A DNA stretch of 64,000 bases. It comes from a virus. Its lineage: Duplodnaviria; Heunggongvirae; Uroviricota; Caudoviricetes. Where the stretch lies: IMG/VR virus record IMGVR_UViG_3300032318_002198; one strand, 5' to 3'. How positions within the stretch are numbered: position 1 is the stretch's first letter; the number at the start of each line of letters is the position of its first letter. The notes under the pieces were generated by a model that worked only from the letters and a program-made list of their open reading frames with translations, was not told the DNA's origin and ran no database searches. Positions 1-64,000 of this stretch are shown in pieces. The translations under genes and the position numbers were made by a program.

Positions 1-285
1 TCATTATCGGTAAAGTTTGATGCATTTAAAAGAGAATTTAATCTTGATGATTATGGTTTAAGTGATCCTGAGAGTTTCAAACAATGGGTAGAAAAAACTG
101 ACGGTGCAGAATCTGTTATAGATACAGTCGGTATACAAGATATCAACGATCCAAACCCTACTGTGTTATTTAAAACAACTGTACCAAGTGAAGTACCCGA
201 TCAACCCGAATCTAATCCACAATCTCCCACAGTAGCAAAGATGGCGAGTAGAGCGGCTAAACAAGCATTAGGAAAAAAACCATAA
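1..285 (+). CDS. 3' end of hypothetical protein (partial)
   Basis: Frame 1 open from window start to TAA at 283-285 (SLSVKFDAFKREF...KQALGKKP). Confidence 0.6.
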   Translation, partial: SLSVKFDAFKREFNLDDYGLSDPESFKQWVEKTDGAESVIDTVGIQDINDPNPTVLFKTTVPSEVPDQPESNPQSPTVAKMASRAAKQALGKKP

Positions 286-328
286 TATAAGTTGACATTG
301 TATTATATGTAATAATATAATCAATATT

Positions 329-1075
329 ATGAATTACACTCCTCCTGTCTTTATTGAAAAAATTCAATATAAAAACTGTCAACAAATAACCGATCCCAAA
401 ACTGGTAAACGAGTTTATAAAACTCCTGATGGCGAAAGTCTCCCAAGTGTCACAACTATATTAAGTGGCACTAAGGACATGACCGCACTAAATGAATGGC
501 GTAAACGCATTGGTCCAGAGAAAGCAGATCAAATTACTAAAGAAGCAGCAGGTGTAGGGACCGGCCTTCATGCTAATTTAGAAAGATTTTTAATAGGCGA
601 AAAACGACAACCGGGTAATAATCCTGTTCATATTAAAGCTAATGCTATGGCCGATGTTATTATTGAAAATGGTTTAAAATACGTTGACGAAGTTTGGGCA
701 ATGGAACAGTCACTTTATTTCCCGGGACTCTATAGTGGAACAACGGATTTGGTATGTGTATATAAAGGTAACCCCTGCATTGCTGATTATAAGCAAACAA
801 ATCGTTTAAAAAAACCCGAATACGTTGAAGATTATTATCTCCAATTAACCGCTTATATAATGTCTCATAACGAAGTATATGGTACAGACATACGTGAAGG
901 GCACATTTTTATGGTGACTCGTGGAGATGATCCAATGAAACCCGGCGGAGAAATATATCAGCAATTTGATCTGTGGCCAAACGATTTTAACAAATATCAA
1001 GAAATGTGGTTAGAAAGAGTTGAAAAGTTTTACACCACAGGACTTCGGGGACTTAAACCCTTACTAATTGGATAA
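329..1075 (+). CDS. PD-(D/E)XK exonuclease (phage Cas4-like/lambda-exo-like)
   Basis: LPSVTTIL N-terminal motif, E..GTTD...IADYKQ nuclease motifs, YYLQLTAY. Confidence 0.8.
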   Translation: MNYTPPVFIEKIQYKNCQQITDPKTGKRVYKTPDGESLPSVTTILSGTKDMTALNEWRKRIGPEKADQITKEAAGVGTGLHANLERFLIGEKRQPGNNPVHIKANAMADVIIENGLKYVDEVWAMEQSLYFPGLYSGTTDLVCVYKGNPCIADYKQTNRLKKPEYVEDYYLQLTAYIMSHNEVYGTDIREGHIFMVTRGDDPMKPGGEIYQQFDLWPNDFNKYQEMWLERVEKFYTTGLRGLKPLLIG

Positions 1076-1101
1076 ATATTCCATATTGAGGAATATTAAA
1101 G

Positions 1102-2760
1102 ATGTCGATTATTGAAATAGGCCGAATTCAGATACGTAGAGGTCAAGAAGGGCAAAACGGTGTACCCCAATTAGAACCCGGTGAACTCGGTTGGGCACAA
1201 GATACCGAACATTTATATATTGGTAAAAGAATCAGTGAAGGTGCATCTGACGATAATAATACTAGAATCTTAACAGAAAATGATATCAATAATATATTTT
1301 CATTGTTGAATATTACCAGTACTGCTACAGTAACTAGTTCTTACAAATATAGATCAGAAACTTCTTATATTTCAAGTGCAACCATTGCTAGATTTTTACA
1401 AAGAAAATTAGACGAATCGGTAAGTTTAGAAGACTTTGGAGTAGTTCCTAGTTTTACTGCCACGGATATATCATCTCAATTCCAATTAGCAGTTAATACC
1501 TTATATTATAATTCTACATGGACCTCATATGCAAGACAAGATTCTAGAAGAGAATTAATCATTCCTCCTGGTAATTACTTTATAACTAGTGCAATAAGGT
1601 TACCTCCATATGCAACATTGATAGGTCAAGGACCTGAATTAACAAAGTTAACATTAGCTAGTTCGACTACTAATATTTTTAAGACAATTGATGCTGATGG
1701 TAATACGTATGAATCCGGATTGATGCAATCAGGTATTAAGCGAGCTAGAGCCGTATCTATTAAGAATCTTACATTAGAATACTCTCCTTCGCACATATCG
1801 AACAATCCACTAGTTGCCGTAGATAACGTATTAGATTTTTCTATTGAAAATTGTATATTAAGAACAGCATTTACAGCAACTTCTACATCTACCTATGGTT
1901 TAGTAAATGCAGGAATAGGTGTCGGTATCAGAGGAACCGGCGGCGGTTTAGGTTCAGGCGATACTAATCTGTGTGAAAATGTTCGTATTAATAATTGTCG
2001 CTTAGATGGTTTAAATATCGGAGTTAGAGGCACCGGAACGGTAGTTCGCCCAACTGTTACTGAAAGTGTTTTCAGTAACTTACAAAGAGGAGTTGAGTTT
2101 TATACAACTAATCTTTTACCTGGCCCAAGTAATGGTATTATCAAAGATAACAGATTTGAAAACATAGTTAGAGAATCGATATTTGTCGGAGAGAACCCTG
2201 CACAATATCGTACTAATCATATATCCGAAAATAACTTTTTTATTCAAGCAGGAAATGGAACAGGTTTAGATGATCGTATCACAACATCATCGAATTCAAC
2301 TGCAATTATTAAGTTCAATTCGCAAGGAAATAAGTCTATAAATGATTATTTCCACAGGCGTACAGTTGGTAATCAATCGTCGAGCACGTTTTATTACGCA
2401 CCTTTGGTACAAGGATATGCTTTAGTAAATAGTGTAGAATTAACAACCTCAACTATTATTGCTACCAATGAGACTATAGTTACAAAAATTCCATTAACGG
2501 GTGCCGATCAATATGTTACTATAAAATATCAATTGTTTAATTCCAATCATTCTAGAAAAGGAGAATTGGAATTGAATATAGCATCCGACGGATATCCTAT
2601 GCTAACCGATAATTATACATTTACCGAAACAGTTCCCACATCTCCAACTTACTTTGAAATAGATGATACATATGTTTCTACTAAGAATTACTTAGGGCTG
2701 AAATGTATAAATGCATCTACTCAATTATTAATGGTTTATAGTATAGACACAATGGTGTAA
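1102..2760 (+). CDS. virion structural protein, tail fibre/spike with beta-helix (pectate-lyase-like) region
   Basis: RIQIRRG...GELGWAQD N-terminus typical of phage fibres; SLEDFG..DIS..FQ.A..T motif before parallel beta-helix repeats; TAAATA upstream. Confidence 0.65.
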   Translation: MSIIEIGRIQIRRGQEGQNGVPQLEPGELGWAQDTEHLYIGKRISEGASDDNNTRILTENDINNIFSLLNITSTATVTSSYKYRSETSYISSATIARFLQRKLDESVSLEDFGVVPSFTATDISSQFQLAVNTLYYNSTWTSYARQDSRRELIIPPGNYFITSAIRLPPYATLIGQGPELTKLTLASSTTNIFKTIDADGNTYESGLMQSGIKRARAVSIKNLTLEYSPSHISNNPLVAVDNVLDFSIENCILRTAFTATSTSTYGLVNAGIGVGIRGTGGGLGSGDTNLCENVRINNCRLDGLNIGVRGTGTVVRPTVTESVFSNLQRGVEFYTTNLLPGPSNGIIKDNRFENIVRESIFVGENPAQYRTNHISENNFFIQAGNGTGLDDRITTSSNSTAIIKFNSQGNKSINDYFHRRTVGNQSSSTFYYAPLVQGYALVNSVELTTSTIIATNETIVTKIPLTGADQYVTIKYQLFNSNHSRKGELELNIASDGYPMLTDNYTFTETVPTSPTYFEIDDTYVSTKNYLGLKCINASTQLLMVYSIDTMV

Positions 2761-2762
2761 AT

Positions 2763-3200
2763 ATGTTCAATCAGGATGTAGATCAAAGATTATCTCTTTG
2801 GTATAAGCATAGGCTTTCCTTAAATAATGATTCAAAACCGTTCGAATCGGTTATAAATTTCTGGAAATCTGCTCCATTTATTGCATTTAATCACAAAATT
2901 GATAGGTATAATTCATCTATTTGGCCCACACCGTGGGAAATAATTGTTTATAACAAATATGATGATTTTACCAAAGCATTAATGATTGGATGGACATTAA
3001 AACTCGGTGAAAAATATAAAAATTCTACCATTGTACTTAAGGTATTAGTAGACATTTCTACTAAATTAACCTATAATGTAATAGTTGTTGATGATATTTG
3101 GATTCTGAATTTTTCAGAATCTTCGATTATTACAGCAGAAGATTTGCCGGAAACTATCTTTATTGAATTTCTTATGAACTTAAATGATATAGGTAAATAA
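2763..3200 (+). CDS. hypothetical protein
   Basis: ORF abutting upstream gene. Confidence 0.6.
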   Translation: MFNQDVDQRLSLWYKHRLSLNNDSKPFESVINFWKSAPFIAFNHKIDRYNSSIWPTPWEIIVYNKYDDFTKALMIGWTLKLGEKYKNSTIVLKVLVDISTKLTYNVIVVDDIWILNFSESSIITAEDLPETIFIEFLMNLNDIGK

Positions 3201-3227
3201 CTTCCTTGGCAAATAAAAAGGTAAAGA

Positions 3228-5552
3228 ATGATAACAATAGTTAAGCGTAACGGAAAACGAGTTCCTTTAGATATTTCAAAAATTCAAAGACAAGTAGCTA
3301 ATTGTTGCAAGGGCATTGAAAATGTTAGTCCTAGCATGATAGAAATTAAAGCTCAATTGGAACTCCATGATGGAATTACTACGAAAACCATTGATGAACT
3401 TTTATTAAAAGCAATGGTAAATCTAATAGATGAATCTGAAAATTCCGAAATTAATAACGTAAATTACCAATATGTGGCTGGTAGACAAAAAGTCAGTATG
3501 CTTAGAAAAGAAGTATATGGCGATTATAATCCTAAACCATTATACGAAATAGTTAAGAAAAATGTTGAACAAGGAATGTATACTGCCGAACTACTCAAAT
3601 GGTATACTAAAGAAGAATGGGATATTATTGATTTGTTTATTGATCACAATAAAGATGAAAATTATACATATGCGGCTATTGCTCAACTCGCTGAAAAATA
3701 TTTGGTACAAAATCGTGCAACAGGAAAGATATTCGAAACGCCACAAGTACGGTATGCTATCGCTGCGGCAACTGTATTCCACGCAGAACCAAAAGAAAAA
3801 AGATTAAAGTATGTCAAAGAATATTATGAATCGGCTAGTGATGGGCATTTCACATTGGCTACACCTGTGTTGGCTGGCCTTGGCACTACTACTCGTCAGT
3901 TTTCTAGTTGTGTTCTTATTACTTCGGATGATACTCTCGACAGTATATTCGCTAGTGGTGAAATGATGGCAAAATATGCTAGCAAACGTGCTGGCATAGG
4001 GCTTGAAATTGGACGCATTAGACCAGTCGGTGCACCAATTCGTAACGGAGAAATTCAACATACAGGTTTAATTCCTTTTTTGAAAAAATGGTATGGAGAT
4101 CTACGCTCCTGCTCTCAAGGTGGAATTCGTAACGCTAGTTGCACAGTATATCTGCCAATTTGGCATTATCAGTTCGAAGACTTTATTCGTCTTAAAAATA
4201 ATCAAGGTACTGACGAAACTCGAGTAAGACAATTAGATTATGGAGTTGTAGTCAATAAACTATTTTGGCGTAGATATAAAAACAGTGAACCTATAACTCT
4301 TTTTGATCCTCACGAAGTACCCGACCTCTACGAGGCATATTATAGAAATGTTGAACTATTTGAAGAATTGTATATAAAATACGAAAACGATAACACCAAG
4401 AAAAAGAAAATAGTCTCGGCAGATGATCTATTTAAAAATGGCTTTCTCAAAGAAAGAACTGATACTGGGCGTATATACATAGTAAACATTGATAATGTTA
4501 TTAAACAAGGACCGTTCGATACTGAATTAGATCCGATATACATGTCGAATCTCTGTGCAGAAATTTTACTGCCAAATAGACCATTTCAACGAATCGAAGA
4601 CGAAAACGGCAGAATCGCTTTATGCACCTTAGGAAGTCAAAATTGGGGGTCATTCCGCAATCCTCAAGACATGAGAAAGAGTTGCAGATTATTAGTTCGT
4701 TCATTAAGCAATTTATTGAGCTATCAAGATTTCTTATCAATTCAAAGTAAACTGGCAAATCAAGAATTTGAGCCACTTGGAATAGGTGTTACTAATTTAG
4801 CATATTGGCATGCTAAACGTGGATTAAAATACGGAACACCCGAAGCATTGGCCGAAGTAAAAAAATGGATGGAACATCAGTCATATTACCTATCTGAAGC
4901 CAGTGTTGAATTGGCTGAAGAACGTGGAAGTTGTGAACGTAGTAAACATACATGGTATGGACGCGGTGTGTTTCCTTGGGAACGAAGATCCGAAGGCGTG
5001 AATGAATTAACAGATTTTTCACCATGTTTAGATTGGGAACCTCTACGACAAAAAATGATTAGATATGGCATAAGAAACGCCACCTTAATGGCCATTGCCC
5101 CTGTTGAAAGTTCTAGTGTTGTGCTAAACTCTACAAACGGGATTGAAATGCCTATGGAATTAATAAGTGTGAAAGAAAGTAAGGCAGGTAGTTTTGTACA
5201 AGTTGTGCCCGAATACAAACGTCTGAAAAACCGTTATCAACTAATGTGGGATCAGCCCGACTGCATTGGATATTTAAAAACGTCGGCAGTTATGGCAGCA
5301 TATGTAGATCAAAGCATAAGTACAAATACTTTCTATTCACCTAAACATTTTAAAGATGGAAAAATACCAGGAACACTAATTGCAAAGAATTTGATGTTGG
5401 CATATAAATGGGGCATCAAAACGATTTATTATAGCCTAATCTCCAAAACTGACGCTAAACACATATTAACAACCACTCAAAATACATTAGTATCTGAACC
5501 AGTAGTGATACACGAAGATGAAGAGGAAGATTGTATTGCATGTAAGCTGTAA
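3228..5552 (+). CDS. nrdA: ribonucleotide reductase class Ia alpha subunit with N-terminal ATP cone
   Basis: ATP cone (IVKRNG), FSSCVL, SNLCAEI, APVESSS, C-terminal CIACKL. Confidence 0.97.
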   Translation: MITIVKRNGKRVPLDISKIQRQVANCCKGIENVSPSMIEIKAQLELHDGITTKTIDELLLKAMVNLIDESENSEINNVNYQYVAGRQKVSMLRKEVYGDYNPKPLYEIVKKNVEQGMYTAELLKWYTKEEWDIIDLFIDHNKDENYTYAAIAQLAEKYLVQNRATGKIFETPQVRYAIAAATVFHAEPKEKRLKYVKEYYESASDGHFTLATPVLAGLGTTTRQFSSCVLITSDDTLDSIFASGEMMAKYASKRAGIGLEIGRIRPVGAPIRNGEIQHTGLIPFLKKWYGDLRSCSQGGIRNASCTVYLPIWHYQFEDFIRLKNNQGTDETRVRQLDYGVVVNKLFWRRYKNSEPITLFDPHEVPDLYEAYYRNVELFEELYIKYENDNTKKKKIVSADDLFKNGFLKERTDTGRIYIVNIDNVIKQGPFDTELDPIYMSNLCAEILLPNRPFQRIEDENGRIALCTLGSQNWGSFRNPQDMRKSCRLLVRSLSNLLSYQDFLSIQSKLANQEFEPLGIGVTNLAYWHAKRGLKYGTPEALAEVKKWMEHQSYYLSEASVELAEERGSCERSKHTWYGRGVFPWERRSEGVNELTDFSPCLDWEPLRQKMIRYGIRNATLMAIAPVESSSVVLNSTNGIEMPMELISVKESKAGSFVQVVPEYKRLKNRYQLMWDQPDCIGYLKTSAVMAAYVDQSISTNTFYSPKHFKDGKIPGTLIAKNLMLAYKWGIKTIYYSLISKTDAKHILTTTQNTLVSEPVVIHEDEEEDCIACKL

Positions 5553-5558
5553 ATTGTG

Positions 5559-5596
5559 AGTTTCCTGTAAACTATGATAAATAGTTTACGGAGACT
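5559..5596 (+). promoter_or_regulatory. hairpin occluding RBS of HNH gene, TAAATA late promoter at loop
   Basis: AGTTTCC-T-GTAAACTAT/ATAGTTTAC-GGAGACT inverted repeat covers GGAG. Confidence 0.7.
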
Positions 5597-5599
5597 ATT

Positions 5600-6289
5600 A
5601 TGAATTATCAACAAATATACGACAATATAATAAAACGAGGACAACACAGAGTGTTAACGGAATATACAGAAAGTCATCATATCTTACCTAGATGCCTCGG
5701 GGGAACAGATGAATTACATAATCTTGTTGAATTGACACCAGAAGAACATTATACTTGTCATCAGTTATTGGTTAAAATATATCCGAATAATACTAAGTTA
5801 TTGAACGCCGCCCTGTTTATGACTGCTAATGGAATGGGAAGAAGAAGTAATAAAGTATACGGATGGTTAAAAAGAAGATACAGTGAATACATGAAGGGTC
5901 CAAATAATCCAACTAAGTTAAATGGAACATGGAATAAAGGTGTAACTGGTTATAAAAATAAAGTTAATTTTTCAAAAGAGTTTTTGGATTCAGTTTCAGA
6001 AAGAATGAAAGAAAAAAATCCCTGCGCTGGAGTTAAGCCATGGAATCATCCCAGAGCAACTACATATACTAAAGGTGTCTGGGCAAAGGCAAATGAAATA
6101 AAAGTAATTTGGGAAGAAAATAATAAACCATCATATTGTAAACTATATTCGTTGGTTAACGGCAAAGCAGTTGGCAAAGATTGGGAAGCAATAGGCCCGT
6201 ATATGAATTTAGTAAAATATTTTAGGAATGGTTGGATCCCTACACAAGACACAGAATGGAATAATATAAATGTCAAAACACCAATATAA
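5600..6289 (+). CDS. free-standing HNH homing endonuclease (T4 MobE-like position between nrdA and nrdB)
   Basis: ESHHILPRCLGGTD...NLVELTPEEHYTCHQLL motif. Confidence 0.85.
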   Translation: MNYQQIYDNIIKRGQHRVLTEYTESHHILPRCLGGTDELHNLVELTPEEHYTCHQLLVKIYPNNTKLLNAALFMTANGMGRRSNKVYGWLKRRYSEYMKGPNNPTKLNGTWNKGVTGYKNKVNFSKEFLDSVSERMKEKNPCAGVKPWNHPRATTYTKGVWAKANEIKVIWEENNKPSYCKLYSLVNGKAVGKDWEAIGPYMNLVKYFRNGWIPTQDTEWNNINVKTPI

Positions 6290-6374
6290 CTTAACTACAC
6301 AGACAGATTACTTGAATCGTAAGATGTTTTTGGACCCTGTCGGTCCTGCTACTGTTCAGCGAGGATTCATATGA
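6270..6374 (+). pseudogene. truncated duplicate of nrdB 5' end
   Basis: Translates MSKHQYNLTTQTDYLNRKMFLDPVGPATVQRGFI*, versus Nrd[35 protein letters not shown]. Confidence 0.85.
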
Positions 6375-6399
6375 AAGTTGTAAACTTTAAAGGAAATAT

Positions 6400-6969
6400 A
6401 TGAACGGTTATTGGTGTTATCATAAAAACAGATGGAATCCGGAATATTGTAAAGATATTTTAAATAGAGTTGATTTGACGGCATACTTAATTGGAACCGT
6501 GGGAAACGGGAAGGTAGATCCCTCAATCCGCCGAAGTAAAGTACAATTTATCCAGGCCACAGATACAAATTTTAAAGATGTCTTTTCCGATATTTGGGCA
6601 ATGGCTTTAGAAGCTAATTTGAAATTTTTTAATTTTCATATTTCAAAATTAGACTTTATTCAAATAACTAAATATGATGCAAATGATCTTAGTGAATACA
6701 AAAGTCATAAAGATGTTTTCTGGTTGAATGACGACCCAATTTATCATCGTAAATTAAGTTGTTCAATTCAACTATCTGATCCCAATGATTACGACGGCGG
6801 AGATTTTAAAATTTTAAACATCGATACAGCTGAACCAACACCCGAGGATGTTCGTTCACAAGGAACCGCAATATTTTTTCCTTCGTTTATTGATCATCAA
6901 GTAACACCGATTACTAGAGGCACAAGATACAGCATTGTTGGTTGGTTTGAAGGACCTAAATGGAGATAA
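6400..6969 (+). CDS. 2OG-Fe(II) oxygenase (prolyl-4-hydroxylase/PKHD-like)
   Basis: HKD, RKLSCSIQLSDP..YDGGDF, HQVTPITRGTRYSIVGW. Confidence 0.9.
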   Translation: MNGYWCYHKNRWNPEYCKDILNRVDLTAYLIGTVGNGKVDPSIRRSKVQFIQATDTNFKDVFSDIWAMALEANLKFFNFHISKLDFIQITKYDANDLSEYKSHKDVFWLNDDPIYHRKLSCSIQLSDPNDYDGGDFKILNIDTAEPTPEDVRSQGTAIFFPSFIDHQVTPITRGTRYSIVGWFEGPKWR

Positions 6970-6973
6970 TTAA

Positions 6974-8074
6974 ATGAGCAAAGCGCAATATGATTTAGCA
7001 GCTAGACCAAACTATTTAAAACGTAAGATGTTTTTAGATCCCGAAGGTCCAGTAACCGTACAGAGGTTTGAGGAGGTCAAATATCAAAAATTACAAAACT
7101 TTGAAACTTTGGCCAGAGGATTCTTTTGGGTCCCTGAAGAAATATCATTGACTAAAGATAAAATAGATCATAGAGATGTCAATGATGCTATTAAACATAT
7201 CTTTACAAGTAATCTTTTGAGACAAACAGCACTAGATAGTATTCAAGGTAGAGCACCTAGTCAAATATTTGGTCCGGTTTGTAGTATTCCGGAATTAGAA
7301 GCATTGATATTAACATGGGGATTCTTTGAAACATCGATTCATTCAAAGAGTTATAGTCACATTATAAGAAATGTGTACGGAGTACCTAAAGATGAGTTTA
7401 ATAAAATTCACGAAACAAATGAAATTATCAGCATGGCTGCTAATATAGGTCGGTATTACGAGCAACTACATATCCTCAATTGTCGTAAAGAATTAGGCGA
7501 AGATATTTCAGTATACGATCATAAACGAGCAATTTGGCTAGCATTACATGCATCGTATGCACTCGAGGCATTGAGATTCATGGTGTCCTTTGCTACTTCT
7601 CTTGCTATGGTAGAGAATAAGATTTATATTGGAAATGGTAATATCATTAGTTTAATATTGCAAGATGAAATTTTACATGCAGAATGGACCGCTTGGATTA
7701 TCAATAACGTATTGAAAGAAGATACTGATTTTGTAAAAATACAAGACGAATGTAAAGATGAAGTGTATAGTATGTATTTAGAAGTTATTAACGAAGAAAA
7801 AGCCTGGGCAGACTATTTGTTTAAGAAAGGTGTTGTAATTGGATTGAACGCCAACATATTGAAAGATTTTGTTGATTTTACAGCATTTACCAAATTGAAA
7901 GAAATAAATATCAAATATTTAGAGGATCACCCAAAAACTACGCCTATACCTTGGTTCAATAAACACACTAATATCTCTAGGAAGCAAACGGCTTTGCAAG
8001 AAAGCGAATCAACTAATTATATCATCGGAGTTATGAGTAGTGATATTGATTTAGAAAATTTACCCGATTTGTAA
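6974..8074 (+). CDS. nrdB: ribonucleotide reductase class Ia beta subunit
   Basis: [27 protein letters not shown] di-iron motifs. Confidence 0.97.
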
Positions 8075-8767
8075 TCTATTTTTACTTTCTTTAGATCGAA
8101 CAGTGACAAAAATCCAATCTGATATAGGAATGTTATTTTTTAACATTTGTAATTTATATTGATGATACTCTTCTGTAGGTATTCTTTTAGTAGTTCCATC
8201 TTTATAAATTACTCCGATTGATCCTTTATTAAGTTTTCCCGAAATTGCTCCTCCAATTTTCCCGCCAATTGTTCCGGCCTTAGCGGCATGACCTAGTTGA
8301 AATCCTAATTTATTATTTTCTTTTTGTTTTGTACTAGTATTTTTAGATCGTGCCGATCGTTCTTCCGAAGTAATCCAATATTGATTTTGAAAAGGATGTT
8401 TACCTTGTATTGATAAATTAATATTGCGTTGTTTTGCGTTGGCACCAAAAATTACAGAATATTGTTTTTGACGATCAGAGCGAAGGGCACCACTAGAACC
8501 TTCTCCTCCATATGTACGATTATGTAAGATGCCTGTTTTTAAGTCTTTGCGCCCATACCAGTTAATATATCGACGTTCAAGTGCAAATGCACCGATTTCT
8601 GTAAGATTTTTTTCTAAAAATACAATACGACATTTATCTCTTGGAGTATGTACTCCTTTTCTATTTATTCGATGTTGTACAAAGGCTCGATTACCAAAAC
8701 CTTTTCCGATATAATAAGGGGTGCCATCTTTTCTTAAATAGGCATAAACATAAAAGTGTAAATACAT
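8060..8767 (-). CDS. GIY-YIG homing endonuclease, antisense and convergent on nrdB
   Basis: [19 protein letters not shown]...R...E...[10 protein letters not shown]. Confidence 0.85.
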
Positions 8768-8940
8768 TGCTGATGCTCCTTGAAAGCGTTAGAGTAGTTG
8801 GATATTTCCAGTATCGCGAACTACACTAATATTTATATTGACTTTAATATTTTTAATATATAAAGTATATGATAAGTAATTGGTGTAACAACATCGGAAG
8901 TTGACCTTAACGAACTTCCGGCTATATAAGGAGATATAAA

Positions 8941-9108
8941 ATGGCAAAGATACAAACAGAAACATTAGTAATCAAAATAAGTCGAATAATGAAAGATTCG
9001 GAAGATACCGCTGAATCAGTTATATCAGAAGAATTGTTAAATTCTATCGAGGCAGTCGCCGAAGAACTATTACCTAATGGTGTTATTGTAGAGTTAGGAG
9101 TAGAATAA
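8941..9108 (+). CDS. small hypothetical protein (55 aa)
   Basis: AAGGAG RBS; MAKIQTETLVIKISRIMKD...GVIVELGVE*; below ORF-track cutoff. Confidence 0.7.
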   Translation: MAKIQTETLVIKISRIMKDSEDTAESVISEELLNSIEAVAEELLPNGVIVELGVE

Positions 9109-9109
9109 T

Positions 9110-9346
9110 ATGAAAAATGTAATTTTGTGGTCTCGTTATTATTGCCCATATTGTGACCAAGCCAAATCTCTTTTACAACTAAACGGAATTAAATTCGAGG
9201 AACGTAAAATTGGAGACGGATGGACCAAAGAAGACTTACTTGAAAATATTCCTACTGCTAGATCTGTACCACAAATTTTAGTCAATGGCAATTTGGTTGG
9301 TGGGTATAATGAATTGAAAAAGTACTTAGGAGAAAATCATGAGTAA
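9110..9346 (+). CDS. glutaredoxin
   Basis: CPYC active site, RSVPQI, GGY. Confidence 0.92.
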   Translation: MKNVILWSRYYCPYCDQAKSLLQLNGIKFEERKIGDGWTKEDLLENIPTARSVPQILVNGNLVGGYNELKKYLGENHE

Positions 9347-9740
9347 AAATATTCTTGACACTATTACATTAGATAATGTAATGTATGATACTATGTCACC
9401 TAACTTAGATCCCTTACTAACAAAAGTATCTCTTACCAGTAATACTTTAAACGCCACGACTTTAAACACCACAGGAATGAATAATGGTAACCTTACTAGT
9501 GGAGGGACGTCATACACTTTTCCTACTTACACTTATCCTAATGTAACTATTAACGCAGCAGATGTTTCTAATTATAAAGATTTGATTGTTGATGGTAAAA
9601 GTCTCAAAACATTTATGGAAAAAATTGAAGAAAGACTGTTGATTTTACAACCTGATCCTAAGAAATTAGAAAAACATGCTGCACTAAAAAAAGCATACGA
9701 TCATTATAAGTTAATGGAAAAGTTGTTAGGTGAAGAATAA
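9339..9740 (+). CDS. hypothetical protein
   Basis: ORF in operon. Confidence 0.6.
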   Translation: MSKNILDTITLDNVMYDTMSPNLDPLLTKVSLTSNTLNATTLNTTGMNNGNLTSGGTSYTFPTYTYPNVTINAADVSNYKDLIVDGKSLKTFMEKIEERLLILQPDPKKLEKHAALKKAYDHYKLMEKLLGEE

Positions 9741-9759
9741 ATTAAGAAAGAAATAATAA

Positions 9760-10047
9760 ATGTTAATTAATAAAGGTTTCTCCTCAGGAGATGTAGTTAG
9801 TATCAAAATAGTAAACGGCGATGAATTAATTGCTAGATTTGAATCTGAGACAACCGAAGATATTACAATAGCAAAGCCATTGGCTCTTACAATGGGTCCA
9901 CAGGGTCTTGGAATGATTCCGTGGATGTTTCTTGCAGAAAAAGATAACATCACCTTAAAAAAGAATCATATATTTGCAATGGGAATCAGTAAGAAAGATG
10001 CTGCTGATCAATATATGCAAGGAACTACTGGCATTGCTTTACGTTAA
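9760..10047 (+). CDS. hypothetical protein (possible Sm/SH3-like fold)
   Basis: GDVVSIKIVNGDELIARF beta-rich pattern; fold is inference. Confidence 0.55.
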   Translation: MLINKGFSSGDVVSIKIVNGDELIARFESETTEDITIAKPLALTMGPQGLGMIPWMFLAEKDNITLKKNHIFAMGISKKDAADQYMQGTTGIALR

Positions 10048-10062
10048 ATAAAAGGATTTTAA

Positions 10063-10944
10063 ATGCCATTCGTAAAAGGTCCAAATGTACACGGTGTAAC
10101 TCACGTTGCAGATGTATATAATAGTCCTAATGTATTTGCTAATTTTGTGCCTATTGCACTGTGGAATGATCCGCAAGGTACTGAAGCAGCAATTGCAAGT
10201 GCAATTGCTAGTCCAACTTTTACGATAGATTCATCAACAATAGTATTTGATGGTGACGAAAATCCTACCACAGTTAGTATTGAACAACAACGTCTTATAA
10301 AAGAAGGTGTGATTACACAAGCAGAACTTGATGCAGGAAAAAACGCCGTTCCGTCTACTTTTGATTCCACCGTCGTACCTGTTAATACTGGTACAATAGA
10401 AGGATCGACTACGTTGGCAACTAAAATTGATGATACATTATTATATCAGAGCCCTAGTAATGACACTGGTATAACCTACTATGTAAAAACAGTAACAAAA
10501 CAACCAGGGGTTATTTTTCCGTATGATGTTGCTAGTATTGCTCCAAGAAATAATGTATCAGTACAGGAAGTATGTGATAATTTACGATTGCTTATATTAA
10601 ATTGTTTCGATCTCATTAAAAAACAATATCCTGATGCATTTATAACAAATTCATTTAGGGCTAAAGGTACTAATTCAACTAGTCAACATCCTCGTGGTAT
10701 GGCTTGCGATATTCAATATTCAAAAGCAAGTAAAGCAGAGTATTATACCAGAGCATTGTGGATCAGAGATAATATAGCCTTTGATCAATTTATTTTAGAA
10801 TATAAAACTACCGGATCAAAACAACCTTGGCATCATATTAGTTTTAATATGGCAGGGAATAGGAGTCAAATTTTTACATTTTTAAATGATAAAAACTTCA
10901 AAGGCCCCGGTGTTCAAGGATTATATAATCTAACAAATGTTTAA
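10063..10944 (+). CDS. peptidase M15 family cell-wall hydrolase domain protein
   Basis: NSFR...SQHPRGMACD...WHHIS zinc motifs. Confidence 0.75.
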   Translation: MPFVKGPNVHGVTHVADVYNSPNVFANFVPIALWNDPQGTEAAIASAIASPTFTIDSSTIVFDGDENPTTVSIEQQRLIKEGVITQAELDAGKNAVPSTFDSTVVPVNTGTIEGSTTLATKIDDTLLYQSPSNDTGITYYVKTVTKQPGVIFPYDVASIAPRNNVSVQEVCDNLRLLILNCFDLIKKQYPDAFITNSFRAKGTNSTSQHPRGMACDIQYSKASKAEYYTRALWIRDNIAFDQFILEYKTTGSKQPWHHISFNMAGNRSQIFTFLNDKNFKGPGVQGLYNLTNV

Positions 10945-10954
10945 GAATGCTTTC

Positions 10955-11038
10955 GTAGGGGTAAACTCACGTAGTGAGTTGAAACAGTGAAAGACTGTTT
11001 GGCTCGGCAGAGGCCCTACCCGCCCTAGGAAGTCTGCC
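10955..11038 (+). ncRNA. unidentified structured RNA with possible pseudoknot
   Basis: GTAGGG/CCCTAC encloses hairpins AACTCAC/GTGAGTT and AAACAGT/ACTGTTT; GGCAGA inside can pair with TCTGCC outside. Confidence 0.5.
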
Positions 11039-11147
11039 ACTTTACAATGTATAAAAATAAATATATACTATGATTGAAGCTTGTTTAATATTTTTATTCA
11101 TAGCAGCCTTGGTTTGGTTGGATGATTATTATAATAAGCAATGATTA

Positions 11148-11222
11148 TTGCTGTGAAGACCGAAAGGAAAGAAGCAACGTAGATGCAGGCAAGACGCGAA
11201 TTCTTTTAAGACACAAGTTCAA
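11148..11222 (+). pseudogene. truncated tmRNA acceptor-piece remnant(s)
   Basis: GTAGATGCAGGCAAGACGCG and AAGACACAAGTTCAAT resemble the pre-T-arm and T-loop of tmRNA but lack an acceptor 3' strand. Confidence 0.55.
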
Positions 11223-11261
11223 TACCGCCCTATGTAAATATAATTATATGGAGGCGGTATG
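11222..11261 (+). promoter_or_regulatory. hairpin sequestering SD and start codon of GIY-YIG gene
   Basis: ATACCGCC/GGCGGTAT stem overlaps GGAGG and ATG; TAAATA in loop. Confidence 0.75.
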
Positions 11262-12071
11262 TTTTTTTATGTATATCAAATAACTAATTTAATTAATGGT
11301 AAAATTTATGTGGGAAAACATAAATCTACCAAACACCCGAATGAAAATGGATATTACGGATCGGGTAAGCAAATAAATTCTGCTATTAAGAAATATGGCA
11401 TTAATAATTTTAAAAAAGAAGTTTTATGCTATTGTTCTTCTTTGGAAGAAATGGCTGCTAAAGAAGCAGAAATAGTTACAGAAGATTTTGTCAAAAGAAA
11501 AGATACCTATAATATGCACAAGGGAGGGTTTGGTGGATTTGAACACATAAATCTAGATCCTAAAAAACGACTCGAAGTAAGCAATCAAGCATCAAAAAGA
11601 AATAAAGAATTAGGATTAGGTGGAACCCAACACTGGACAGACGAGAGTTGGAGAAAAGTTCGTGAAAAAAGTTGGACAGAATTAATTAGACAAGGTATAT
11701 TTGATCCAAATACTTGGGATAGTATGTCGAACGAAGAGAAAGAAAAGCGTCGAAAAAATATATCAAACAAAGTCTCTGGATCCAACAATGGTTCTTATGG
11801 AACTAAAATTTATATTGACGAGAATCATAACAGAGACTTACCGCCTGCAAATATTCTAAACAAACAACGATTCAAACCAGGCGAACAACCTAAAGGATGG
11901 ATTCCCGTTACTGAATGGAGAGATCGTAAAAAGAACAAAAAGGCAAATGCATATGGCAGACATTGGTATAATGATGGCCAAAAGAACTATTATTTGTATC
12001 CTACAGATGCTAAAATAATAGAACTACGTTTAGAAAAACGTAGATTAATAAATAAAAATATCATCGTATGA
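11259..12071 (+). CDS. GIY-YIG homing endonuclease
   Basis: FYVYQITNLINGKIYVGKH...YYGSG...E...YNMHKGG; NUMOD-like C-terminal repeats. Confidence 0.9.
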   Translation: MFFYVYQITNLINGKIYVGKHKSTKHPNENGYYGSGKQINSAIKKYGINNFKKEVLCYCSSLEEMAAKEAEIVTEDFVKRKDTYNMHKGGFGGFEHINLDPKKRLEVSNQASKRNKELGLGGTQHWTDESWRKVREKSWTELIRQGIFDPNTWDSMSNEEKEKRRKNISNKVSGSNNGSYGTKIYIDENHNRDLPPANILNKQRFKPGEQPKGWIPVTEWRDRKKNKKANAYGRHWYNDGQKNYYLYPTDAKIIELRLEKRRLINKNIIV

Positions 12072-12360
12072 AAGAAAGAGAAACGAGGTTCGGACGGGGC
12101 TAGCATATGCCCCCAGGTCCACCAGAGGTAGTTTTATTGGTGAATTTGCCTTAATATCGGAGTAGAAATACCGATAGATAGAATTACCTCTAATGGGCCT
12201 GAACAGATTCGACGGAACTACTAGTAACGGACTGGACGATGCGTTAGATGACGAACGTTAATCGCATAAAACTATAAACGCAAACGACAGCGTATTTGCT
12301 CTCGCAGCCTGAAAAACTAGCGAAGCCGGGGTAGGAAAGACCTTGTAATCAAACAAACCA
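12070..12360 (+). ncRNA. ssrA: circularly permuted (two-piece) tmRNA, tag ANDSVFALAA
   Basis: Acceptor piece GGAC-GGGGC/GCCCC-CAGGTCC-ACCA ends 12124; hairpin spacer; coding piece starts GGGCCTG at 12195 (pairs with CAGGTCC, G3:U70); tag GCA AAC GAC AGC GTA TTT GCT CTC GCA GCC TGA at 12280-12312. Confidence 0.92.
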
Positions 12361-12361
12361 G

Positions 12362-12386
12362 AAAGGCTACTTCGGTAGCCTTTTTT
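12362..12386 (+). terminator. rho-independent terminator
   Basis: AAAGGCTAC-TTCG-GTAGCCTTTTTT. Confidence 0.85.
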
Positions 12387-12424
12387 CTTGACTTCTATAT
12401 TTAAAGACAGTATTATTAATATAT

Positions 12425-12499
12425 GCGCTAGAAGCTGATTGGATAGCCAGAGCCTCTAAAACTCTTGATTAATGGGTTCGAATCCCATCTAGCGCACCA
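12425..12499 (+). tRNA. amber suppressor tRNA (anticodon CTA)
   Basis: GCGCTAG/CTAGCGC acceptor, AGAGC-CTCTAAA-ACTCT anticodon arm, TTCGAAT T-loop, ACCA. Confidence 0.75.
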
Positions 12500-12514
12500 G
12501 ATAAAGGTTGATAA

Positions 12515-12901
12515 ATGAGAAATATTAGGAGAAATGTCATGCGTAGTGTAAAAATCGATAAAAAGAAATTGTTAACTATTGTTAAAGAAAACAAAGATAA
12601 ACATATTGTTGAATACAATGAAAGTGTAGCAGATTATAAATCTGCCGCTATTAAACTTGCATCAGAACATGTTGAACTAGCAAAGTCCGGCAAGTTATCT
12701 GAAATTGCTAAGATTAAATCAATGCCTCAAGTCCCGGCAAGTTACGAAAAAGAATATGATCGTGCTATCCGTATGCTCGAACTTAGCGTTGATAAAGAAA
12801 TTGAACTCGAAGATGACATATTCAATCAACTGGTACTTGATGAATGGGATTGGAAAAATCAATTTGTTAGTTCTTCAATGTTATATAAAACAATGAGCTA
12901 A
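12515..12901 (+). CDS. hypothetical protein (likely start 12539)
   Basis: ORF with AGGAG before second ATG. Confidence 0.65.
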   Translation: MRNIRRNVMRSVKIDKKKLLTIVKENKDKHIVEYNESVADYKSAAIKLASEHVELAKSGKLSEIAKIKSMPQVPASYEKEYDRAIRMLELSVDKEIELEDDIFNQLVLDEWDWKNQFVSSSMLYKTMS

Positions 12902-12989
12902 ATAGTTTGTAGGGAGTTAATTCTCCCTAATTAATTTAAAAAAGGAAATAAAAATGTCGTAGATTTCGGAATTTGCTTGTAAAGATTTA

Positions 12990-13547
12990 GTGTTTTCATT
13001 TAATAAAAAACACCTAGAAGATCAAACCATACCCATGTGGAAAATAGCATTTCATGGGGAAACTTATTATGTCAATCATGTGGAATGCAATGTTCCATGG
13101 TCTACCAAAGAGACAAGTGACAACCCGCATACCAAAGGTTCTATCAAAGTCAAAGATTGTTTATTGACTATCGATGAACATAATAATGCATCAATCATCA
13201 AACTTACTATAATTGATAAAGCACGATTACGCAATCAAAGATTGGGTATAACTCGTATCATTGTTAAAGAAGGGATGGATCATCAAAAATTCCTACAACT
13301 TCTTAAACAACTTTCTATTAAACATAACCCAATTAAGAAAATTAGTGGTGCTTGCTCTAGCACATTTTATGTTTGTGATATATTAGATAAATCACAATTT
13401 ACTATGTTAAGTCTATCTATGAGCAATGCGTCTAGTTTTCGTATATTGATGCCAAATGAAAGTTATTATAAATGGTATGATGATCCAAAAAATGCCAATC
13501 GGGACGTAATTTGGGAGGAAGATCAAGATTGGGACGATGATGAATAA
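12990..13547 (+). CDS. hypothetical protein
   Basis: ORF track. Confidence 0.6.
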   Translation: MFSFNKKHLEDQTIPMWKIAFHGETYYVNHVECNVPWSTKETSDNPHTKGSIKVKDCLLTIDEHNNASIIKLTIIDKARLRNQRLGITRIIVKEGMDHQKFLQLLKQLSIKHNPIKKISGACSSTFYVCDILDKSQFTMLSLSMSNASSFRILMPNESYYKWYDDPKNANRDVIWEEDQDWDDDE

Positions 13548-13573
13548 ATAAAATTATTCAAGGAGCCACAAAT

Positions 13574-13918
13574 ATGTTCAAAGTAAAAATTGTGGCGTTC
13601 CTATTCTGCTTAATCAGCACCATAGCCAACGCCGAACCATCTCAAATTAATAGAGCGATAGTATGTGATAAAATCGAAGAAGTAGCCATGTTGATAAAGA
13701 AATATGGTGAAAAACCTGTTTGGCAAGGAAAAAATATTCAAGGTCTTCAAACTGTTTTAACATTAAATGGCCAAACTAAAACTTGGTCTTTAATAATTAC
13801 CGATGGTGAACTTGCTTGTATTTTAGATGCCGGGTTAGATTTTGTCATTGAAAAACCCACTTCTACACCAAAAGTTGATAAGAAAAATTTAACAAATGTG
13901 ACTGCTAAATATATGTAA
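13574..13918 (+). CDS. hypothetical exported protein
   Basis: Signal-peptide-like N-terminus, AAGGAG RBS. Confidence 0.6.
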   Translation: MFKVKIVAFLFCLISTIANAEPSQINRAIVCDKIEEVAMLIKKYGEKPVWQGKNIQGLQTVLTLNGQTKTWSLIITDGELACILDAGLDFVIEKPTSTPKVDKKNLTNVTAKYM

Positions 13919-13939
13919 ATACATCCTAGGAATACAACG

Positions 13940-14464
13940 ATGAAACAAAAACTTGACGAAAACGAAATAGTTGGTAATTTTTATAATTTTGCTATTTCTA
14001 GAAAAACATTAAATGAATTTGCAGGCATGTCAAAATCAATGGATGACAATGAAGTAATTGACAAACCTGATGTAGTTGATAGACCTAATACCGACGTAAA
14101 TGATCTCGGTGATGCTAGAAAAGAATTATTAAGAATTATGAAATTGGCAGGCCAAGGAGATACTGAAAAGAAACCTGCCGGGTGGAATTTGGTTTTATAT
14201 GACGATCCTGTTACTCCTGGGGAAGCTGTAATCGAAGGTTTAAGATCTGTTATGAATTTTGGAGATGGAGATATTGCTAGGGTACTGCGCGATATTGTCC
14301 AAAATCAACAATCGGTTTTGGGAGTTTACGCCATTGAAGATCGTGCATTGAAATTGAGAGATGCACTAAAACGATTTGTGGATAACAATAACAGATATAT
14401 CGGTGGAGATGGTACTCGTGGTCCTTGGGATCTCCAGGTTGAGGTTCTTAAAGCAGGTGATTGA
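13940..14464 (+). CDS. divergent ClpS-like domain protein
   Basis: WNLVLYDDPVTPGEAVIEGLRSV...SVLGVY..E resembles the ClpS core. Confidence 0.6.
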   Translation: MKQKLDENEIVGNFYNFAISRKTLNEFAGMSKSMDDNEVIDKPDVVDRPNTDVNDLGDARKELLRIMKLAGQGDTEKKPAGWNLVLYDDPVTPGEAVIEGLRSVMNFGDGDIARVLRDIVQNQQSVLGVYAIEDRALKLRDALKRFVDNNNRYIGGDGTRGPWDLQVEVLKAGD

Positions 14465-14739
14465 TAAATCATATGCCAAACTATACAAAAAAATATAGAA
14501 CAATAGCAATTAGTGATTGCTGCAATAGGAAATCCTAAGTCGGCTACTAAAATCCAAAGCCTTTCTCTCAGTTACAAAATATTTATAGATTAAACAAATT
14601 TTTTAAATTAGCATTTTATAAAACTTGTAACAAAACTGTAACAAGGCAGAAGAAAAAAGTAATTTATTTACTTCACAGTAAAAAGACTATTTTGGTAGCT
14701 TTTTTTATTTGAATAAATATATCATTAGCAGGATTTATT

Positions 14740-16044
14740 ATGAGATCTCGTGAATTTATAATCGAATATAATCGTGAGGTTACATTGCGTAATCGTAAGA
14801 TACGTGACGGTCTTTTACAACAATATGCTGTCAATATGCCAGGTGGTAAGGTAAACGATGCAGTATTTACATATATGGCCGACAGCGTTCTTAACCGTAT
14901 GATGACTGAAATTGAAAACGTTGTAATACCAGGAGTTCCAAAAAACTATTTTGCTCCGTGGCTAGCATTGTGGATGTCACGCGGATATTTTGAAGCGAAT
15001 GAATGGGATCAGTACAGCCAAAATACCTCAGCATGGCGTTTTCGTGGAATAATACCATTACTCGAAGCATATTACAAATATAAAAATAAATCTTGGTTTC
15101 CAAAAGAATATAAAGACATATATAAATTAAGTCCAATAAAATTACATGAAGTAATTACTAATTTAGAAGTACCTGAAGAACTTGTTACCGACCGTGGAAA
15201 TACCAAAGTAGTATTAGATAATAGCGAAATCCGTATTCTACACATATTGGATAAAGCTGCTGCTATTTATTATGGGCAAGGCACCAATCCACGCTGGTGT
15301 ACATCTTATACCGACAGTGAAAATAAGTTCGATTATTATAATAGCCTTGGACCATTATACGTTTTATTACCAAAAAAACCTCAACATGTTGGGGAAAAAT
15401 ATCAAATGCATTTTCATCGATTTTCTAGTGATGAATATACCGATGAACATAATGAGTTTATTGGATTTAATGCGTTAATTGATCGTTTTGGTGAAGAGTT
15501 CAAAAACTGGTTGCTTGATTTGCGACCAAAATATAAAGAATCGATGATGTTAGAAGATGAGAAGACTATTCTAAAGTTATGGCAAGGATTTGGCGATTAT
15601 GTTTATGATAGATTCAAAAAAGAAGGTGAAGAGTTGGTAAATGATGGTCTTAACTATTATAGCGGCGATGAAGATGTTATGAAGTGGGCAAAATTTAGCC
15701 AGAAAAAGATGTTGGAAATTTGGGATACAATACAAAATACCTCCATAGAACAAATACGTAGAATTGCAAGTGAAAATTATGATAAAGATGGAAGTTTATG
15801 GCATATAACTGATGTAATAGTATTATGGGATGAATTATTTGATCAATATGCTAGAGAGTCAAATTTATTTAAGTTTAAAAGTACTTATAAATATTTTGAT
15901 CTTTATGATATAATAGGTGGTAGACCATACATAGTTAAAGCAGACGAAATGGATAGCAATGAAGTTATTAAGGTTCGACATGTCTATGATCTTGAACGAA
16001 TCGGTGATTATGTGATCCTTTCCCTCGGTGGTTATAGGAATTGA
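14740..16044 (+). CDS. hypothetical late protein, MRxREF family, PcfJ-like WCT..Y...GPLY motif
   Basis: N-terminus MRSREFIIEY; RWCTS...YYNSLGPLYV; paralogous to 51771 and 57813. Confidence 0.6.
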   Translation: MRSREFIIEYNREVTLRNRKIRDGLLQQYAVNMPGGKVNDAVFTYMADSVLNRMMTEIENVVIPGVPKNYFAPWLALWMSRGYFEANEWDQYSQNTSAWRFRGIIPLLEAYYKYKNKSWFPKEYKDIYKLSPIKLHEVITNLEVPEELVTDRGNTKVVLDNSEIRILHILDKAAAIYYGQGTNPRWCTSYTDSENKFDYYNSLGPLYVLLPKKPQHVGEKYQMHFHRFSSDEYTDEHNEFIGFNALIDRFGEEFKNWLLDLRPKYKESMMLEDEKTILKLWQGFGDYVYDRFKKEGEELVNDGLNYYSGDEDVMKWAKFSQKKMLEIWDTIQNTSIEQIRRIASENYDKDGSLWHITDVIVLWDELFDQYARESNLFKFKSTYKYFDLYDIIGGRPYIVKADEMDSNEVIKVRHVYDLERIGDYVILSLGGYRN

Positions 16045-16090
16045 TATTGCCCAGTTATAAAAATAAGATAACGCTCAAATAAATATAGAT

Positions 16091-16297
16091 ATGAAATTCC
16101 TCGTTTTATTATTACTGTTTGTTAGTTTAAATACTCAAAGTGCAGTTAGATTTAATCCCAACAATAATATGTGGGAAGGAAATATCTGTATGAATAATAT
16201 AGGTTGGCAGTTTGTAGACTGGAGACCGCTCGGTAGTTTATGTTGGATACACATACCGGGTCACAGACCTATGCAAGGAATTATTATTAATTTATAA
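16091..16297 (+). CDS. small exported protein
   Basis: Signal peptide, two Cys. Confidence 0.55.
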   Translation: MKFLVLLLLFVSLNTQSAVRFNPNNNMWEGNICMNNIGWQFVDWRPLGSLCWIHIPGHRPMQGIIINL

Positions 16298-16299
16298 TT

Positions 16300-16626
16300 A
16301 TGCCAATAGATATCGACAAATCAAAAAGTATTATTGATACAGTAAGAAAGATGTCTAGTCGTGAACTAGCTGTGACACTGTTTTTGATTGTTTCGTCAGT
16401 AGTAGGAGCAATGTGGATCGAAAATCGTTATGCTAAAATTACTGAAACTAAACAACAAATCGAACGAACCGAACAAGAAATTAAAAAACATAAAGCAGAA
16501 ATAATTCAAATGCATATTAGAACATTAGAGCTAATACGTATGCAACCAAAGGAAGTTCAAGAACAAATTGAAAAGAATATACAATCATTTATGGAAAACT
16601 ATAGAAGATTGGAGTCTAATAAATGA
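16300..16626 (+). CDS. membrane-anchored coiled-coil protein
   Basis: One TM helix then heptad-rich segment. Confidence 0.55.
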   Translation: MPIDIDKSKSIIDTVRKMSSRELAVTLFLIVSSVVGAMWIENRYAKITETKQQIERTEQEIKKHKAEIIQMHIRTLELIRMQPKEVQEQIEKNIQSFMENYRRLESNK

Positions 16627-17951
16627 GATATTTCGAACTTGTAAACGAACTTCGACGTAATCCAAAAATAAATGTCAAAAAATCTCCCAATGAAATATTA
16701 AAAAATTATTGGGAGAATTCTACTGAACGAATAGGATATCCGGTAACAGTAAAAGATTTATTTGTCAGTTTCACTGAACTTAAAAAATTGGGTATAAATC
16801 CTCAATCAAAATATAATACACCTTTAGGAATTTACGCATATACTGTCTCTACTGTGATTCAAATGGCAGGTGACGAACGACCTATGGATAGATCAGTACC
16901 ATTCGCCGGAGATCATCCTTTTATAAATTTATTTAAATTTACCGGCGACGGATATGTGCTAGTAATAAACCGCATGCGGGAAGATAATACCACAATGTAT
17001 TTTTACGAACAACTACGCAAAATAATGAGTGTGTTTGAAAAAAGCGAAATGCGTGGTGGATATCTTCACACTGAAGATTTAGTAGATCAGTTCCTAAAAG
17101 AAGCCGAAAAAGAAGATCGTGCTCTTGTAAATAGTACTGGCGGCCATTTTTGGTATGTTACTTGGAAATGTTCGGAAATATTAAGTAATCGTAAAAAAAT
17201 AGCTAGACCTGTGGCATGGAATTGGTTATTTAGAAAATTAGGAATCGATGCAGTTGTAGATACAGGTGCCGGAATTATTCATGAAAATGAACCAGAGCAG
17301 GCAGTATTTTTTAATACAGTAGATATAGAGCTTATAGAACGAATAGACAACAAATATAGTCCTGCTACTATTAATACACGTATTGAACAAGGTGTATTGA
17401 CCAAACAAAAACAAGAAGAAAAAAAATTAGAAATTCAAACATTATTACAAACTGGTAATTTTGAAAAAATTATAACTTGGTTAGACGAAGGATCAAATAA
17501 AGAGTATGTTAGGTTTTTGCCTAAAAATCTAAAATTGCAGATATTACGTAGAAGACCATATTATATCTATCATTTACAATATCCCACAAGAGAAGAACAA
17601 ATTATTGCACTAACTAATGATCCTTTCATGCTAATTCATGATAGTGGTGTGCAAAAAAAATTCAAATTACCATTATCTGATATTATTCTGGCAATAGACA
17701 ATCATGCGGATATAAGTAAATATCCTGCGTTATCTTGGGAAGTAAAAAGATTGCATTATTATCTCAATAGCGATGATCCAAAATTGTTAATGTCATTACT
17801 AAGATTGAATGTTGGAATAATATCGGAAATTAAACATCATCTAAACTTAACACCGGAATTAATACAATATATCAAACAATTAGCAACCAAACAAGGTTTT
17901 TCCGATATACACCTCGGCGACCTGACTAATTCTTCTCAACAAACGAGTTGA
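16623..17951 (+). CDS. hypothetical protein, MRxxE N-terminal family
   Basis: ORF; MRYFELVNE start. Confidence 0.6.
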   Translation: MRYFELVNELRRNPKINVKKSPNEILKNYWENSTERIGYPVTVKDLFVSFTELKKLGINPQSKYNTPLGIYAYTVSTVIQMAGDERPMDRSVPFAGDHPFINLFKFTGDGYVLVINRMREDNTTMYFYEQLRKIMSVFEKSEMRGGYLHTEDLVDQFLKEAEKEDRALVNSTGGHFWYVTWKCSEILSNRKKIARPVAWNWLFRKLGIDAVVDTGAGIIHENEPEQAVFFNTVDIELIERIDNKYSPATINTRIEQGVLTKQKQEEKKLEIQTLLQTGNFEKIITWLDEGSNKEYVRFLPKNLKLQILRRRPYYIYHLQYPTREEQIIALTNDPFMLIHDSGVQKKFKLPLSDIILAIDNHADISKYPALSWEVKRLHYYLNSDDPKLLMSLLRLNVGIISEIKHHLNLTPELIQYIKQLATKQGFSDIHLGDLTNSSQQTS

Positions 17952-18019
17952 TTTTTCAAAAGTTATTACTAAGATCCGGGATGGGCAGCCGAATATCTAA
18001 AATTCAAAGTAAATTTTAA

Positions 18020-18379
18020 ATGAAAAACTTATACTTATTACATTCAAACCCAGAGCAATTGTTTGGTTATGATCAGGCAATTTATCGTATGCCTAGATTG
18101 GCATATAAATTGGCTTGGGAAAAACCTGGATTAAGAAAACAATTAGAACCATTTATAATGAAAGATCCTGACTGGGCATATTATTATGCCCTCGATGTTC
18201 TCAAAAGACCATGGCCTGAAGCTGAACCATATATAATGAAAGATCCTCAATGGGCATATTGGTATGCTCTAAATGTTCTCAAAAGACCATGGCCTGAGGC
18301 AGAACCATATATAATGAAGGACGATCATTGGTGGGGCTTTTATCAAGAATTTAAACATAGATATAAAAATAATCTTTGA
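18020..18379 (+). CDS. 23-aa tandem-repeat protein (MKDPxWAYxYALxVLKRPWPEAEP family), short allele
   Basis: Same N-terminus and repeat as 51031-51693 and 57402. Confidence 0.75.
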   Translation: MKNLYLLHSNPEQLFGYDQAIYRMPRLAYKLAWEKPGLRKQLEPFIMKDPDWAYYYALDVLKRPWPEAEPYIMKDPQWAYWYALNVLKRPWPEAEPYIMKDDHWWGFYQEFKHRYKNNL

Positions 18380-18443
18380 TTTCTCTTTAATATCTAGTAT
18401 AATATTTAGACATAGAAAATCTATTACTGATAAGGAGAAAACT

Positions 18444-18632
18444 ATGAAATCAATCGTTGCAACAATCGCTGCTCTTTTTGCAGTAACCGCTATGGCTTCC
18501 CAACCTGCTCCTACTAAGGGAGAAGAAAAGAAAGCTGCACCCACTGCACCTGCCGCAAGTGCTCCGACTAAGAAGGACGAGAAGAAGGTCGACGGCAAGC
18601 TTGCTGCTAAGAAAGAAGAAGCCAAGAAGTAA
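18444..18632 (+). CDS. small secreted low-complexity Ala/Lys/Pro protein
   Basis: AAGGAG RBS, signal peptide, host-like codon use, own terminator. Confidence 0.7.
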   Translation: MKSIVATIAALFAVTAMASQPAPTKGEEKKAAPTAPAASAPTKKDEKKVDGKLAAKKEEAKK

Positions 18633-18650
18633 TTTTTACTTTTTCGAAAT

Positions 18651-18674
18651 AGGCTACCGAAGTAGCCTTTTTTT
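18651..18674 (+). terminator. rho-independent terminator
   Basis: AGGCTAC-CGAA-GTAGCCT-TTTTT. Confidence 0.8.
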
Positions 18675-18737
18675 ACGGCGGTGAAAAAATACTACATAAA
18701 TATTGATCATATTTAAAATTATCGTTATACTTAATAA

Positions 18738-19748
18738 ATGAAAACTGCATTAATTACCGGCATAGGTGGCCAAGATGGTTCATATCTAGCCGAATTCCTT
18801 CTAAACAAAGGATACGAAGTTCATGGCTTAGTTCGAAGAAATTCAAACTACGATGTCATACCAAACATAGCTCATATTAAAGATCGAATTATATTACACT
18901 ATAGTGATCTTACTGATTCTGTTAATCTAAGAAATATTGTAATTTCTGTTAAACCTGATGAAGTTTATAATCTGGCTGCTCAAAGTCATGTTCATATAAG
19001 TTTTGAGGTCCCTGAATATACCACAGATGCTAATGCTTTAGGTGTACTACGACTACTCGAATCAGTTAGACTTTTAAATGAAATTAAAAACGTAAAATTC
19101 TATCAAGCATCAACTAGCGAAATGTTCGGGCATGTGAAAACAGTGCCTCAAAATGAAAATACTCCTTTCTATCCCAGATCACCATATGGCGTAGCAAAAT
19201 TATACGGACATTGGATATCTATAAATTATAGAGAAAGCTATAACTTATTTGCATGTAATGGTATTTTGTTTAATCACGAAAGTCCAAGAAGAGGCGAAAC
19301 ATTTGTAACTAGAAAAATTACAAAAGGATTTCAAAATATCATAAATGGTAAACAATCCACTATTGAATTGGGTAATATCGACAGCATGAGAGATTGGGGT
19401 CACGCCAAAGATTTTGTAAGAGGTATGTGGATGATGTTAAACCATGATAAACCAGATGATTATGTTTTGGCAACGGGTATTCAACATTCTGTAAGAGATT
19501 TTTGTAACATGACTGCAAAATGGCATGGTATAGATATCGAATGGATAGGAAAAGGAACTGAAGAAAAAGGTATAGATACCCGAACCGGCAAAACATATTT
19601 TGAGATTAATCCAAAATATTATCGCCCAGCTGATGTTAATACATTATTGGGAGATAGTACAAAGGCAAGAACAGTATTAGGATGGAAACCCATGTTAACA
19701 TTGGCGGATCTTGTCGATGACATGTGCAAGAATGAGTTAAAAATATGA
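18738..19748 (+). CDS. gmd: GDP-mannose 4,6-dehydratase
   Basis: ALITGIGGQDGSYL, YQASTSE, SPYGVAK, NHESPRRG. Confidence 0.95.
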   Translation: MKTALITGIGGQDGSYLAEFLLNKGYEVHGLVRRNSNYDVIPNIAHIKDRIILHYSDLTDSVNLRNIVISVKPDEVYNLAAQSHVHISFEVPEYTTDANALGVLRLLESVRLLNEIKNVKFYQASTSEMFGHVKTVPQNENTPFYPRSPYGVAKLYGHWISINYRESYNLFACNGILFNHESPRRGETFVTRKITKGFQNIINGKQSTIELGNIDSMRDWGHAKDFVRGMWMMLNHDKPDDYVLATGIQHSVRDFCNMTAKWHGIDIEWIGKGTEEKGIDTRTGKTYFEINPKYYRPADVNTLLGDSTKARTVLGWKPMLTLADLVDDMCKNELKI

Positions 19749-19809
19749 CTATGGTATTGGCGTCAAAAGGATCCTGCATAAGAAGATTAAAGAAGAAAGG
19801 GGGCGTAGT

Positions 19810-20575
19810 ATGAAAATAATTTTAGCTACAGGCGGGTTTTGACCCTGTCCACAGCGGACATTTAGAATACTTTAAAGAAAGTGCAAAATTGGGTGCCCGA
19901 TTCATCGTAGGGTTAAACAGTGATGCTTGGCTAACTCGTAAAAAAGGTCGAGCATTTATGCCTATGGTTGAACGTCGAACTATAATTGAAAATCTAAAAA
20001 TGGTCGACGAGGTTATGGAATTTGATGATACTACTAATAATAGTGTGGATTGTATTAATCAATTACTTACAAAATATCCCAACGACGAAATCATTTTTGT
20101 AAATGGTGGGGATAGAGATCATACTAACGTCCCAGAACAACAGGTATTTGTAAATAACCCAAAAGTTTCTTTTATGTTTTCAGTTGGCGGAAATGACAAA
20201 CGTAATAGCAGTCGTTGGATATTAGATGAATGGCGTGCTCCAAAAACACTACGTTCCTGGGGAAATTATAGAGTCATACACGAAACAGGAAAGACCTTTA
20301 AAGTTAAGGAATTGAATGTAAACCCTGGTAATTCACTAAGCATGCAAAAACATGATTTAAGATCTGAATTTTGGTTTGTAGTTGAAGGTTATGCTTCCTT
20401 ATATACATTAGATAATGGCGTTGAAAAACTTCAAGGTATATATGGCGTACATGACGATATTTGGATTCCAAAAAATCAATGGCATCGATTGTCCAACGAA
20501 ACTGATAAACCATTGCGTATAATAGAATTACAGTATGGTGATGAATGCACAGAGTTAGATATCATCCGTAAATGA
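19810..20575 (+). CDS. cytidylyltransferase (HxGH) plus cupin mannose-6-P isomerase-like fusion, +1 frameshift after codon 10
   Basis: ATG 19810 reads MKIILATGGF then TGA; +1 frame continues DPVHSGHLEY into ORF 19889-20575; cupin SLSMQKH..RSEFW. Confidence 0.8.
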
Positions 20576-20952
20576 TTATACATGCGCCAATAAGTCTGGG
20601 TGAACTTATAGATAAAATCACTATATTGGAAATAAAATTAGTGAAAATTGTTGATCCTGTTAAATTAAAAAACATCAATAATGAATTGGACAAATTAAGA
20701 AAGATTTATCATGACATTATATTAACACCCGATGTTGATTGTTTTCATAAAGATTTGTATAATGTAAACTTAGAATTGTGGAAATTTGAAGATCAAATTA
20801 GAGAATGTAATTTAACTAATGAACAATTTATCTCGATAGCAAAACAGATACATAAAACTAATGATCAAAGAAGTGTAATTAAGAAACACATTAATTTAAC
20901 TTTTAATTCAGATATTGTTGAAGAAAAATCATATAAAAATTTGGAGTTATAA
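20572..20952 (+). CDS. hypothetical protein of glycosylation clusters
   Basis: PISLGELIDKITILEIK motif. Confidence 0.65.
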   Translation: MIIHAPISLGELIDKITILEIKLVKIVDPVKLKNINNELDKLRKIYHDIILTPDVDCFHKDLYNVNLELWKFEDQIRECNLTNEQFISIAKQIHKTNDQRSVIKKHINLTFNSDIVEEKSYKNLEL

Positions 20953-22176
20953 ATGAAAAAAGTATTAGAATTGGGCGAATATTACGTTAGTGACTTTATT
21001 AAAAGCACTGCCGATCTCGAAGGTAGAAAAAAGTATAGTTTAGATCTTTATCTTGACGAACAATTGGGAGCAGTTAGATTGAAAGATTTAGCACCTCCAG
21101 AAACTATGTGGGGTCAATATTGGTATCGCAGCGGCATAAACTCTAGTATGACTAAAGAGTTACAAGGAATAGTAAATGAAATTACTTCCAGAGTAAAACT
21201 AAACACTGGAGATAAGTGGTTAGATATTGCTTGCAACGATGGTACATTATTAAAATTTGTTCCGGATAACTTACAAAAATATGGAATCGATCCTTGTAAC
21301 GATTCTTACTACGCCGAAAGCAGTAAAGTAGCCACAGTGGTACAAGATTACTTTAGTTACGAAGCATGGACAAAGGCCGGAAATGGTGCAAAAACTGCTA
21401 AGGTTATCACATGTATTGCAATGTTCTATGACCTCGATGATCCTAGGCCTTTTGTTAATGATTTATACGAGGTATTGGACGATAATGGTATATTGGTATT
21501 GCAAATGAGCTATACACCATTAATGGTCAAACAAATGGCATTCGATAATATCTGTCACGAACATGTATACTATTATGATCTTACAAGCATTAAATCATTG
21601 TTTGAGAATCACGGATTCAAAATAGTAGATTGCAGTTTAAATGATACAAATGGTGGTAGTTTTAGAATTTATCTACAAAAGAATATTGCTAACAAAACTT
21701 CATTCGGATCAGCACCATTGCGTGATGTATGTGATGTAAGAGTGGCCAGCATTTTAGAATATGAAAAAAATGTATGTAATATTCGAGATGTCAAAGTTTG
21801 GGAGGATTTCGACTATCGTTTACAGTCTCTTAAAACCCAAGTAGTTGATTTTGTAAAACAAGCTAAACAACAAGGTAAAAGAATTTATGGGTATGGTGCA
21901 AGTACAAAAGGTAATACATTGTTACAGCATTTTGGTTTAGATCATACTTATATCGATGCTATTGCAGAACGTAGTCCATATAAGTTTGGATTAATGACTA
22001 TAGGTACAAATATACCTATAGTCGACGAAGAAACAATGCGGAAAGATAATCCAGAATATTCATTGGTTCTACCGTGGCATTTTATTGATGAATTTGAAAA
22101 GAGAGAGCAAGAATATTTAAAATCGGGAGGAGTATTGATTCTCCCGTGTCCTCAGTTTAAAATAATAACTGCATAA
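20953..22176 (+). CDS. NDP-sugar C-methyltransferase (SAM-dependent)
   Basis: LDIACNDGT, ICHEHVYYY, YGASTKGNT C-terminal domain. Confidence 0.85.
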   Translation: MKKVLELGEYYVSDFIKSTADLEGRKKYSLDLYLDEQLGAVRLKDLAPPETMWGQYWYRSGINSSMTKELQGIVNEITSRVKLNTGDKWLDIACNDGTLLKFVPDNLQKYGIDPCNDSYYAESSKVATVVQDYFSYEAWTKAGNGAKTAKVITCIAMFYDLDDPRPFVNDLYEVLDDNGILVLQMSYTPLMVKQMAFDNICHEHVYYYDLTSIKSLFENHGFKIVDCSLNDTNGGSFRIYLQKNIANKTSFGSAPLRDVCDVRVASILEYEKNVCNIRDVKVWEDFDYRLQSLKTQVVDFVKQAKQQGKRIYGYGASTKGNTLLQHFGLDHTYIDAIAERSPYKFGLMTIGTNIPIVDEETMRKDNPEYSLVLPWHFIDEFEKREQEYLKSGGVLILPCPQFKIITA

Positions 22177-22187
22177 TAAAGGAACTT

Positions 22188-23108
22188 ATGGATATTAATA
22201 ACATTATATTTTTTAGTCACGAAAAAAACGGTGACTGTTTCGTCAATAAAGGATATGTACAGGATATCATGAATCGATTACCCGATCTCACATATTCTTA
22301 TGCACACGATCATCACCCATCTATAGTACAGGATCTTGGGTGTCGATTAGTTAGAACATTTCAAATTCCACGAGAAGTTGATAAAAATCAAAAAGCAGTA
22401 CATCACGAGGATAGTGGTACATTGTTTATTAACACATGGATCGGTGCTTGGATAGGTAAGTATCTTGTTCACGGTCAACATGGCAATTTTCCTTTATTTC
22501 ATAGAGCATGGTCTGAATTTTTGGATATGTTGAATTTGACTATCGATGGCGATTATGATTCATATCTACCCGAAATTGATTATGCTCAATACGATTTGAC
22601 TGTTGCCGATCAATACTTAGAAAGAATCAATAATAGGCCTTTGGTTGTTTTTTGCAATGGATTACAACAAAGTGGGCAGAGTGCTATGGGAGTAATGCCC
22701 AACGTTATACATACATTAGCAACTCAGTATCCTAACTATGAATTTTTGGTAACATATAAAGTAAACTCAGATCTACCCAATATTACTTATACTGATGATT
22801 TATTTGGAGCTAAAGAAGGAAATCTCAATCAAATTTCTTACATAAGCAGAAAGTCTAAATTGTTGATAGGTAAAAACAGTGGTCCATTTACATTTTGCCA
22901 CACTAAGGAAATGTTAAATGATCCAACTAAAATTTTCCTTTCATTTAACTATCGACCAACAGATTATTTGTTAGGTGAAGGAGAGTATTATGCTAATTCA
23001 TTCTTTAGTCCAACAACTGATGAAAATGTTGCTTTGGAAGTTATAAATTATCTAATGAACAAACAAGATTTTAATCAAAATAAAAAATCGTTAATTACGA
23101 TCGGATAA
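22188..23108 (+). CDS. putative glycosyltransferase-like protein
   Basis: GDCF N-terminal motif, LIGKNSGPF GT-B-like motif; cluster context. Confidence 0.5.
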   Translation: MDINNIIFFSHEKNGDCFVNKGYVQDIMNRLPDLTYSYAHDHHPSIVQDLGCRLVRTFQIPREVDKNQKAVHHEDSGTLFINTWIGAWIGKYLVHGQHGNFPLFHRAWSEFLDMLNLTIDGDYDSYLPEIDYAQYDLTVADQYLERINNRPLVVFCNGLQQSGQSAMGVMPNVIHTLATQYPNYEFLVTYKVNSDLPNITYTDDLFGAKEGNLNQISYISRKSKLLIGKNSGPFTFCHTKEMLNDPTKIFLSFNYRPTDYLLGEGEYYANSFFSPTTDENVALEVINYLMNKQDFNQNKKSLITIG

Positions 23109-23111
23109 AAC

Positions 23112-23771
23112 ATGTTCATTGTAATAAACAATTTTACTGATAATTATCGTCCTCTGGTTGATAAAACTTGGTATTTGAACAAGCTACCATATTGTGAAAA
23201 GCATGGTTATTCTCATGAATTACAATTCTTAGAGTCATCTTTACCGATGCATGAATATCAAATAGAAAAAATTAAATTCATACAGCGTGTTGTAAATGAT
23301 TCTCCCGAGGATTCGTGGATTTGGTGGACTGGCGCAGATTTAATGATTACTAATTTTCTAATAAAGTTAGAGGACATTGTTGATAACAATTATCATTTTG
23401 TTACGGCCACTGATTTTAATGGTATCAATGCTGATAGTTTTCTAATACGGAATTCTCAACAAGGCAGAGATTATCTAAACATGATCGCCGAGAAGTTACC
23501 AAATTATACTCATTGGGAAGGCGAACAAGGCATCATGAAAGATACATATGAACAGTATAAAGATATCGTAATAAAACTAGTCCCACAACGTACTATGAAT
23601 TCTTATAATTATAGTCTGTATAAGGGGCGGGGTCCTGAACCAATGTTAGATAAATTAGGAAATGTCGGAGATTGGCGAATAGGTGATTTTGCAATTCATT
23701 GGCCTGCACAATCGTTAGAATTTAGACTACAGGCGTTTGATTACTACTCACAATTTATTATAAGGCAATGA
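23112..23771 (+). CDS. glycosyltransferase (GT34/Mnn10-like)
   Basis: WIWWTGADLMITN, GINADSFLIRN, EQG, GDFAIHW. Confidence 0.65.
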   Translation: MFIVINNFTDNYRPLVDKTWYLNKLPYCEKHGYSHELQFLESSLPMHEYQIEKIKFIQRVVNDSPEDSWIWWTGADLMITNFLIKLEDIVDNNYHFVTATDFNGINADSFLIRNSQQGRDYLNMIAEKLPNYTHWEGEQGIMKDTYEQYKDIVIKLVPQRTMNSYNYSLYKGRGPEPMLDKLGNVGDWRIGDFAIHWPAQSLEFRLQAFDYYSQFIIRQ

Positions 23772-24619
23772 ATATGAAAATAGCGGCATGTTTATTTCAA
23801 CGAAATAACTCAAGACATTTATTAGAATGGTTTGCATGGTATCGTATGATCGGCGTCGATACTGTATTAGTATATGATCATATGAGTACTGACAATAGTT
23901 TTGAATTGATACAAAAACTATCAAAATTCTATGATATTAGACCGATGCAAATCACCGGACATTATGCAGCCAATAAATATTGGGAATACATTTTCCAACA
24001 TAGAACCAGTGGCGAATTTGATTGGATAATGAGTACAGATGCTGATGAGATCTATGTACCCATGCAACACGATAATATCAAAGACTTTCTTGCAAATTAT
24101 ATGGATAAACGTCTAAGTTGTTTAGGTATATATTGGACAATGTTTGGCAATAATGGTCACATTGATTGGGAACCTGGATTTGTAACCGAATGTTTTACAC
24201 GAAGAGGACCATTAAATCACAAACTTAATCATCATATTAAACCAATTATACGTTGTGGCCCGGCTGGCGGAAATGTATGGTACAGAAATGATGGGCATTG
24301 TCTTGTTACTGAATATGGAACATATGATGTCGATGGTAGATTAATCACTCAAGGTCTTAACTATCCTGCCGAAGCAATAAGTCACGATAAACTTAGAATC
24401 CATCATTATTATTCTAAGAGCTGGGAATATTTTAAAACAGTAAAACAAGTAGTGGGACAAAATGCAGATCGTCCTCCTAATAGCCCTGGATCATTTATCC
24501 CAGACGAATTTTGGCATCAACAAAACTTAAATGACGAATACGACGATGTTGCTTGGGCTCGATTCGGAGAAAGATTAAAACAAACCTATTCTATTATGAA
24601 AGAACAAATTGAATCATGA
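23768..24619 (+). CDS. glycosyltransferase GT-A fold (GT2/GT92-like)
   Basis: LEWFAWY...YDHMSTD, DADE, HHYYSKS. Confidence 0.75.
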   Translation: MNMKIAACLFQRNNSRHLLEWFAWYRMIGVDTVLVYDHMSTDNSFELIQKLSKFYDIRPMQITGHYAANKYWEYIFQHRTSGEFDWIMSTDADEIYVPMQHDNIKDFLANYMDKRLSCLGIYWTMFGNNGHIDWEPGFVTECFTRRGPLNHKLNHHIKPIIRCGPAGGNVWYRNDGHCLVTEYGTYDVDGRLITQGLNYPAEAISHDKLRIHHYYSKSWEYFKTVKQVVGQNADRPPNSPGSFIPDEFWHQQNLNDEYDDVAWARFGERLKQTYSIMKEQIES

Positions 24620-25941
24620 TTACTAAAGAACGAATTATTGAAGATGTTATTACATTTATAACACAAAAACAACAAAATAAGAAATGGGTGGCCGGGAAAG
24701 ATTTTGTTAACTATGCTGGACCTCATTTCAATCAAGATGAATTTGCAGCAGCAGTGTCGACTTTGCTTGATGGTTGGTTAGTAATGGGAGATAAATGTTT
24801 AGAATTTGAAAGAAGATTTCCAAAAGAATTCGGAAAGAATTACGGAATACTAACTAATAGTGGTAGTAGTTCTAATCTATTAATGATGGCCACACTAACA
24901 TCAAAACGTGGATATAATCTCCCCAAGGGTACAAAAGTCTTAATGCCTATTGCAGGATTTCCTACCACATTGAATCCAACATTGCAAATGGGTTTTGAAC
25001 CCGTATTCCTTGATATCGAACAAACTACACTAAACTTAGATCTTACTCGCGCCGAAGATTTAATCAAAGAACACAATATCAAGGTTATTACGTTTGCACA
25101 TGTATTAGGAAATCCTCCTAATATGGATGCTGTAATGGATCTAGTTAACAAATATAATTTGATCCTATTAGAAGATTGTTGTGATGCATTAGGCAGCACA
25201 TATGACGGGAAACCGTTGGGAAGTTTCGGAGAAATGGCCAGTTGTAGTTTCTACCCGGCACACCATATGACTATGGGCGAAGGTGGTTTTGTTGCATGTA
25301 AAACCTATGAGACCGAAGTCATTGCAAGATCGTTCAGAGAATGGGGTCGTGGTTGCTATTGTGTAGGCCCTGATGCCAATAAGTTACAATGTGGTACTTG
25401 TGGTAAACGTTTTTCGGAATGGGTACCTTGCATGAAGGGCGAAATATTCGATCACAAATATGTATACGACGAGATTGGATATAACCTAAAACCAATCGAA
25501 GTACAAGGAGCAATGGGATTACATCAATTAGACAAACTTCCGGAGATACACTCTCTTCGTAGAAGGAATTTCAACTTGCTAATGGACATTTATAAAAAGT
25601 ATGAAGAATTCTTCCATTTGCCCGTGGCTCAAGAAAAGAGTGATCCAAGTTGGTTTGCATTTCCGTTGACTATTAAGAAGGATGCTCCTTTTTCCAGGTA
25701 TGACATAGTAACTCACCTTGAAAATAATCTAATACAAACAAGACCTTATTTTGCGGGTAATATAATGTTGCAGCCAGCCTATAGTCATATTATGAATCCG
25801 GTTGATGCAAAGAATAATTTCCCCGTAGCAACACATGTTATGACCAATACTTTTTTCCATGGCACAAGTCCGGTAATCACTCCCGAACAGATTGCATATA
25901 TTGGCGAGAGAGTAGATGGATTTATGAGTTTATTTGTATGA
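24616..25941 (+). CDS. rfbH: CDP-4-keto-6-deoxy-D-glucose 3-dehydrase (RfbH/DdhC, E1)
   Basis: PLP-type fold with SFYPAHHMTMGEGG (His replacing Lys) and Cys cluster GRGCYC..C..C. Confidence 0.85.
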   Translation: MITKERIIEDVITFITQKQQNKKWVAGKDFVNYAGPHFNQDEFAAAVSTLLDGWLVMGDKCLEFERRFPKEFGKNYGILTNSGSSSNLLMMATLTSKRGYNLPKGTKVLMPIAGFPTTLNPTLQMGFEPVFLDIEQTTLNLDLTRAEDLIKEHNIKVITFAHVLGNPPNMDAVMDLVNKYNLILLEDCCDALGSTYDGKPLGSFGEMASCSFYPAHHMTMGEGGFVACKTYETEVIARSFREWGRGCYCVGPDANKLQCGTCGKRFSEWVPCMKGEIFDHKYVYDEIGYNLKPIEVQGAMGLHQLDKLPEIHSLRRRNFNLLMDIYKKYEEFFHLPVAQEKSDPSWFAFPLTIKKDAPFSRYDIVTHLENNLIQTRPYFAGNIMLQPAYSHIMNPVDAKNNFPVATHVMTNTFFHGTSPVITPEQIAYIGERVDGFMSLFV

Positions 25942-26558
25942 TGTCAAAAGAACAATTAATTAACTTTGAAGAAGAAATAGGTGCTATGTTTAATCAAGCA
26001 AAGATAAGAGCACCTATTCATTTATATCACGGCAACGAAGAACAAATATATCGAGTTTTTGAAAAAGTAAAATCAAACGACTGGATATGTTGTACTTGGA
26101 GAAATCATTACCAAGCATTGTTAAAGGGTGTTCCTGCTGACCTTCTAATAGAAAAAATAGTAGAAGGAAAAAGTATGGTCATGAACTTGCCGGAATATAA
26201 GTTTATATGTTCAAGTATTGTAGGAGGAATTCCTAGCATTGCAACTGGTTTAGCATTGGCTGCTAAATTAAAAAACTCTAACGAACATGTATGGTGTTGG
26301 ACTGGAGATATGAGTGCCGAAACCGGTGCATGGAGTGAAGCATATAGATATTCCGTGGCTCACGATTTACCTATTACCTTTGTTGTGGAGGATAATGAAC
26401 TAAGCGTGTTGACACCAACTAAGGAAGTGTGGGGCGAAGAAAAATGGTATCTCCCACATCAAAATAGGCAGTGGTACGAAAGTAAACACTTAATTTACTA
26501 TAAATATCACAACAAAAAATACCCTCACGCCGGATCAGGATTTCGCGTTCAATTTTAA
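25938..26558 (+). CDS. ThDP-dependent E1 alpha-like subunit
   Basis: PIHLYHGNEE, GDMSAETG...EDN ThDP motif. Confidence 0.8.
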   Translation: MMSKEQLINFEEEIGAMFNQAKIRAPIHLYHGNEEQIYRVFEKVKSNDWICCTWRNHYQALLKGVPADLLIEKIVEGKSMVMNLPEYKFICSSIVGGIPSIATGLALAAKLKNSNEHVWCWTGDMSAETGAWSEAYRYSVAHDLPITFVVEDNELSVLTPTKEVWGEEKWYLPHQNRQWYESKHLIYYKYHNKKYPHAGSGFRVQF

Positions 26559-26564
26559 AAATAT

Positions 26565-27101
26565 ATGACTACTAAAGAATATCAAGACGAATTAAAATTA
26601 GCAATGAATTGGTTATCTAAACAAGATAACGTAATCATATTAGGCCAAGCAGTTGAATATGCAGGCACAGGATGCTATGATAGTTTGGTGGAAGTTCCTG
26701 CTGATAAGAAAATGGAATTTCCTGTAGCAGAAAACTTTCAAATTGGCACCAGTATTGGATTAGCATTAAATGGATTTATTCCCGTAAATGTTGTTCCACG
26801 GTGGAATTTTTTATTATGTGCTACTGATCAAATTGTAAATCATCTAGATAAATTACCGTTGATTAATCCTGACTGTAAGCCTAAAGTAATTATTCGTGTT
26901 GCGGTGGGGTCAGAGAACCCTGTAGATCCTCAAGAACAACATAAAGGAAATTTTTCCGAGGCTTTTCGCTTAATGTGTAAAACTATTGATATTATCGAAT
27001 GTCGAACAGTTGAAGATATAATGCCAGCATATAATAAGGCTTATTTTCGCAATGATGGAAAAAGCACTATAATTGTTGAATTTCCGGATTATGGCAAATG
27101 A
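26565..27101 (+). CDS. ThDP-dependent E1 beta/transketolase pyrimidine-binding subunit
   Basis: EFPVAENFQIGTSIGLAL, DQIVNH. Confidence 0.8.
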   Translation: MTTKEYQDELKLAMNWLSKQDNVIILGQAVEYAGTGCYDSLVEVPADKKMEFPVAENFQIGTSIGLALNGFIPVNVVPRWNFLLCATDQIVNHLDKLPLINPDCKPKVIIRVAVGSENPVDPQEQHKGNFSEAFRLMCKTIDIIECRTVEDIMPAYNKAYFRNDGKSTIIVEFPDYGK

Positions 27102-27910
27102 AAATTTTAATAACGGGCGCAAATGGTTTTATTGGAAATAATCTATTCAAACTACTATCAAACAAATATACAGTAACTGGTATATTTGGAAGAAAAGATA
27201 TAGATCTAATAAAATTCGAACATGTTAAAAAATTGTTGAATAATAATTATGATATTGTAATACATTGTGCAACAGCGGGCAGATACGAAACTTCTAGTAT
27301 CGATACACAGATACTTAATGATAATTTAGAGATGTTTTTGAATTTTTCCTATTTAAAAGATAGATTCAAAAGATTCATTAACATCGGATCGGGTGCTGAA
27401 TTTGATTTATCAACAAATATTGACAACGTTTCCGAAACTGAAATATTTAATAGAACACCGACATTTAGTTATGGTCTAAGTAAAAATTTAATATCAAAAC
27501 AAATATATAAACTTGATAATTTTTACACCTTACGAATATTTGGATGTATTTCGACATCGTCACCATCTAATACATTAATCTATAATTTTACAGAGCAAGT
27601 TTCTCAGGGCCATACGTTTAAGTTAGTCAATGATAGATATTTTGATTTCTTTTCCATGTATGATTTAATATCAGTAATCGAACACTATATAATTGAGGAA
27701 AATCTAAAAAAAGATGTAAACTTAACATACGATAACAAAATCAAAATAAGTGATATATTAAAATCATATTTGATTGATAAAAATCTATCATCGAATTTAT
27801 TAGAAATTGTAAGTGAAAGTCAAATAAATTACACTGGGAATAACAAAAGTTTAAATACAATGAATATTACATTGTCGGGTTTAGAAAATATCCTTAGGAA
27901 GATTAAATGA
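27098..27910 (+). CDS. NAD-dependent epimerase/reductase
   Basis: ITGANGFIG, YGLSK. Confidence 0.8.
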   Translation: MKILITGANGFIGNNLFKLLSNKYTVTGIFGRKDIDLIKFEHVKKLLNNNYDIVIHCATAGRYETSSIDTQILNDNLEMFLNFSYLKDRFKRFINIGSGAEFDLSTNIDNVSETEIFNRTPTFSYGLSKNLISKQIYKLDNFYTLRIFGCISTSSPSNTLIYNFTEQVSQGHTFKLVNDRYFDFFSMYDLISVIEHYIIEENLKKDVNLTYDNKIKISDILKSYLIDKNLSSNLLEIVSESQINYTGNNKSLNTMNITLSGLENILRKIK

Positions 27911-28848
27911 AAAAAGTTGTTTATGTAACAGGTTGTTTAGGATTTATTGGTTATTATGTAACAAAAAAATGTCTAGATGAGGGTTGGTATGTTATAGGTG
28001 TTGACAAAATGACGTATGCGTCTAATCCTAGTCTCTTGAGTGATTTAGAATACAGAGAAAGATTCAAATTTATTAAATCTGATATAAATGATTTGTCTAA
28101 ATTATATGATTGCGACTACGTAATCAACACCGCAGCAGAAACCCACGTAGATAATAGTATTGTATCTTCTAATGTATTTTTGGAATCAAATATAAATGGT
28201 GTTCATAACTTATTACAATTGATACAACAAAAAAGCATATACAAAATGCCAACTCTATTGCATTTTTCTACAGACGAAGTGTACGGTGATATTGATATAG
28301 GCCAGCATTCAGAAAAAGATCTATTGAAACCCAGCAATCCTTATTCTGCATCTAAAGCAGCGGCCGATATGTTAATTTTAGCATGGGCTAGAACATTTAA
28401 CGTTCCGTATGTAATCGTTAGACCTACTAACAATTATGGAATAGGTCAGTACGTAGAAAAGTTGATTCCAAAAACATGTAAACATTTAATGTTAGGAAAA
28501 AAAATAGAATTACATGATCATGGTAAACCTAAAAGAACTTGGCTTCATGTCGATGATACAGCAAATGCAATTATAACAATTATCAAACAAGGTGTTCGTA
28601 ACGAAATTTTCAATATAAATGGTAATCACGAATGTCCTAATATCGATGTTGTTCAAAAAATATTAAAAAATATGTTGAATGAGGAAGACCCTACACCATA
28701 TATCGAACATTATACTAGATCAGGCGGTGATGTAAGATACGCATTAGATGACACAAAATTAAAATCGTTAGGTTGGTATCCCAAATCAAATTTCGACCAC
28801 GAACTAAAATTAATAACAGAATATTACTCAAAGAATTTTGTATGGTGA
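27907..28848 (+). CDS. NDP-glucose 4,6-dehydratase (RfbB-like)
   Basis: TGCLGFIG, AAETHVD, STDEVYG, PYSASK, NNYG. Confidence 0.88.
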   Translation: MKKVVYVTGCLGFIGYYVTKKCLDEGWYVIGVDKMTYASNPSLLSDLEYRERFKFIKSDINDLSKLYDCDYVINTAAETHVDNSIVSSNVFLESNINGVHNLLQLIQQKSIYKMPTLLHFSTDEVYGDIDIGQHSEKDLLKPSNPYSASKAAADMLILAWARTFNVPYVIVRPTNNYGIGQYVEKLIPKTCKHLMLGKKIELHDHGKPKRTWLHVDDTANAIITIIKQGVRNEIFNINGNHECPNIDVVQKILKNMLNEEDPTPYIEHYTRSGGDVRYALDDTKLKSLGWYPKSNFDHELKLITEYYSKNFVW

Positions 28849-30049
28849 ACTGATGTGTATAATCAAGTTAGAGGATTATAAAAACTTTTTATCAAATATT
28901 GACGTTAATCAATATGACCTTTCTGAATCTAATTTTTATTTAGATAGAATTAAAACACGCAGATTGTTATTAATCTGTAATGAGAATAGTGAAGTATCAA
29001 CAATTGTCAAAAAGCTAGCTGATGATTATCCAGAGTATGAATTTTTATTAACGTGTCGATCCGATATACGAAAATCTAATGTAACATATATAAATGACCT
29101 TTGTAAAAATGATATAGATATTCCTGCATCAATATTTTATCTAAGTAAATATGCACAGATTATAGTAGGTTCTAATAGTAGCTTCTTTTATCACTGTTTT
29201 AATAAATCTAATCTGTCCAGCAGAGATCATATATTCATTCATTACGGAGATATTGATCTAGAAACAGTTGTAAAAGAAAATCAATACTCTACAACCTTTT
29301 TTTGGTCGAAAGGATATAATTATTCTGATCTCGAATCTCGCATACTTAAACATATTCAACCCATCAGTGTAATCACGTGGTTACCTGATATGAATCGAAA
29401 AATAAAATACAAATTCAAGAATCACAATACAATAAAAAGAATATTTTCAATCGGCTGTGAAGACATATTAGCATTGTCATTAACTAGAAAAAAATCTCAA
29501 GAACACACATATTTAGAAATTTTGGGTAATCATCCATCTTATACAAACAATACATATACATTATCGAAAACTTTTAATTGGCGGGGAGTATCTCTGGAGA
29601 TTAATAAAAGCCTAAAAACGGAATGGAATTATTACCGCCCTGACGATACCGTTTTATATATTGATCCATTTTTGATAAATTATGAGGAATTATTTCAACA
29701 ATACTACAAAAATAAAAGTATAGATTATCTATGTTTCACACTTGATTCGAATTTCTATGTACACGAATTATTGAAAATGATATTCCAACAAAATATTGAG
29801 TTTGGACTTATTACTTTTTTGACAGTACACGAAACTAATAGAACAATCACCGATGAAGTTAGAAATCTGTTGATAAATGCAGGTTATACTCCTATAGTCA
29901 AAGATGTGAATTTACCATGGATAACCGGAGATCTCAGGCCTGTAGAGGATTGGTGGGTGAACTTAAAATTGGTTGATGCCGAAGTAGCGTTGGATATAAA
30001 GTCTAGAGGCAAGGATTCAAAGCATCCTATTCATTTGTTGTTTAATTAG
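28838..30049 (+). CDS. two-domain protein: GT-like N-terminus plus FkbM-like methyltransferase remnant
   Basis: N-terminus resembles 22188 ORF; C-terminal YLEI..NHP..NNTY.L...WRGVSLEI. Confidence 0.45.
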   Translation: MYGELMCIIKLEDYKNFLSNIDVNQYDLSESNFYLDRIKTRRLLLICNENSEVSTIVKKLADDYPEYEFLLTCRSDIRKSNVTYINDLCKNDIDIPASIFYLSKYAQIIVGSNSSFFYHCFNKSNLSSRDHIFIHYGDIDLETVVKENQYSTTFFWSKGYNYSDLESRILKHIQPISVITWLPDMNRKIKYKFKNHNTIKRIFSIGCEDILALSLTRKKSQEHTYLEILGNHPSYTNNTYTLSKTFNWRGVSLEINKSLKTEWNYYRPDDTVLYIDPFLINYEELFQQYYKNKSIDYLCFTLDSNFYVHELLKMIFQQNIEFGLITFLTVHETNRTITDEVRNLLINAGYTPIVKDVNLPWITGDLRPVEDWWVNLKLVDAEVALDIKSRGKDSKHPIHLLFN

Positions 30050-30147
30050 GCAAAACTTTCAAACTTGCTTGACCAAAAATCGTTGATGCCTTCGAGTGTA
30101 TATGTTACAATAGTATATACATTGTAACACACATAGGTGACGATAAT

Positions 30148-30534
30148 ATGTCAATGCATCTCCATCATCCTTCTCTTAGTTTCTCCGGCAAGAAAAAAGG
30201 CAAACAAAAGTTTCGATCAGCGGCCGATGCACAACGAGCAAGAGAGCTAGAACAATCTTGGAACGACCTCAAGAAAAAACATGGTGTAGCAGAATCAAAA
30301 TCTACTCGAAAAAATATTGTTTCTCCGGTAGTAGTCGTACCACCGCCTGTACATCGAGTCGAACAAGTAAAACCCAAGAGTCTCAATTCGTGGATAACTG
30401 GTGCTGTCAGCAGTAAGCCTACCCAACAATACACGGGGACAATGATCAAGGGTATTTCACAAATGGCCAAATCTAATGCAGTCCCGGTTTTTAACCACGA
30501 TCATATTATTGAGATAGCAAGAATGCGTAGATAA
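30148..30534 (+). CDS. basic hypothetical protein
   Basis: ORF after sigma70-like promoter. Confidence 0.65.
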   Translation: MSMHLHHPSLSFSGKKKGKQKFRSAADAQRARELEQSWNDLKKKHGVAESKSTRKNIVSPVVVVPPPVHRVEQVKPKSLNSWITGAVSSKPTQQYTGTMIKGISQMAKSNAVPVFNHDHIIEIARMRR

Positions 30535-30609
30535 TATACTGCCTACCAAGGAATTCCTGAATTACCGTAAATCGGTAGCTGAGTACGCTGAATCTAACTA
30601 AATATTTGA

Positions 30610-31773
30610 ATGAACTTATCCTTTAGCGAAAAATTTATTGCATATCTAGCACTTGTAAGTGGACTAACTATTTCTGTAGTCGCAGAATATTACAGTATTC
30701 TGGGACTTACTACCATATTTCCTGCGGCCGTTATACCCGTTGTTATAATGGGTATCGTATTAGGAATCGGTAAAATCACTGCTACTTTATGGTTAAAGCA
30801 AAATTGGGATATAGCACCGTGGTCATTGCGTATATATCTGAGCACAGCCATAATGATTCTCATGTTAATAACCAGCATGGGTATCTTTGGTCTATTATCA
30901 AAAGCTCACAGTGATCAAAGTTTAGTCAGTGGCGATGTATTAGCAAAGATTGCAATATATGATGAAAAGATTAAAACAGCAAAAGAGAATATTGAAGCTG
31001 ACCGAAAACAACTCAAACAAATGGATGAGGCAGTTGAACAGGTCATGGCACGAAGCATAACAGAAGAAGGTGCATCACGCTCCAATGCTATTCGTAAGGC
31101 TCAGGCCCGCGACAGGAATGCTTTAGCTAAGAGCATTGAAACCAATCAAAGACTTATTGCAACTCTCAACGACGAAGCCGCACCTATACGAGCAGAAATA
31201 CGTAAAGTCGAAGCCGAAGTTGGCCCATTAAAATATATCGCAACATTAGTCTATGGTGAAACTGATAACACGATTTTAGAAAAAGCAGTTACATGGGTCA
31301 TTATTATCATAGTGTTTGTATTCGATCCACTGGCTGTTATTTTGCTTTTAGCCAGTCAAATCAGTTTTCAACACTTTAGAAATAAGATCGATGTTGCACC
31401 AATAGAAGAAAAAATTGAAGAATCCGTGGAGGGCGACAACCCGTCAGAGACTGGTCCGGTCGTAGACGTTGATCAGGAACTCATTGTCGCAAAATCTGTC
31501 GAACAATTTGATATAACAAAACATCCGTATCTATTCAAGGTACCTACAAATAGACATCCACCAGGAATAGAACCTGTCGGTCCTCTAGTATATAACTCTA
31601 AGATTGAAGATGTGGATACAGGTAGCCGTACTTCTGAAACATTAGTAAAAGAAAGAATTGCTAGAGAAAGAGCATCAAAGATTTCCTTCTATGTCAACCA
31701 AGCTAAAGAAGGAAGAATGGATCTTAGCGAAATACCCGAAGAATTTTTAGCCGAAGTTAAATCAAGAGTATAA
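30610..31773 (+). CDS. membrane protein with coiled coil
   Basis: Several TM helices, heptads, FDPLAV motif. Confidence 0.65.
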   Translation: MNLSFSEKFIAYLALVSGLTISVVAEYYSILGLTTIFPAAVIPVVIMGIVLGIGKITATLWLKQNWDIAPWSLRIYLSTAIMILMLITSMGIFGLLSKAHSDQSLVSGDVLAKIAIYDEKIKTAKENIEADRKQLKQMDEAVEQVMARSITEEGASRSNAIRKAQARDRNALAKSIETNQRLIATLNDEAAPIRAEIRKVEAEVGPLKYIATLVYGETDNTILEKAVTWVIIIIVFVFDPLAVILLLASQISFQHFRNKIDVAPIEEKIEESVEGDNPSETGPVVDVDQELIVAKSVEQFDITKHPYLFKVPTNRHPPGIEPVGPLVYNSKIEDVDTGSRTSETLVKERIARERASKISFYVNQAKEGRMDLSEIPEEFLAEVKSRV

Positions 31774-31774
31774 A

Positions 31775-32173
31775 ATGAACGGAAAAATTACATTAATCAC
31801 TCCTCCTGATTTTTTTGAAAATCTTAATACAAGTATTTTATTTGTAAATCTTTCAAACGACGATCAGGATACAATCAGTAAATATCTAGTAGATTTAGAA
31901 TTTGATAAAAATCTAAACTTTTATGTATTCGATAACGAAACAGACATACCTTGGTTGTTATATGCATTTAATAAATGTGATTACAAATATGTTAATTTTG
32001 ACAATGGATCACCATTGATATCGACCCTAGGCAGTTATTTAATGGCTAAACCTAACTCATATTATTCATCCTCAGATAGTAACTTGATTGCAATGTATTC
32101 GCATATCAATCAAAATAAAATAAAAAATGTTATTTCATTTTTAGAAAGAGTTGTCGATGACCAAAGTCAATAA
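31775..32173 (+). CDS. hypothetical protein
   Basis: ORF in operon. Confidence 0.6.
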   Translation: MNGKITLITPPDFFENLNTSILFVNLSNDDQDTISKYLVDLEFDKNLNFYVFDNETDIPWLLYAFNKCDYKYVNFDNGSPLISTLGSYLMAKPNSYYSSSDSNLIAMYSHINQNKIKNVISFLERVVDDQSQ

Positions 32174-33389
32174 TGATCATTCGTGCAGTTTTTGTAATAA
32201 AAGCAAAGAAGATGTCGAAAAATTAATTGTCGGTGAAAGTTCGGCTATATGTAATAATTGCGTAGATTTATGTGTAAGCATTCTTGACGAAGAAAAAATA
32301 AAAAGCTTTCCAGTTGACCATAAATTAATCAATCCCACAGAATTAAAAGATTATCTTGATCAATATATCATAGGACAAGACGAAGCTAAAATAGCATTAA
32401 GTGTTGCAGTTAGCCAACATTTTAAAAGAATTCATCACCCTAATAAAGATATTCAGTTAGAAAAAACCAATGTATTATTGTTAGGACCAACGGGTTGTGG
32501 AAAAACTTTCTTAGCACGAAAAATTGCAGAATATTTAGATTTACCTTTTGCAATTTGTGATGCAACTGGAATTACCGAAGCCGGATATGTAGGCGATGAT
32601 GTTGAAAGTATATTAACCAGATTGATCAATGTAGCTAACGGTGATATAGAAAAAGCTAGTAAAGGTATTGTCTACATTGACGAAATTGATAAGATTGCTA
32701 GAAAAAGTGAAAGTGTATCTATTACTAGAGATGTTAGTGGCGAGGGTGTACAACAAGCATTGCTAAAAATGATTGAAGGCAGTGTTATGCGAGTACCAAA
32801 TTCGGGTAAACGTAAACATCCTGGAAACGATATATTAGAGATTGATACAACAGGTATATTGTTTATATGTGGCGGAGCATTTGTAGGCCTAGATAAACTT
32901 ATAAATAATCGTCTAGCAGAAAAGAGTATAGGATTTACGGCAAAGATCAATAATATCACAGAAGATGTAAATCAATATGAAAAAGTCACAACAAAAGATC
33001 TGATTCAATATGGATTCATTCCTGAATTTATAGGAAGATTTGGTCTTATCACTTCTGTTGAGGAACTATCTACTGACGATTTAGTTAAAGTGTTAGGAAG
33101 CACTAAAAATAGTTTAATTAAACAATATCAATATATATTTAAATTAGATGGTTTAGAATTAGAATTTCAAGAAACAGCACTTAAGAAAATCGCATTAAAA
33201 TCTAAGGAACTCAAGACCAATGCTAGAGGTTTAAAGAATATAATTGAAAAAATATTATTACCATATCAATTCGACGCTATTAACCTTGTAAAACGCGGTC
33301 TTAATAAAATTATTATAAGTACAGAAGCGGTAGACGGAAATGCCGCAATATTGATTTTTGATAAAAAAGTAAAAAATGAGAAAAAATAA
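32151..33389 (+). CDS. clpX: ATP-dependent Clp protease ATP-binding subunit
   Basis: C4 zinc finger CSFC..C..C, GPTGCGKT, DEIDK, RDVSGEGVQQALLK. Confidence 0.97.
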   Translation: MSMTKVNNDHSCSFCNKSKEDVEKLIVGESSAICNNCVDLCVSILDEEKIKSFPVDHKLINPTELKDYLDQYIIGQDEAKIALSVAVSQHFKRIHHPNKDIQLEKTNVLLLGPTGCGKTFLARKIAEYLDLPFAICDATGITEAGYVGDDVESILTRLINVANGDIEKASKGIVYIDEIDKIARKSESVSITRDVSGEGVQQALLKMIEGSVMRVPNSGKRKHPGNDILEIDTTGILFICGGAFVGLDKLINNRLAEKSIGFTAKINNITEDVNQYEKVTTKDLIQYGFIPEFIGRFGLITSVEELSTDDLVKVLGSTKNSLIKQYQYIFKLDGLELEFQETALKKIALKSKELKTNARGLKNIIEKILLPYQFDAINLVKRGLNKIIISTEAVDGNAAILIFDKKVKNEKK

Positions 33390-33615
33390 AAATAAACCTT
33401 TAAGGGGATCTACTATAATAGTCGGAGAAATGCCGGTTGAAATTGCAATACGAAAGTTTAAACAACGGGTTGATGATTTGGGTATTTTGGAAATCGTTAA
33501 GAAAAATATGCATTTTGAAAAACCTACTACTGAACGTAAAAGGAAAAAAGGTGCTGCAAAGTCTAGGTGGCAAAAGAAACTCAGAGATCAACAACTACCT
33601 AAGAAAATGTATTGA
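33376..33615 (+). CDS. rpsU: 30S ribosomal protein bS21
   Basis: AIRKFKQRV...HFEKPTTERKRKK. Confidence 0.85.
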   Translation: MRKNKNKPLRGSTIIVGEMPVEIAIRKFKQRVDDLGILEIVKKNMHFEKPTTERKRKKGAAKSRWQKKLRDQQLPKKMY

Positions 33616-33662
33616 TTATTCCTATTAATTTTGCTATAATTAAACTTACCTGAAAGTTATAT

Positions 33663-34190
33663 ATGGCAAAGTCCTTAATGGTCGATTTAGAAACATTGGC
33701 AGTTACTCCAAGAGCTGTTGTGCTAACCTTAGGAGCAGTTACATTTGATCCAACTAGTCAAGGGATCATAGATCAACTATATCTCAGGATAAACATAGAT
33801 GATCAAGATGCATTAGGAAGAGAAATAGATCCTAATACACTAGAATGGTGGGGCAAACAAGATCCTATTATTGTAGAAGAAGCTTTTGGTGCTGAGAATA
33901 GAATTCCCCTAACTGTTGCCATGGATCGTTTTCATAAATTTGCATGGGGGTGTAAAGACTTTTGGAGTCACGGTGCAACATTTGATCTTGTAATTATCGA
34001 AGATATATTGCGACAACTGAATAGACCTTTGCCCTGGAACTATTGGGCCTTAAGAGATACTAGAACTTTATTCGATTTGGGGTTCGATCCAAAAATGCCA
34101 CAGAATAGCAAACATGATGCATTGCAAGATGCTATTAGACAAGCAATCGGTGTTCAAAATGTTTATGCAGAAATAAAGAAGATCAAATAA
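33663..34190 (+). CDS. DEDDh 3'-5' exoribonuclease
   Basis: MVDLETL, HGATFD, RDTRT, HDALQDA. Confidence 0.85.
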   Translation: MAKSLMVDLETLAVTPRAVVLTLGAVTFDPTSQGIIDQLYLRINIDDQDALGREIDPNTLEWWGKQDPIIVEEAFGAENRIPLTVAMDRFHKFAWGCKDFWSHGATFDLVIIEDILRQLNRPLPWNYWALRDTRTLFDLGFDPKMPQNSKHDALQDAIRQAIGVQNVYAEIKKIK

Positions 34191-34191
34191 A

Positions 34192-34440
34192 ATGGCTTCA
34201 TTTACTGATTACTTTAAAAATAAAGAAGTCAAAAATACTTGGCATTTAGGAGATAGAGTATTTGGCAAATGGAATAAAATTCCATTTGTCGGTACTGTGA
34301 TGATAGAAAATATGATTTCAGAAGATGAGGGGCGTAGAGTAATAGTCAGTCTTGATCTTCCTTTAAACTATAAAAAAGAGTATCTAACTATTTTAACTGT
34401 TAAAGTCAAAGACTTAAAAAAATTAACAATGCTTACCTGA
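34192..34440 (+). CDS. hypothetical protein
   Basis: ORF in operon. Confidence 0.55.
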   Translation: MASFTDYFKNKEVKNTWHLGDRVFGKWNKIPFVGTVMIENMISEDEGRRVIVSLDLPLNYKKEYLTILTVKVKDLKKLTMLT

Positions 34441-34824
34441 AGGATCAAATTGATCTAACAAATTCTCACAAAGCCATTTTGCTAATCGTTGTCTCCAAGA
34501 TGGAGCAGAACAACACCATCTTTTTAATCTTGTTGTAACCAATGTTTCTTTTGGAATTTCTAAGAATATAAATGATATAACAAATACATTAACAAATGTG
34601 TCAAGAATATATCCTATAAACAAAACAGGATATCCTAATATTTTTGAAGCAAGGGTCAATTGTTGATCATCTCTAGCTCTTTTTAATGCCATCACTGCTA
34701 GGTAAAAAATCCATAAAAACCAAACAGATAAGATTAAAAATAATAACGTACCTGTAGTAATTATTCCAAAAATTTCAATCGATTGAAGATTTTCGATATA
34801 TTGTATAATGTTTTGCATGGTCAT
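34423..34824 (-). CDS. membrane protein
   Basis: Two TM segments; TAAATA upstream on minus strand. Confidence 0.6.
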   Translation of the reverse strand: MTMQNIIQYIENLQSIEIFGIITTGTLLFLILSVWFLWIFYLAVMALKRARDDQQLTLASKILGYPVLFIGYILDTFVNVFVISFIFLEIPKETLVTTRLKRWCCSAPSWRQRLAKWLCENLLDQFDPSGKHC

Positions 34825-34897
34825 TTTATATCCTCTGTACTATTTATTTGACATTGGAATAATTTTGTAGTATAATATATTTTTCGAAGAATAAATT

Positions 34898-35716
34898 ATG
34901 ACTAAAATTTCGGTTTGTTCAGATCTTCATCTCGAATTTGGCTATCAAGAATTGCCCGGTGGCGAGGTTCTTATCCTTGCGGGTGATATCTGTGAAGCAC
35001 GATCATTTAAAAAACAATTTCATTCTACTAGAGTAACCGATGCGAATCCGGGTACATATCGTTACTGTGATTTTTTCTATAAAGAATGTGCCAAATATGA
35101 TCGAGTTTTTTATGTTATGGGAAATCATGAACATTATCACGGTAGGTTTGATCGAACCAAAATTGAACTAGAAGAAATTCTTCCTAAGAATGTTCGTATT
35201 CTAGAAAACGAATTTGAGATTTACAATGGAGTTTTGTATCTTGGAGCTACACTATGGACCGACTGCGATCGCGGAAATCCTGTTTCTCTGCATCAAATTA
35301 AATACGGAATGAATGATTTTCGATATATTAAAAATTATTATGTAAATAAAAATCTTTATTATAATCTTACACCGGAACATACCGTTGATGTACACAAAAA
35401 CACACTTAGATACTTTCAGGAGGTATTGACTGAACACTCATCTATGCCTTGTGTAGTAATTACACATCATGCACCTTCGCATCTCAGCATTCATCCTAGA
35501 TATATAAATGCTCCAATGAACGGAGCATATGTTAGCGATTTGAGTAATTTTATTTTGGATAACGAAAATATTCGAGTTTGGGTACATGGACACAATCATG
35601 ACCAGTTCAGTTATCCAATTGGCAAAACACAAGTCATGTCTAACCCTAGGGGATACGTGGGTCATGAGGATACAAGTGAATTTGATCCTGGCTTTTTCTT
35701 TAAGGTCGATGGATGA
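34898..35716 (+). CDS. calcineurin-like metallophosphoesterase
   Basis: SDLHLE, AGDI, GNHE, THHAP, HGHNH. Confidence 0.9.
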   Translation: MTKISVCSDLHLEFGYQELPGGEVLILAGDICEARSFKKQFHSTRVTDANPGTYRYCDFFYKECAKYDRVFYVMGNHEHYHGRFDRTKIELEEILPKNVRILENEFEIYNGVLYLGATLWTDCDRGNPVSLHQIKYGMNDFRYIKNYYVNKNLYYNLTPEHTVDVHKNTLRYFQEVLTEHSSMPCVVITHHAPSHLSIHPRYINAPMNGAYVSDLSNFILDNENIRVWVHGHNHDQFSYPIGKTQVMSNPRGYVGHEDTSEFDPGFFFKVDG

Positions 35717-35901
35717 GAAAAGATCCAAACGAAGGCCTCGAAGATTGGGCAGAGCGTGTTCGAAAATACGAATTAGGATACGCTCTGCAACAAATTGCTA
35801 AAGGATTCGATGTTAATTTGGTACTCGAGGCCATGGCGATGAGAATACAAAATAAAATCTTACATCCTATTTTCATAGAGATCAAAAAAAATTCATCATA
35901 A
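35713..35901 (+). CDS. hypothetical protein
   Basis: Overlaps upstream stop. Confidence 0.55.
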   Translation: MRKDPNEGLEDWAERVRKYELGYALQQIAKGFDVNLVLEAMAMRIQNKILHPIFIEIKKNSS

Positions 35902-36043
35902 TATGTTAAATAGGCACTTAATTGTGATAAATAATTATTGTAATATAGTTGACAAAAAAATGCATACGCATTAAACTATATTACGATAGCAGAAGACCTA
36001 ATCAGGCTTCACGTCATATCTTACTTTATAAGGAGAAATAATT

Positions 36044-36484
36044 ATGACTAATCATCAACTTACACGTCTTGACACAAATGCTCTAAATAGGGCACTTCTT
36101 GGATTTGATCAACTCTTTGACAATTTTGAACAAAGATTTGGTAACCAAATCAGCAACAACTATCCTCCGTATAACGTCATTAAACATGACGAGAATACAT
36201 ACGAGATTGAAGTTGCGGTTACCGGATTTCAACAAAATGAAATCACAGTGGAAATTGATCAAAATCAATTAATTGTAAAAGGACACAAGGATCGGAAAGA
36301 CCTTGAGGAATTGTCTTATCTACACAGAGGTCTGGCTACACGTGATTTTACACGTTCGTGGACATTGGCTGAACATATGGAAGTAGGACAAGGTTCTGTT
36401 AAAAACGGTGTTTTGACTATTGAACTCAAGAGAGTTATTCCTGACTCTCTTAAGCCAAGAGTTTTGAATATCAAGTTTGAGTAA
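36044..36484 (+). CDS. small heat-shock protein (Hsp20, IbpA-like)
   Basis: NYPPYNV, YLHRGLATRDF, NGVL. Confidence 0.92.
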   Translation: MTNHQLTRLDTNALNRALLGFDQLFDNFEQRFGNQISNNYPPYNVIKHDENTYEIEVAVTGFQQNEITVEIDQNQLIVKGHKDRKDLEELSYLHRGLATRDFTRSWTLAEHMEVGQGSVKNGVLTIELKRVIPDSLKPRVLNIKFE

Positions 36485-36491
36485 ATAAACC

Positions 36492-36516
36492 TCGGGGGAC
36501 AAAAATCCCCCGTTTC
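36492..36516 (+). terminator. putative terminator hairpin
   Basis: CGGGGA-CAAAAA-TCCCCG-TTT. Confidence 0.6.
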
Positions 36517-36536
36517 ATTAATCAAGAAATTCTATT

Positions 36537-36842
36537 ATGTCAACAGATCTGGTTATAGAAAAAAAGAAAACAACTAGTAGAAAAATTGAACAACCTAAAA
36601 AATACAAAGTTGTAATATGCAATGATGATGTTACACCTATGGATTTCGTAGTTATGCTGTTGGTTTCTATGTTTCGCCATAGTGAACAAAGTGCCGTTGA
36701 TATTACTATGACTGTTCATAAAACTGGCAGTGGTATTGCTGGAATTTATAGCCACGAAATTGCAGAACAAAAAACAATCGACGCTGTTCAATTATCGAGA
36801 TCAAATGGATGGCCGCTGATAATCAAAGTAGAGGAAGCATGA
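36537..36842 (+). CDS. clpS: Clp adaptor protein
   Basis: YKVVICNDDVTPMDFV...VHKTGSGIAGIY..EIAEQK. Confidence 0.92.
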   Translation: MSTDLVIEKKKTTSRKIEQPKKYKVVICNDDVTPMDFVVMLLVSMFRHSEQSAVDITMTVHKTGSGIAGIYSHEIAEQKTIDAVQLSRSNGWPLIIKVEEA

Positions 36843-37378
36843 CTTTAAAAGAACAAACAGCCGAAAAACATTCAGCTGCCGAATCAACACCATTTATGAA
36901 ATTGGTGTTCAAACAAAAATTACCAACAGATATTTGGGCAGACTTTACATATCAAAAAAGTCTCATCTATAATGGTATAGAAGGAATAGCTAGTTCCCAT
37001 GGTCTTTTAAAGGATCTTCCGGATATTCAACGTGCATTTTATCTTTACCAAGATTATAAGAGTTTAACAGATAATCAAATCAAACATACGTATCGTCAAG
37101 TAGCAATTGACTATTACAGATATATCCTTTCGCTTTCTGACAAACCGAATAAAATAATGGCACACTTATATGTGTGGCATATGGGTGATTTATATGGTGG
37201 TCAAATGATTAAGAAAATCATGCCCGGAGATAATCAAGCACTAACATTTAAAGATTCGGAAACTCTAAAAACAGTTATGCGATCAAAATTAACAGATGAC
37301 ATGGGCGAAGAAGCCAACATAGCCTTTGATTGGGCAATTAAACTATTGAATGACTATGACCTCACTGGTGTGGAATAA
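36839..37378 (+). CDS. heme oxygenase (Ho1-like)
   Basis: LKEQTAEKHSAAE, HLYVWHMGDLYGGQ, EEANIAF. Confidence 0.9.
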   Translation: MTLKEQTAEKHSAAESTPFMKLVFKQKLPTDIWADFTYQKSLIYNGIEGIASSHGLLKDLPDIQRAFYLYQDYKSLTDNQIKHTYRQVAIDYYRYILSLSDKPNKIMAHLYVWHMGDLYGGQMIKKIMPGDNQALTFKDSETLKTVMRSKLTDDMGEEANIAFDWAIKLLNDYDLTGVE

Positions 37379-38027
37379 GATAACAGAACTAGCAGCTCAA
37401 ATAGAATCAAAATTTGACAACACTGGATCTAGAGTTATTGGACACGAAAAAGAATACGATTGGTATAACGCAATCTATACTTCGAACCAATATAGAAGAG
37501 CACATATCGAAATAGTTGATCATAGAGCTAATTATAAGATTTACATCTTACACTCCACGGTATTTCCACATTTCAATGATCCGAGTCCTATATGGGGCTT
37601 TGACGTTATCTGCGGCCCGAACAAAATAACAGGGGCATTCCACGATTTTAGTTGGGCTGGCGATAACTCACATACCATGCATAAATGGTTCAACAAAACT
37701 GTGGGCAACTTGACTTGGAATAAACCTAGACAACTACCTCAATGGGCACAGGCGATTTTTAGTCCCTCAATGATTGCCGCTGGAAATTTACAGGATGAAT
37801 CCGAAATAGATCAACTATGTAATATTGCACTAACTACATTGGATTATTATTTGGTAAATGTAGGTTTAACACAAGAAAGCGGTTCGGACTATCATATGGC
37901 CCAAAATCGCTATTGTCATTATCAAAAACAAAATCCACAGGTAATTCAAAGTATGATGGCAATGGGTATAGAAAAATCTGTCATTGAACGTTTTGTAAAC
38001 GAAGTTCTATTTCCTGAAATAGATTAA
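37350..38027 (+). CDS. ferredoxin-dependent bilin reductase (PcyA/PcyX/PebS family)
   Basis: RAHIE, HSTVFP...PIWGFD, GAFHDFS, YC..QKQNP. Confidence 0.82.
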   Translation: MTMTSLVWNKITELAAQIESKFDNTGSRVIGHEKEYDWYNAIYTSNQYRRAHIEIVDHRANYKIYILHSTVFPHFNDPSPIWGFDVICGPNKITGAFHDFSWAGDNSHTMHKWFNKTVGNLTWNKPRQLPQWAQAIFSPSMIAAGNLQDESEIDQLCNIALTTLDYYLVNVGLTQESGSDYHMAQNRYCHYQKQNPQVIQSMMAMGIEKSVIERFVNEVLFPEID

Positions 38028-38091
38028 TGTAAGGATAGACATTATCACTTATCTATAGTATATTAAACAATTATTAAAGAAATACATTTAT

Positions 38092-38790
38092 ATGAAAACA
38101 CTGTTATTTTGCACTGCATATGCCGATACACTAGAACGTTGGGAAGATCTTCATAGCAGATGGATCAACTCCGTTGAATCGGGTCATTTGAATATAGACA
38201 AGATTTTAATTCCTGATGATGGTAGTCCATATATCCCAGAATGGGAAAATCTTGCCTATATTAACGAAGGTGAATTAACTGATCAAGAACCAGATGAACG
38301 AGCAGTAATCTATAAATTTAAGGATAGGCTAGGCCGCCCATCGATATACAATCAAGTTGGTTGGTATAGATCTTTTGCTTTTGCAGGTATGTATGCAAAG
38401 AAATTTGGATATCAAAGAGTAATACATCTAGAAGCAGATGCATTTTTGATTTCAAAACGTATACAAGATTATATGAATAATTTTACTGATGGATGGGAAT
38501 CTTTTTGGTGCCCAAGACATCAAATACCAGAAACAGCTATTCAAGTAATAGCTGGAGAAAATTATATAAATGAATTTGCAAAATTTTGGGATATTCCATA
38601 TTCAAAGTTTGAAGGACAACCTCCTGATCCGGGTGTCGAACAAGGAGAATCATACTTACCATATAAAACAAATAGAAGTTTTATAGGCGATCGGTATGGA
38701 GAGGACGAAATTAACACTCATGTTCCTTTGGCTGCTGATTATGCATGTCAAATACAACCAACAACCTTTGCTTGGTGGTTAAACAACTAA
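38092..38790 (+). CDS. hypothetical protein, possible glycosyltransferase
   Basis: IPDDGSP and HLEADAF motifs; cluster context. Confidence 0.45.
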   Translation: MKTLLFCTAYADTLERWEDLHSRWINSVESGHLNIDKILIPDDGSPYIPEWENLAYINEGELTDQEPDERAVIYKFKDRLGRPSIYNQVGWYRSFAFAGMYAKKFGYQRVIHLEADAFLISKRIQDYMNNFTDGWESFWCPRHQIPETAIQVIAGENYINEFAKFWDIPYSKFEGQPPDPGVEQGESYLPYKTNRSFIGDRYGEDEINTHVPLAADYACQIQPTTFAWWLNN

Positions 38791-38799
38791 TTTATCATT

Positions 38800-40176
38800 A
38801 TGACAAATAAATTAATAATTTTTGATTTAGATGGCGTTCTAATTGAAAGCAGAGATCTCCATTATCATAGTTTAAATTCTGCATTAGAATCTATAGATAA
38901 AAAATATTCTATAAGCAAAGAAGAACATCTTAGTGTATATGATGGTTTAAATACAACAAAAAAATTACGACTTTTAACCGAGACAAAAGGCTTACCGGTT
39001 GAATATCATAATTTAATTTGGCAAAGAAAACAAGATTCTACCCTGGACTTAATAAGACAATTTAAAGAAGATACAAAATTAATTCATATTTTTAAAGAAT
39101 TAAAAAAATTAAAATATACAGTTGCTGTTGCAAGTAATAGTATCAGAGAAACAGTTAAGATAAGTTTACTTAAAATTGGTGTATTAGAATTTGTTGATTA
39201 CTATGTTAGTAACCAAGATGTTGCTTCACCAAAACCATTTCCTGAAATGTATTGGAAATGCATGTCTGCATGTAATGCATTACCTAAACATACTTTAATT
39301 ATTGAAGATAGTCATATTGGTCGGCAAGGTGCATTAGATAGTGGAGCACATTTATTGGCAATAGAAAATAGTTATGATTTAAGCTGGAACAAAATTATTA
39401 ATAAATTAACTATTATGGAAAAAAATACTTTAGAGAAAAATATACCCTGGAGAGATAGTAAACTTAATGTTCTTATTCCAATGGCTGGTGCAGGCTCACG
39501 GTTTACAGCAGCAGGTTATACTTTTCCGAAACCTTTAATAGAAATTAAAGAAAAACCAATGATACAATTCGTAGTTGAAAATTTAAATATTGAAGCAAAT
39601 TATATTTTCATAGTTCAAAAAGAACATTACGAAAAATATAACTTAAAATATCTTCTCAATTTGATTGCACCTAATTGTAAAATTATTCAAGTCGACGGAA
39701 TTACTCAAGGAGCAGCATGCACAACATTATTAGCAAAAGAATATATAGATAATGATAATTCTTTAGTAATTGCAAATTCCGATCAATATGTTGAATGGAA
39801 CTCAAATGAATGCATGTATGCGTTTAACGCCGATTCAATCGACGGGGGTATATTAACTTTTAATGCAATACATCCAAAATGGTCTTATGCAAAATTAGAT
39901 TCTGACGGATTTGTTACAGAAGTTGCAGAAAAACAACCTATTAGTAATTTAGCAACTGTAGGTATCTATTACTGGAGACATGGTTCTGATTATGTGAAAT
40001 GTGCAGAAGAGATGATTGAAAAAAATATACGTACAAATAATGAATTTTATGTTGCTCCGGTATTCAATGAAGCAATTGCTGCTGGGAAAAAAATTCGTTG
40101 CAAAAATATTGAAAAAATGTGGGGTATAGGAACACCCGAAGATCTAAATTATTTTTTAGAAAATTATAAAAAATGA
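38800..40176 (+). CDS. HAD phosphatase plus sugar-phosphate nucleotidyltransferase fusion
   Basis: FDLDGVL, KPFPE, IEDS; PMAGAGSRF...PKPLI. Confidence 0.85.
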   Translation: MTNKLIIFDLDGVLIESRDLHYHSLNSALESIDKKYSISKEEHLSVYDGLNTTKKLRLLTETKGLPVEYHNLIWQRKQDSTLDLIRQFKEDTKLIHIFKELKKLKYTVAVASNSIRETVKISLLKIGVLEFVDYYVSNQDVASPKPFPEMYWKCMSACNALPKHTLIIEDSHIGRQGALDSGAHLLAIENSYDLSWNKIINKLTIMEKNTLEKNIPWRDSKLNVLIPMAGAGSRFTAAGYTFPKPLIEIKEKPMIQFVVENLNIEANYIFIVQKEHYEKYNLKYLLNLIAPNCKIIQVDGITQGAACTTLLAKEYIDNDNSLVIANSDQYVEWNSNECMYAFNADSIDGGILTFNAIHPKWSYAKLDSDGFVTEVAEKQPISNLATVGIYYWRHGSDYVKCAEEMIEKNIRTNNEFYVAPVFNEAIAAGKKIRCKNIEKMWGIGTPEDLNYFLENYKK

Positions 40177-40637
40177 AATTTATTGCTCATCGGGGATTAA
40201 CCAATGGTCCTGATAAAAGTTTAGAAAATAATCCTAATATAATAAATTTAGCATTAGACCAAGGGTTTGATTGTGAAATTGATGTATGGGTCCACGACAA
40301 TACATGGTATCTCGGACACGACAATCCTCAGTATCAAATTGATATCCATTTTTTAAACAAACCAGGACTTTGGATTCATGCCAAAAATTTAGATGCTTTA
40401 CAAAGCTTAACCTCTACAAATCTAAATTATTTTTGGCATCAAGAAGATGATTATACAATAACAAGTCACGGATTTATATGGAGCTATCCAGGAAAACCAC
40501 TTAGTAAAAAAAGTATATGTTTAATGCCAGAATGGAATAATCCTGAATTTAAAAATTTAAATTTTGAGTGTTATGGGATTTGTAGTGATTTTGTAAATAT
40601 AATTAAAAAAAGAAAAAACAATTATGATATTAGTTGA
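40173..40637 (+). CDS. glycerophosphodiester phosphodiesterase-like protein
   Basis: IAHRG, EIDVW, GHD, CSD. Confidence 0.7.
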   Translation: MKFIAHRGLTNGPDKSLENNPNIINLALDQGFDCEIDVWVHDNTWYLGHDNPQYQIDIHFLNKPGLWIHAKNLDALQSLTSTNLNYFWHQEDDYTITSHGFIWSYPGKPLSKKSICLMPEWNNPEFKNLNFECYGICSDFVNIIKKRKNNYDIS

Positions 40638-41727
40638 AAATGTTAAAATTACAAATAGAAGATTAAGTATTAATCTTCCTCGAGGAAATTTAAAAACCTT
40701 TACCGATAGACTAGATGTTTGTAAATATACATTATCAAGCTATACAGCATTGCTGCCCTTACTCAGTAAAGTAATTTTGTACATAGATTTAAAAAATACA
40801 GAGTATTCCGGACAAGAAGAAAATTTAGAAAAATTTATCAGAAATTTATTTCCCGAAGATAAACTCTTATTAAGATGGTTCAGAAATGACACCTTTGAAG
40901 ATTGGAAAAATTCTTGTGAAAAAGATATTTTTCCTATAGATGACAATTTAATTATGAATGTTACCAACGACGATCATGTCTTCATTGATAGCAATCTTGA
41001 TTCATTACAAGAATGTTTAAATAGTCTTTCCGAATGTCAAGATCCGTATGTTAATATGATGTATAGCCATTGGCCGGAATCCATTAGAATATCTGCATCT
41101 AAAAGTTGTCCAAAATATTTTAATGAAAATACTACAATTGGACACCATCGGTCTGTTGAAAGTTTTGATATTTTAAAAAAAGAAAGGTGGAAACACTATT
41201 GGTTTGATCATACTGGTCCAATAACCGTGAGACCTTTTTTTAGACCTGAATCTTTAATCGACAACGGAATTCATGTCTTACCGAATGGTACAACAATGTT
41301 ATTTCCTACCAAAGAAATATTTAGGCATTTTGATGGTTACAATCATGCTTATAATATGTTTCATTTGTGCCCTCCTTTAGAAATACCGGAAGGTTTTTTT
41401 GAAAATAAAATAAAAATAAGATACGGATATAACCAAGCTTGTCCGGGATGGGTTAATATTAATCCATCATACCCAAATTATAAAGCTATTGATGCCAACG
41501 GTGTAGATTTTAAAATTACATTAAACGATATACCTTTGTTCTGGAGAGATAAAATAGAAACCATTGATATTAATCCAGATTGTAATCAAGAACAATTAAA
41601 AGAACTTCGAGATGAAAATTTATATAATCTAGCATCTAATTTTATTGGCATAACACACAATAAATATCCTAAATCATTTTTTAAAAAACACTATCTAAGT
41701 AATAAATGGAAAACCTTAGAGGTATAA
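40624..41727 (+). CDS. hypothetical protein of glycosylation cluster
   Basis: NDDHVF motif; context. Confidence 0.5.
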   Translation: MILVENVKITNRRLSINLPRGNLKTFTDRLDVCKYTLSSYTALLPLLSKVILYIDLKNTEYSGQEENLEKFIRNLFPEDKLLLRWFRNDTFEDWKNSCEKDIFPIDDNLIMNVTNDDHVFIDSNLDSLQECLNSLSECQDPYVNMMYSHWPESIRISASKSCPKYFNENTTIGHHRSVESFDILKKERWKHYWFDHTGPITVRPFFRPESLIDNGIHVLPNGTTMLFPTKEIFRHFDGYNHAYNMFHLCPPLEIPEGFFENKIKIRYGYNQACPGWVNINPSYPNYKAIDANGVDFKITLNDIPLFWRDKIETIDINPDCNQEQLKELRDENLYNLASNFIGITHNKYPKSFFKKHYLSNKWKTLEV

Positions 41728-42846
41728 ATGAAAAAAATAAACAGAAATAAATGTATTATTAATAAGTTGGAATCAGTTAAAGGCATATATACCTTTAAAA
41801 AATTTCCAATTTTAATGTGTCCGACAGAATCAAACGATCAATCAAAGGATGTATTTGAAGATATGGAATGGGGAGCTTCGACTTCTGGATACATACAACT
41901 TATGAAATTAATAGATCCAAGAATGATATATAATACCTATCATACTTCTGGTATAGTTGGAAATATTTGGAAAGAACATCATACAAACTTTTTTAATTTT
42001 ATAAATTCTAACACCTACGAACAGGTGTTAGAAATTGGCGGCTCTACAGGAAACTTAGCATCTAATTTTTGTAAAACTGATAGAAATTTTTCATATTGTA
42101 TAATTGAACCTAACTTACTTGAAAAAAAAGTAAACGACAATCGTATTAATATTATAAAAGGATTTTTTGAAGAATTTAAATTTGATCAAAAATTTGATAC
42201 AATCATACATTCTCACTGTTTTGAACATGTCTACGACCCTATTAAATTTTTAAAAAAAATTAATAAACAATTAAAGGATAATGGATCACATTATATATCA
42301 ATACCAAATATGCACTATTGGCTGAAAAATAATTATACCAATGTATTACATTTTGAACATACCTTTTATGTAGATGACCTGGTACTTGAATATCTATTGA
42401 ATTTAACAGGTTTTAAAATTATAGATAAAATCATCAATCCTCATTCGATACTAATACATTCAAAAAAATCAAAAAATATGGACAATACAAAAAATATAAA
42501 TTTTGGATATATAAAGGAGCTATTTGAAAACTATATACAAAATATCCAACAAGATGTAAAATACATAAATTATGAACTAGCTGGAAGAAAATTTTATATG
42601 TTTGGCGGACATGTCTTTTCACAATTCTATATTAATCAAGGGATAGATCAAACTCAAATAGAGTTTTTATTAGACAATGATACAAATAAACAAGATAAAA
42701 GATTGTATGGAACGAATTGTTATATAAAATCTCCTTCGATTGTAAAAAACAAAATTAACCCATTGATTGTTGTTCGAGCCGGATCATACACTGAAGAAAT
42801 AAAAGAAAGTATTTTAAAAATTAACGATTCAACAATTTTTATTTAA
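41728..42846 (+). CDS. SAM-dependent (sugar C-)methyltransferase
   Basis: LEIGGSTG, HCFEH, FEHTFY, LLDND..KQDKRLYG. Confidence 0.75.
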   Translation: MKKINRNKCIINKLESVKGIYTFKKFPILMCPTESNDQSKDVFEDMEWGASTSGYIQLMKLIDPRMIYNTYHTSGIVGNIWKEHHTNFFNFINSNTYEQVLEIGGSTGNLASNFCKTDRNFSYCIIEPNLLEKKVNDNRINIIKGFFEEFKFDQKFDTIIHSHCFEHVYDPIKFLKKINKQLKDNGSHYISIPNMHYWLKNNYTNVLHFEHTFYVDDLVLEYLLNLTGFKIIDKIINPHSILIHSKKSKNMDNTKNINFGYIKELFENYIQNIQQDVKYINYELAGRKFYMFGGHVFSQFYINQGIDQTQIEFLLDNDTNKQDKRLYGTNCYIKSPSIVKNKINPLIVVRAGSYTEEIKESILKINDSTIFI

Positions 42847-43030
42847 AAAATATTGACACAAATCATAAATAAATATACAATCAGCGTTAAGTTAGATAGA
42901 TAGTTGAAAGATAACTTTTTTATCCAAAAAGACAAAAAAGTGTTGACAGCGAGACTAAATAACTATAGAATAGATGCATGCGTTAGAGATAACGCAGTAA
43001 TTTTTGAAAGTAAACAAGAGAGAGAAAAAC

Positions 43031-43162
43031 ATGAACTTTAGTGCGAATCATTCATATCAACTACAAGCCAAACAGGCAGGCTTTATGCCCACCTATTGGT
43101 CTGCGATTGAAAGTAATGATCGTACACCAGAGATCGTGGGGTCCCAGGAGACCAAAGTGTAA
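43031..43162 (+). CDS. 43-aa leader-like peptide followed by terminator
   Basis: MNFSANHSYQLQAKQAGFMPTYWSAIESNDRTPEIVGSQETKV*; hairpin CCTCAGG/CCTGGGG-TTTTT at 43188-43215. Confidence 0.5.
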   Translation: MNFSANHSYQLQAKQAGFMPTYWSAIESNDRTPEIVGSQETKV

Positions 43163-43433
43163 ACAAACACTAACAAACTCCAAAGGACCTCAGGATTAAC
43201 AACCCTGGGGTTTTTGTTTATGTGAAGGAAAAATGACAGAGAGTATTATTGAACAATTTTTGAAACAGAGTAGAGCTTACTTTGGACAGCCATCGTAAGT
43301 TGCTCAAAAGTGTGATGAGTCTAAACAACTCAGCAGGAACGTAGCCTGTGCGGCGCACTTAAAACATGTCGTGAAAGAGGGCGTGCCGAGGGATGAGAAG
43401 GCTGTGGCGATAACACAGTTGGTAAAAACTCGG

Positions 43434-43500
43434 ATAGTAAAGCACATTGGGCTGGTCGTAAACTCGTCGTTGGACTTTAAGACTTGGTGTGCTTTACTAT
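43434..43500 (+). ncRNA. CACATT/GTGTG stem RNA family, copy 1
   Basis: ATAGTAAAGCACATT...GGTGTGCTTTACTAT. Confidence 0.6.
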
Positions 43501-43553
43501 ACACATTCTCATTTCCGCCCCTGACGCGGTCAAAACGCATAGCGGAGAGTGTG
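43501..43553 (+). ncRNA. CACATT/AGTGTG stem RNA family, copy 2
   Basis: ACACATTCTC...GAGAGTGTGT with inner CCGC/GCGG. Confidence 0.55.
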
Positions 43554-43564
43554 TTAACAAATTT

Positions 43565-43651
43565 GGGAGTTGCCCCGGTCGGCGGTCTGTAAAACCGTTC
43601 CTGAAAGATCGGAAGTCAAGGTGTGTGGAGCGTTACCATCAACTCCCACCA
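43565..43651 (+). tRNA. tRNA-Tyr(GTA)
   Basis: GGGAGTT/AACTCCC, GCGGT-CTGTAAA-ACCGT, long variable arm, CCA. Confidence 0.8.
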
Positions 43652-43657
43652 AATTAT

Positions 43658-43736
43658 CCGAGTATAGGCTAGTCAGGTTTAAGTCGTCTGCTTTGGGAGC
43701 AGAAAATCGGGAGTTCGAATCTCTCTACTCGGACCA
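43658..43736 (+). tRNA. tRNA-Pro(TGG)
   Basis: TCTGC-TTTGGGA-GCAGA, CCA. Confidence 0.92.
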
Positions 43737-43742
43737 TTTTTA

Positions 43743-43818
43743 GGAGCAGTAACATAGCGGCTAATGTATCTCCCTGTCTAGGAGAATATCGTGGGTTCGA
43801 GTCCCATCTGCTTCGCCA
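43743..43818 (+). tRNA. tRNA-Asp(GTC)
   Basis: TCTCC-CTGTCTA-GGAGA, CCA. Confidence 0.9.
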
Positions 43819-43824
43819 ATTTTT

Positions 43825-43889
43825 AGGATGCTTACAGCAAACTTTTATACATCAAACTTGTAATTTGAAACGTAAAAAAGCATCCTGTT
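43825..43889 (+). ncRNA. CAGCAA anticodon-stem-loop RNA, copy 1 (loop CT-TGT-AA)
   Basis: AGGATGCT/AGCATCCT closing stem, TACAGCAA, TCAAA/TTTGA hairpin. Confidence 0.7.
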
Positions 43890-43896
43890 GTATTAT

Positions 43897-43970
43897 AGAT
43901 CGCAAGCATTAAGGTGATGCAGTAGGCTCTTAACCTACAGAACACGGTCCAATACCGTGGCGTTCTACCA
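43897..43970 (+). tRNA. tRNA-Lys(CTT)
   Basis: GTAGG-CTCTTAA-CCTAC, CCA. Confidence 0.85.
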
Positions 43971-43978
43971 AATAATAA

Positions 43979-44054
43979 CTCGGATTGGGATAATAGGAAG
44001 TCCACTACGTTTGGGGCGTAGAAGGTGCAGGTTCGAAGCCTGTGTCCGAGACCC
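43979..44054 (+). tRNA. tRNA-Pro(TGG), second copy, ends ACCC
   Basis: CTCGGAT/GTCCGAG, CTACG-TTTGGGG-CGTAG. Confidence 0.8.
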
Positions 44055-44107
44055 TTGAGTCGATGTCAAGACTCGAACTTGTATAAATAAGAACACAGGA
44101 GGCATCT

Positions 44108-44758
44108 ATGTTCTATACAATATACAAGATAACAAATCAGATCAATGGCAAGTTCTATATAGGAAGTCATAAGACCAAAAATTTGAATGACGGATACATG
44201 GGCTCAGGTAAGTACTTAAAATACGCAAAAGAAAAATATGGTATAACAAATTTTACAAAAGAAATTTTGTTCATATTTGATACTCCTGAGCAAATGTATG
44301 CTAAAGAATCCGAAATAGTAAATGAAGAATTCCTCGCAACAGAAAATACCTATAATCTAAAAGTAGGAGGATTTGGCGGTTTTGATTACATTAACGCTAA
44401 TCCTGAAAAATATCTTACCGAAAAAAGATTATCTGCATTAATGCCACAGTCTGAAAGACTTAGGAGGTATAAAGAAAAATTAGATAATGATCCTAAATTT
44501 AGGGAGGAACAGGCGGGACGTATGAAAATCGCTCGAGAAAAATGGTCTCGTAAATACCCGCAAGGTGTTTGGTTAGGTAGAAAACATAGTAAAGAAACAT
44601 TGGCTAAATTAAAAAATTCTGCGAAAGGTAAAGGTCTCGGAGAAAAAAACTCACAATTTGGTACAATGTGGATTACAGACGGAATAAAAAATAAAAAAAT
44701 TAAAAAAGACAAGTTAGTTCCTGAAGGATGGAAATTAGGGCGTGTTTTAAAATCGTAA
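44108..44758 (+). CDS. GIY-YIG homing endonuclease with NUMOD3-like repeats
   Basis: FYTIYKITNQINGKFYIGSH..YMGSG; HSKETLAKL; TATAAATA and RBS-occluding hairpin at 44062-44106. Confidence 0.9.
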   Translation: MFYTIYKITNQINGKFYIGSHKTKNLNDGYMGSGKYLKYAKEKYGITNFTKEILFIFDTPEQMYAKESEIVNEEFLATENTYNLKVGGFGGFDYINANPEKYLTEKRLSALMPQSERLRRYKEKLDNDPKFREEQAGRMKIAREKWSRKYPQGVWLGRKHSKETLAKLKNSAKGKGLGEKNSQFGTMWITDGIKNKKIKKDKLVPEGWKLGRVLKS

Positions 44759-44761
44759 AAT

Positions 44762-44852
44762 TCACCGTAGGTATGGTGCCCCGGAACAGCGCGCAGCCGG
44801 TGAGGTTCGAGTCCTCTAGGTAAGTCAGGCTCGACTCCTGAACGGTGAGCCC
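44762..44852 (+). ncRNA. tRNA-like RNA with two T-arms
   Basis: TCACCGT/ACGGTGA acceptor-like stem; GAGG-TTCGAGT-CCTC and CAGG-CTCGACT-CCTG. Confidence 0.5.
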
Positions 44853-44938
44853 ATATTGAAGCACATTCTACCCATCTGTGGCACGGAACGGAGTCGTCAC
44901 AGAATGGAGAACAGACCTGTTTGAGTGTGTTTCAATAT
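44853..44938 (+). ncRNA. CACATT/AGTGTG stem RNA family, copy 3
   Basis: ATATTGAAGCACATT...AGTGTGTTTCAATAT. Confidence 0.6.
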
Positions 44939-44947
44939 GGCTAGACG

Positions 44948-45091
44948 ATAGTTTTGAGTCCCACCCAACCTAGCATGAGGGCTCACTTATGCGACTACAA
45001 CAGAGTGGTTGAACAGTGGTATCTGACTTGACTATCGAGACAATCCATCGAGGCCTACAATAGGGTAGGATAAGTGGGCTGCCAGAACTAT
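44948..45091 (+). ncRNA. unidentified structured RNA
   Basis: ATAGTTTT/AGAACTAT and GCTCACTTAT/ATAAGTGGGC nested stems. Confidence 0.4.
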
Positions 45092-45094
45092 ATT

Positions 45095-45129
45095 GGGGGA
45101 TAGGGACGCTGGGCGTTAACTGGTCTTGA
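45095..45129 (+). pseudogene. 5' half of tRNA-Ser(TGA), broken after the anticodon
   Basis: GGGGGATAGGGACGCTGGGCGTTAACTGGTCTTGA parallels 45741-45775. Confidence 0.85.
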
Positions 45130-45157
45130 CTTGTATAAATACAAGTAGGAGAAATAA

Positions 45158-45739
45158 ATGTATACTTGTAAATATTGTGGTAGAATTACAGAATCAGTAA
45201 ATTCAAATAGTAATCATCAGATTAGGTGTTCTTCAAATTCTGAAAGGTCTGTACAGAGGTCTGCAACCGGAAGACCTCTTGGTACTAAGGTCCTATCGTT
45301 AGTTGGAAAAAAATGGGGTGCAGCAATCAATGGTCATACTATCGAAACTAAACAGCGTTTATCAGTGATTGCAAAAGAACGGAATCTTGGAGGTTATGTA
45401 CAAGGGTCCGGAAGAGGCAAAAAGGGTTGGTACAAAGGATTCTTTTGTGATAGTAGTTGGGAACTTGCTTACGTTGTTTACTGTTTAGAACACAATATAG
45501 ACATTAAACGAAATACAGAGAAGCGACAATATATCTGGCAAGGAGTAGTTAAAAACTACCTACCAGATTTTATAGTTGAAGGAACTTTAACAGAAGTTAA
45601 AGGATATAAGACAGAACAATGGTTGGCAAAGTTAAAAGCAAATCCGGATGTTCGAGTTTTATACGAAAAAGACTTAGAACCTGTACTTGAATATGTTAAA
45701 GGCAAGTACGGAAAAGACTTCATAAATCTTTACGAATAA
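45158..45739 (+). CDS. PD-(D/E)XK (TnsA-like) homing endonuclease
   Basis: Zn-finger CKYC; DSSWEL...YLPDF...EVKGY. Confidence 0.75.
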   Translation: MYTCKYCGRITESVNSNSNHQIRCSSNSERSVQRSATGRPLGTKVLSLVGKKWGAAINGHTIETKQRLSVIAKERNLGGYVQGSGRGKKGWYKGFFCDSSWELAYVVYCLEHNIDIKRNTEKRQYIWQGVVKNYLPDFIVEGTLTEVKGYKTEQWLAKLKANPDVRVLYEKDLEPVLEYVKGKYGKDFINLYE

Positions 45740-45740
45740 C

Positions 45741-45827
45741 GGGGGATAGGGGGCTTGGAGCCTAACTGGTCTTGAAAACCAGCCCACTTAGGGATAGGTG
45801 ATTGTTCGATTCAATTATCCTCCGCCA
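45741..45827 (+). tRNA. tRNA-Ser(TGA)
   Basis: CTGGT-CTTGAAA-ACCAG, long variable arm, GCCA. Confidence 0.88.
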
Positions 45828-45886
45828 AATACTTTGACTTTACTGTTTAAGATAAGCATAATTATATTATACATATAGGAAAAATT

Positions 45887-46438
45887 ATGCTTGAAAATAA
45901 ACACAGTAAATTAATGAAAGAAGTAGTATGTAAATTCCATCCAGAATTTGTTAAAAGTGCCGATCTAAGAGATTATGGTACAAGGTACCCGGAAATTTTT
46001 AATATCGAACGTCTTGTAGAAGAAAGCCTAGCAGCAACTGGAGGCTATAATTTTGTTGACGAAGCTGGTAGAGATTTTGACGATACTGACAATAGCGATA
46101 GCAAAACAACCACTGTCGTGAACAATGACAAAGAGGGTTCAAGCAAAGTCTTCATTGTTAGCAATGTACAAACAAAGATAGGAAGCCTGAGAATTACATG
46201 CTTTAATCCTTTTAGTGATAAGGTAGATTACTTTTATGTACCGTCAGATCAGCGTGTTGTGCTGCAAGAAAATGATGGCAGTAAATACAGAGAACAGACA
46301 GGACATTGCAAGAGAATTAGAACGGTTTGGAGTGAGAAAACTGATTACTACAATAAGTTAGAAAACTTCAGAGTCGGAGATTTTGTTACTCTAGCAACAA
46401 GTAAAGATAAACAGAATATTGACACTCACCACGAATAA
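45887..46438 (+). CDS. hypothetical protein with own sigma70-like promoter
   Basis: ORF; TTGACT...CATAAT upstream. Confidence 0.65.
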   Translation: MLENKHSKLMKEVVCKFHPEFVKSADLRDYGTRYPEIFNIERLVEESLAATGGYNFVDEAGRDFDDTDNSDSKTTTVVNNDKEGSSKVFIVSNVQTKIGSLRITCFNPFSDKVDYFYVPSDQRVVLQENDGSKYREQTGHCKRIRTVWSEKTDYYNKLENFRVGDFVTLATSKDKQNIDTHHE

Positions 46439-46453
46439 ATATATAATATATAT

Positions 46454-46566
46454 TCGACCGTGAGTGGAATTGGCAGACCTCCGAAATTCCTATTATAGGG
46501 ATAAGGGACGGGATACACGACTTAGTCAAAGTATCTTTGTAGGTTCGAAACCTACCGGTCGGACCC
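46454..46566 (+). tRNA. tRNA-Leu-like RNA with aberrant enlarged anticodon arm (no readable anticodon)
   Basis: TCGACCG/CGGTCGG, GGAATTGGCAGAC D-loop, GTAGG-TTCGAAA-CCTAC T-arm, long variable arm. Confidence 0.5.
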
Positions 46567-46593
46567 ATTTAGATCGATAAGTAAATATATATT

Positions 46594-46683
46594 GGAACGG
46601 TCCCATAATGGTATTGGAGAGGATTGCTAATCCTTCGAGTTACGAAAGTAGCTTTCTGAGTTCGAGTCTCAGTCGTTCCGCCA
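46594..46683 (+). tRNA. tRNA-Ser(GCT)
   Basis: GAGGA-TTGCTAA-TCCTT, long variable arm, GCCA. Confidence 0.9.
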
Positions 46684-46691
46684 AACAATTT

Positions 46692-46722
46692 GCGGGTATG
46701 ATGTAAAGGTAACCTGAAACCT
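46692..46722 (+). pseudogene. 5' half of split tRNA-Gly
   Basis: GCGGGTA acceptor strand pairs with TACCCGC at 47262-47268. Confidence 0.85.
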
Positions 46723-46759
46723 ACGGTAAAGTATAAATACTAGTAGGAGATAGGTTACC

Positions 46760-47152
46760 ATGAAAACATATAACTGCGGACATTGCGGAATAGAATGTAA
46801 TTGGGCATATCAAGGCAACAATAAGTTTTGTAGTGTTCGATGTGCTCAAACATTTAGATCTTTAGAGCATAAGAAAAAATTCTTTTCTGGATTGTTAGAA
46901 AAACGAATAGATAGACCAACTGCTAGAAAATATCTAGCAGAGGCAAGAGGTTATAAGTGTGAGGTATGTAGCGTAAGTGATTGGCAAGGCAAGCCTATTA
47001 CTTTACACGTTGATCGTATAAACGGAGATCCGTCAAACGATCGCCCAGATAATTTAAGATTGATCTGCCCTAACTGTCACAGTCAAACCGAATTTCTTGG
47101 TGGTGCTAATAAAGGTAGAGGACGCGGTTCATTAGGAATCGCAAAGTATTAA
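46760..47152 (+). CDS. HNH endonuclease
   Basis: CEVC...LHVDRINGDPSND...NLRLICPNCHSQT; Arg at the usual first His position. Confidence 0.85.
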   Translation: MKTYNCGHCGIECNWAYQGNNKFCSVRCAQTFRSLEHKKKFFSGLLEKRIDRPTARKYLAEARGYKCEVCSVSDWQGKPITLHVDRINGDPSNDRPDNLRLICPNCHSQTEFLGGANKGRGRGSLGIAKY

Positions 47153-47154
47153 AT

Positions 47155-47230
47155 GCGGCTGTAGCTCAGTTGGTAGAGTACTTGCTTGCCAAGCAAGACG
47201 TCACGAGTTCGAACCTCGTTAGCCGCTCCA
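47155..47230 (+). tRNA. tRNA-Gly(GCC)
   Basis: CTTGC-TTGCCAA-GCAAG, TCCA. Confidence 0.95.
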
Positions 47231-47232
47231 AA

Positions 47233-47272
47233 CAAGGTGGGAGGAGGATTCACATTCTCCTTACCCGCTCCA
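47233..47272 (+). pseudogene. 3' half of split tRNA-Gly
   Basis: CAAGGT...T-arm-like GGAGGA/TTCTCC, TACCCGC-TCCA. Confidence 0.8.
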
Positions 47273-47278
47273 AATAAT

Positions 47279-47352
47279 GTCTCTCAAGCATTAAAGTGAT
47301 GTATCAGTCTCCAAAACTGAAGAACGCGGGGCGGTACCGTGGAGAGATGCCA
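47279..47352 (+). tRNA. tRNA-Trp(CCA)
   Basis: TCAGT-CTCCAAA-ACTGA, GCCA. Confidence 0.88.
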
Positions 47353-47368
47353 AAATTATAAATAGAAG

Positions 47369-47845
47369 ATGCGTATCAACGAAATATATTCACCTACTGT
47401 AGTATCCAAGTCAAAAATCCCAAATGCTGGGAATGGTCTGTTTGCAACGGAAAATATTCCAGCAGGAACATTGTTTGTTATAAACCCAATTATCACTATT
47501 AGTGAAAGTGATTGGAATAAGATTAAAGATACAGTTTTTGTAAAAAGAATGAGACTCAGTTGGACAAACAATGAAAAAGTTTTACCTGTTGGAAACATCG
47601 AGTATAAACTTTCTCCTGAAGATATTCCAGTATTTAGGTCAACTGATAGATTCAAAAATGGCGTATTTGTTAGTCCATTTTTACTTGTAAATCATAGTGA
47701 TGATCCAAATAGTGAACAAGTTATCGATGTTGCTCATAGAATGGTAGGATTAAGAGCCGTTAAGTTTATTGAGCAGGGTGAGGAAATAACAAAACGCTAC
47801 GACGGATTTGTTTCCAAGAAATCAGCATCGTTAGATTTTGATTAA
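47369..47845 (+). CDS. SET-domain lysine methyltransferase
   Basis: SKIPNAGNGLFA, VNHSDDPN, GEEITKRY. Confidence 0.85.
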   Translation: MRINEIYSPTVVSKSKIPNAGNGLFATENIPAGTLFVINPIITISESDWNKIKDTVFVKRMRLSWTNNEKVLPVGNIEYKLSPEDIPVFRSTDRFKNGVFVSPFLLVNHSDDPNSEQVIDVAHRMVGLRAVKFIEQGEEITKRYDGFVSKKSASLDFD

Positions 47846-47894
47846 AATAGATGGGCCAAAGGCTCGAGTCCTCGAAAGGACGCAAAAGTTTTTT

Positions 47895-47958
47895 AGGATG
47901 CTTACAGCAAACTTTATACATCAAACTGATAATTTGAAACGTAAAAAAGCATCCTGTT
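47895..47958 (+). ncRNA. CAGCAA anticodon-stem-loop RNA, copy 2 (loop CT-GAT-AA)
   Basis: Matches copy 1 except the anticodon triplet and one linker T. Confidence 0.7.
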
Positions 47959-47968
47959 GTATTTCTGT

Positions 47969-48043
47969 TGGGGGTAAATCGATTGGAGCAGATACTACTC
48001 TTTGAAAGTAGGTGACCAGGATCGTAACCTGGACCCCTAGCCC
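47969..48043 (+). tRNA. tRNA-Gln(TTG), ends GCCC
   Basis: CTACT-CTTTGAA-AGTAG. Confidence 0.82.
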
Positions 48044-48047
48044 GATA

Positions 48048-48914
48048 TTATTTAGAAATTAAATTTTCTACTTGAGATTTTATAAAATCTACTTCGCCAT
48101 AAAAAAGTGTGTTATTTTTAGAAATAGCATTTAATTTTTCTTGTGAAATTTTTATCTGATAAGAATTTTTTGGATCAAGATATACATTGTATTTTGTTAA
48201 ATAAAAATCCGGAAAATAGCGACGAAGTTTTCCGTTAGAATCAAACCATATAATATGTTTGGGTCTAACCCATTGTATTTGATGTGTGTCTAACCATTTT
48301 GCTATTTCTAATTCCCAGGAAGATTCTAATTTTAAAATCTCATTATTATGCAAATATTCGATAACAATCTTTCTATATGTTGAATTTTTTCTTTGACATT
48401 CAGGAGAACAAGTTTTTCTTAAAGTGTTTGCCCAAAACCAATTAGAACAACAAGCACAATAATTTCCGTATATTTTTGTGTAAGGACCATCTGCTCTAAA
48501 ATAGTTTCTTTGAGTTGATTTAACTTTCTTGATTTTAATAGGTTTAGGATCAATCCCTAATGTTTTAAAAAGAGTTAACCTTTGTTTTTCATAAACAGCA
48601 TAATTTCTATTTTTGTTATTAAAAGATGCATTGCAACTTCTACTACAAAACTTATTTTGCTTTTTATCATACGGCAACTGGACATTACAATTTTTACAAA
48701 GAGAACTATTTTTTAAATAATTTTCAATATTTTTTTCTAATACTTTTTTATTTTTAATTTTGTTATTATTTCTTGCATAATTATTTAAAGCAATAGTGCC
48801 TTTTTTCATATTTTTGATTTGTTCTTCATTGCCGTGAGAATGTAAGAAATGAGAAAAAATTCCTTTACTAGTTGTAAGTTTTTGACAGCAGATGCAGGAT
48901 GTAGGGTAAGTCAT
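48048..48914 (-). CDS. PD-(D/E)XK (TnsA-like) homing endonuclease, antisense
   Basis: Several Zn-finger CxxC motifs; LESSWEL...YFPDFYL...YLDPK. Confidence 0.75.
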   Translation of the reverse strand: MTYPTSCICCQKLTTSKGIFSHFLHSHGNEEQIKNMKKGTIALNNYARNNNKIKNKKVLEKNIENYLKNSSLCKNCNVQLPYDKKQNKFCSRSCNASFNNKNRNYAVYEKQRLTLFKTLGIDPKPIKIKKVKSTQRNYFRADGPYTKIYGNYCACCSNWFWANTLRKTCSPECQRKNSTYRKIVIEYLHNNEILKLESSWELEIAKWLDTHQIQWVRPKHIIWFDSNGKLRRYFPDFYLTKYNVYLDPKNSYQIKISQEKLNAISKNNTLFYGEVDFIKSQVENLISK

Positions 48915-48951
48915 AATATAATTAATGTTTATTAATATTTATCGTTTTAAT

Positions 48952-48975
48952 GTTCGATCCCTTCACCCTCTGCCA
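48952..48975 (+). pseudogene. orphan tRNA 3' fragment (T-loop plus acceptor strand)
   Basis: GTTCGATCCCTTC-ACCCTCT-GCCA. Confidence 0.7.
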
Positions 48976-48981
48976 AACAAT

Positions 48982-49058
48982 GTCCCGTTCGTCTAGATGG
49001 CTTAGGACCCCCGCCTTTCACGCGGACAACACCGGTTCGAATCCGGTACGGGATGCCA
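48982..49058 (+). tRNA. tRNA-Glu(TTC)
   Basis: CCGC-CTTTCAC-GCGG, GCCA. Confidence 0.92.
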
Positions 49059-49064
49059 ATTTTT

Positions 49065-49127
49065 AGGATGCTTCCAGCAAATTATGCAATTGCCTTCTAA
49101 GCAAACCAAGCAAAAAAGCATCCTGTT
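49065..49127 (+). ncRNA. CAGCAA anticodon-stem-loop RNA, copy 3 (loop CT-TCT-AA)
   Basis: AGGATGCT/AGCATCCT, TCCAGCAA, TTGC/GCAA hairpin. Confidence 0.65.
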
Positions 49128-49136
49128 TTATAATAT

Positions 49137-49212
49137 ACCCGCGTAACTCAGCGATTAGAGTAATCGGTTGATAACCGATAAGTCGTTGGTTTGAATCCAA
49201 CCGTGGGTACCA
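49137..49212 (+). tRNA. tRNA-Ile(GAT)
   Basis: ATCGG-TTGATAA-CCGAT, ACCA. Confidence 0.9.
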
Positions 49213-49234
49213 AGTTTTATCCCACTATAGCTCC

Positions 49235-49486
49235 AATTCAAAACAAAGAAGATTTTGCCCTGAACATAGACCAAAAAGTATTGCCCCAAAGACAACAATG
49301 TCAAAAGGTAGTCCGTCTGCGCTAAAGTTAGCTGCATATTGTAAAGCAAGAACAACAGAAGAACATCCGCAGTACGGAAAGCGGTGGATAAATGACGGAA
49401 CGACAAACAAAATGATACTAAAAGACCAAGTTGATGTATTCCTTGGCAATGGATGGAATAAAGGAAAAATACCCCGACTAAGCTAA
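49235..49486 (+). pseudogene. C-terminal remnant of a homing endonuclease running into tRNA-Phe
   Basis: HPQYGKRWINDGTTNKMI...GWNKGK matches the C-termini of the 44108 and 11259 endonucleases. Confidence 0.65.
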
Positions 49487-49548
49487 CCTGGTGGAAGCAT
49501 GTGCCTGAAGAGCACGGGGGCTTGGATCGTAACCAAGAGTCGGGACCA
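49473..49548 (+). tRNA. tRNA-Phe(GAA)
   Basis: TGTGC-CTGAAGA-GCACG, ACCA. Confidence 0.85.
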
Positions 49549-49554
49549 TATATT

Positions 49555-49629
49555 AGGACTATGGCGTAGAGGTAGCGCAGCGGACTTTTAATCCGTTAGG
49601 CCCGGGTTCGATCCCCGGTGGTCCTACCA
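49555..49629 (+). tRNA. tRNA-Lys(TTT)
   Basis: GCGGA-CTTTTAA-TCCGT, ACCA. Confidence 0.92.
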
Positions 49630-49647
49630 TATATAATAAATAAAGTT

Positions 49648-50106
49648 ATGAGAGTACGTGAATTTATTGTTGAATTAGCAGACAAGCCTGCTCAATTTGA
49701 ATGGGCATGTCGAACACCTGATGTATGTGTAGCAGAATCGCCGGAGTTGAATTTAACTTTATATATCAACAGGGGTATAAGTCGTGAGCAAAAAGACAAT
49801 GCGATATTTATAGATTTTACTGTAAACGATGAACACAAACTAACCGGCAAAGGTAATGCTATACAAATACTATCAACAGTGTTAGCTATGATGAGTGCAA
49901 TATTACCTAAATTTATAAAAAGAACCGATGATTTTGTCACGTTTGCTGCTGAAAAATCTGAGCACAGTAGAGTAAGTTTATATAGTAGAGCAGTTCCAAA
50001 AATTACAAGTATATTAAAAACAATAGATTATGCTTGGAAATATTATCCAACATATGAACCCAACAGTGGACTACAAAAATACACTTGGGAACGAGAGATG
50101 GGTTAA
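49648..50106 (+). CDS. hypothetical late protein, MRxREF family
   Basis: MRVREFIVE start after TAAATA. Confidence 0.65.
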   Translation: MRVREFIVELADKPAQFEWACRTPDVCVAESPELNLTLYINRGISREQKDNAIFIDFTVNDEHKLTGKGNAIQILSTVLAMMSAILPKFIKRTDDFVTFAAEKSEHSRVSLYSRAVPKITSILKTIDYAWKYYPTYEPNSGLQKYTWEREMG

Positions 50107-50114
50107 GACCTACC

Positions 50115-50193
50115 ATATAAAAACACATTCTAACTAATAAGGGTTGTAAACCTGGGTTAGCTAACAGCTAGCACCCTGAGTGTGTTTCTATAT
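50115..50193 (+). ncRNA. CACATT/AGTGTG stem RNA family, copy 4
   Basis: ATATAAAAACACATT...AGTGTGTTTCTATAT. Confidence 0.6.
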
Positions 50194-50270
50194 GGTCAAG
50201 TATCTTAAGAGGAAGTAGAGCCTCCCTCATAAGGAGGAATGTGGAGCTTCGAGTGCTCTCTTGACCACCA
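50194..50270 (+). tRNA. tRNA-Met(CAT), elongator type
   Basis: CCTCC-CTCATAA-GGAGG, ACCA. Confidence 0.8.
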
Positions 50271-50279
50271 ATCAAATAT

Positions 50280-50356
50280 GCCCCAGTAACCGAATTGGTA
50301 TAGGTACCAGCTTGAGGTGTTGGGTTTTGTGGGTTCGAGTCCCACCTGGGGCACCA
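50280..50356 (+). tRNA. tRNA-Leu(GAG), short variable arm
   Basis: CCAGC-TTGAGGT-GTTGG, ACCA. Confidence 0.85.
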
Positions 50357-50399
50357 AGACTGTTTAGGTGTGGCCTTAGTGTACTGTTGTGATAATAGG

Positions 50400-50474
50400 G
50401 GTGTCTATAGTGTAAAATTGGCACACAACTCTGTGAAAGTTGTAGTCTGAGTGAGACTTCTCAGTAGACACCCC
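50400..50474 (+). tRNA. tRNA-His(GTG)
   Basis: G-1, CAACT-CTGTGAA-AGTTG, C73. Confidence 0.8.
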
Positions 50475-50543
50475 TATTCTCATATTCGTCCACGAGCTTA
50501 ACTAATTCTAAATAAGTTATTGATGATTTAGTCAGTTTTTATT

Positions 50544-50665
50544 GCCGCTGTAGTGTAATGGTTAGCACCTTAAGAAGGCTATCCTGTTTTAGGATACATA
50601 CAGCAAAATTTTTCAATTCCTCTGTTAAAGGAAGAGACTGGGTTCGAATCCCAGCAGCGGCGCCA
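50544..50665 (+). tRNA. tRNA-Asn(GTT) with 47-nt insertion between D-arm and anticodon arm
   Basis: GCCGCTG/CAGCGGC, TTCCT-CTGTTAA-AGGAA; insert 50569-50615 contains ATCCTGTT-TT-AGGATACATACAGCAA. Confidence 0.75.
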
Positions 50666-50672
50666 AACATTT

Positions 50673-50776
50673 AGGATGATTTCAGCAAACAACTTATCGT
50701 CGCCAAAATCTGACGAGCCGACCCGTTTGGGGGTGTGTCGTGGGTTCGAGTCCCGGCTTAGACACAGCATCCTGTT
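50673..50776 (+). ncRNA. CAGCAA RNA family, long copy containing a T-arm
   Basis: AGGATG/CATCCT-GTT, TTCAGCAA, internal GGG-TTCGAGT-CCC. Confidence 0.6.
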
Positions 50777-50779
50777 AAT

Positions 50780-50855
50780 GTCTCCTTGGTGAAATTGGAT
50801 ATCATCAGAGTCTACGAAACTCTAGTTCTAGGTTCGATCCCTAGGGGAGACGCCA
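50780..50855 (+). tRNA. tRNA-Arg(ACG)
   Basis: AGAGT-CTACGAA-ACTCT. Confidence 0.92.
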
Positions 50856-50862
50856 ATATATT

Positions 50863-50939
50863 CGATCCTTAGCTCAATGGATTAGAGTGTCTGAATTCGA
50901 ATCAGAGGGTTGGGAGTTCGAGTCTCTCAGGATCGACCA
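50863..50939 (+). tRNA. tRNA-Arg(TCG)
   Basis: TCTGA-ATTCGAA-TCAGA. Confidence 0.85.
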
Positions 50940-50945
50940 ATCATA

Positions 50946-51021
50946 CTCTCTATAGTTCAACAGGATAGAACACATTCCTCCTAAGAATAAGGTCCCTGTT
51001 CGAGTCGGGGTAGAGAGACCA
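50946..51021 (+). tRNA. tRNA-Arg(CCT)
   Basis: ATTC-CTCCTAA-GAAT. Confidence 0.88.
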
Positions 51022-51030
51022 AGTAAGCGG

Positions 51031-51693
51031 CTAGGTTGAATTTGCTTTGAATTTTAGATATTCAGCTGCCGATCTAGGATCTTTCATTATATATGGTTCA
51101 GCTTCAGGCCATGGTCTTTTGAGAACAAGGAGAGCATACCTATATGCCATGTAAGAATCTTTCATTATAACCGGTTCAGCTTCAGGCCATGGTCTTTTGA
51201 GAACATCGAGGGCATAATAATATGCCCATTTAGGATCTTTCATTATATATGGTTCTGCTTCGGGCCAACCCTTGGGTTTGAACCTAAGGGCATACCTAAA
51301 TGCCCATGCCGGATCTTTCATTATAACTGGTTCAGCTTCAGGCCATGGTCTTCGGAGAATATAGTAGGCATAATAATATGCCCATTTAGGATCTTTCATT
51401 ATAACTGGTTCAGCTTCAGGCCATGGTCTTTTGAGAACATATAGAGCATAATAATATGCCCAGTCAGGATCTTTCATTATAACCGGTTCAGCTTCAGGCC
51501 ATGGTCTTTTGAGAACATATAGAGCATATTGATATGCCCAGTCAGGATCTTTCATTATAACCGGTTCTAATTGTTTTCTTAATTTAGGTTTTTTCCTAGC
51601 CAATCCGTATGCCAGTTCAGGTATACGATAATTGGCAGTATCATAACCAAACAATTGCTCTGGATTTGAATGTAACGTGTATAGGTTTTTCAT
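51031..51693 (-). CDS. 23-aa tandem-repeat protein, long allele (about 7 repeats, 69-bp DNA repeat)
   Basis: PVIMKDPDWAYxYALYVLKRPWPEAE repeated. Confidence 0.85.
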   Translation of the reverse strand: MKNLYTLHSNPEQLFGYDTANYRIPELAYGLARKKPKLRKQLEPVIMKDPDWAYQYALYVLKRPWPEAEPVIMKDPDWAYYYALYVLKRPWPEAEPVIMKDPKWAYYYAYYILRRPWPEAEPVIMKDPAWAFRYALRFKPKGWPEAEPYIMKDPKWAYYYALDVLKRPWPEAEPVIMKDSYMAYRYALLVLKRPWPEAEPYIMKDPRSAAEYLKFKANST

Positions 51694-51770
51694 TTAAAAT
51701 TTGCTTTGAATTTATAATATTTATTGTTTATTTTTAATAAATAATTTATATCAGTTTATATAGGAAAAAT

Positions 51771-52562
51771 ATGAGATTTCGTGAAATTGTTACTTCGTTG
51801 ATGGAAAATAAACAACAGTGGGTTATAACTAATCTGGGCCAAAAGTTGCAGAAAACTGCCGAGGAAGAAAAACGTCAAGGTTTATATCAAGGTGAAACTG
51901 ACCCTACAACCATTGTGAATACTCTCAGCACATTTGACCCGGAACGAGGAAAAAATTTACCCTGGATCGCTAGACTATATAATGCAAAACAATTCAGGTT
52001 GCACGATCAAGAACAGATCCTGGATCTTATAAGAGATTTCATTCGATATAAACCTAGACTACAAATAAAAGATTTGAATTCTTATTCAACCTTGGATCAA
52101 TTATATACAGCTATCGAACCGTTAAAAGATGATGACCCTGACTTGTTATTAACCAAAGGTGATAAAGAAAGAATGATCGGTTCGGAGGAATTAAATATTG
52201 ATAGAAGGCCATTTGAAGCAACAAGACAATTTTATTCTCCGGGCAAGTTTGCTATAGTAATTCCAAAAACTTTAGAATCCTCTCAATTCTATGCTAAGGA
52301 CACCAAATGGTGTACTAGGTTTCCGGACAATTTTAAAAGTTACTCATCAAAAGGTCCATTGTATATTATAATGGCAAATATCGGCGGAAAATTAGCGAGA
52401 TATCAATTCCATCCAGAAACCAATGAATGGAAGACATTGAATAATTCCGATATCACTAATCGTGATATAACCGCTCTTTCTACATTTCCAGAATATACAC
52501 AGTTTTTAAATATGTTAATTAAGAAATATTACGGAAAATATTTCGACGAAGCAAACACATAG
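51771..52562 (+). CDS. hypothetical late protein, MRxRE family, PcfJ-like motif
   Basis: MRFREIVTSLME; KWCTR...YSSKGPLY. Confidence 0.65.
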   Translation: MRFREIVTSLMENKQQWVITNLGQKLQKTAEEEKRQGLYQGETDPTTIVNTLSTFDPERGKNLPWIARLYNAKQFRLHDQEQILDLIRDFIRYKPRLQIKDLNSYSTLDQLYTAIEPLKDDDPDLLLTKGDKERMIGSEELNIDRRPFEATRQFYSPGKFAIVIPKTLESSQFYAKDTKWCTRFPDNFKSYSSKGPLYIIMANIGGKLARYQFHPETNEWKTLNNSDITNRDITALSTFPEYTQFLNMLIKKYYGKYFDEANT

Positions 52563-52570
52563 GATATTAT

Positions 52571-52978
52571 ATGAACATCAACGATGCTGTAAAATACGTC
52601 AGAGAAAGATTTGAGTTTCGTTCAGACCCAAGGTTTTTAGACTATTGGTCTGTAATGAAAGAAGTCGACGGAAAAATGCGCGGCGACTGTGACGATTTTG
52701 CATTAACTTCGATATGGAAAATATGTGATGAAAGTATATTAAAATTCATATGGAATGTAATAATTTTACATAGATATAGAATTTATTTTGCATATACACC
52801 ATTGGGTGAAAAACATGCAGTCGGATATGCCGATGGATTATATTTCGACAATTGGTCTAGATTTCCATGGCCCAAAGAAGATTTTTTAAGAATAACTAAA
52901 CATCGTTTGTATTTCTTTTTTCCAGGCCCAATTATAATTTTTCCAATTCTATTGGGATTATTAATTCGAAATCGTTAG
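52571..52978 (+). CDS. transglutaminase-like cysteine protease fold protein
   Basis: GDCDDFA...HAV...FDN triad pattern. Confidence 0.6.
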   Translation: MNINDAVKYVRERFEFRSDPRFLDYWSVMKEVDGKMRGDCDDFALTSIWKICDESILKFIWNVIILHRYRIYFAYTPLGEKHAVGYADGLYFDNWSRFPWPKEDFLRITKHRLYFFFPGPIIIFPILLGLLIRNR

Positions 52979-52981
52979 TAC

Positions 52982-53059
52982 GGATCAGTGAAGGGAATTG
53001 GTATACCTACGATACTCAAAATATCGTGTTTCCCGGTTCGAGTCCGGGCTGATCTACCA
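52982..53059 (+). tRNA. tRNA-Leu(CAA), short variable arm
   Basis: CGATA-CTCAAAA-TATCG. Confidence 0.88.
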
Positions 53060-53061
53060 AA

Positions 53062-53134
53062 TCTCCTATAAGTAAGTGGTATACTAACACTCTGGTACAG
53101 TGTAATCACAAGTTCGATTCTTGTTAGGAGAACC
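53062..53134 (+). tRNA. tRNA-Thr(GGT)
   Basis: ACACT-CTGGTAC-AGTGT. Confidence 0.82.
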
Positions 53135-53197
53135 GAAAAACACTTGACATTAATTTATTATTGCTATATAATAATAACATATTAATTTAATAAGGAT

Positions 53198-53480
53198 TGC
53201 GTGGGAAGCTTAAGTGGTTATAAGCACTGGTCTCATTCTTAAGAGTGCATCAGATGTAGAAATACGCTGTATGAATGGTGTCAAATTCGGTGAAACCTAA
53301 AGTAGAAATACTATGGCAATGCCGAGCCAAGCCTCAGTAGAAATACTGTTGAAGGTGTAGAGACTAGACGGCACCCCCCTAAGGTAGAAATACTACGGAG
53401 AAGGCATAGTCCAAGGAGTAAGGAAACTTACACAAACTTGAAACCAGAGACAGCGGGTTCAAATCCCGCACCACGCACCA
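53198..53480 (+). tRNA. tRNA-CAT (probably Ile2) split by a group I intron; exons 53198-53236 and 53441-53480
   Basis: Joined exons give TGCGTGG/CCACGCA and CTGGT-CTCATAA-ACCAG. Confidence 0.88.
53237..53440 (+). ncRNA. group I self-splicing intron (IC3-like, 204 nt, no ORF)
   Basis: P1 CAT/GTG with U-G at the splice site; P AAATTCGGTGAA, Q AATGCCGAGCCAAG, R GTAGAGACTAGACGG, S GGCATAGTCC; terminal G; GAAA tetraloops. Confidence 0.9.
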
Positions 53481-53487
53481 ACTAATT

Positions 53488-54114
53488 ATGTCTAAATGGA
53501 ACTACACTGAATCTGTTCCTGACACACTCTACGTTGCCTGTTCTGGTGGTGTAGATAGTGTTGCCGCAGCAGCAATTCTCGGTGAATGGCGTGATGTAAC
53601 TCTGTTGCATTTTAGTCACACTGATCACGCTCATGTTCAAGAACTCGAAACAGTGAGTGAATTGGCATTTCAATTGAAAGTGCCTTTAATCACCAGTTAT
53701 CAAACTCAGGCTCAAACTACAGGGAATAAAGAAGCACAATGGCGCGATGCTAGATATGCGTGGTTTCATAGTTTAGATCTACCGGTAGCAACTGGCCATA
53801 CTCTCGAAGATTGCGTTGAGTGGTATCTAATGACTTGTTTGCGAGGACGTGGGGAGTATATGCCACATCGTAATCGTAATGTGTTTCGTCCATTCTTACT
53901 TACTGAAAAGTATCATTTGTACAAATATTGTAAACATAGAAATTTGACTTGGTGGGAAGATCCTGGAAATTATAGTTCAGAATTTAGCCTACGCAGTCGT
54001 GTTAGACAAAATTTGGTTCCGGCAGCACTTGAGTGTGAGCCAGGATTGAAAAATATGGTCAAGCGTAAATTAGTTGAGAAAATTAGTAGAGATAAAATGC
54101 TAGTTGACAATTAA
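53488..54114 (+). CDS. tilS: tRNA(Ile)-lysidine synthetase (N-terminal catalytic domain only)
   Basis: SGGVDS PP-loop, RDARY, TGHTLED, RPFL, WWEDPGN, RSRVRQ. Confidence 0.88.
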   Translation: MSKWNYTESVPDTLYVACSGGVDSVAAAAILGEWRDVTLLHFSHTDHAHVQELETVSELAFQLKVPLITSYQTQAQTTGNKEAQWRDARYAWFHSLDLPVATGHTLEDCVEWYLMTCLRGRGEYMPHRNRNVFRPFLLTEKYHLYKYCKHRNLTWWEDPGNYSSEFSLRSRVRQNLVPAALECEPGLKNMVKRKLVEKISRDKMLVDN

Positions 54115-54183
54115 CGCAAACAGCCATATAATAGCATACATTAAGCAATTAACATAGTTCTTTAAAATAGTTAGACAATATTT

Positions 54184-54275
54184 GCCCCGATGGTGAAATT
54201 TGGTAGACACAAGGGACTTAAAATCCCTCGCTTTCCGAAAGGAGCGTGCCGGTTCGAGTCCGGCTCGGGGCACCA
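54184..54275 (+). tRNA. tRNA-Leu(TAA)
   Basis: AGGGA-CTTAAAA-TCCCT, long variable arm. Confidence 0.95.
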
Positions 54276-54363
54276 TATTTTAGCAGTTCGCCTCGACCTG
54301 CCTGGCCAGCATAAGGAAGAATAAGCACGGATAAGGAATCGGCCCGTGCCTGCTAAAATATGG
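54273..54363 (+). ncRNA. unidentified stem-closed RNA
   Basis: CCATATTTTAGCAG/CTGCTAAAATATGG 14-bp closing stem. Confidence 0.5.
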
Positions 54364-54374
54364 TAAAGACATAA

Positions 54375-54528
54375 ACATCAGTAGTATATTTGTTAGTTCA
54401 ATATTTGGAACACTTAGTAGGAAAGCCTGGACATTTGAAACTAGGATAACGACCTAGAAGTAGTCGCAGTGTAGCAAGTACGAACAGAGGATTAAAGGTG
54501 TAAATCCCTTACAGATATACTACTAATG
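54375..54528 (+). ncRNA. unidentified stem-closed RNA
   Basis: CATCAGTAGTATATTTG/CAGATATACTACTAATG closing stem with inner hairpins. Confidence 0.5.
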
Positions 54529-54545
54529 GATATGGTAAAGAATTT

Positions 54546-54640
54546 GGGTGTATTGGCAGAAATAGGTTATGCATCTCGGAGTACACAGTGATCAACAGTC
54601 GAACGAGAAGATCCGGGTGTGAATCCTGGGGCATCCACCA
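54546..54640 (+). tRNA. tRNA-like RNA with 25-nt anticodon loop
   Basis: D-arm, TCTCG/CGAGA stem enclosing 25 nt, T-arm, ATCCACCA end. Confidence 0.55.
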
Positions 54641-54809
54641 AGTTTGCATTGTATTTTAAGAACTAAGATAGCGACGAGTATGGTACGTAACAGAAACATC
54701 GCCGTAAGTCAGGGACTGGTAGGTTATGCAACCCTGTAAATCAGCCTACTTGAAATACTACGATAATTTTGTTGCGGGAACTTAGAGAACATTAAAATAA
54801 GGACAATTT

Positions 54810-54941
54810 ATGGACGACTTTGGTAACGATATCATGATTCCGTATACTCCAAAAAAAGGACTGTGTAATCCACCTATCTTCAATTGGACGGCGTATGTTT
54901 ACTACTTTCGCCCGGACCTAGTAAGAATTCAATGGGATTAA
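54810..54941 (+). CDS. small hypothetical protein (43 aa)
   Basis: AAGGA RBS; MDDFGNDIMIPYTPKKGLCNPP... Confidence 0.5.
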   Translation: MDDFGNDIMIPYTPKKGLCNPPIFNWTAYVYYFRPDLVRIQWD

Positions 54942-55019
54942 AGGTACAATATGCGGTAAGCGTATGAAGCGAGAAACTTGGTAAGAGTGTAAGCGACTTG
55001 AAATAACAAGGTGCCTACC

Positions 55020-55115
55020 ATATTTCAGCACATTAACTGGCCACTAGGTAATAGTCAACATGAAGCCGAGCAAGGATGCAGAGTCTCGGATTAAAGACTA
55101 AGTGTTCTGAAATAT
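55020..55115 (+). ncRNA. CACATT/AGTG stem RNA family, copy 5
   Basis: ATATTTCAGCACATT...AAGTGTTCTGAAATAT. Confidence 0.55.
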
Positions 55116-55121
55116 AGTTTT

Positions 55122-55357
55122 CATTAGTTATATAATTCAGGAAAATGGCTGTGTCCACCAGCCTAGTACCTAATGGCATTCAGGGGAGAGCCGGCAAATG
55201 CTACTGTTATAAATAGTAGACTAACCTGAAGCATTATGATAAGATACAACGAATCGTGGGAGTCGCGTCCTGGGCAATAAGTGTATCCGAGAAGAAATTT
55301 ATTCTGGTAAACGGTAGTAGGTCTATTACTATCCATAACTGAATTGTATAACTAATG
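55122..55357 (+). ncRNA. unidentified ~235-nt structured RNA
   Basis: 19-bp closing stem CATTAGTTATATAATTCAG/CTGAATTGTATAACTAATG with G-U pairs. Confidence 0.55.
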
Positions 55358-55389
55358 AGGATTTAAAGAGAGATATTTTTAGATTTATT

Positions 55390-55474
55390 GCCCTCTTGGC
55401 GGAATTGGTAGACGCACCAGGTTTAGGTCCTGGCGCCGAAAGGTGTGAGAGTTCGAGTCTCTTGGAGGGCACCA
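55390..55474 (+). tRNA. tRNA-Leu(TAG)
   Basis: CCAGG-TTTAGGT-CCTGG, long variable arm. Confidence 0.95.
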
Positions 55475-55564
55475 TATTAAAACACATTGAGTCGCGCTTA
55501 GGCGGGTGGAAGACTGGTGAACTTCCTCTAAACGGAATCCCAACCTACCAGTGTGTTTCAATAT
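55474..55564 (+). ncRNA. CACATT/AGTGTG stem RNA family, copy 6
   Basis: ATATTAAAACACATT...AGTGTGTTTCAATAT. Confidence 0.6.
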
Positions 55565-55640
55565 GGGGATGGGAATGCAAGAGTGTTCACCTGTTTTGCA
55601 AGCAGGAATCAGATCGGGGCGGTACCGATATTCTCCACCA
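55565..55640 (+). tRNA. tRNA-Ala(TGC)
   Basis: CCTGT-TTTGCAA-GCAGG, G3:U70. Confidence 0.82.
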
Positions 55641-55696
55641 TGTGATACTGTTAATCAATAAAAGATAAATACTTTTATACGTATGATTAACAGCAA

Positions 55697-56332
55697 ATGA
55701 ATTATCAAAAAATTTATAACAATCTAATAGAACGTGCTAAAAATAGAGTCATTTTAGGATATTATGAGAAACATCATATTATTCCACGATGTATAGGGGG
55801 TAGCGATGATTCTAGTAATTTAATTAAATTAACTCCAGAAGAGCATTATATTGCTCATCAACTTTTAGTAAAGATTTATCCAAACAATCATGCCTTGGCA
55901 AAAGCAGCAGCAATGATGATTCCTGATAGACCAACAAATAAAATGTACGGGTGGATAAGGAAACGATTTTCTATTGCTAAATCTATTGAACAATCCGGAT
56001 CTGGAAATTCTCAGTTTGGATCAAAATGGGCGCATAATCCTTTAACTAAAGAAAATAAAAAAATTAAAGGAAACTTAGCTGAAGGGTGGATATACGGAAA
56101 GTATAAAGACCCGCTATTAAAAATAGATAAAATGTCTGTTCTAAAAGAAAAAAGAAAAGAAAATAGAAAAAAACAAATTGACATTTATAGAGAATACTAT
56201 AAAATATATAAAGAAGTAGAATTTGATAAATTTATAGAAATAACAGGGTATAAAAATTCTAAACAGAATTTGGTTCAACGTTTTGCTGTTCTGTTAGAAG
56301 AGTTTATACCTCAAAACGGTAAAAAAAGATAA
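55697..56332 (+). CDS. HNH homing endonuclease (paralogue of 5600)
   Basis: EKHHIIPRCIGGSDD..NLIKLTPEEHYIAHQLL; upstream hairpin CTGTTAATCA/TGATTAACAG. Confidence 0.88.
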   Translation: MNYQKIYNNLIERAKNRVILGYYEKHHIIPRCIGGSDDSSNLIKLTPEEHYIAHQLLVKIYPNNHALAKAAAMMIPDRPTNKMYGWIRKRFSIAKSIEQSGSGNSQFGSKWAHNPLTKENKKIKGNLAEGWIYGKYKDPLLKIDKMSVLKEKRKENRKKQIDIYREYYKIYKEVEFDKFIEITGYKNSKQNLVQRFAVLLEEFIPQNGKKR

Positions 56333-56337
56333 TCAAT

Positions 56338-56422
56338 TCCGCGGTACTCAAGTGGTACGAGGCCTGGCTGTTAACCAGAGACGCCGAAAGGCACGTAGGT
56401 TCGATCCCTACCCGCGGAGCCA
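56338..56422 (+). tRNA. tRNA-Asn(GTT) with long variable arm
   Basis: CTGG-CTGTTAA-CCAG; variable hairpin GCC-GAAA-GGC. Confidence 0.85.
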
Positions 56423-56448
56423 AAATATAACTTCTAACCGTCATTAAT

Positions 56449-56520
56449 ACCCCCGCCAATGGATTGGCAGCAGGCCTTCTAAGCCAGTTTGTGTGGGTTC
56501 GAATCCTACCGGGGGTGCCA
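56449..56520 (+). tRNA. tRNA-Arg(TCT)
   Basis: GGC-CTTCTAA-GCC, GCCA. Confidence 0.85.
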
Positions 56521-56571
56521 AATCTCAGGCCTTTGTTGACGGCCTCAATGTGATAAATTGTCAACAACCTT

Positions 56572-56648
56572 AGGTCTTTAGATTAGAGGCTAAATCATCT
56601 CTGTGACATAGAGAAGACCGTTTGGTTCGATTCCAACAAGACCTACCA
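56572..56648 (+). tRNA. tRNA-Val(GAC)
   Basis: TCTCT-GTGACAT-AGAGA, ACCA. Confidence 0.8.
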
Positions 56649-56727
56649 AATATTATATCTTCTTGGTTAAATCGAATATCACAAGTTTGATTCTTTTTAA
56701 GATCGTCAAAATACTAAATATTGTATT

Positions 56728-57405
56728 ATGTTGATCAAAGATTTATTAGAAGCATTGATATCACCGGAGATTAAAAAACTTCCCAGATTACCTCAGGAAT
56801 ATGATTTGCCGTCATTAAAAAAATTAAGAGATACAGGATCAAATCGAGAAACAGGTCGATACAGTAAAGGTGATGAGGGCAATGATCCTCATGAATATAA
56901 ATTAGCCAATTGGTTACCGACACGATTAAAACATGATGCCAAATATCATTGGATTAAATCTATCCGTCCATATATGGGAGATAATCCGTATATTCCTATA
57001 TATTATAATATACACTATGAAAAAGATAAAGACGGTAAGACTAGAATGAAATATAACATGGAAAAGTTAGTTAGTCTTTTTAGGTTAAGTCAAGATGAGA
57101 GACAAGCACTTGCTGCAAAGACTTTTAATAATGACGAATTTTATAATATGCCCGATATAGGACCTAAACAATTTGCTAACATTTTATCAGATGTAGTATA
57201 CGATATACATTTAGGCAGGTCACCTCGATACGAAATTGATTCGGATCTCAAACAAGCATTGGTATTAATAAACAATCTTTTAGAGAGAGGTTTTACAGAT
57301 GATTTACATGGTGCAAATATTATGGTACGGAATACCAGCATGGGTTATCATTTAGTTATAACAGATCCTGTGCAAGATGATGGAGATAGTATAATAGAAA
57401 AATGA
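56728..57405 (+). CDS. atypical protein-kinase-like protein
   Basis: MEKL hinge, DDLHGANIMVR catalytic loop, LVITDP. Confidence 0.65.
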   Translation: MLIKDLLEALISPEIKKLPRLPQEYDLPSLKKLRDTGSNRETGRYSKGDEGNDPHEYKLANWLPTRLKHDAKYHWIKSIRPYMGDNPYIPIYYNIHYEKDKDGKTRMKYNMEKLVSLFRLSQDERQALAAKTFNNDEFYNMPDIGPKQFANILSDVVYDIHLGRSPRYEIDSDLKQALVLINNLLERGFTDDLHGANIMVRNTSMGYHLVITDPVQDDGDSIIEK

Positions 57406-57816
57406 AAAACTTATACTCATTACATTCAAATCCAGAGCAATTGTTTGGATATGATCAAGCAAATTATCGTGTACCTGAAATGGCATATCAATTGGCTAAA
57501 GAAAAACCTGAATTAAGAAAACAGTTAGAACCGGTTATAATGAAAGATCCTGAATGGGCATATCGTTATGCTAGAAATATTCTCAAAAGGCCCTGGTGCT
57601 GGGCCTGATCGCCCTGTCGCTCACCTTCCTGGGCGGCTACGGCGGCATGGTCTCGCTGGCGCAGATGTCGGTGGCCGGCATGGCCGGCTACGGCGTGGCC
57701 ATCTTCGGCGCCAGCAGCACGCCTATCAGCCTGGGCTGGCCTTGGTGGCTGGCGGTCCTCTTCGGTGGAACCTGTATCAAGAATTTGAACATAGTTATCG
57801 GGGCCGGATCACATGA
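57402..57816 (+). pseudogene. 23-aa repeat protein interrupted by foreign DNA
   Basis: Family N-terminus and C-terminus (WNLYQEFEH, compare WWGFYQEFKH) now in different frames. Confidence 0.75.
57590..57768 (+). other. ~180-bp GC-rich bacterial fragment (branched-chain amino-acid ABC permease, LivM-like)
   Basis: Abrupt GC rise; translates ALVLGLIALSLTFLGGYGGMVSLAQMSVAGMAGYGVA, like LivM ...L.GY.G.VSLG...F.G.GAY. Confidence 0.8.
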
Positions 57817-59207
57817 GAGCTAGAGAATTTTTACTTGAATATAGGAGAGATATAACCGCCAATAATTTCGGTGATGCTCTATTCAAAACCCTAGATAAAA
57901 CTCCGAACCATGCAGTACCGGATGAATTATATTCATTTGGCGTAATTTCCGACATGGCCCTTCGATTTACGAATTACGAACATGATATTAAAAAGGCAGT
58001 CGTCTATTTTTCGTTTGGCAAATGGTATACTATAACCACCGCTGAATCAGCAATGGCGGCATTACAAGAACTAAAACCAAAAGCAATTGATGCTATACTT
58101 TCAATAATCGAAGAAGCAGATCCTACACCGAATAAAATGTACACACAATGGCTTATAAGAATGTGGATAAATGGCAACGGTGATACTTTATTAGAAGACT
58201 TAAATCGCAACCAGATTCTTACTGCATATCATAGAGCCAAATCAAAAAATTTAATTAAGCCAGAAGATAAAGATATTAATAAATTCAAAAATTATCGTGA
58301 CTTTGAAAAAACCATCAGAAGTAAGTATGATATAAACGTCTTATTGGGATTGGAAGCATCAGCATTTGAAAAAGGTAATTATAAGGTTTTATTGGATAAT
58401 GATGATGTAATTGTTGTTCAATTATTGGATTTAAAAGCCAGTGAATATTGGGGTGAAAAATATAATCCCAATAAAGAACGTAGAGCCGAATGGTGTACAT
58501 TACAACCTGATAACTTTAACTACTATACAAACCGAGGTCCACTATATGTAATTAAACCAAAAAAAGAATTGTTCCCTGGCGAAAAATATCAATTCCATCT
58601 TCCATCTGGTCAGTTTATGGACATCTATGACCACCCGGCTAACTTTTACTATATAGTAAATCACAAATATCCAGAACTAAAGGATCTATTTATTAAGCTC
58701 GAACCGGGTTTAACAAATACCATAATGTTTGCAGACGATAATTTAGTGATAGGTATTTGGAAAGGTATAATGGAAATAGCATATGATCAAGCAATTGAGG
58801 ATATCGAACGATTTGAGACTATGGAAAATGAGCGTTGGTACCCACATAAGAATTATAATGAATCAAAAAAAACATTTTTACAAGACATAAAAGAAATAAG
58901 TAATGCAAGTGCTGAATATATAAAAAAACTAACTCTAGAGTATGTTGATCGGTTAAACGAAGAAATGAATGACATAGGGAATTTTTTCGAACAAACAAAC
59001 TTAACTCATTTAGTCAACATTTTGGCAATGACTGTTAAATACGATACGACGCTACTCACCATAGAAGAATTTACTCCATTTGAAGAACTACCTGACTATA
59101 TACAATCTAGCATATTAATAACCAAAGGTCTCCCGCCATCACGAAATAAAAGAATAATTAAAGTCGGTTCGTGGAGAGTAGTAGATGTCGGTAGCCAGAA
59201 CTCATAA
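57813..59207 (+). CDS. hypothetical late protein, MRxREF family, PcfJ-like motif
   Basis: MRAREFLLEY; EWCTL...YYTNRGPLY; paralogue of 14740. Confidence 0.65.
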   Translation: MRAREFLLEYRRDITANNFGDALFKTLDKTPNHAVPDELYSFGVISDMALRFTNYEHDIKKAVVYFSFGKWYTITTAESAMAALQELKPKAIDAILSIIEEADPTPNKMYTQWLIRMWINGNGDTLLEDLNRNQILTAYHRAKSKNLIKPEDKDINKFKNYRDFEKTIRSKYDINVLLGLEASAFEKGNYKVLLDNDDVIVVQLLDLKASEYWGEKYNPNKERRAEWCTLQPDNFNYYTNRGPLYVIKPKKELFPGEKYQFHLPSGQFMDIYDHPANFYYIVNHKYPELKDLFIKLEPGLTNTIMFADDNLVIGIWKGIMEIAYDQAIEDIERFETMENERWYPHKNYNESKKTFLQDIKEISNASAEYIKKLTLEYVDRLNEEMNDIGNFFEQTNLTHLVNILAMTVKYDTTLLTIEEFTPFEELPDYIQSSILITKGLPPSRNKRIIKVGSWRVVDVGSQNS

Positions 59208-59209
59208 AA

Positions 59210-59824
59210 TTAAGGTATTATTTCCCAATTAACACTAGGGTCTAAAGTTTCGCCTTTTTGAGGATATACTTCTAATAGATACATATGTAGTTTTTCAAAA
59301 AAATCTTTATATGGTGGTATAAAATGATTTCTTTGAATTTCTATACTTACATATCCCGGTTGACCGTTGTGCTCTGTAGCAGAGACCAATTGATCTACTA
59401 ACGACTGAAATTCGGTCTCGTTAAAAATTAACGATAATTGTTTCGTTTGTTTAAATATTGTTTTAGCATGTTCTGGAGTAATTTGATCACTCTTCCCCCA
59501 ATATGCTAGTATAGAATTTTTTTGAGGTAAAAACCTTAGATAAAAACCGCCTTCCCAATCAGTATCGATAGTATCATCAACTCGATAACGATCGAGTTCG
59601 GGAGAGGAAAATACATTCGAAGATGGTTTTGAATTATTCGGTTTAGGTGAAGTAATGGCATGAGGTAATGCTTTGCTCAATTTACGATTTGCTATATCTT
59701 TGATACGTTTATCATCTGCTGCTTTTGCAGCCTGTTGTTGAGCTAATTTTTCTCTACGTTCAGCTTCACGACGACGATCACGCTCGCCTTTGCTGATTTC
59801 ATTGATAATTTCTTTTATGTACAT
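59210..59824 (-). CDS. hypothetical late protein, MxIxEI family
   Basis: MYIKEIINE; TAAATA upstream on minus strand. Confidence 0.65.
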   Translation of the reverse strand: MYIKEIINEISKGERDRRREAERREKLAQQQAAKAADDKRIKDIANRKLSKALPHAITSPKPNNSKPSSNVFSSPELDRYRVDDTIDTDWEGGFYLRFLPQKNSILAYWGKSDQITPEHAKTIFKQTKQLSLIFNETEFQSLVDQLVSATEHNGQPGYVSIEIQRNHFIPPYKDFFEKLHMYLLEVYPQKGETLDPSVNWEIIP

Positions 59825-60123
59825 AATAATATATTTATGCCTGACATAATAACAAATACATGTTACACTACTTACATAAATTAAGTTGTTCTTTAAGTAT
59901 TAAGTTTGTAGATAAGAAATGACTTGGTCCACAAACTTAATAAATAAAAACTGTTGACAGCAGAAAATAATTTTGCTACAATATGTACATGTTAAGAAAT
60001 TAACAAAACAGAAAAGTTGTTCGCTGTAAAGAAAACACTTCTGCTAGTTCTGAAAATACACGGTGATGATTATAATCCGTGAGCATGGACCAGTCAATCA
60101 ACGTTCTTTAAAATTGATATAAC

Positions 60124-60216
60124 AATGTTCTTAACATTGTTGAATACATTAAAACAAACCTGATCAGTTTGTCGTAAATATTTTGACATTTATAGTGTAT
60201 TCAACAATGTTAAGAA
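60124..60216 (+). ncRNA. stem-closed RNA related to CACATT family
   Basis: TTCTTAACATTGTTGAATACA/TGTATTCAACAATGTTAAGAA 21-bp stem. Confidence 0.5.
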
Positions 60217-60304
60217 TTCAAGGGGTGCTTAAACTCCTGTAACGTATGGTTCGCCCAGCGTTACAAAGAATAACTGTGGTGACACAGCCAAAGCAGTAGT
60301 CCTC

Positions 60305-60410
60305 CACTATACTAAAGCACAAAAACAGTTCTTCTCTATATAAGTCCTTGTTGCATTAGAGTATTGAGTAATACTACAGAAATTCTGTTGTAGTGTGGTT
60401 TAGTATAGTG
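60305..60410 (+). ncRNA. CACATT/AGTGTG stem RNA family, copy 7
   Basis: CACTATACTAAAGCACA...AGTGTGGTTTAGTATAGTG. Confidence 0.55.
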
Positions 60411-60545
60411 AAAATCGAGTGAGGCGATCACATAGAGCAACGATGCATAAGAGATTAAGGTTACGTGATCATACCGTTCTTTCTGGTACGTGCATCTGCC
60501 GTCTGGGACAAACTCGACCCAGTGTTAGTTACGATAACATCAACG

Positions 60546-60618
60546 CTATACTAAAGCACATTGACAGCGCGGTCGTATTCAGTTACGGTGCCAAGCGGGA
60601 TAGTGTGTTTTATTATAG
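60546..60618 (+). ncRNA. CACATT/AGTGTG stem RNA family, copy 8
   Basis: CTATACTAAAGCACATT...AGTGTGTTTTATTATAG. Confidence 0.6.
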
Positions 60619-60722
60619 TGAAAACTATTGACGTTGGAAAGACAACTATGGCTCATGATTTATTCTGTCAACGATACAAGGGCTGGGCTGTTCCTTGTAT
60701 GTCGGACGATACGTAACCGACA

Positions 60723-60795
60723 CCATATCGAAGCGCATTTGGATTGAAGAGATTTTGCGGTTTCCTTGGTTGCTAACAAGTGTGTTTCAATATGG
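60723..60795 (+). ncRNA. CACATT/AGTGTG stem RNA family, copy 9
   Basis: CCATATCGAAGCGCATT...AGTGTGTTTCAATATGG. Confidence 0.6.
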
Positions 60796-60812
60796 TAAAG
60801 AATTTGAAAAGT

Positions 60813-60886
60813 GATGCCATAGCCGAGTGGTTAGGCGGAAGTCTGCAAAACTTTATAGGATGGTTCGATTCCATCTGGCATCTCCA
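60813..60886 (+). tRNA. tRNA-Cys(GCA)
   Basis: GAAGT-CTGCAAA-ACTTT, TCCA. Confidence 0.92.
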
Positions 60887-60889
60887 AGT

Positions 60890-61086
60890 TTTGTTAAGTG
60901 TGTCTCAGATAGGAGGACGCTGTAGGCATACAGTGTAAGATGATAACGGTTCGAGTCCGACAGTACGGCAACTATCATCCAATTGTCATTGTGACGTACC
61001 CTAAGAGTAGCAATACTCATAACCGCACCCGGGATAATTTGCGGAGAATGTAGCCTATGTATGTGGTGGCTTAACACTTAACAAAT
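60890..61086 (+). ncRNA. unidentified ~195-nt structured RNA containing a T-loop motif
   Basis: TTTGTTAAGTGT/ACACTTAACAAA closing stem; GGTTCGAGTCC; GAGTA-GCAA-TACTC. Confidence 0.5.
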
Positions 61087-61106
61087 TTATATTAAGGTGA
61101 AATGAA

Positions 61107-61451
61107 ATGAATTTTAACATTGATCCAAAGTTTTTAACATCGATAACTATCTACAAAGAATATAATAAATTGGAGGATCCAAAAAATCCTACCAAAAATG
61201 ATCTTATTCTTATGATGAAGAATCAACATTATTGGTCAACGTTCTATTCTGAAGATACTCCAGAATTTTCAAAATTAAGATCTGAACTAAAAGAGTTGGG
61301 GTTTATTAAAGTTGAAAATCGTTGGTGGAATGGAGATCAAGTGTTGAAAACATTTTATCTCAATGGTGCTAGGTTTGATAAGGAAGAACAATTTCCATGC
61401 GCGTCAGCAATGAAATATACAATCGAAAGTAAATTCAAGTTCTATAAATAA
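61107..61451 (+). CDS. hypothetical protein
   Basis: ORF with AAGG RBS. Confidence 0.6.
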   Translation: MNFNIDPKFLTSITIYKEYNKLEDPKNPTKNDLILMMKNQHYWSTFYSEDTPEFSKLRSELKELGFIKVENRWWNGDQVLKTFYLNGARFDKEEQFPCASAMKYTIESKFKFYK

Positions 61452-61510
61452 TGAAGCAGGCAGCCGGCTGGTAGTCGGACGAGGAAAATAATTCATAACT
61501 AATATTATGC

Positions 61511-61598
61511 AGCGGAATAGTTTAATCGGCAAAACACGGGGCTCATAACCCCGGGACATCTAATGCAAGTCCTGGTTCGACTCCAGGTTCCGCAACCA
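61511..61598 (+). tRNA. initiator tRNA-fMet(CAT) with enlarged variable region
   Basis: 1:72 mismatch, CGGGG-CTCATAA-CCCCG (3 G:C pairs). Confidence 0.85.
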
Positions 61599-61615
61599 AA
61601 TAAAGAAAGCTATAT

Positions 61616-61828
61616 ATGAAAATTCTCGAAAACACTAAAAAGTTAATTTCAGATAATGGTTCTTATAAAGTATATGCTGAATTATGTGAAATGGATAATG
61701 AGTCCAATACAAATTGTCTCAAATTCAAAACAGTATATAGTGATGCAACAGATCCTACATACGAACAAACTAAGTTTGAAATGTTTTTGAACAAAGATCA
61801 GTTGCAAAGACTAAAAGAATTGTTGTAA
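61616..61828 (+). CDS. hypothetical protein
   Basis: ORF track. Confidence 0.55.
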   Translation: MKILENTKKLISDNGSYKVYAELCEMDNESNTNCLKFKTVYSDATDPTYEQTKFEMFLNKDQLQRLKELL

Positions 61829-61855
61829 AATAGTTATACTAACTAAAGAGGATAT

Positions 61856-61987
61856 ATGGCAAAACTAGCAAATGATCGAAAAAAGGTTGTAAAACGTACA
61901 TGTCAAGGTGGTACACAACCAAAAACATCAAGTATGAATAAAACGCAAAAGCGTAGTTTCAAAGCATATCGCGGTCAAGGAAGATAA
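61856..61987 (+). CDS. small basic protein ending YRGQGR
   Basis: GAGGA RBS; MAKLANDRKKVVKRTCQGG...FKAYRGQGR*. Confidence 0.65.
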   Translation: MAKLANDRKKVVKRTCQGGTQPKTSSMNKTQKRSFKAYRGQGR

Positions 61988-61991
61988 TATT

Positions 61992-62210
61992 GTGGCTGTT
62001 AAATCATTAACTAATAATATCGACTATGAAAAATGCGCTGAGAACATTGGCAATAGATTTGAAATGGTTCTAGTTGCTACTCATCGTGCTCGTGAATTGA
62101 AAAAAGGATATGCTAAAAATGTTGGTACACCTAATGGAAATATTGTAACTGCATTACAAGAAATTCAAGAAGGGCATATTGGTAGAGAATACCTGAAGAA
62201 AATCAAATAA
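61992..62210 (+). CDS. rpoZ: RNA polymerase omega subunit
   Basis: IGNRFEMVLVATHRAREL...VTALQEIQEG. Confidence 0.88.
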   Translation: MAVKSLTNNIDYEKCAENIGNRFEMVLVATHRARELKKGYAKNVGTPNGNIVTALQEIQEGHIGREYLKKIK

Positions 62211-62268
62211 ATAAAAACAACAACGTTGTTGACATAGAACAAAAATATCAATATAATAAAAGGAATAT

Positions 62269-62442
62269 ATGATTAAACCAACGAGTAGTTACAAGATGAG
62301 TAAACAGGTTAAGACGATTCTTAATCGATATAGTGATCCGCATCTTCGTGGCGAAATGAAGCGCGGGTGGATTCAAGCAGAGATTGAGGCGGCTATTCGA
62401 CCCAAGGCGGATAAAAAGAATCGTGAACAAGGAGATAATTAA
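62269..62442 (+). CDS. small hypothetical protein (57 aa)
   Basis: TTGACA/TATAAT promoter and AAGGA RBS; MIKPTSSYKMSKQVK... Confidence 0.6.
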   Translation: MIKPTSSYKMSKQVKTILNRYSDPHLRGEMKRGWIQAEIEAAIRPKADKKNREQGDN

Positions 62443-62449
62443 AGAATAA

Positions 62450-62483
62450 GCCCCGTTAGTTCTAGTGGTAAAACATCGGTTTT
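62450..62483 (+). pseudogene. 5' half of tRNA (Thr-like), broken in the anticodon loop
   Basis: GCCCCGT-TA-GTTCTAGTGGTAAAAC-A-TCGGT-TTT. Confidence 0.75.
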
Positions 62484-62590
62484 TAAATTTTTGTATAAAT
62501 AAAATAAAAGATTTAAAAATGGCATGCCGAAAAAAAATTGAATGCGTCTCTTGCAGGAAGCAAATTACAAAAAATAATATCAATAAAGAA
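62484..62590 (+). pseudogene. decayed homing-endonuclease 5' end
   Basis: TATAAATA at 62494; ATG 62524 MPKKIECVSCRKQITKNNINK Zn-finger start. Confidence 0.55.
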
Positions 62591-62596
62591 TATATT

Positions 62597-62670
62597 GCCA
62601 CACTCGTATAATGGTATTACGACTGATTTGTAATCAGTTTACGCGGGTCCGATTCCTGCGTGTGGCACCA
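62597..62670 (+). tRNA. tRNA-Thr(TGT)
   Basis: ACTGA-TTTGTAA-TCAGT, ACCA. Confidence 0.92.
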
Positions 62671-62675
62671 AATTT

Positions 62676-62734
62676 AGGATCCATGCAGCAAATTAAAAAA
62701 TCAAATTGCAACTTTGAAAAAATCGGATCCTGTT
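62676..62734 (+). ncRNA. CAGCAA anticodon-stem-loop RNA (loop TT-GCA-AC)
   Basis: AGGATCC/GGATCCT compensated stem, GCAGCAA, TCAAA/TTTGA hairpin. Confidence 0.65.
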
Positions 62735-62934
62735 ATATACCCCGTGTTATATTTTTCACGTTAGAAAAAGTAGGTTGTGTACAAACCATATTGTACAGAG
62801 TGCGTAGGATCTACTTCAGCAGCCCACTAAACATGGGCATAGCGGAAATATCCTAGGGCAGAACTTAACTGTCCAGATGGAAAAAAGTAGGACGGAACCT
62901 TAAACCCAGTTTAGGGCTTGTGGTAGAGTAGCGA

Positions 62935-62958
62935 GCGGCGTTAGTTCAGTTGGTAGAA
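62935..62958 (+). pseudogene. 5' fragment of split tRNA (Gly-like)
   Basis: GCGGCGT-TAGTTCAGTTGGTAGAA pairs with ACGCTGC at 63078-63084. Confidence 0.75.
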
Positions 62959-62960
62959 GT

Positions 62961-63034
62961 GCATCTGTAGTTTAATGGTAAAATAGCGGATTTCCAATCC
63001 TCGGTCGAGAGTTCGATTCTCTCCAGATGCTCCA
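62961..63034 (+). tRNA. tRNA-Gly(TCC)
   Basis: GGA-TTTCCAA-TCC, TCCA. Confidence 0.92.
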
Positions 63035-63060
63035 ATCAATTCCATTCTTTAATTTTGTCT

Positions 63061-63086
63061 ATCGGTTCGAGCCCGATACGCTGCTC
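63061..63086 (+). pseudogene. 3' fragment of split tRNA (U73, Gly-like)
   Basis: ATCGG-TTCGAGC-CCGAT-ACGCTGC-TC. Confidence 0.75.
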
Positions 63087-63120
63087 GGTGTACTTTTTGT
63101 TCCAAACTTTAATATTTTTA

Positions 63121-63200
63121 GGGCGGTTGGTGCGAGTGGACGATGCCGCTACCCTTACAAGGTAGTATTACCGTAGGTTCGAATCCTACACCGCCCACCA
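63121..63200 (+). tRNA. tRNA-Val(TAC)
   Basis: CTACC-CTTACAA-GGTAG, ACCA. Confidence 0.92.
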
Positions 63201-63275
63201 TTTATAATAAGTGTTTAACAATATTCCAGGATAATTGATTTTTATCAAGAATTAAAATTTTGTATAAATATTTGC

Positions 63276-63680
63276 ATGAGAATAAAAGAAATATTTGATT
63301 TACTTGAAGCAAATAATAATCGCCGTAACAAAATGTTGTATTTTAGGCAAACAATTGATTCTATTTTGCAAAAGATTGCAGGTAAAACAATTGTGGTATT
63401 TGATACAGAAACTACAGGTCTTAGTGTTAAATTACCGTGGGTACAAGTAACTGAGATTGCTGCTATAGCAATTGATGCAGACACCGGAAAACAAATAAGC
63501 AAATTTCATCGTAAGATACATTTAACAGACGTAACCAAACAAGAAATACTACGTCAACGAAAGAATATAAAAGATCCCTCGGCTCCTGACGTCAAGGACG
63601 GAGATCGAGGAAGTCTCGAAGGCCCGCGTGGTGCAAACATTGACGATTTATCATTGAGCGTAAAACCATACGATCTTTAG
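63276..63680 (+). pseudogene. DEDDh (DnaQ-like) exonuclease truncated by IS insertion
   Basis: VVFDTETTG ExoI only; later Exo motifs absent; frame ends inside IS hairpin. Confidence 0.7.
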
Positions 63681-64000
63681 TCGTATGGATGTAAGCGGAC
63701 TGACTATCCCTGTTCTGCTATGTATTGGGCAATCACATCAGTTGAAGCATCGCCAGTTGAGCAAACAAAATACCCAGCAGACCAAAACACCTTCTCTTTC
63801 CAAAACTGCTGTCGTAACTCATTCTCATAACAAAACCATAGTTTGATTGTAGTCATTTGCTTCAACAGACGAACTATCTGTGCTATCGATACATCTGGAG
63901 TGTAATCAACAAGTAGATGAATATGATCTTTGTCTACCTCCATAACCTGTATGTGAAAATCATCTGTTTCACACCCAATGATAGTTTCTTTAGTTGTGTC
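63652..64000 (-). mobile_element. tnpA: IS200/IS605-family element (partial), Y1 HUH transposase
   Basis: Frame open from 64000 to 63704: EVDKDHIHLL, FWSAGYF, YIAEQ; subterminal hairpin CCATACGA-TCTTTAG-TCGTATGG at 63666-63688. Confidence 0.9.

Follow-up and report, generated by a model that had tools for sequence, protein, structure and literature searches.

In the tRNA cluster of a Caudoviricetes phage we find what appear to be intronless, selfish endonuclease genes that sit in the middle of tRNA genes and carry either half or the whole of a replacement tRNA, because of which the phage would keep a working copy of each tRNA. The cluster occupies 43.6-63.2 kb of the window, the 64,000-nt stretch of viral DNA analysed here, and holds 29 tRNAs by ARAGORN. 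A first-pass annotation had described a recurring order of broken tRNA, endonuclease or its relic, and intact tRNA; the pattern is real, with outside support for four of the six cases claimed, and profile searches of the ORFs located the endonucleases where that annotation had placed them. Its interpretation stood in part: the insertions, the empty site and the lack of intron and integrase were borne out, the geometry of the replacement needs correction, and a further case at tmRNA was not confirmed, with no tmRNA detected by ARAGORN or Rfam. We regard it as likely that these free-standing cassettes home into tRNA genes and bring their own replacement, a spare part taking the place of an intron.

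Table 1. Predicted features of the tRNA-gene insertions, with positions counted from the first base of the window
Feature	Position	Strand	Support
GIY-YIG (seg-like) free-standing endonuclease gene	44108-44758	+	phrog_314 homing endonuclease, 3.5e-48; Pfam GIY-YIG weak
TATAAATA near GIY-YIG gene	44082		
tRNA-Ser(UGA) resident 5' half (nt 1-36), ending right after anticodon	45095-45129	+	35/35 identical to L239 396-430
Inserted Ser element, 646 nt	45130-45775	+	absent from L239
TATAAATA late-promoter motif of Ser element	45134-45141	+	
PD-(D/E)XK endonuclease ORF, 193 aa	45158-45739	+	
Replacement tRNA-Ser 5' half, 35 nt	45741-45775	+	27/35 identical to resident half
tRNA-Ser(UGA) resident 3' half	45776-45827	+	52/52 identical to L239 431-482
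Broken tRNA-Gly(GCC) 5' part: acceptor, D-arm to 5' strand of anticodon stem	46692-46722	+	
Hairpin burying ribosome-binding site, then HNH ORF	46708-47152	+	fold energy -23.2 kcal/mol, z -3.8
TATAAATA in hairpin loop	46732-46739	+	
HNH endonuclease ORF, 130 aa	46760-47152	+	HNH PHROG and Pfam matches
Intact replacement tRNA-Gly(GCC)	47155-47230	+	ARAGORN; Rfam 66.7 bits
Broken tRNA-Gly(GCC) 3' part: anticodon-stem 3' strand, decayed T-arm, acceptor strand, CCA	47236-47272	+	
Replacement tRNA-Gln(UUG)	47968-48043	+	ARAGORN; start base and first 8 nt as in L239 resident gene
288-aa endonuclease	48048-48943	-	phrog_15137 endonuclease; GATAAATA promoter-like motif 48943-48936
Resident tRNA-Gln(UUG) 3' remnant, T-loop to CCA	48951-48975	+	23/24 identical to L052 tRNA-Gln
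Decayed tRNA-Phe 5' half, ending at anticodon (CCTGAA)	49216 to about 49262	+	
Relic ORF, 62 codons, running into intact tRNA-Phe	49298-49486	+	
Intact tRNA-Phe	49473-49548	+	
Asn locus, candidate further case	55647-56422	+	hairpin z -3.9
HNH ORF of Asn locus	55697-56332	+	phrog_655
Broken tRNA-Thr(UGU) 5' part (nt 1-34), cut inside anticodon	62450-62483	+	
TATAAATA after Thr fragment	62494-62501	+	
33-codon CxxC ORF	62510-62611	+	
Intact tRNA-Thr(UGU), another allele than fragment	62597-62670	+	ARAGORN
Outer decayed tRNA	62935-62960 (acceptor, D-arm); 63035-63086 (rest)	+	
Intact tRNA-Gly(UCC), nested after outer D-arm	62961-63034	+	

An insertion in tRNA-Ser(UGA) and its empty site

An empty-site allele was sought among relatives and is present in L239, a metagenome contig that over about 4 kb shares 94-96% identity with the window and in which the element at Ser, the endonuclease at Gln and, at Phe, both fragment and relic ORF are missing. 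Near-identical and insertion-free, L239 appears to preserve the "before" state of the window, and the cassettes are confirmed as true insertions within tRNA genes. It has a single uninterrupted tRNA-Ser(UGA) that matches the two resident halves in the window at 35 of 35 and 52 of 52 positions, so that the window reads as the same gene with a 646-nt insertion between nt 36 and 37; the flank upstream of the 5' half is common to both as well. The proposed succession at 45095 is thereby upheld, except that the replacement, taken for a whole tRNA, is a diverged 5' half of 35 nt: the intact tRNA at 45741-45827, called tRNA-Ser(tga) by ARAGORN, is a chimera of this new 5' half and the resident 3' half.

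The eight changes in the new half, its sole differences from the resident one, amount to four fully compensated D-stem pairs, and its anticodon stem-loop is the same as that of the presumed target. Resistance to the enzyme therefore could not reside in the anticodon region; the four recoded D-stem pairs may confer self-protection, which would be unexplained unless recognition reaches the D-stem. The Ser enzyme has P136-D137...E146-x-K148 and a CCHC finger that are invariant in 14 homologues. It matches the T7 endonuclease I profile at E 0.005, and its fold matches, although weak, are every one to a restriction-fold nuclease. As predicted proteins, the cassette enzymes are nucleases from homing-endonuclease families.

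A nested arrangement at tRNA-Gly(GCC)

At Gly(GCC) both fragments match intact tRNA-Gly(GCC) genes elsewhere, in support of the pattern claimed at 46692: positions 46692-46716 correspond to nt 1-24 or 1-25 of the genes in L059 and L004 at 92-96%, positions 47254-47272 correspond to nt 56-74 of the L004 gene at 94.7%, and the 3' acceptor strand pairs 7/7 with 46692-46698. The replacement and the broken tRNA are of different allele classes. Close relatives of the HNH enzyme are followed by tRNA-Gly(GCC) in 8/8 cases, 4-13 nt downstream, and the 5' fragment, again of a class other than the intact tRNA, is present in four of the seven loci with aligned upstream regions. One contig, L054, carries the same 5' fragment as the window and an HNH gene at 91% identity together with another tRNA-Gly, so the enzyme and its tRNA would not be strictly co-inherited. 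No true pre-insertion allele was seen at this site in L239, which has a different HNH gene and different Ser(GCT) and Gly(GCC) alleles there, and for this reason the split Gly gene of the window was probably imported already split.

Variant and decayed cases

The Gln case at 47969 is real and differs in geometry, with the endonuclease on the minus strand, the break in the T-loop and a 3' remnant left behind. This remnant aligns with the 3' end of the single tRNA-Gln of L239, and the flank downstream of it is common to both. The endonuclease at Gln has its nuclease core in common with the family of the Ser enzyme (hhalign E 9.6e-6), and no relatives of the 288-aa protein were found in IMG/VR. 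At Phe (49220) the fragment and the relic ORF are absent from L239, where the Ile and Phe tRNAs lie 7 nt apart; the likeness of the relic to an endonuclease, namely to the C-terminus of the GIY-YIG protein of the window, is weak (E 0.001). Elsewhere in the cluster, the ORF at 49618-50106 is an insertion with an 11-nt direct repeat on both sides.

The broken tRNA-Thr(UGU) at 62450 is well founded, the fragment being identical to the start of an intact tRNA-Thr(UGU) of which 12 IMG/VR contigs have a 23-nt core and 8 of the 12 all 34 nt, and the supposed endonuclease relic is not, as no similarity to an endonuclease could be detected for the 33-codon ORF. The nest at Gly(UCC) likewise holds, since ARAGORN, once the inner gene is removed, recovers the outer tRNA from 62 of the 476 junction variants; the outer acceptor pairs 7/7, with one G-T. 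A search for a homologous intact allele of the outer tRNA found none, its isotype, Gly or Glu, is uncertain, and no endonuclease trace is present at this site.

The same architecture in other phage contigs

The cassette architecture is widespread over unrelated phage contigs. Among 28 distinct loci that encode a relative of the Ser enzyme, 16 have a tRNA piece ending exactly in CTT(T)GA just upstream of the promoter (over 1000 shuffles the mean was 2.3 and the highest count 9), and by eye about 8 more loci have degenerate pieces. The Ser(UGA) anticodon-loop motif follows the stop codon at the appropriate spacing in 14 of 29 distinct loci against 0.1 expected. The insertion point, as had been proposed, is kept in the anticodon loop across many foreign loci; in L017 the Ser enzyme family sits at tRNA-Gln, whose loop too has TTGA. 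The upstream tRNA neighbour differs between loci, and tRNA alleles are shuffled between loci, in keeping with the suggested turnover of tRNAs. In four loci (L001, L003, L015 and L052) the two old halves both survive, their acceptor strands complementary, on either side of the endonuclease and the new tRNA.

These comparisons bear on whether local duplication and decay could have produced the pattern, breaks induced by the endonuclease or replication slippage giving tandem tRNA-endonuclease copies that were then partly deleted, with neither import nor targeting. SegB in phage T6 drives tandem amplification of tRNA-Tyr plus segB with microhomology at the junctions (PMC13096335), the cluster has many other orphan tRNA pieces, and the ORF at 49618-50106 is, as noted above, a repeat-bounded insertion. 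We nevertheless consider this origin improbable: the second 5' half at Ser does not copy the resident one, all four D-stem pairs being swapped within surroundings 94-96% identical to L239, the old halves at Gly and in the four loci above are nested around the new tRNA and not in tandem, and the fragments differ in allele class from the intact tRNAs.

Promoter motifs and hairpins

The control of T4 endonucleases by a late promoter and a hairpin hiding the ribosome-binding site is known (PMC2988022), and hairpins of this kind are predicted to fold in the window (z about -3.8). The motif TATAAATA occurs 14 times in the window against 14.2 expected, not above chance, and nothing but its position ahead of the ORFs is suggestive. 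The Gly hairpin stem covaries over seven loci. At the Asn locus, a possible further case, tRNA-Asn(GUU) begins 5 nt past the stop of the HNH ORF, and ACTGTTAA, the Asn anticodon loop sequence, serves as 5' arm in a hairpin that encloses a GATAAATA motif; the ACTGTTAA...TTAACAGT hairpin recurs in 4 distinct foreign loci (6 with near-duplicate contigs), with an Asn or Thr tRNA adjoining. No tRNA fragment was recognised beside the GIY-YIG gene, whose relatives lie in tRNA clusters and adjoin many different isotypes.

It might be asked whether the insertions are real and the stranded 5' pieces are retained for a function of their own, as an operator that the enzyme would bind to repress its late promoter, as 5' arm of a translational hairpin, or as tRNA-half-like small RNAs. 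The piece adjoining the promoter is kept at most loci, even with only about 20 nt left, the old D-arm at Gly is the hairpin stem, ACTGTTAA is a hairpin arm in all relatives of the 55697 HNH gene, and the operator by which I-TevI represses its own late promoter resembles the I-TevI homing site (PMC2988022). Apart from the last 7-8 nt, however, the fragments differ widely in both sequence and length, and L057 and L059 keep the hairpin without the Gly fragment. We hold such retention to be doubtful, and it would in any case be compatible with homing rather than exclusive of it.

Neither introns nor an integrase

As claimed, no cassette lies in an intron, the one group I intron found by Rfam being ORF-less and interrupting tRNA(CAU) at 53224-53433 in the same cluster, and no integrase domain was found by domain searches among the ORFs of the region. 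That true intron, and an insertion point in the anticodon loop, the site of tRNA introns, might recommend functional split tRNAs with halves joined as RNA through an unrecognised intron or trans-splicing, which we think very unlikely in that no intron family matches the endonuclease-bearing inserts at E up to 1, each insert is followed by a complete tRNA of the same isotype, the stranded Ser 5' half has no separate 3' half as partner, and for Gly, where the old T-arm has decayed, ARAGORN accepts none of the joined constructs.

A model of homing with a replacement tRNA

The homing model is built on what sequence comparison provides, namely the insertions themselves, an allele without them at the empty site, a junction conserved between loci, and a replacement half or whole tRNA. 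In the mobile unit a T4-type late promoter, as a rule within a hairpin that sequesters the ribosome-binding site, would precede the gene for the endonuclease, which is of the PD-(D/E)XK type at Ser and Gln and HNH at Gly, and the replacement tRNA sequence would come immediately after the stop codon. In a mixed infection the enzyme would cut the uninterrupted tRNA gene of a cassette-less phage near the anticodon loop, and repair of the break from the donor, with the old 5' tRNA piece upstream of the endonuclease as left homology arm, would copy the cassette. Where donor and recipient tRNAs are alike, the right crossover could fall within the tRNA and yield a chimera, as at Ser in the window; where they differ, it would fall beyond the tRNA and leave both old halves flanking the endonuclease and a whole new tRNA, as may have happened at Gly and in L001, L003, L015 and L052. 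The recipient's 5' half would be stranded upstream, and a working tRNA of the same isotype retained.

Relation to known systems

A close parallel is T4 SegB, a free-standing endonuclease of a tRNA cluster that cleaves tRNA genes and promotes their inheritance (PMC2330249). The window genes, judged from sequence, resemble it and the seg/mob genes in being free-standing within a phage tRNA cluster. The latter cut tRNA genes of phages that lack them and are inherited preferentially with the flanking tRNAs (PMC2330249), a cutting that we infer for the window, and they share control by late promoter and hairpin (PMC2988022), elements that are predicted here. Unlike SegB, a GIY-YIG enzyme that lies between tRNA genes and recognises a T-loop motif of many tRNAs, the cassette genes encode predicted PD-(D/E)XK and HNH enzymes and lie inside one specific tRNA at a fixed anticodon-loop point, the gene being made whole again by a duplicate 5' half or an entire replacement tRNA.

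The intron that houses I-Ssp6803I is inserted in an anticodon loop, as is the element at Ser. I-Ssp6803I is a PD-(D/E)XK homing endonuclease in a group I intron of Synechocystis tRNA-fMet (PMC1995217; PMC3239194), likewise a restriction-fold enzyme with a tRNA gene as its home, although sequence similarity to the window enzyme is undetectable beyond the catalytic motif. There the tRNA is restored by RNA self-splicing, whereas the intronless window cassettes would repair it at the DNA level with a spare half or whole tRNA. In the fractured genes and split-intein loci of Dassa et al. 2009, too, a free-standing, intron-less endonuclease gene with its own control elements is inserted inside, and breaks, a conserved phage gene (PMC2677866). 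Both pieces of a fractured gene keep their function, their protein products being rejoined or assembled, whereas the old tRNA pieces in the window are dead, with a replacement copy standing in for them. Prophages and islands are inserted into tRNA genes by a tyrosine integrase, and it is the 3' part of the tRNA that they duplicate. The cassettes are like them in being mobile elements in tRNA genes that keep the gene intact with a partial tRNA copy; they differ in having no integrase domain among the ORFs of the region, in duplicating the 5' half at Ser, and in moving presumably by break repair.

The tRNA cluster and its endonuclease genes

ARAGORN finds 29 tRNAs between 43.6 and 63.2 kb of the window, all on the plus strand, to which Rfam adds a tRNA(CAU) with a group I intron inside it and a 119-nt tRNA containing an insert. 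Five endonuclease ORFs are interspersed with these tRNAs, and the nuclease families represented are PD...ExK (the Ser type), HNH and GIY-YIG (PHROG, Pfam). No integrase or recombinase domain was found in 20 ORFs of the cluster region with Pfam, nor in those also scanned with PHROG, and no Rfam intron family matches the endonuclease inserts (45130-45740, 46723-47154 and 48044-48950) at E-values up to 1; the sole group I intron that Rfam finds in the cluster is without an ORF. The GIY-YIG gene and its relatives are placed in tRNA clusters as neighbours of many isotypes, and no split-tRNA pattern was found at the window copy. The first-pass annotation had listed a tmRNA among the split genes, and neither ARAGORN nor Rfam detects one in the window. 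By DNA the window has no close cultured relative in the phage collection, where it has distant protein homologues only.

Features of the tRNA cluster and of related loci (window positions unless another contig is named)
Feature	Position	Strand	Remark
GIY-YIG gene	44108-44758	+	PHROG / Pfam
193-aa 'endonuclease' gene (Ser enzyme)	45158-45739	+	
130-aa HNH gene (Gly site)	46760-47152	+	PHROG / Pfam
288-aa 'endonuclease' gene	48048-48914	-	
211-aa HNH gene	55697-56332	+	PHROG / Pfam
161-aa HNH gene of L239	L239 1253-1738		overlaps start of a different tRNA-Ser(GCT), then a different tRNA-Gly(GCC)
PhaxI homologue	L254 135400-136210		annotated 'endonuclease'
tRNA-Ser fragment	45095-45129		
Intact tRNA-Ser, 5' half	45741-45775		
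Intact tRNA-Ser, 3' half	45776-45827		
Orphan tRNA-Gln piece	48951-48975		
tRNA-Thr piece	62450-62483		
Outer tRNA around tRNA-Gly(UCC)	62935-63086		
Group I intron in tRNA(CAU)	53224-53433		Rfam
tRNA(CAU) with PP-loop/TilS-like gene	53198-54114		
119-nt tRNA containing insert	50544-50662		Rfam
AGGATnnnn-CAGCAAA module copies	43820-43890, 47893-47960, 49063-49131, 50575-50625, 50670-50775, 62675-62735		
CCATAT-closed long hairpins	44853-44940, 50113-50195, 54272-54365, 55017-55118, 55474-55567, 60549-60620, 60725-60797		
162-aa ORF	49637-50108		function unassigned
tRNA-like gene, CCA (Trp) anticodon loop	47275-47346		no ARAGORN call
tRNA-like unit	46456-46568		113 nt
tRNA, anticodon CTA	12425-12499		ARAGORN, labelled Pyl
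tRNA-Asn(GUU)	56338-56422		85 nt
tRNA(CAU) with long variable arm	61511-61598		88 nt

An uninterrupted tRNA-Ser gene in a close relative

Empty-site alleles in relatives had been named in the first-pass annotation as something to look for, and one relative provides them. A 42-nt pattern derived from the tRNA-like gene at 47275, which is conserved, retrieved a single contig, the 3988-nt metagenome contig L239, which is much shorter than the window and is without the Ser, Gln and Phe inserts. Its identity with the window is 94-96% over most of 44.9-50.7 kb, dropping to ~84% around 48.95-49.64 kb. L239 has one tRNA-Ser(UGA), the 5' half of which is identical to the window fragment (35/35, with an equal upstream flank) and the 3' half of which is identical to the 3' half of the window's intact tRNA-Ser (52/52), while the 5' half of that intact gene matches L239 at just 27/35 positions. 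The window therefore carries a 646-nt insertion, its junctions exact to the base and falling between tRNA nt 36 and 37, that is made up of TATAAATA, the gene for the endonuclease and a new tRNA 5' half. In the intact tRNA-Ser of the window this new 5' half is joined to the 3' half of the resident gene to give a chimera, and the duplicated part is the 35 nt of the 5' half. All eight differences between the two 5' halves lie in the D-stem, where four pairs are altered on both sides, and to judge by this pattern they look like recoding, not drift. Tandem amplification followed by decay, as caused by SegB in T6 (PMC13096335), does not fit, since it is at odds with the foreign D-stem and with the nested halves at other sites.

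Gln, Phe, Gly, Thr and Gly(UCC) sites

The single tRNA-Gln of L239 coincides in its start and upstream flank with the intact tRNA-Gln of the window, and in its 3' end and downstream flank with the orphan piece, which is also identical at 23 of 24 positions to the tRNA-Gln of the IMG/VR contig L052. Nucleotides 9 to ~51 of the resident tRNA-Gln are replaced in the window by a different tRNA-Gln allele and the minus-strand endonuclease, and on the minus strand the locus has the same order as at Ser, that is, old piece, GATAAATA, endonuclease and complete tRNA. The break here is in the T-loop, an exception to anticodon-loop insertion. At Phe, where 7 nt separate the Ile and Phe tRNAs of L239, the window has in addition a decayed 5' half ending at the anticodon and then a 62-codon ORF weakly similar (E 0.001) to the C-terminus of the window GIY-YIG protein.

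At the Gly site there is no duplication, and a whole foreign tRNA is nested in a broken gene whose acceptor strands pair 7/7 and whose missing part is the anticodon loop. Matches to intact tRNA-Gly(GCC) genes cover nt 1-24 or 1-25 for the 5' piece (two IMG/VR contigs, L059 and L004) and nt 56-74 for the 3' piece (L004). No junction of the joined halves is accepted as a tRNA by ARAGORN; the old gene is decayed. Spliced split tRNAs do not fit the loci either, there being no intron and a complete tRNA copy being present. Between the window and L239 the exchange extends over an entire block, starting with Ser(GCT) and including the old Gly 3' piece, which suggests that the split gene was probably imported into the window already split; another IMG/VR contig, L054, has the Ser(GCT), the Gly fragment and the HNH gene in common with the window at 84% DNA identity. 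L239 was rejected as an empty site for Gly, holding another HNH gene and different Ser(GCT) and Gly(GCC) alleles. It is HEG-poor, yet the spot of the window's Gly block is occupied in it by a different endonuclease-tRNA block. Also rejected as an empty-site allele was L224, a contig with a SET protein 80% identical, where the remnant at the Gly site is a different one and nothing matches window 61-63.7 kb.

The Thr piece is identical to the first 34 nt of an intact tRNA-Thr(UGU); its 23-nt core occurs in 12 IMG/VR contigs, eight of which match all 34 nt. The break is inside the anticodon, after nt 34, and the intact tRNA-Thr downstream is another allele. The ORF at this site had been taken for an endonuclease relic, a label that gained no support, since comparisons with the Ser enzyme family and with PHROG gave no similarity. 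At Gly(UCC) the outer tRNA is recognisable after removal of the inner tRNA, with its anticodon arm degraded, and no relative or intact allele of it was found.

The arrangement outside the window

The loci retrieved from IMG/VR were 53 for relatives of the Ser enzyme and 10 for relatives of the Gly HNH enzyme. In most loci of the Ser type a tRNA-Ser(UGA) lies 0-13 nt downstream of the enzyme gene, and the upstream tRNA varies. The Ser(UGA) loop motif stands at the right distance in 14 of 29 distinct loci (0.1 expected), and an upstream tRNA piece ending exactly in CTT(T)GA and running into the promoter is present in 16 of 28 distinct loci (shuffles: mean 2.3, maximum 9); degenerate versions occur in ~8 further loci. 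In L017 the enzyme family is placed at a tRNA-Gln, the anticodon loop of which also contains TTGA. In four loci (L001, L003, L015 and L052) the two halves of the old gene, their acceptor strands complementary, still enclose the endonuclease and a complete new tRNA-Ser, the endonuclease of L052 being reduced to its last 27 codons. Among the close HNH relatives, tRNA-Gly(GCC) lies 4-13 nt downstream in 8/8, and upstream 5' tRNA-Gly pieces are present in the window, L054, L058 and L056, in each case of an allele class different from the intact tRNA; the fragment of L058 agrees in type with the intact tRNA-Gly of the window.

These motif and allele comparisons are more telling than HMMs of generic tRNA halves built from the window tRNAs, which score the fragments weakly. 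A tRNA-Ser 5'-half model found 7 of 39 upstream regions and 0 of 195 shuffles. A first test set each upstream region against the tRNA downstream of it; the fragments escaped this comparison, being of other alleles.

In cultured phages, distant homologues are present in Escherichia phage PhaxI (Kuttervirus) and Stenotrophomonas phage Bhz51. Ahead of the PhaxI gene, which overlaps the start of a tRNA-Met, are a 5' tRNA piece (acceptor and D-arm) and a hairpin over the start codon; the architecture therefore extends to cultured phages. The Bhz51 homologue adjoins a tRNA-His.

The nucleases and their putative control

The assignment of the Ser enzyme to the PD-(D/E)XK nucleases is borne out at the level of motif and fold class. 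An alignment of 14 homologues of the 193-aa protein has an invariant N-terminal C-C-H-C finger, D-S-S-x-E block and P136-D137 ... E146-x-K148 motif, and its profile matches T7 endonuclease I across the PD...ExK motif (E 0.005). With an AlphaFold model (mean pLDDT 80), the Foldseek matches are weak (best E 0.025) and all restriction-fold nucleases, namely Bax1, TnsA, RecU and I-Bth0305I. The 288-aa minus-strand protein has a nuclease core in common with the Ser enzyme (hhalign E 9.6e-6); no IMG/VR relatives of it were found.

The motif TATAAATA lies 8-19 nt ahead of the plus-strand endonuclease ORFs starting at 44108, 45158 and 46760 and 8 nt ahead of the ORF at Thr; its count over the whole window is at chance level, so only its placement is informative. 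At the Gly and 55697 HNH genes the motif is in the loop of a stable hairpin (z -3.8 and -3.9), which pairs over the ribosome-binding site or start codon and whose stem covaries between loci. The arrangement corresponds to the late promoter with hairpin control known from T4 I-TevI, segB and mobE (PMC2988022).

Other features of the cluster

A repeated module consists of AGGATnnnn-CAGCAAA, a short hairpin resembling an anticodon stem-loop (Ile, Arg, Cys and others) and nnnnATCCTGTT; one copy is within tRNA-Asn, between D-arm and anticodon arm, and the module is also found in L017, L224 and L239. Long hairpins closed by CCATAT..CACATT / AGTGTGTTTC..ATATGG span from the CCA of one tRNA to the start of the next. 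Compared with L239, the 162-aa ORF is inserted DNA, bordered by an 11-nt direct repeat, CCTACCATATA, which equals the tRNA-Lys(UUU) 3' end plus TATA.

The intron of tRNA(CAU), 210 nt and directly 3' of the anticodon, scores 62.3 bits in Rfam, and a PP-loop/TilS-like gene begins 8 nt past the CCA of this tRNA; the two look like a self-contained AUA-decoding pair. The tRNA-like gene with a CCA anticodon loop, whose acceptor is 7 bp long and whose T-loop (GGCGGTA) is unusual, is conserved in L224 and L239 and may be the otherwise missing tRNA-Trp. The 113-nt unit combines a T-arm and acceptor of canonical form with a long internal hairpin; the hairpin varies between the window and L239, the remainder being identical. 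Far from the main cluster, the tRNA with anticodon CTA would be a putative amber suppressor. Long variable arms, unusual for their isotypes, are found in tRNA-Asn(GUU) and one tRNA(CAU).

Putative homing cassettes and their relation to known systems

From the combination of an insertion, an empty site, a fixed junction and a replacement tRNA, half or whole, we read the inserts as putative intronless homing cassettes. Cleavage by the enzyme would fall near the anticodon loop of a tRNA gene that is uninterrupted, and repair would draw on the donor, with the stranded 5' tRNA piece as the left homology arm. A right crossover inside the tRNA would give a chimera, as at Ser, and one beyond the tRNA would give nested halves, as at Gly and L001. 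Since the Ser replacement half has the anticodon stem-loop of the target, self-protection at Ser, if any, would lie in the recoded D-stem, or recognition would span both sides. The stranded piece may double as an operator or hairpin arm. The fullest form of the proposal, in which self-compensating cassettes are widespread, with intronless anticodon-loop homing, tRNA halves as portable arms and protection by D-stem recoding, and are, as a side effect, a main driver of tRNA allele turnover, we put forward tentatively, as a serious possibility somewhat short of an even chance. In that form the tRNA halves, as homology arms, would allow jumps between otherwise unrelated phages; at one end of the range seen are uncultured freshwater-type contigs, at the other Kuttervirus and Lak megaphages.

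Such cassettes would represent a third mode of endonuclease life inside an essential gene, beside introns and inteins, in which a spare part is supplied. With tRNA sequences conserved across very different phages, they would spread without shared neighbouring genes, and could explain mosaic phage tRNA clusters rich in endonuclease genes and tRNA debris. The L239-type and window-type alleles are natural variants four D-stem base pairs apart, which would make target and immunity definable. For annotation, orphan tRNA halves beside small nuclease genes would be better read as homing scars than as pseudogenes of unknown origin. The turnover may also have selective consequences, as tRNA supply matters in phage escape from tRNA-cutting defences.

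A full-text literature search returned no account of intron-less endonuclease genes that split a tRNA gene and bring a replacement with them. The 'fractured genes' are broken by free-standing endonucleases and mended by split inteins (PMC2677866). Integrase-type elements have a tyrosine or serine recombinase gene beside the insertion, and their attachment sites arise by duplication of the tRNA 3' part; no such gene was found beside the window insertions, and the Ser insertion duplicates the 5' half. The window inserts resemble the I-Ssp6803I type in anticodon-loop insertion at Ser (nt 36/37), Thr (after nt 34) and Gly (loop replaced), but are without a self-splicing group I intron, the joined Gly halves being rejected by ARAGORN. 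I-Ssp6803I itself is a restriction-fold homing endonuclease of a tRNA gene, located inside an intron (PMC1995217). SegB, a free-standing enzyme encoded among clustered tRNA genes, cuts such genes and drives their inheritance (PMC2330249). It is a GIY-YIG enzyme recognising a T-loop motif of many tRNAs. Like the T4 seg and mob genes, the window genes encode recognised homing-endonuclease families, and lie outside any intron or intein; between the close relatives compared here, the window and L239, the Ser, Gln and Phe inserts are a presence/absence difference at one and the same site.

Follow-up and report, generated by a model that had tools for sequence, protein, structure and literature searches.

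Within the stretch of viral DNA analysed here (64,000 nt, hereafter the window), a tRNA-Gly(GCC) gene is interrupted in its anticodon loop by a small HNH endonuclease gene and a second, complete tRNA-Gly(GCC) gene. The nested arrangement recurs in related loci, the leader of the HNH gene forms a hairpin with covariation across the family, and both the reading frame and the leader bear the mark of purifying selection. The locus is likely, in our view, a "disrupt-and-replace" cassette of a free-standing HNH homing endonuclease, nested in the resident tRNA-Gly(GCC) and controlled by a T4-type late switch. The features of the locus are as follows.

46594–46683, + strand: tRNA-Ser(GCT), the upstream neighbour (ARAGORN; Rfam tRNA 46.6 bits)
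46692–46722, + strand: 5′ half of the split resident gene, a "type A" tRNA-Gly(GCC), matching the intact tRNA at 31 of 31 positions
46708–46716, + strand: 5′ arm of the hairpin, a D-loop/D-stem remnant (GGTAACCT plus G), paired with 46751–46759 in the minimum-energy and centroid folds
46720–46724, + strand: CCTAC, 5′ strand of the inner helix, paired with GTAGG at 46743–46747
46725–46731, + strand: GGTAAAG, a D-arm-like arm of older origin at the left cassette end, aligned with the paired arms of relatives
46732–46739, + strand: T4-type late-promoter motif TATAAATA in the hairpin loop
46745–46749, + strand: Shine-Dalgarno sequence AGGAG, of which bases 1–3 are paired in the fold of the read-through RNA
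46751–46759, + strand: 3′ arm of the hairpin, T-AGGTTACC, abutting the ATG at 46760
46760–47152, + strand: gene for a 130-aa HNH endonuclease (matches to PHROG HNH families with E as low as 7.8e-26)
47155–47230, + strand: complete replacement tRNA-Gly(GCC) of canonical type (ARAGORN; Rfam tRNA 66.7 bits)
47233–47272, + strand: 3′ half of the split resident tRNA-Gly(GCC) gene, matching the intact tRNA at 26 of 40 positions and with a rewritten T arm

Both halves of the resident tRNA-Gly gene are retained

The 5′ half (31 nt, ending in AAACCT) spans the tRNA from the acceptor strand through the D arm and the 5′ side of the anticodon stem to the first base of the loop, and is present in a single copy within the window. 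Its first 24 nt match exactly in 101 IMG/VR viral stretches, and in all 101 of them this 24-mer begins an intact tRNA-Gly(GCC). Across these 101 loci the type-A gene has widely differing neighbours, and tRNA arrays are heavily shuffled in these phages. Recent re-conversion from intact alleles could explain the perfect state of the 5′ half, instead of selection for the hairpin described below.

The 3′ half starts with CAAGGT and aligns without gaps to the type-A tRNA, with equal length and identical ends; in the close relative L128 the 3′ piece is nearly intact (36 identities over a 40-column alignment). Because the 5′ half matches at 31 of 31 positions, the 3′ half at 26 of 40 over the same length, and L128 has a near-intact 3′ piece, 46692–46722 and 47233–47272 represent the halves of one gene. 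They are separated by 510 nt (46723–47232), and their acceptor strands, GCGGGTA (46692–46698) and TACCCGC (47262–47268), are still complementary at 7 of 7 positions. Thus, the original prediction of a tRNA-Gly split at the anticodon, with both halves kept around an HNH gene and a second tRNA-Gly(GCC), was borne out position by position, down to the terminal AAACCT and CAAGGT, the spacing and the acceptor match. The 3′ junction is ambiguous by up to 5 nt because these phages usually have AACAA as the 3′ trailer of their tRNA-Gly genes too, and the start of the 3′ remnant accordingly falls between C36 and G39.

Most of the 3′ half (47236–47270) folds into a long hairpin (−17.8 kcal/mol, z = −3.6). 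Its T loop is no longer canonical, and the rewritten T stem is still paired, over a greater length than before, with both partners replaced in two of its base pairs, which is not the pattern of random decay. The rewritten T arm has no exact match in IMG/VR and no second copy within 3 mismatches elsewhere in the window.

The cassette combines an HNH gene with a passenger tRNA

The passenger tRNA-Gly(GCC) begins 2 nt past the HNH stop codon and matches the Rfam tRNA model RF00005 at all model positions (1–71), its 66.7 bits comparing with a threshold of 29. It is the sole complete tRNA-Gly(GCC) in the window, and its sequence differs from the resident type. The HNH ORF stands alone between leader and tRNA, without a surrounding intron or intein. 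A second, unrelated nuclease gene in the window has the same layout at tRNA-Ser(TGA). Among GenBank phage records no close relatives were found, the tRNAs alone giving matches; the nearest NrdA proteins, 54–60% identical, belong to Xanthomonas, Ralstonia and Stenotrophomonas phages.

The HNH family is large, with at least 533 relatives confirmed in one metagenome scan, and follows the pattern CxxC...D-H...N...CxxC-H, in which the zinc-finger Cys pairs, D85, N98 and H107 are conserved. In Pfam, HNH_3 scored 22.9 bits against the window ORF, under its cut-off of 24.8, and HNH was likewise below cut-off. The PHROG matches and the conserved residues make the assignment to the HNH fold family clear. 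A search of the sequences of solved structures returned a weak alignment to the McrA HNH only (E = 0.4), which served only to place the D-H motif.

Codon 86 of the window gene (47015–47017, CGT) encodes Arg, whereas 86 of 87 relatives have His. Because Arg here replaces an otherwise invariant catalytic His, the window copy (H86R) is probably dead and no longer cutting, and the window element may be immobile. The reading frame is intact, and a dN/dS of 0.06–0.16 indicates that it evolved under strong purifying selection, so that any inactivation would be recent, or else the single base is an assembly error.

This bears on a reading in which the locus is a fossil of an old invasion, with a dead enzyme and functionless halves and hairpin, and the passenger is now simply the tRNA-Gly(GCC) of the phage. 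The Arg in place of the conserved His would fit, as would the 3′ half, which is down to 26 of 40 identities whereas that of L128 is near-intact, and the loss of three anticodon-loop bases, so that no tRNA can be re-formed. The selected ORF and the two-sided changes in the T stem argue against it, and so do leader and 5′ half, which over 68 nt show 1 difference between the window and L128, though the dS of the HNH gene is 0.68. This degree of conservation indicates that the leader, too, is under purifying selection, and we regard a fossil locus as rather unlikely.

A conserved hairpin encloses the ribosome-binding region of the HNH gene

GGTAACCT (46708–46715), from the D arm of the broken tRNA, is the exact reverse complement of AGGTTACC (46752–46759), which ends at the HNH start codon. 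The resulting hairpin folds with −23.2 kcal/mol (z = −3.8; 1 of 200 shuffles folds as well), and a 71-nt cut of it reaches z = −5.7. Inside it, CCTAC, made of the anticodon-stem remnant and the first cassette bases, pairs with a GTAGG that overlaps the Shine-Dalgarno sequence. The predicted read-through fold has −27.9 kcal/mol; without the outer arm, the inner arm alone gives −7.8, and the late transcript is open. Hairpin energies range from −21 to −28 kcal/mol, and the paired bases include the Shine-Dalgarno AGG as well as the 9 nt preceding the AUG. As originally predicted, the old D arm supplies the 5′ side of a hairpin that extends up to the start codon (z = −3.8 to −5.7) and carries TATAAATA in its loop. 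The further claim that this hairpin buries AGGAG holds in part: the Shine-Dalgarno region is enclosed and its first three bases are paired, but AGGAG as a whole is only partly paired.

The hairpin is real and conserved with covariation across the HNH family. In 16 leaders, 85.7% of cells are paired compared to 31–48% with slid partners, four pairs have changed on both sides, and none of 500 shuffles attains the observed score.

An older arm explains much of this complementarity. In loci without a type-A remnant the inner arm pairs with the pre-ATG arm; its counterparts in relatives read GGTAGAG, GGTAAC and GGTAAGG, and GGTAAAG in the window forms at most 5 bp. The new D-arm remnant was paired at 6 of 8 positions from the start, because D arms are homologous. 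Specific to this lineage are one substitution (A to G at 46753, where L129, L130 and L120 have A) and the helix CCTAC/GTAGG made at the junction, and nothing else. Since the older inner arm already pairs, the D arms are homologous and only these two features are new, the comparison indicates an arm swap with fine-tuning rather than complementarity from nothing. The idea that the invader evolved complementarity to the remnant of its target thus survives for the substitution and the junction helix, whereas the greater part of the pairing is inherited.

A late-promoter motif lies in the hairpin loop

The motif (T/C)ATAAATA lies 20 nt ahead of the start codon in the window, L120, L122 and L123, and at the same position in the other aligned leaders. 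The succession of motif, AGGAG and ATG also precedes both other nuclease ORFs in the tRNA region, so that all three have the motif; TATAAATA occurs 14 times in the window versus 14.2 expected, that is, with no overall enrichment. Contigs with the type-A tRNA encode homologues of T4 gp55, RegA and gp44, and in three large contigs of this kind the gp55 homologues were found with E = 8.6e-24, 2.4e-8 and 1.9e-5. Six T4 proteins, including gp55, gave no match in the 64-kb window, and gp55 gave none in the cassette-bearing contigs G002 and G006, two incomplete records.

Alternatively, the pairing of the D arm could be incidental, with control exerted by the inner arm of the cassette beside the promoter or by an HNH-binding operator for autorepression; in the operator version, the D-arm-like sequence over the promoter would mimic the homing site, as with the I-TevI late promoter. 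The GGTA... block stands directly before (T/C)ATAAATA in every family member, with or without a larger remnant, and is the paired arm at most loci, and the pre-ATG arm of the window is one nucleotide off that of loci without the type-A remnant. The I-TevI operator resembles its homing site and overlaps the late promoter (PMC2988022). However, in the window, L128 and L117 the inner arm offers 5 bp only (−7.8 kcal/mol), against 8–9 bp and a second helix for the outer D arm (−21 to −28 kcal/mol). Moreover, an operator needs no covariation of the arm with the pre-ATG sequence, yet covariation is seen, and an A-to-G change in the outer arm of L117 still pairs, as G:U. An incidental D arm is unlikely in our judgement. 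The hairpin model and the operator model are not mutually exclusive.

The cassette recurs among relatives, with filled and empty sites

The nesting recurs in independent metagenomes (L128, L117, L129, L130/131 and L142), and both tRNA halves are kept in L128, L129, L130/131 and L142. An assembly artefact was rejected on the strength of this recurrence. In L186/L194 the arrangement is reciprocal: a tRNA of the resident's type acts as the spare, and the tRNA that is split belongs to the type used as the spare in L128. Mirror forms also exist, in which the complete tRNA lies upstream of the HNH gene and a 3′ remnant follows it. The 5′ junctions vary, falling after approximately tRNA positions 23, 30, 32 and 35, which fits repair-based insertion.

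Between the window and L128, similarity is confined to the interval between the split-tRNA ends; the HNH copies are 92% identical and the passenger tRNAs are different. The cassette "unit" is thus recombinogenic, as such closely related HNH copies carry different tRNAs and HNH and passenger do not co-evolve. On the tree of the family, HNH clades track tRNA isotype, with 18 changes compared to a shuffled mean of 36.8. These isotype-specific clades, and the confinement of similarity by the ends of the split gene, would lend indirect support to copying of the cassette into cut alleles.

Empty and filled sites were compared in another neighbourhood, where L053 and L032 have tRNA-Val(TAC), an intact Gly gene and the downstream gene; in the filled counterparts, L123 and L118, the site is occupied by a remnant followed by the HNH gene and a new Gly gene, a layout shared by L119. 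Judged by the flanking SET gene, the closest relative is L102, which is without the element between tRNA-Ser and the SET gene. The exact empty-site allele of the window (tRNA-Ser, intact Gly, Trp-like RNA) is absent among the 101 loci.

The layout might also have arisen without an endonuclease, from two adjacent tRNA-Gly genes rearranged by ordinary array recombination with the HNH gene merely alongside. Heavily shuffled arrays and the varied type-A neighbours in the 101 loci would suit such an origin, and short shared motifs (anticodon loop, AACAA trailer) could mediate illegitimate exchange. The order, however, is nested (5′ half, HNH, full tRNA, 3′ half) and not tandem, and it recurs across genomic contexts and resident alleles. 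In addition, the HNH stop codon lies 0–14 nt ahead of a tRNA-Gly(GCC) in 31 related loci and the window, 32 in all, in a family whose clades follow isotype, and the unrelated second nuclease of the window repeats the layout at tRNA-Ser(TGA). We see very little chance that recombination of this kind made the locus.

That the halves are exons of one functional tRNA, rejoined across a 510-nt intron or in trans as in archaeal split tRNAs, has a negligible probability: although the acceptor strands match 7/7 and the pieces of L130 joined in silico give a complete tRNA-Gly(GCC), a result that the AACAA trailer may aid by mimicking loop bases, the joined window and L128 pieces are without U33-G34-C35 and yield no ARAGORN tRNA call, the window T loop is non-canonical, an Rfam search of 46300–47500 with E up to 10 found no group I/II intron or other RNA family, only approximately 40 nt of the insert are neither ORF nor tRNA, and the embedded tRNA would itself be excised by RNase P and RNase Z, as is general for tRNAs embedded in a transcript. 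We ruled this candidate out on the lack of an intron family, the missing anticodon bases and the rewritten T loop; a cis-joined tRNA from the window halves in particular is very unlikely, given that these lack anticodon bases and that the insert has no intron core.

Discussion

In the model that we favor, the mobile unit would consist of the leader, the HNH gene and the complete tRNA-Gly(GCC), set within the anticodon loop of the resident tRNA. During a mixed infection, the enzyme would cut the uninterrupted tRNA-Gly(GCC) allele of the other phage, and recombinational repair would then copy the cassette into the cut allele. Insertion would remove the target site, and the passenger tRNA, with its different stems, would restore decoding. 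On read-through transcripts of the array, the 5′ half of the broken tRNA would pair with the leader (46708–46716 with 46751–46759; CCTAC with GTAGG), and the closed hairpin would cover the ribosome-binding region. Transcripts from the late motif in the loop would start at approximately 46745, without the 5′ arms, and would be translatable. We infer DNA cleavage, homing and late transcription from the sequences, and translational repression by the hairpin is suggested by analogy to T4 I-TevI and segB.

A broader reading, to which we give somewhat less than even chances, is that, in T4-related jumbo phages of fresh water, the small-HNH clades are "tRNA gene drives", each specific to one isotype, with alleles that invade reciprocally and wreckage that is recruited. 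Each clade would destroy one tRNA allele and install the resistant allele that it carries. Reciprocity would be reflected in type B lying inside type A in the window and type A inside type B in L186/L194, and recruitment in a 5′ half selected as an anti-ribosome-site arm and a 3′ half remodelled into a stand-alone hairpin.

To our knowledge, homing endonucleases in essential genes are thought to survive only by means of self-splicing introns or inteins, and are otherwise intergenic. The cassette would represent a third survival route, open to RNA genes: break the gene and bring a spare. Such a route would explain the mosaic tRNA arrays of large phages, the coexistence among relatives of same-anticodon alleles of very different sequence, and the source of orphan tRNA halves. 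It would also be a clean natural case of a mobile element that makes a fragment of its victim its own regulatory RNA, and the size of the HNH family means that it may supply natural nucleases with distinct tRNA-gene specificities. We found no published description of such endonuclease-plus-tRNA cassettes; several known systems share parts of the design.

T4 SegB is a free-standing GIY-YIG homing endonuclease of the T4 tRNA gene cluster (PMC2330249; PMC13096335), which cleaves tRNA genes and whose translation start is predicted to be covered by a hairpin (PMC2330249). SegB and the cassette have in common a free-standing nuclease gene within a phage tRNA array and a widespread association with tRNA genes. 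SegB cuts inside tRNA genes of phages without it and is co-inherited with linked tRNA genes, displacing recipient markers, and the cassette would be expected to cut and to home in a similar manner. In contrast to the GIY-YIG enzyme, the cassette encodes a small HNH protein, is nested in its target tRNA gene with both halves left, and has a replacement tRNA of the same anticodon directly abutting the ORF. SegB lies between tRNA genes, recognises a generic T-loop motif and has no mapped adjacent promoter, whereas the cassette has isotype-specific clades and a late-promoter motif in its hairpin.

Gene splitting by endonuclease genes is known from T4-like phages, with mobE in Aeh1 nrdA, mobA in T4 gene 39/60 and a seg gene in gene 43 of phage 25 (PMC2988022). 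There, as in the cassette, a homing-endonuclease gene sits inside a functionally critical gene and both pieces are kept. However, in those cases the protein fragments reassemble and the host gene works, whereas here an RNA gene is inactivated and a spare copy borne by the element supplies the function.

Integrase-driven islands and prophages integrate into tRNA genes and restore the 3′ part of the tRNA. As with the cassette, a tRNA gene is the target, and the incoming element brings sequence through which a functional tRNA is preserved. Unlike the cassette, they depend on attP/attB identity and a site-specific integrase, and the 3′ segment is all that they replace; the cassette has no integrase, carries a whole tRNA and has variable 5′ junctions that fit break repair.

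The leader corresponds to the T4 late switch, by which homing endonucleases delay their expression: in both, the ribosome-binding site of read-through RNA is enclosed by a stable hairpin, and a TATAAATA-type promoter, putative in the cassette, lies in or overlaps the hairpin, so that transcripts from it would be without the 5′ arm. In the cassette, the 5′ arm is the D arm and anticodon-stem remnant of the disrupted target, not intron or intergenic sequence, and in the window lineage the partner has changed from the older inner arm to the newly gained remnant. The design of the switch is known from T4, and the new detail is a 5′ arm taken from the D arm of the target tRNA.

Layout of the split tRNA-Gly locus

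The window is AT-rich phage DNA (~34% GC) that encodes nrdA, nrdB and several nuclease ORFs and has 30 ARAGORN tRNA calls, the majority of them in a dense array within 43.6–63.2 kb. Within this array, a tRNA-Gly gene is interrupted by an HNH gene and a second, complete tRNA-Gly:

Features of the split locus
46594–46683, plus strand: tRNA-Ser(GCT)
46692–46722, plus strand: 31-nt fragment
46723–46759, plus strand: leader, 37 nt
46760–47152, plus strand: ORF, 130 codons
47155–47230, plus strand: complete tRNA-Gly(GCC)
47233–47272, plus strand: 40-nt fragment, two bases after the complete tRNA-Gly(GCC)

All sequence details listed in the original prediction are found in the window: the half ends AAACCT and CAAGGT are 510 nt apart, the acceptor strands are complementary at 7/7 positions, GGTAACCT and AGGTTACC are exact complements over 8 nt, with the second running up to the ATG, AGGAG lies within the fold and TATAAATA in its loop.

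The first 24 nt of the 5′ fragment have exact matches in 101 IMG/VR stretches, and in 101/101 they are the start of an intact tRNA-Gly(GCC) of 74 nt whose D loop is short (type A). The fragment is identical to type A at 31/31 positions through the first anticodon-loop base, diverges thereafter and has no second copy within the window; on this comparison it is half of a real tRNA. The 3′ fragment has exactly the length of the intact type-A tRNA from C36 to CCA, with its first 6 and last 11 bases identical, 9/23 between and 26/40 overall, a significant difference from the 5′ half (Fisher p = 1.3e-4). In the related locus L128, whose HNH is 92% identical and whose 5′ half and leader differ from the window at 1/68 positions, the 3′ piece keeps the type-A T arm and acceptor strand (36 identities to the intact tRNA in a 40-column alignment). 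Because this piece is still type A, the 3′ fragment of the window is the other half of the type-A tRNA. The tRNA-Gly genes of these phages usually have AACAA as their 3′ trailer, so that the 3′ junction may lie at any position from C36 to G39.

Two T-stem pairs of the window 3′ half differ from those of L128 on both strands (G:C to A:T, C:G to G:C) and the stem is extended to 7 bp. A shared GGTGG change allows the old anticodon-stem strand to pair with the old acceptor strand, and 47236–47270 is predicted to fold as a 14-bp hairpin (−17.8 kcal/mol, z = −3.6). Judged by its sequence, the 3′ half is not simply decaying. A terminator can be dismissed by form because no T run follows the hairpin.

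The HNH gene and its passenger tRNA

The ORF matches PHROG HNH-endonuclease families (best E-value 7.8e-26) and has two CxxC pairs and a D-H...N...H motif; Pfam HNH models score slightly below their cut-offs. With a dN/dS of 0.06–0.16, it evolved under strong purifying selection; its synonymous divergence from L128 is 0.68. Two nucleotides past the ORF lies the passenger (66.7 bits, Rfam tRNA), a canonical, bacterial-looking tRNA-Gly(GCC) with stems unlike those of type A and the sole Gly(GCC) gene in the window.

At codon 86 (47015–47017), the HNH gene has CGT (Arg), a single transition from the CAT of L128 and of the related L117; His is found in the remaining 86 of the 87 family members in the alignment. 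This residue belongs to a D-H dipeptide that lines up with the D-H in the HNH domain of an McrA protein. In HNH enzymes, the His of this dipeptide, here residue 86, is the general base. Since Arg86 replaces the family His at this catalytic position, the enzyme of the window is probably inactive, unless Arg86 is an assembly error.

Recurrence and probable mobility of the cassette

Protein-guided scans returned 10 viral relatives and at least 533 metagenomic ones; 80 were retained. In 31 of these loci the HNH gene stops 0–14 nt short of a tRNA-Gly(GCC), just as it does in the window, and in L128, L129, L130/131 and L142 the pair is flanked by both halves of a resident tRNA-Gly. Joining the L130 pieces in silico gives a complete tRNA-Gly(GCC), which places that insert between the second and third anticodon bases; in the window and L128, three loop bases are missing from the halves. 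L186 and L194 are reciprocal, with type A as passenger and, as split resident, the canonical type that L128 carries as passenger. L144, L155, L161 and L172 have a mirror order of full tRNA-Gly, promoter block, HNH gene and 3′ remnant of tRNA-Gly.

Homology between the window and L128 spans only base 1 to CCA of the split tRNA, and their flanks are unrelated. The neighbourhood of tRNA-Val(TAC), Gly and a downstream gene carries only an intact type-A gene in L032 and L053, and a remnant, HNH gene and new tRNA-Gly in L118 and L123, a layout shared by L119. On a maximum-likelihood tree built from 64 family members, the isotype of the tRNA (Gly, Thr, Met) tracks HNH clades, with 18 changes compared to a mean of 36.8 upon shuffling isotypes 200 times (0/200 as low), and HNH orientation relative to the tRNA flips repeatedly. 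Recurrence, nesting, empty and filled sites and isotype clades are what would be expected of homing endonucleases targeting tRNA genes. Taken together, they also rule out an assembly artefact; the element is real and recurrent.

L102, the closest relative by its flanking SET-domain gene (80% identity), has neither halves nor HNH gene at the cassette position. At this position (5834–5905) it carries an orphan tRNA-like 3′ end, with a T arm with TTCAAAT loop, acceptor strand and CCA, that matches none of the neighbouring tRNAs and may be a relic of another cassette. In L118 (~2992–3066) and L139, the GTG start of the HNH homologue is directly followed by a stop codon in the same frame, so that the gene may be broken; both the leader hairpin and the passenger tRNA of L118 are intact.

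A leader hairpin around a late-promoter motif

In the predicted fold of the read-through RNA, 46708–46716 pairs with 46751–46759 and 46720–46724 (CCTAC) with 46743–46747 (GTAGG), at −23.2 kcal/mol (z = −3.8) over 84 nt, −21.1 (z = −5.7) over 71 nt and −27.9 over 99 nt. The Shine-Dalgarno AGG is paired in this fold, as is every one of the nine bases ahead of the AUG. Removing the tRNA remnant weakens the leader fold to −7.8 kcal/mol, and an RNA starting at 46745 is computed to leave the entire start region open. Across 16 aligned leaders, the arm beside the promoter pairs with the pre-start bases in 85.7% of cells, compared to 31–48% with the partner slid. Four hairpin pairs are changed on both sides, and the observed score was equalled in 0/500 shuffles; examples of paired arms are GGTAGAGC/GCTCTACC, GGTAACTTA/TAAGTTACC and GGTAAGG/CTTTACC.

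In the window, L120, L122 and L123, (T/C)ATAAATA precedes the start codon at a distance of exactly 20 nt, and the motif falls at that position in the remaining aligned leaders. The layout of TATAAATA (the T4 late-promoter consensus), 5–7 nt, AGGAG and ATG also precedes the two other nuclease ORFs of the tRNA region, at 44108 and 45158; over the window as a whole, the motif is not enriched. The indications that these phages use T4-type late promoters are indirect. In contigs bearing type A, T4 gp55 (E down to 8.6e-24), RegA (~52% identity) and gp44 have homologues; six T4 proteins searched against the 64-kb window gave no match.

At dS 0.68, our Jukes-Cantor estimate of the neutral expectation is ~30 differences in the 68 bases of 5′ half and leader; because a single one is seen, the 37 leader bases are under functional constraint. 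The similarity of the 31 tRNA bases is due to constraint or else to a recent re-conversion by intact alleles.

Origin of the pairing

A D-arm-like block (GGTAGAG, GGTAAC or GGTAAGG) directly precedes the promoter in every family member. Further degenerate tRNA 5′ sequence lies upstream of it in L118, L123 and L124, and in L121, L129, L136 and L148 a clear tRNA 5′ fragment ends in or just before it. For these reasons, the anti-start arm looks like an ancient tRNA-Gly D-arm remnant travelling with the cassette. A live alternative or addition is that the block, with its position at the promoter, serves as an I-TevI-like operator, instead of or besides its role in the hairpin.

The newly acquired type-A D arm is homologous to this block and could from the outset pair 6/8 with AAGTTACC, the ancestral pre-ATG arm that L129, L130 and L120 have. 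The inner block of the window, GGTAAAG (46725–46731), forms 5 bp at most. In the three loci with a type-A remnant (window, L128 and L117) the pre-ATG arm is AGGTTACC, which differs from AAGTTACC by one A-to-G change that gives 8 contiguous pairs; L117 has an A-to-G change in the outer arm, with the pair retained as G:U. The second helix, CCTAC/GTAGG, is a product of the junction itself. These observations suggest, but do not prove, a swap of arms accompanied by one or two changes that look adaptive. The original prediction proposed that the invader evolved complementarity to its target remnant and so controls its own expression. Its observation stands, and its evolutionary inference does so only in part: the A-to-G change agrees with it, but most of the pairing was already possible with the ancestral arm.

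Other tRNA and nuclease genes in the window

Inspection by eye revealed that tRNA-Ser(TGA) also carries a cassette of the disrupt-and-replace kind, the second in the window, whose nuclease is a different one, and the window encodes at least six nuclease genes of homing type:

Further nuclease features
45096–45827: tRNA-Ser(TGA) 5′ half that stops at the anticodon; CTTG-TATAAATA-CAAG-AGGAG; ORF; full tRNA-Ser(TGA)
45158–45739: ORF of this cassette, PHROG 'endonuclease', stop codon 2 nt before the full tRNA-Ser(TGA)
44108–44758: GIY-YIG ORF
48048–48914, minus strand: nuclease ORF
5600–6289 and 55697–56332: two more homing-endonuclease ORFs, one PHROG family (phrog_655)

One phrog_655 ORF lies between nrdA (3228–5552) and nrdB (6974–8074), the position of mobE in T4.

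The sequence at 47279–47352 (5911–5984 in L102) forms a perfect cloverleaf. Its anticodon loop is CUCCAAA (anticodon CCA, Trp), its acceptor stem has 7 bp, and it has discriminator G, an encoded CCA and a non-canonical T loop, GGCGGUA. It is called by neither ARAGORN nor the Rfam tRNA model, no tRNA-Trp is called elsewhere in the window, and it is conserved in L102 with changes that keep pairing. An ARAGORN call at 12425–12499, well away from the main array, has anticodon CTA (labelled Pyl) and is a possible amber suppressor.

Comparison with known systems

Full-text literature searches turned up SegB with its tRNA association, T4 late-switch leaders and gene-splitting endonucleases; none of the results described a tRNA gene in which an endonuclease is nested together with a replacement tRNA. 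The late-switch leader design has been proposed for Aeh1 MobE (PMC2988022), and segB has a comparable predicted hairpin with no nearby promoter (PMC2330249). Specific to the present finding is that the 5′ arm of the predicted hairpin is the D arm of the victim, supported by family-wide covariation. We interpret the mechanism of the element as a known kind, that of free-standing homing endonucleases under a T4-type late switch, and its architecture as new.

What the first reader, a model, noticed from the sequence alone, without database searches (positions are those of the whole stretch)
50544..50665. tRNA-Asn carrying a circularly permuted CAGCAA module between D-arm and anticodon arm
Seen: a 47-nt insert has the family's 3' strand first (TATCCTG) and 5' strand second (AGGATA-CATACAGCAA), forming a hairpin. 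CAGCAA lies about 10 nt before the anticodon stem, the same spacing as in the free copies. The insert is far too short for group I/II and I see no bulge-helix-bulge. Inference: either the evolutionary link between tRNAs and the free anticodon RNAs, or a new small removable tRNA insertion. A second Asn tRNA at 56338 could cover decoding.
Basis: partly seen in the sequence, partly recalled or inferred. Interest (0 to 1): 0.8.

Follow-up and report, generated by a model that had tools for sequence, protein, structure and literature searches.

The report
Phage tRNA carrying a Ro60-type handle
This phage gene encodes a complete asparagine tRNA with an extra 47-base arm that is the same "handle" found on hundreds of small viral RNAs encoded beside a Ro60-like ring protein, so it is most likely a tRNA tethered to that protein and not an ordinary tRNA or a classical intron.

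Summary
Window 50544-50665 is a cloverleaf tRNA-Asn(GUU) with an encoded CCA end. It carries a 47-nt insert between positions 26 and 27, made of a 6-bp hairpin (TATCCT/AGGATA) followed by CAGCAA.

The insert is not a misassembly. Two independent metagenome contigs carry the same 122-nt gene, 120/122 identical, but with anticodon GUC. Another 32 distinct tRNAs in viral contigs have the same arm at the same site. So do the oddly long "tRNAs" annotated in the cultured vibriophage phi-pp2 (KVP40 type).

The same stem-plus-CAGCAA module, with open ends, closes mini anticodon hairpins and circularly permuted tRNAs. It clusters next to, and on the same strand as, DUF2828 genes. I show that DUF2828 folds like Ro60.

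Best reading (0.55): a Y-RNA-like docking handle built into a tRNA, kept in the mature RNA, which displays a switchable anticodon on a Ro60-like particle. A cut-and-rejoin (intron-like) reading is not excluded (0.2).

This scan had already found the handle family on other DNA many times. I found no paper describing the motif. The closest is a preprint guessing that some Felix O1-type "tRNAs" are Y RNAs. No RNA-level data were available.

The parts
50544..50665 (+). Whole gene: 122-nt tRNA-Asn(GUU) with an internal handle and an encoded CCA end
   Evidence: Rfam tRNA 42.9 bits. Model R1 113 bits. 120/122 identical copies in two independent metagenome contigs.
50544..50569 (+). 5' tRNA part: acceptor strand GCCGCTG, TA, D arm GTGT-AATGGTTA-GCAC, and C26
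   Evidence: Sequence. Across 33 distinct relatives the acceptor stem is 100% paired, with compensatory changes in all 7 pairs.
50570..50579 (+). Linker L1 (TTAAGAAGGC), A-rich. AAGAA could pair with TTTTT of L2 to form a weak second helix.
   Evidence: Alignments A1/A2. A subset of relatives shows compensatory pairs here (GUAUA/UAUAC, GUAAA/UUUAC, GUAGA/UCUAC), read. For the window copy this is inferred only.
50580..50596 (+). Handle hairpin: TATCCT - GTTTT - AGGATA
   Evidence: Core pairs AUCCU/AGGAU are invariant or nearly so in 33 sequences, and the outer pair covaries (UA, AU, CG, GC). Relatives close the stem with a GNNA tetraloop in place of GUUUU.
50597..50606 (+). Unpaired handle word CATA-CAGCAA (CAGCAA at 50601-50606)
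   Evidence: CAGCAA is invariant in all 25 aligned sequences. The same word follows the 5' stem strand in 279 distinct open-ended handle RNAs in the fetched loci.
50607..50616 (+). Linker L2 (AATTTTTCAA)
   Evidence: Sequence. 9-11 nt in the window's free copies.
50617..50633 (+). Anticodon arm TTCCT-CTGTTAA-AGGAA, anticodon GTT at 50624-50626
   Evidence: Sequence. The nearest relative differs only by GTT to GTC here, plus one base in L1.
50634..50665 (+). Variable loop GAGA, T arm CTGGG-TTCGAAT-CCCAG, acceptor strand CAGCGGC, G73, CCA
   Evidence: T stem is 98.8% paired with compensatory changes. CCA is encoded in 29 of the 33 distinct sequences.
50673..50776 (+). Neighbouring open-ended handle RNA: AGGATG-ATTT-CAGCAA ... 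CATCCT-GTT. Its cargo is a hairpin, a variable-arm-like hairpin and a T-arm-like hairpin.
   Evidence: Similar units occur in L010, L049 and L080.
43825..43889 (+). Free handle RNA with a Thr-like anticodon hairpin (loop CTTGTAA)
47895..47958 (+). Free handle RNA with an Ile-like anticodon hairpin (loop CTGATAA)
   Evidence: Weak Rfam RF01414 match of 23.8 bits.
49065..49127 (+). Free handle RNA with an Arg(UCU)-like hairpin (loop CTTCTAA)
62676..62734 (+). Free handle RNA with a Cys-like hairpin (loop TTGCAAC)

Best explanation
The gene encodes a tRNA-shaped RNA that carries, as a fifth arm between the D stem and the anticodon stem, the docking handle of a virus-specific class of Y-RNA-like RNAs. 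The handle is a short AUCCU/AGGAU stem next to an unpaired CAGCAA.

Shown here:
- The tRNA and the handle are both maintained by selection.
- The same handle, with open ends, closes mini anticodon hairpins and circularly permuted tRNAs that join at the same 26/27 position.
- Handle RNAs are physically linked to DUF2828 genes.
- The DUF2828 protein folds like Ro60.

Inferred:
- The Ro60-like ring binds the stem-bulge handle, as Ro60 binds the stem-bulge-stem of Y RNAs.
- The arm stays in the mature RNA.
- The particle therefore displays a whole tRNA, CCA end included, whose anticodon is easily switched.

Most speculative step: the displayed tRNA or anticodon arm serves as bait, decoy or adaptor for host factors that read anticodon loops, such as tRNA-cleaving defence nucleases, possibly coupled to the RNA ligases these phages also encode.
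For: (1) Real and selected.
- 33 distinct handle-tRNAs are known. Acceptor stem 100% and T stem 98.8% paired, with compensatory changes. No shuffle out of 500 reaches the observed covariation.
- Independent contigs are 120/122 identical within a region that is only about 93% identical overall.

(2) One structure, two topologies.
- Open-handle units contain the order anticodon arm, variable loop, T arm, 3' acceptor strand, short loop, 5' acceptor strand, D arm. Their ends meet at 26/27 inside the handle (L005, L011, L086, L111, L114).

(3) Link to DUF2828.
- 9 of 10 large handle-bearing viral contigs encode DUF2828. The tenth has its handles at a contig end. None of 3 chance-hit control contigs does.
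- In 80 loci chosen only by DUF2828 homology there are 128 handles on the gene strand, 18 on the opposite strand and 6.6 in shuffles. 51 of 80 loci have a handle within 1 kb of the gene. Three closed-handle tRNAs also lie beside the gene.

(4) DUF2828 is Ro60-like.
- AlphaFold model pLDDT 93.6. The top 13 PDB matches are all Ro60/Rsr/phage Ro60, E 1e-9 to 1e-6. The profile search also ranks TROVE proteins first.

(5) Not needed for decoding.
- In 12 of 12 loci with at least 22 standard tRNAs, a standard tRNA with the same anticodon is present.
- Some handle-tRNAs carry serine anticodons (GCU, UGA) on class-I bodies, beside a normal class-II tRNA-Ser(GCU) in L146 and L151.

(6) The anticodon is the fast-changing part.
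- Window versus L366: GUU versus GUC at 99% body identity. L001 versus L206: GUC versus UCU at 97%.

(7) The handle works without exons to join.
- About 160 mini units hold only an anticodon-like hairpin, with Lys, Thr and Arg loops commonest.

(8) Precedent.
- YrlA Y RNAs have a tRNA-like domain on a Ro60-binding stem (PMC4201824).
- Phage phiLo Ro60 binds a stem-bulge-stem (PMC12135203).
- The Ro60-like gp130 of phage Bas63 lies upstream of the tRNA genes and counters the Ppl defence (PMC11482910).
Against:
- The handle word CAGCAA differs from the known Ro60 site (GNCGAAN0-1G / CGAA).
- I could not read the Ro60-like gene of this genome. It lies outside the window according to earlier notes, and there is no DUF2828 match inside the window.
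- The encoded CCA, a G73 that fits Asn identity and a perfect cloverleaf also fit a tRNA meant to be charged. That is easier to picture after removal of the arm.
- These phages encode RtcB and Rnl2-type ligases, some within about 3 kb of DUF2828, so cutting and rejoining is mechanistically possible.
- Redundancy with standard tRNAs is expected fairly often by chance in arrays of about 30 tRNAs.
Confidence: 0.55

Rival explanations
1. The 47 nt are a new kind of removable tRNA insert. A protein recognises the handle and cuts both linkers, and an RNA ligase (phage RtcB or Rnl2, or the host's) joins 26 to 27. The result is a normal 75-nt tRNA-Asn. The same machinery would circularise the permuted genes so that RNase P and 3' processing can open them at the acceptor end.
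For: - Normal-order and circularly permuted tRNAs share the same junction (26/27) and the same flanking module. This parallels the intron and leader-trailer logic of permuted tRNA genes in algae and archaea.
- In-silico excision gives a canonical tRNA.
- CCA and the acceptor stem are conserved.
- RtcB is present in 3 of 4 and Rnl2-type ligase in 4 of 4 complete handle-bearing genomes.
Against: - There is no bulge-helix-bulge, no group I or II core, and no known bacterial or phage endonuclease for such a site.
- The same handle closes about 160 mini RNAs that have nothing to splice.
- The handle sits beside an RNA-binding ring-protein gene, not beside a splicing endonuclease gene.
- The linkers next to positions 26 and 27 vary in length and sequence.
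- Handle-tRNAs with serine anticodons on class-I bodies would be useless as spliced tRNAs.
- An earlier report of this scan that proposed cutting and rejoining was later marked as partly fallen.
Confidence: 0.2
2. It is an ordinary decoding tRNA-Asn that tolerates an extra arm, much as class-II tRNAs tolerate a long variable arm. The handle then serves processing, stability or modification in cis, with no role for the Ro60-like protein.
For: - Intact cloverleaf, a 7-nt CU-GUU-AA loop, G73 and CCA.
- The only other tRNA-Asn in the window has an odd class-II-type body.
- All 25 aligned relatives encode CCA.
Against: - The handle is linked to DUF2828 genes in position and strand.
- The anticodon switches between near-identical copies without any change of identity elements.
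- Serine anticodons occur on class-I bodies.
- A 47-nt insert breaking the D-stem/anticodon-stem stack has no precedent in a working tRNA. This last point is my own knowledge, not tested here.
Confidence: 0.15
3. It is a dead tRNA gene into which a mobile or recombinogenic DNA element was inserted, that is, a pseudogene.
For: - The array is full of homing-endonuclease genes (GIY-YIG, HNH).
- GenBank marks one phi-pp2 homologue as a pseudogene.
Against: - 33 diverged copies keep every stem through compensatory changes.
- The copy in a phage about 93% identical overall is 98% identical.
- The insert site and architecture are constant.
Confidence: 0.05

Closest known systems
YrlA-type bacterial and phage Y RNAs bound by Ro60/Rsr (Rfam RF02553; Chen et al. 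2014, PMC4201824), and Yrl1/Yrl2 of Thermus phage phiLo (PMC12135203)
   Same: - Modular RNA: a protein-binding stem with an unpaired conserved word, plus a tRNA-like domain.
- Encoded next to a Ro60-fold protein gene.
- M. smegmatis YrlA is even cut by RNase P and receives CCA.
- RNA-repair ligases lie nearby.
   Different: - The word is CAGCAA, not GNCGAAN0-1G/CGAA.
- No Rfam YrlA match.
- The protein is DUF2828+DUF7788, not Pfam TROVE (0 of 5 genomes).
- The tRNA part here is a complete normal-order tRNA with its own anticodon arm and CCA, and the handle is an internal hairpin at 26/27.
- Many copies per genome lie scattered in tRNA arrays.
Ro60-like gp130 of Felix O1-type phage Bas63 (PhageMaP preprint, PMC11482910)
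   Same: - A phage protein with a Ro60-like fold directly upstream of the tRNA genes.
- The authors guess that some annotated tRNAs are Y RNAs.
- gp130 counters the Ppl defence system.
- My DUF2828 query finds Felix O1-type phages at about 42% identity.
   Different: - No RNA motif, handle or interrupted tRNA is described there.
- I did not check whether Bas63 itself has closed-handle tRNAs.
Over-long 'tRNAs' annotated in Vibrio phage phi-pp2 / KVP40 (JN849462.1: tRNA-Val 113 nt, tRNA-Asn 121 nt, tRNA-Phe 113 nt, tRNA-OTHER 123 nt, trnX pseudogene 120 nt)
   Same: - Same architecture: a tRNA with a hairpin plus a C-N-G-C-A-N word between the D arm and the anticodon arm.
- The phage also encodes DUF2828 (pp2_299).
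   Different: - Stem sequences differ (for example AUACU/AGUAU) and the word varies (CAGCAA, CUGCAA, CGGCAA, CCAGCAC).
- They are annotated only as tRNAs or pseudogenes, and the phi-pp2 paper does not comment on the inserts.
- The KVP40 genome paper was not available to me.
Dictyostelium Class I RNAs (Rfam RF01414; Kjellin et al. 2021, PMC7919456)
   Same: - Same layout as the free copies: a 6-7-bp terminal stem starting with G, then (C)UUACAGCAA, a variable middle, the 3' stem strand and CUGU.
- Size about 60 nt.
   Different: - Scores are below threshold (23.8 and 20.5 bits against 41.5).
- Giant-virus handle arrays gave no match.
- The tRNA-Asn itself is not matched.
- Class I RNAs are reported as restricted to dictyostelids and bind an RRM protein.
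- This is a resemblance only.
Disrupted tRNA genes of archaea and algae (non-canonical BHB introns, split and circularly permuted tRNA genes)
   Same: - Inserts outside position 37/38.
- Normal-order and permuted genes share one junction.
   Different: - No bulge-helix-bulge.
- The host is bacterial (permuted tmRNA, TilS-like gene, CCA-encoding tRNAs).
- The flanking module also occurs on RNAs that have no exons.

Membership tests
tRNA (Rfam RF00005) | Cloverleaf scoring above the gathering score | tested here: met
   42.9 bits against 29, spanning model positions 1-71 with a large insertion. Not listed with default filters or by ARAGORN.
tRNA (Rfam RF00005) | Continuous D-stem/anticodon-stem junction and a length of about 72-95 nt | tested here: not met
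   122 nt, with a 47-nt insert between positions 26 and 27.
tRNA (Rfam RF00005) | Aminoacylation and use in translation | not testable with these tools
YrlA-type Y RNA (RF02553) | Match to the family covariance model | tested here: not met
   No match at the gathering threshold or at E up to 5 in 43600-51100.
YrlA-type Y RNA (RF02553) | Ro60-binding helix with the GNCGAAN0-1G (CGAA) word | tested here: not met
   The unpaired word is CAGCAA. The motif definition comes from PMC4201824 and PMC12135203.
YrlA-type Y RNA (RF02553) | tRNA-like domain attached to the protein-binding stem | tested here: met
   A complete tRNA is attached through positions 26/27.
YrlA-type Y RNA (RF02553) | Encoded near a Ro60-family gene | tested here: inconclusive
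   For the handle family this is met: 51 of 80 DUF2828 loci have a handle within 1 kb on the same strand. For this window there is no DUF2828 inside it. Earlier notes place a Ro60-like gene about 6 kb beyond its end, which I could not read.
YrlA-type Y RNA (RF02553) | Bound by the Ro60-family protein | not testable with these tools
   Needs EMSA or RIP.
Dictyostelium Class I RNA (RF01414) | Score at or above the gathering score of 41.5 bits | tested here: not met
   Free copies score 23.8 and 20.5 bits. The tRNA-Asn is not matched. Giant-virus arrays give no match.
Group I / group II tRNA intron | Catalytic core of at least about 200 nt | tested here: not met
   The insert is 47 nt. Rfam finds the window's one group I intron elsewhere, at 53224-53433.
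Archaeal/eukaryal BHB tRNA intron | Bulge-helix-bulge (3-4-3) at the exon-intron borders | tested here: not met
   Both borders lie in unpaired linkers in the MFE and centroid folds and in the alignment.
Circularly permuted tRNA gene | 3' half encoded upstream of the 5' half | tested here: not met
   The window gene is in normal order. Permuted versions occur in relatives.

The most novel reading that the evidence does not exclude
Viruses of bacteria, and some giant viruses, run an undescribed Ro60-type ribonucleoprotein system. Its RNAs are built from one universal handle plus interchangeable tRNA cargo. Handle-tRNAs such as this one would be chargeable tRNAs physically tethered to the ring, with rapidly switching anticodons that bait or neutralise host anticodon-specific defence nucleases. 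Alternatively, they would feed an RtcB/Rnl2 repair or cut-and-rejoin pathway, which would amount to a new, protein-guided kind of tRNA gene interruption and permutation in bacteria.
Probability: 0.25. Interest if true: 0.85.

Novelty: new variant of a known kind. Interest (0 to 1): 0.74.

Why it matters
- Ro60/Y-RNA particles are known from animals and a few bacteria, but what their tRNA-like parts do is unsettled. Here a very large viral family (more than 6,000 DUF2828 clusters at 50% identity; 710 cultured phages) appears to use a different RNA handle. It attaches that handle to anticodon arms, to permuted tRNAs and, as in this gene, to a complete tRNA with a CCA end.
- This explains the odd over-long or "pseudo" tRNAs in phage annotations such as KVP40/phi-pp2.
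- It links phage tRNA arrays to RNA surveillance and counter-defence; Bas63 gp130 counters Ppl.
- It can be tested directly in cultured phages.
- If the arm turns out to be removed instead, it would be the first protein-dependent tRNA splicing or permutation system in a bacterial virus.

Tried and rejected
- The Pfam TROVE model on five handle-bearing jumbo-phage genomes gave 0 of 5. The partner family is DUF2828, a lead taken from earlier notes and then tested.
- A single-sequence AlphaFold run of DUF2828 was useless (pLDDT 37). It was redone with 124 sequences.
- blastn of handle-tRNAs against GenBank phages found nothing. One search used wrong coordinates and is void. The covariance model then found them in phi-pp2.
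- An exact 60-mer of this gene in IMG/VR gave none. The window's end in metagenome contigs gave none, so I could not reach the Ro60-like gene reported beyond the window.
- The closed-handle pattern in 596 Gb of cellular genomes gave 39 hits. All were chance matches inside coding sequence, with no model hit.
- RF01414 on giant-virus handle arrays gave no match.
- Self-cleaving ribozymes, a CRISPR-like repeat, integron attC, a MotA box, terminal inverted repeats of a mobile element, and CsrA or Hfq sites were considered from the sequence and dropped. Rfam finds none of the ribozymes. The covarying stem and strand bias point to RNA. The variable stem positions rule out a fixed DNA site.
- A general second helix between the two linkers was looked for. 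It is supported only in a subset of relatives and is weak in the window copy.
- The T4 Rnl1 family search is uninformative because nothing matched even in the control genomes.

Full report
**1. What is there**

Window 50544-50665 (+) reads as a complete cloverleaf:
- acceptor GCCGCTG/CAGCGGC
- D arm GTGT-AATGGTTA-GCAC
- anticodon arm TTCCT-CTGTTAA-AGGAA (anticodon GTT)
- variable loop GAGA
- T arm CTGGG-TTCGAAT-CCCAG
- G73 and an encoded CCA

Between position 26 (50569) and position 27 (50617) lie 47 extra bases. They are linker TTAAGAAGGC, hairpin TATCCT-GTTTT-AGGATA, CATA-CAGCAA, and linker AATTTTTCAA.

ARAGORN skips the gene. The Rfam tRNA model scores it at 42.9 bits, above its threshold of 29, once the filters are relaxed. 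RNAfold keeps all four tRNA arms, and the centroid shows the insert hairpin.

The surrounding 20 kb is a phage tRNA array. It holds 30 ARAGORN tRNAs, homing-endonuclease genes, a TilS-like gene, a group I intron and, further upstream, a permuted tmRNA.

Five free copies of the module occur at 43825, 47895, 49065, 50673 and 62676. Each has the form TTT-AGGATNN-NNN-CAGCAA-cargo-NNATCCT-GTT.

**2. Not chance, not misassembly**

A relaxed pattern of the closed module retrieves many viral contigs. In-silico excision followed by ARAGORN, and then a covariance model (R1), define 33 distinct tRNAs with the same arm at the same place. The window gene scores 113 bits. The best ordinary tRNA in the window scores 33.

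Across the 33 sequences:
- the acceptor stem is 100% paired, with compensatory changes in all seven pairs
- the T stem is 98.8% paired
- the handle stem is 94% paired, with three pairs invariant, two nearly invariant and an outer pair that covaries
- none of 500 shuffles reaches the observed covariation
- 29 of 33 encode CCA

Relatives close the handle with a GNNA tetraloop. The window uses GUUUU, which is exactly the two flanks of the open form (GUU and UU) fused together.

Two independent metagenome contigs (L366, L367) come from a phage about 93-95% identical across the array. They carry the same 122-nt gene with the same GUUUU loop, 120/122 identical.

**3. One structure in several topologies**

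The open-ended module is abundant in IMG/VR. The fetched loci contain 279 distinct units.

The cargo falls into size classes:
- About 160 units of 50-70 nt hold only a hairpin. The commonest have a 7-nt anticodon-type loop: CTTTTAA 26, CTTGTAA 14, CTTCTAA 9.
- Units of 100-120 nt hold tRNA bodies.

Several of the larger units are complete circularly permuted tRNAs. Their order is anticodon arm, variable loop, T arm, 3' acceptor strand, a 3-5-nt loop, 5' acceptor strand, D arm. Their ends meet inside the handle at exactly 26/27 (L005, L011, L086, L111, L114).

The window gene and these permuted genes are therefore topological isomers of one secondary structure. In one form the acceptor is open and the handle closed. 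In the other the handle is open and the acceptor closed.

**4. What travels with the handle**

Notes from earlier agents of this scan pointed to a Ro60-like protein. I tested this myself.

- Pfam TROVE is absent from five handle-bearing jumbo-phage genomes.
- DUF2828 (with DUF7788 and a weak vWA signal) is present in 9 of 10 large handle-bearing contigs. The tenth has its handles at the very end of an incomplete contig. None of three contigs that matched my pattern only by chance has it.
- In the reverse direction, I fetched 80 viral loci solely by DUF2828 homology. They hold 128 stem-plus-CAGCAA units on the gene's strand, 18 on the other strand and 6.6 in shuffles. 59 of 80 loci have at least one unit. 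51 of 80 have one within 1 kb, typically about 230 nt upstream. Three closed-handle tRNAs also lie beside the gene.
- The stems in these loci start AGGAT, AGGTT, AGAAT, AGAGT and so on, always with a complementary closing strand. What is kept is the pairing, not the sequence.
- With a 124-sequence alignment the protein models at pLDDT 93.6. Its top 13 PDB matches are all Ro60 proteins: Thermus phage phiLo, Xenopus, human and Deinococcus Rsr, with E 1e-9 to 1e-6 and TM up to 0.66. A sequence profile also ranks TROVE proteins first, though weakly.

So the handle is the signature of RNAs encoded with a Ro60-fold protein. Known Ro60 proteins bind a stem-bulge-stem in Y RNAs (PMC4201824, PMC12135203).

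**5. Is this tRNA a decoder, an intron-bearing precursor, or cargo?**

Points favouring cargo:
- In all 12 loci with at least 22 standard tRNAs, the handle-tRNA's anticodon is also carried by a standard tRNA. The window has a second tRNA-Asn at 56338.
- Some handle-tRNAs carry serine anticodons (GCU, UGA) on class-I bodies, next to a normal class-II tRNA-Ser(GCU). By established identity rules, which I did not test here, seryl-tRNA synthetase needs the long variable arm.
- The anticodon is the part that changes between near-identical copies. Window and L366 differ by GUU versus GUC at 99% body identity. L001 and L206 differ by GUC versus UCU at 97%. The window's free copies 1 and 2 likewise differ essentially in the anticodon.
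- The same handle closes RNAs that have nothing to splice.
- There is no group I or II core and no bulge-helix-bulge. The linkers at the borders vary.

Points favouring removal or real decoding:
- The cloverleaf, G73 and CCA are conserved.
- The normal-order/permuted duality resembles the logic of disrupted tRNA genes.
- RtcB is present in 3 of 4 and Rnl2-type ligase in 4 of 4 complete handle-bearing genomes. In two genomes the ligase lies about 3 kb from DUF2828.

No RNA-level data could be obtained. I therefore rate a retained docking arm at 0.55, cut-and-rejoin at 0.2, a plain decoder with a tolerated arm at 0.15, and a pseudogene at 0.05.

**6. Where else it occurs**

- Closed-handle tRNAs were not found in cellular genomes. 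All 39 pattern hits lie in coding sequence and none matches the model.
- They do occur in a cultured phage. Vibrio phage phi-pp2 (KVP40 species) encodes DUF2828 (pp2_299, 51% identical to my query). It also has four to five model hits. GenBank lists them as tRNA-Val (113 nt), tRNA-Asn (121 nt), tRNA-Phe (113 nt), tRNA-OTHER (123 nt) and the pseudogene trnX (120 nt).
- Reading those genes shows the same hairpin-plus-word insert after the D arm, with compensated stem changes and word variants CAGCAA, CUGCAA, CGGCAA and CCAGCAC. The phi-pp2 paper does not comment on them. The KVP40 paper was not available.
- DUF2828 homologues occur in 710 GenBank phages, including Felix O1-type, Listeria, Staphylococcus, Campylobacter and mycobacteriophages annotated "Ro-like".

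**7. Comparison with the literature**

- The nearest described system is Ro60 with YrlA-type Y RNAs, which have a tRNA-like domain on a Ro60-binding stem. M. smegmatis YrlA is cut by RNase P and gains CCA (PMC4201824). This RNA works like that on paper but fails membership. There is no RF02553 match, the word is different, and the protein family differs by sequence.
- A 2024 preprint notes that Bas63 gp130 looks like Ro60, sits upstream of the tRNA genes and counters the Ppl defence. It guesses that some "tRNAs" are Y RNAs (PMC11482910). It describes no motif.
- A jumbo-phage survey mentions TROVE proteins with a tRNA-like partner as an RNA-repair platform (PMC7824862).
- "DUF2828" appears in only five held papers, none about phages.
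- The free copies also resemble Dictyostelium Class I RNAs in layout: stem, CUUACAGCAA, variable middle, stem, CUGU. The scores are below threshold (PMC7919456), so I treat this as a lead only.

**8. Verdict**

The object is a handle-bearing tRNA, one member of a widespread and apparently unpublished class of viral Y-like RNAs.

This scan had already met the handle family on other DNA many times: 124 notes in at least 111 genomes, including a few handle-in-tRNA cases.

- the covariation-backed set of 33 handle-tRNAs
- the identity of the 26/27 junction in normal-order and permuted forms
- an independent twin with a switched anticodon
- the strand-specific DUF2828 linkage statistics
- the recognition of the same genes in cultured KVP40-type phages

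Noticed in passing
window 56338-56422: The second tRNA-Asn(GTT) has a class-II-type body: a 3-bp D stem and a long variable arm (GACGCCGAAAGGCACG), with G73 and CCA. It looks like a Tyr/Ser-type scaffold with an Asn anticodon. ARAGORN calls no tRNA-Tyr in the window.
   Followed up: partly
window 56449-56520: A tRNA-like gene with a UCU (Arg) anticodon loop, CCA and an odd 4-nt D loop. ARAGORN does not call it. Model R1 gives 20.5 bits.
   Followed up: no
window 12017-12499: A permuted (two-piece) tmRNA gene (104 bits for RF04321), immediately followed by a suppressor-type tRNA with anticodon CTA.
   Followed up: no
window 53224-53433: A group I intron (62 bits) lies between tRNA-Thr (53062-53134) and a TilS-like PP-loop ORF (53488-54114). 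I did not determine what it interrupts.
   Followed up: no
L366 3460-3581 and L367 1736-1857 (JACCDX011704894.1, JACCDW010440491.1): A related phage (about 93-95% identical array) has the same handle-tRNA with anticodon GUC in place of GUU. Downstream of it the window's open-handle RNA (50673-50776) is replaced by a different tRNA-like gene.
   Followed up: partly
L285 (JN849462.1 181002-183547), Vibrio phage phi-pp2: Five over-long annotated tRNAs (113-123 nt, one marked pseudogene) are closed-handle tRNAs. The phage also encodes DUF2828 (pp2_299). It is a culturable system for experiments.
   Followed up: partly
L128, L134, L135, L139, L144, L167, L168, L211, L224, L232 (giant-virus MAG contigs in IMG/VR): Head-to-tail arrays (period about 64-76 nt) of handle RNAs of the form AGGATAC-ATC-CAGCAA-hairpin-GTATCCT-GTAT. 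The handle is therefore not confined to phages.
   Followed up: no
L131, L132, L136, L143, L182, L186, L189, L193, L234, L092: Open handles enclosing much larger structured cargo (150-230 nt) of unknown kind.
   Followed up: no
G003 126.5-130.7 kb and G004 235.8-240.2 kb: An Rnl2-type RNA ligase gene lies about 3 kb from the DUF2828 gene in two complete jumbo-phage genomes. This recalls the cellular rsr-yrlBA-rtcBA arrangement.
   Followed up: no
window 51031-51693 (- strand ORF), repeats near 51229-51500: Tandem repeats of about 156 nt (…ATGCCCATTTAGGATCTTTCATTATA…) lie inside a minus-strand ORF. The repeats also occur in the related contigs L366/L367.
   Followed up: no
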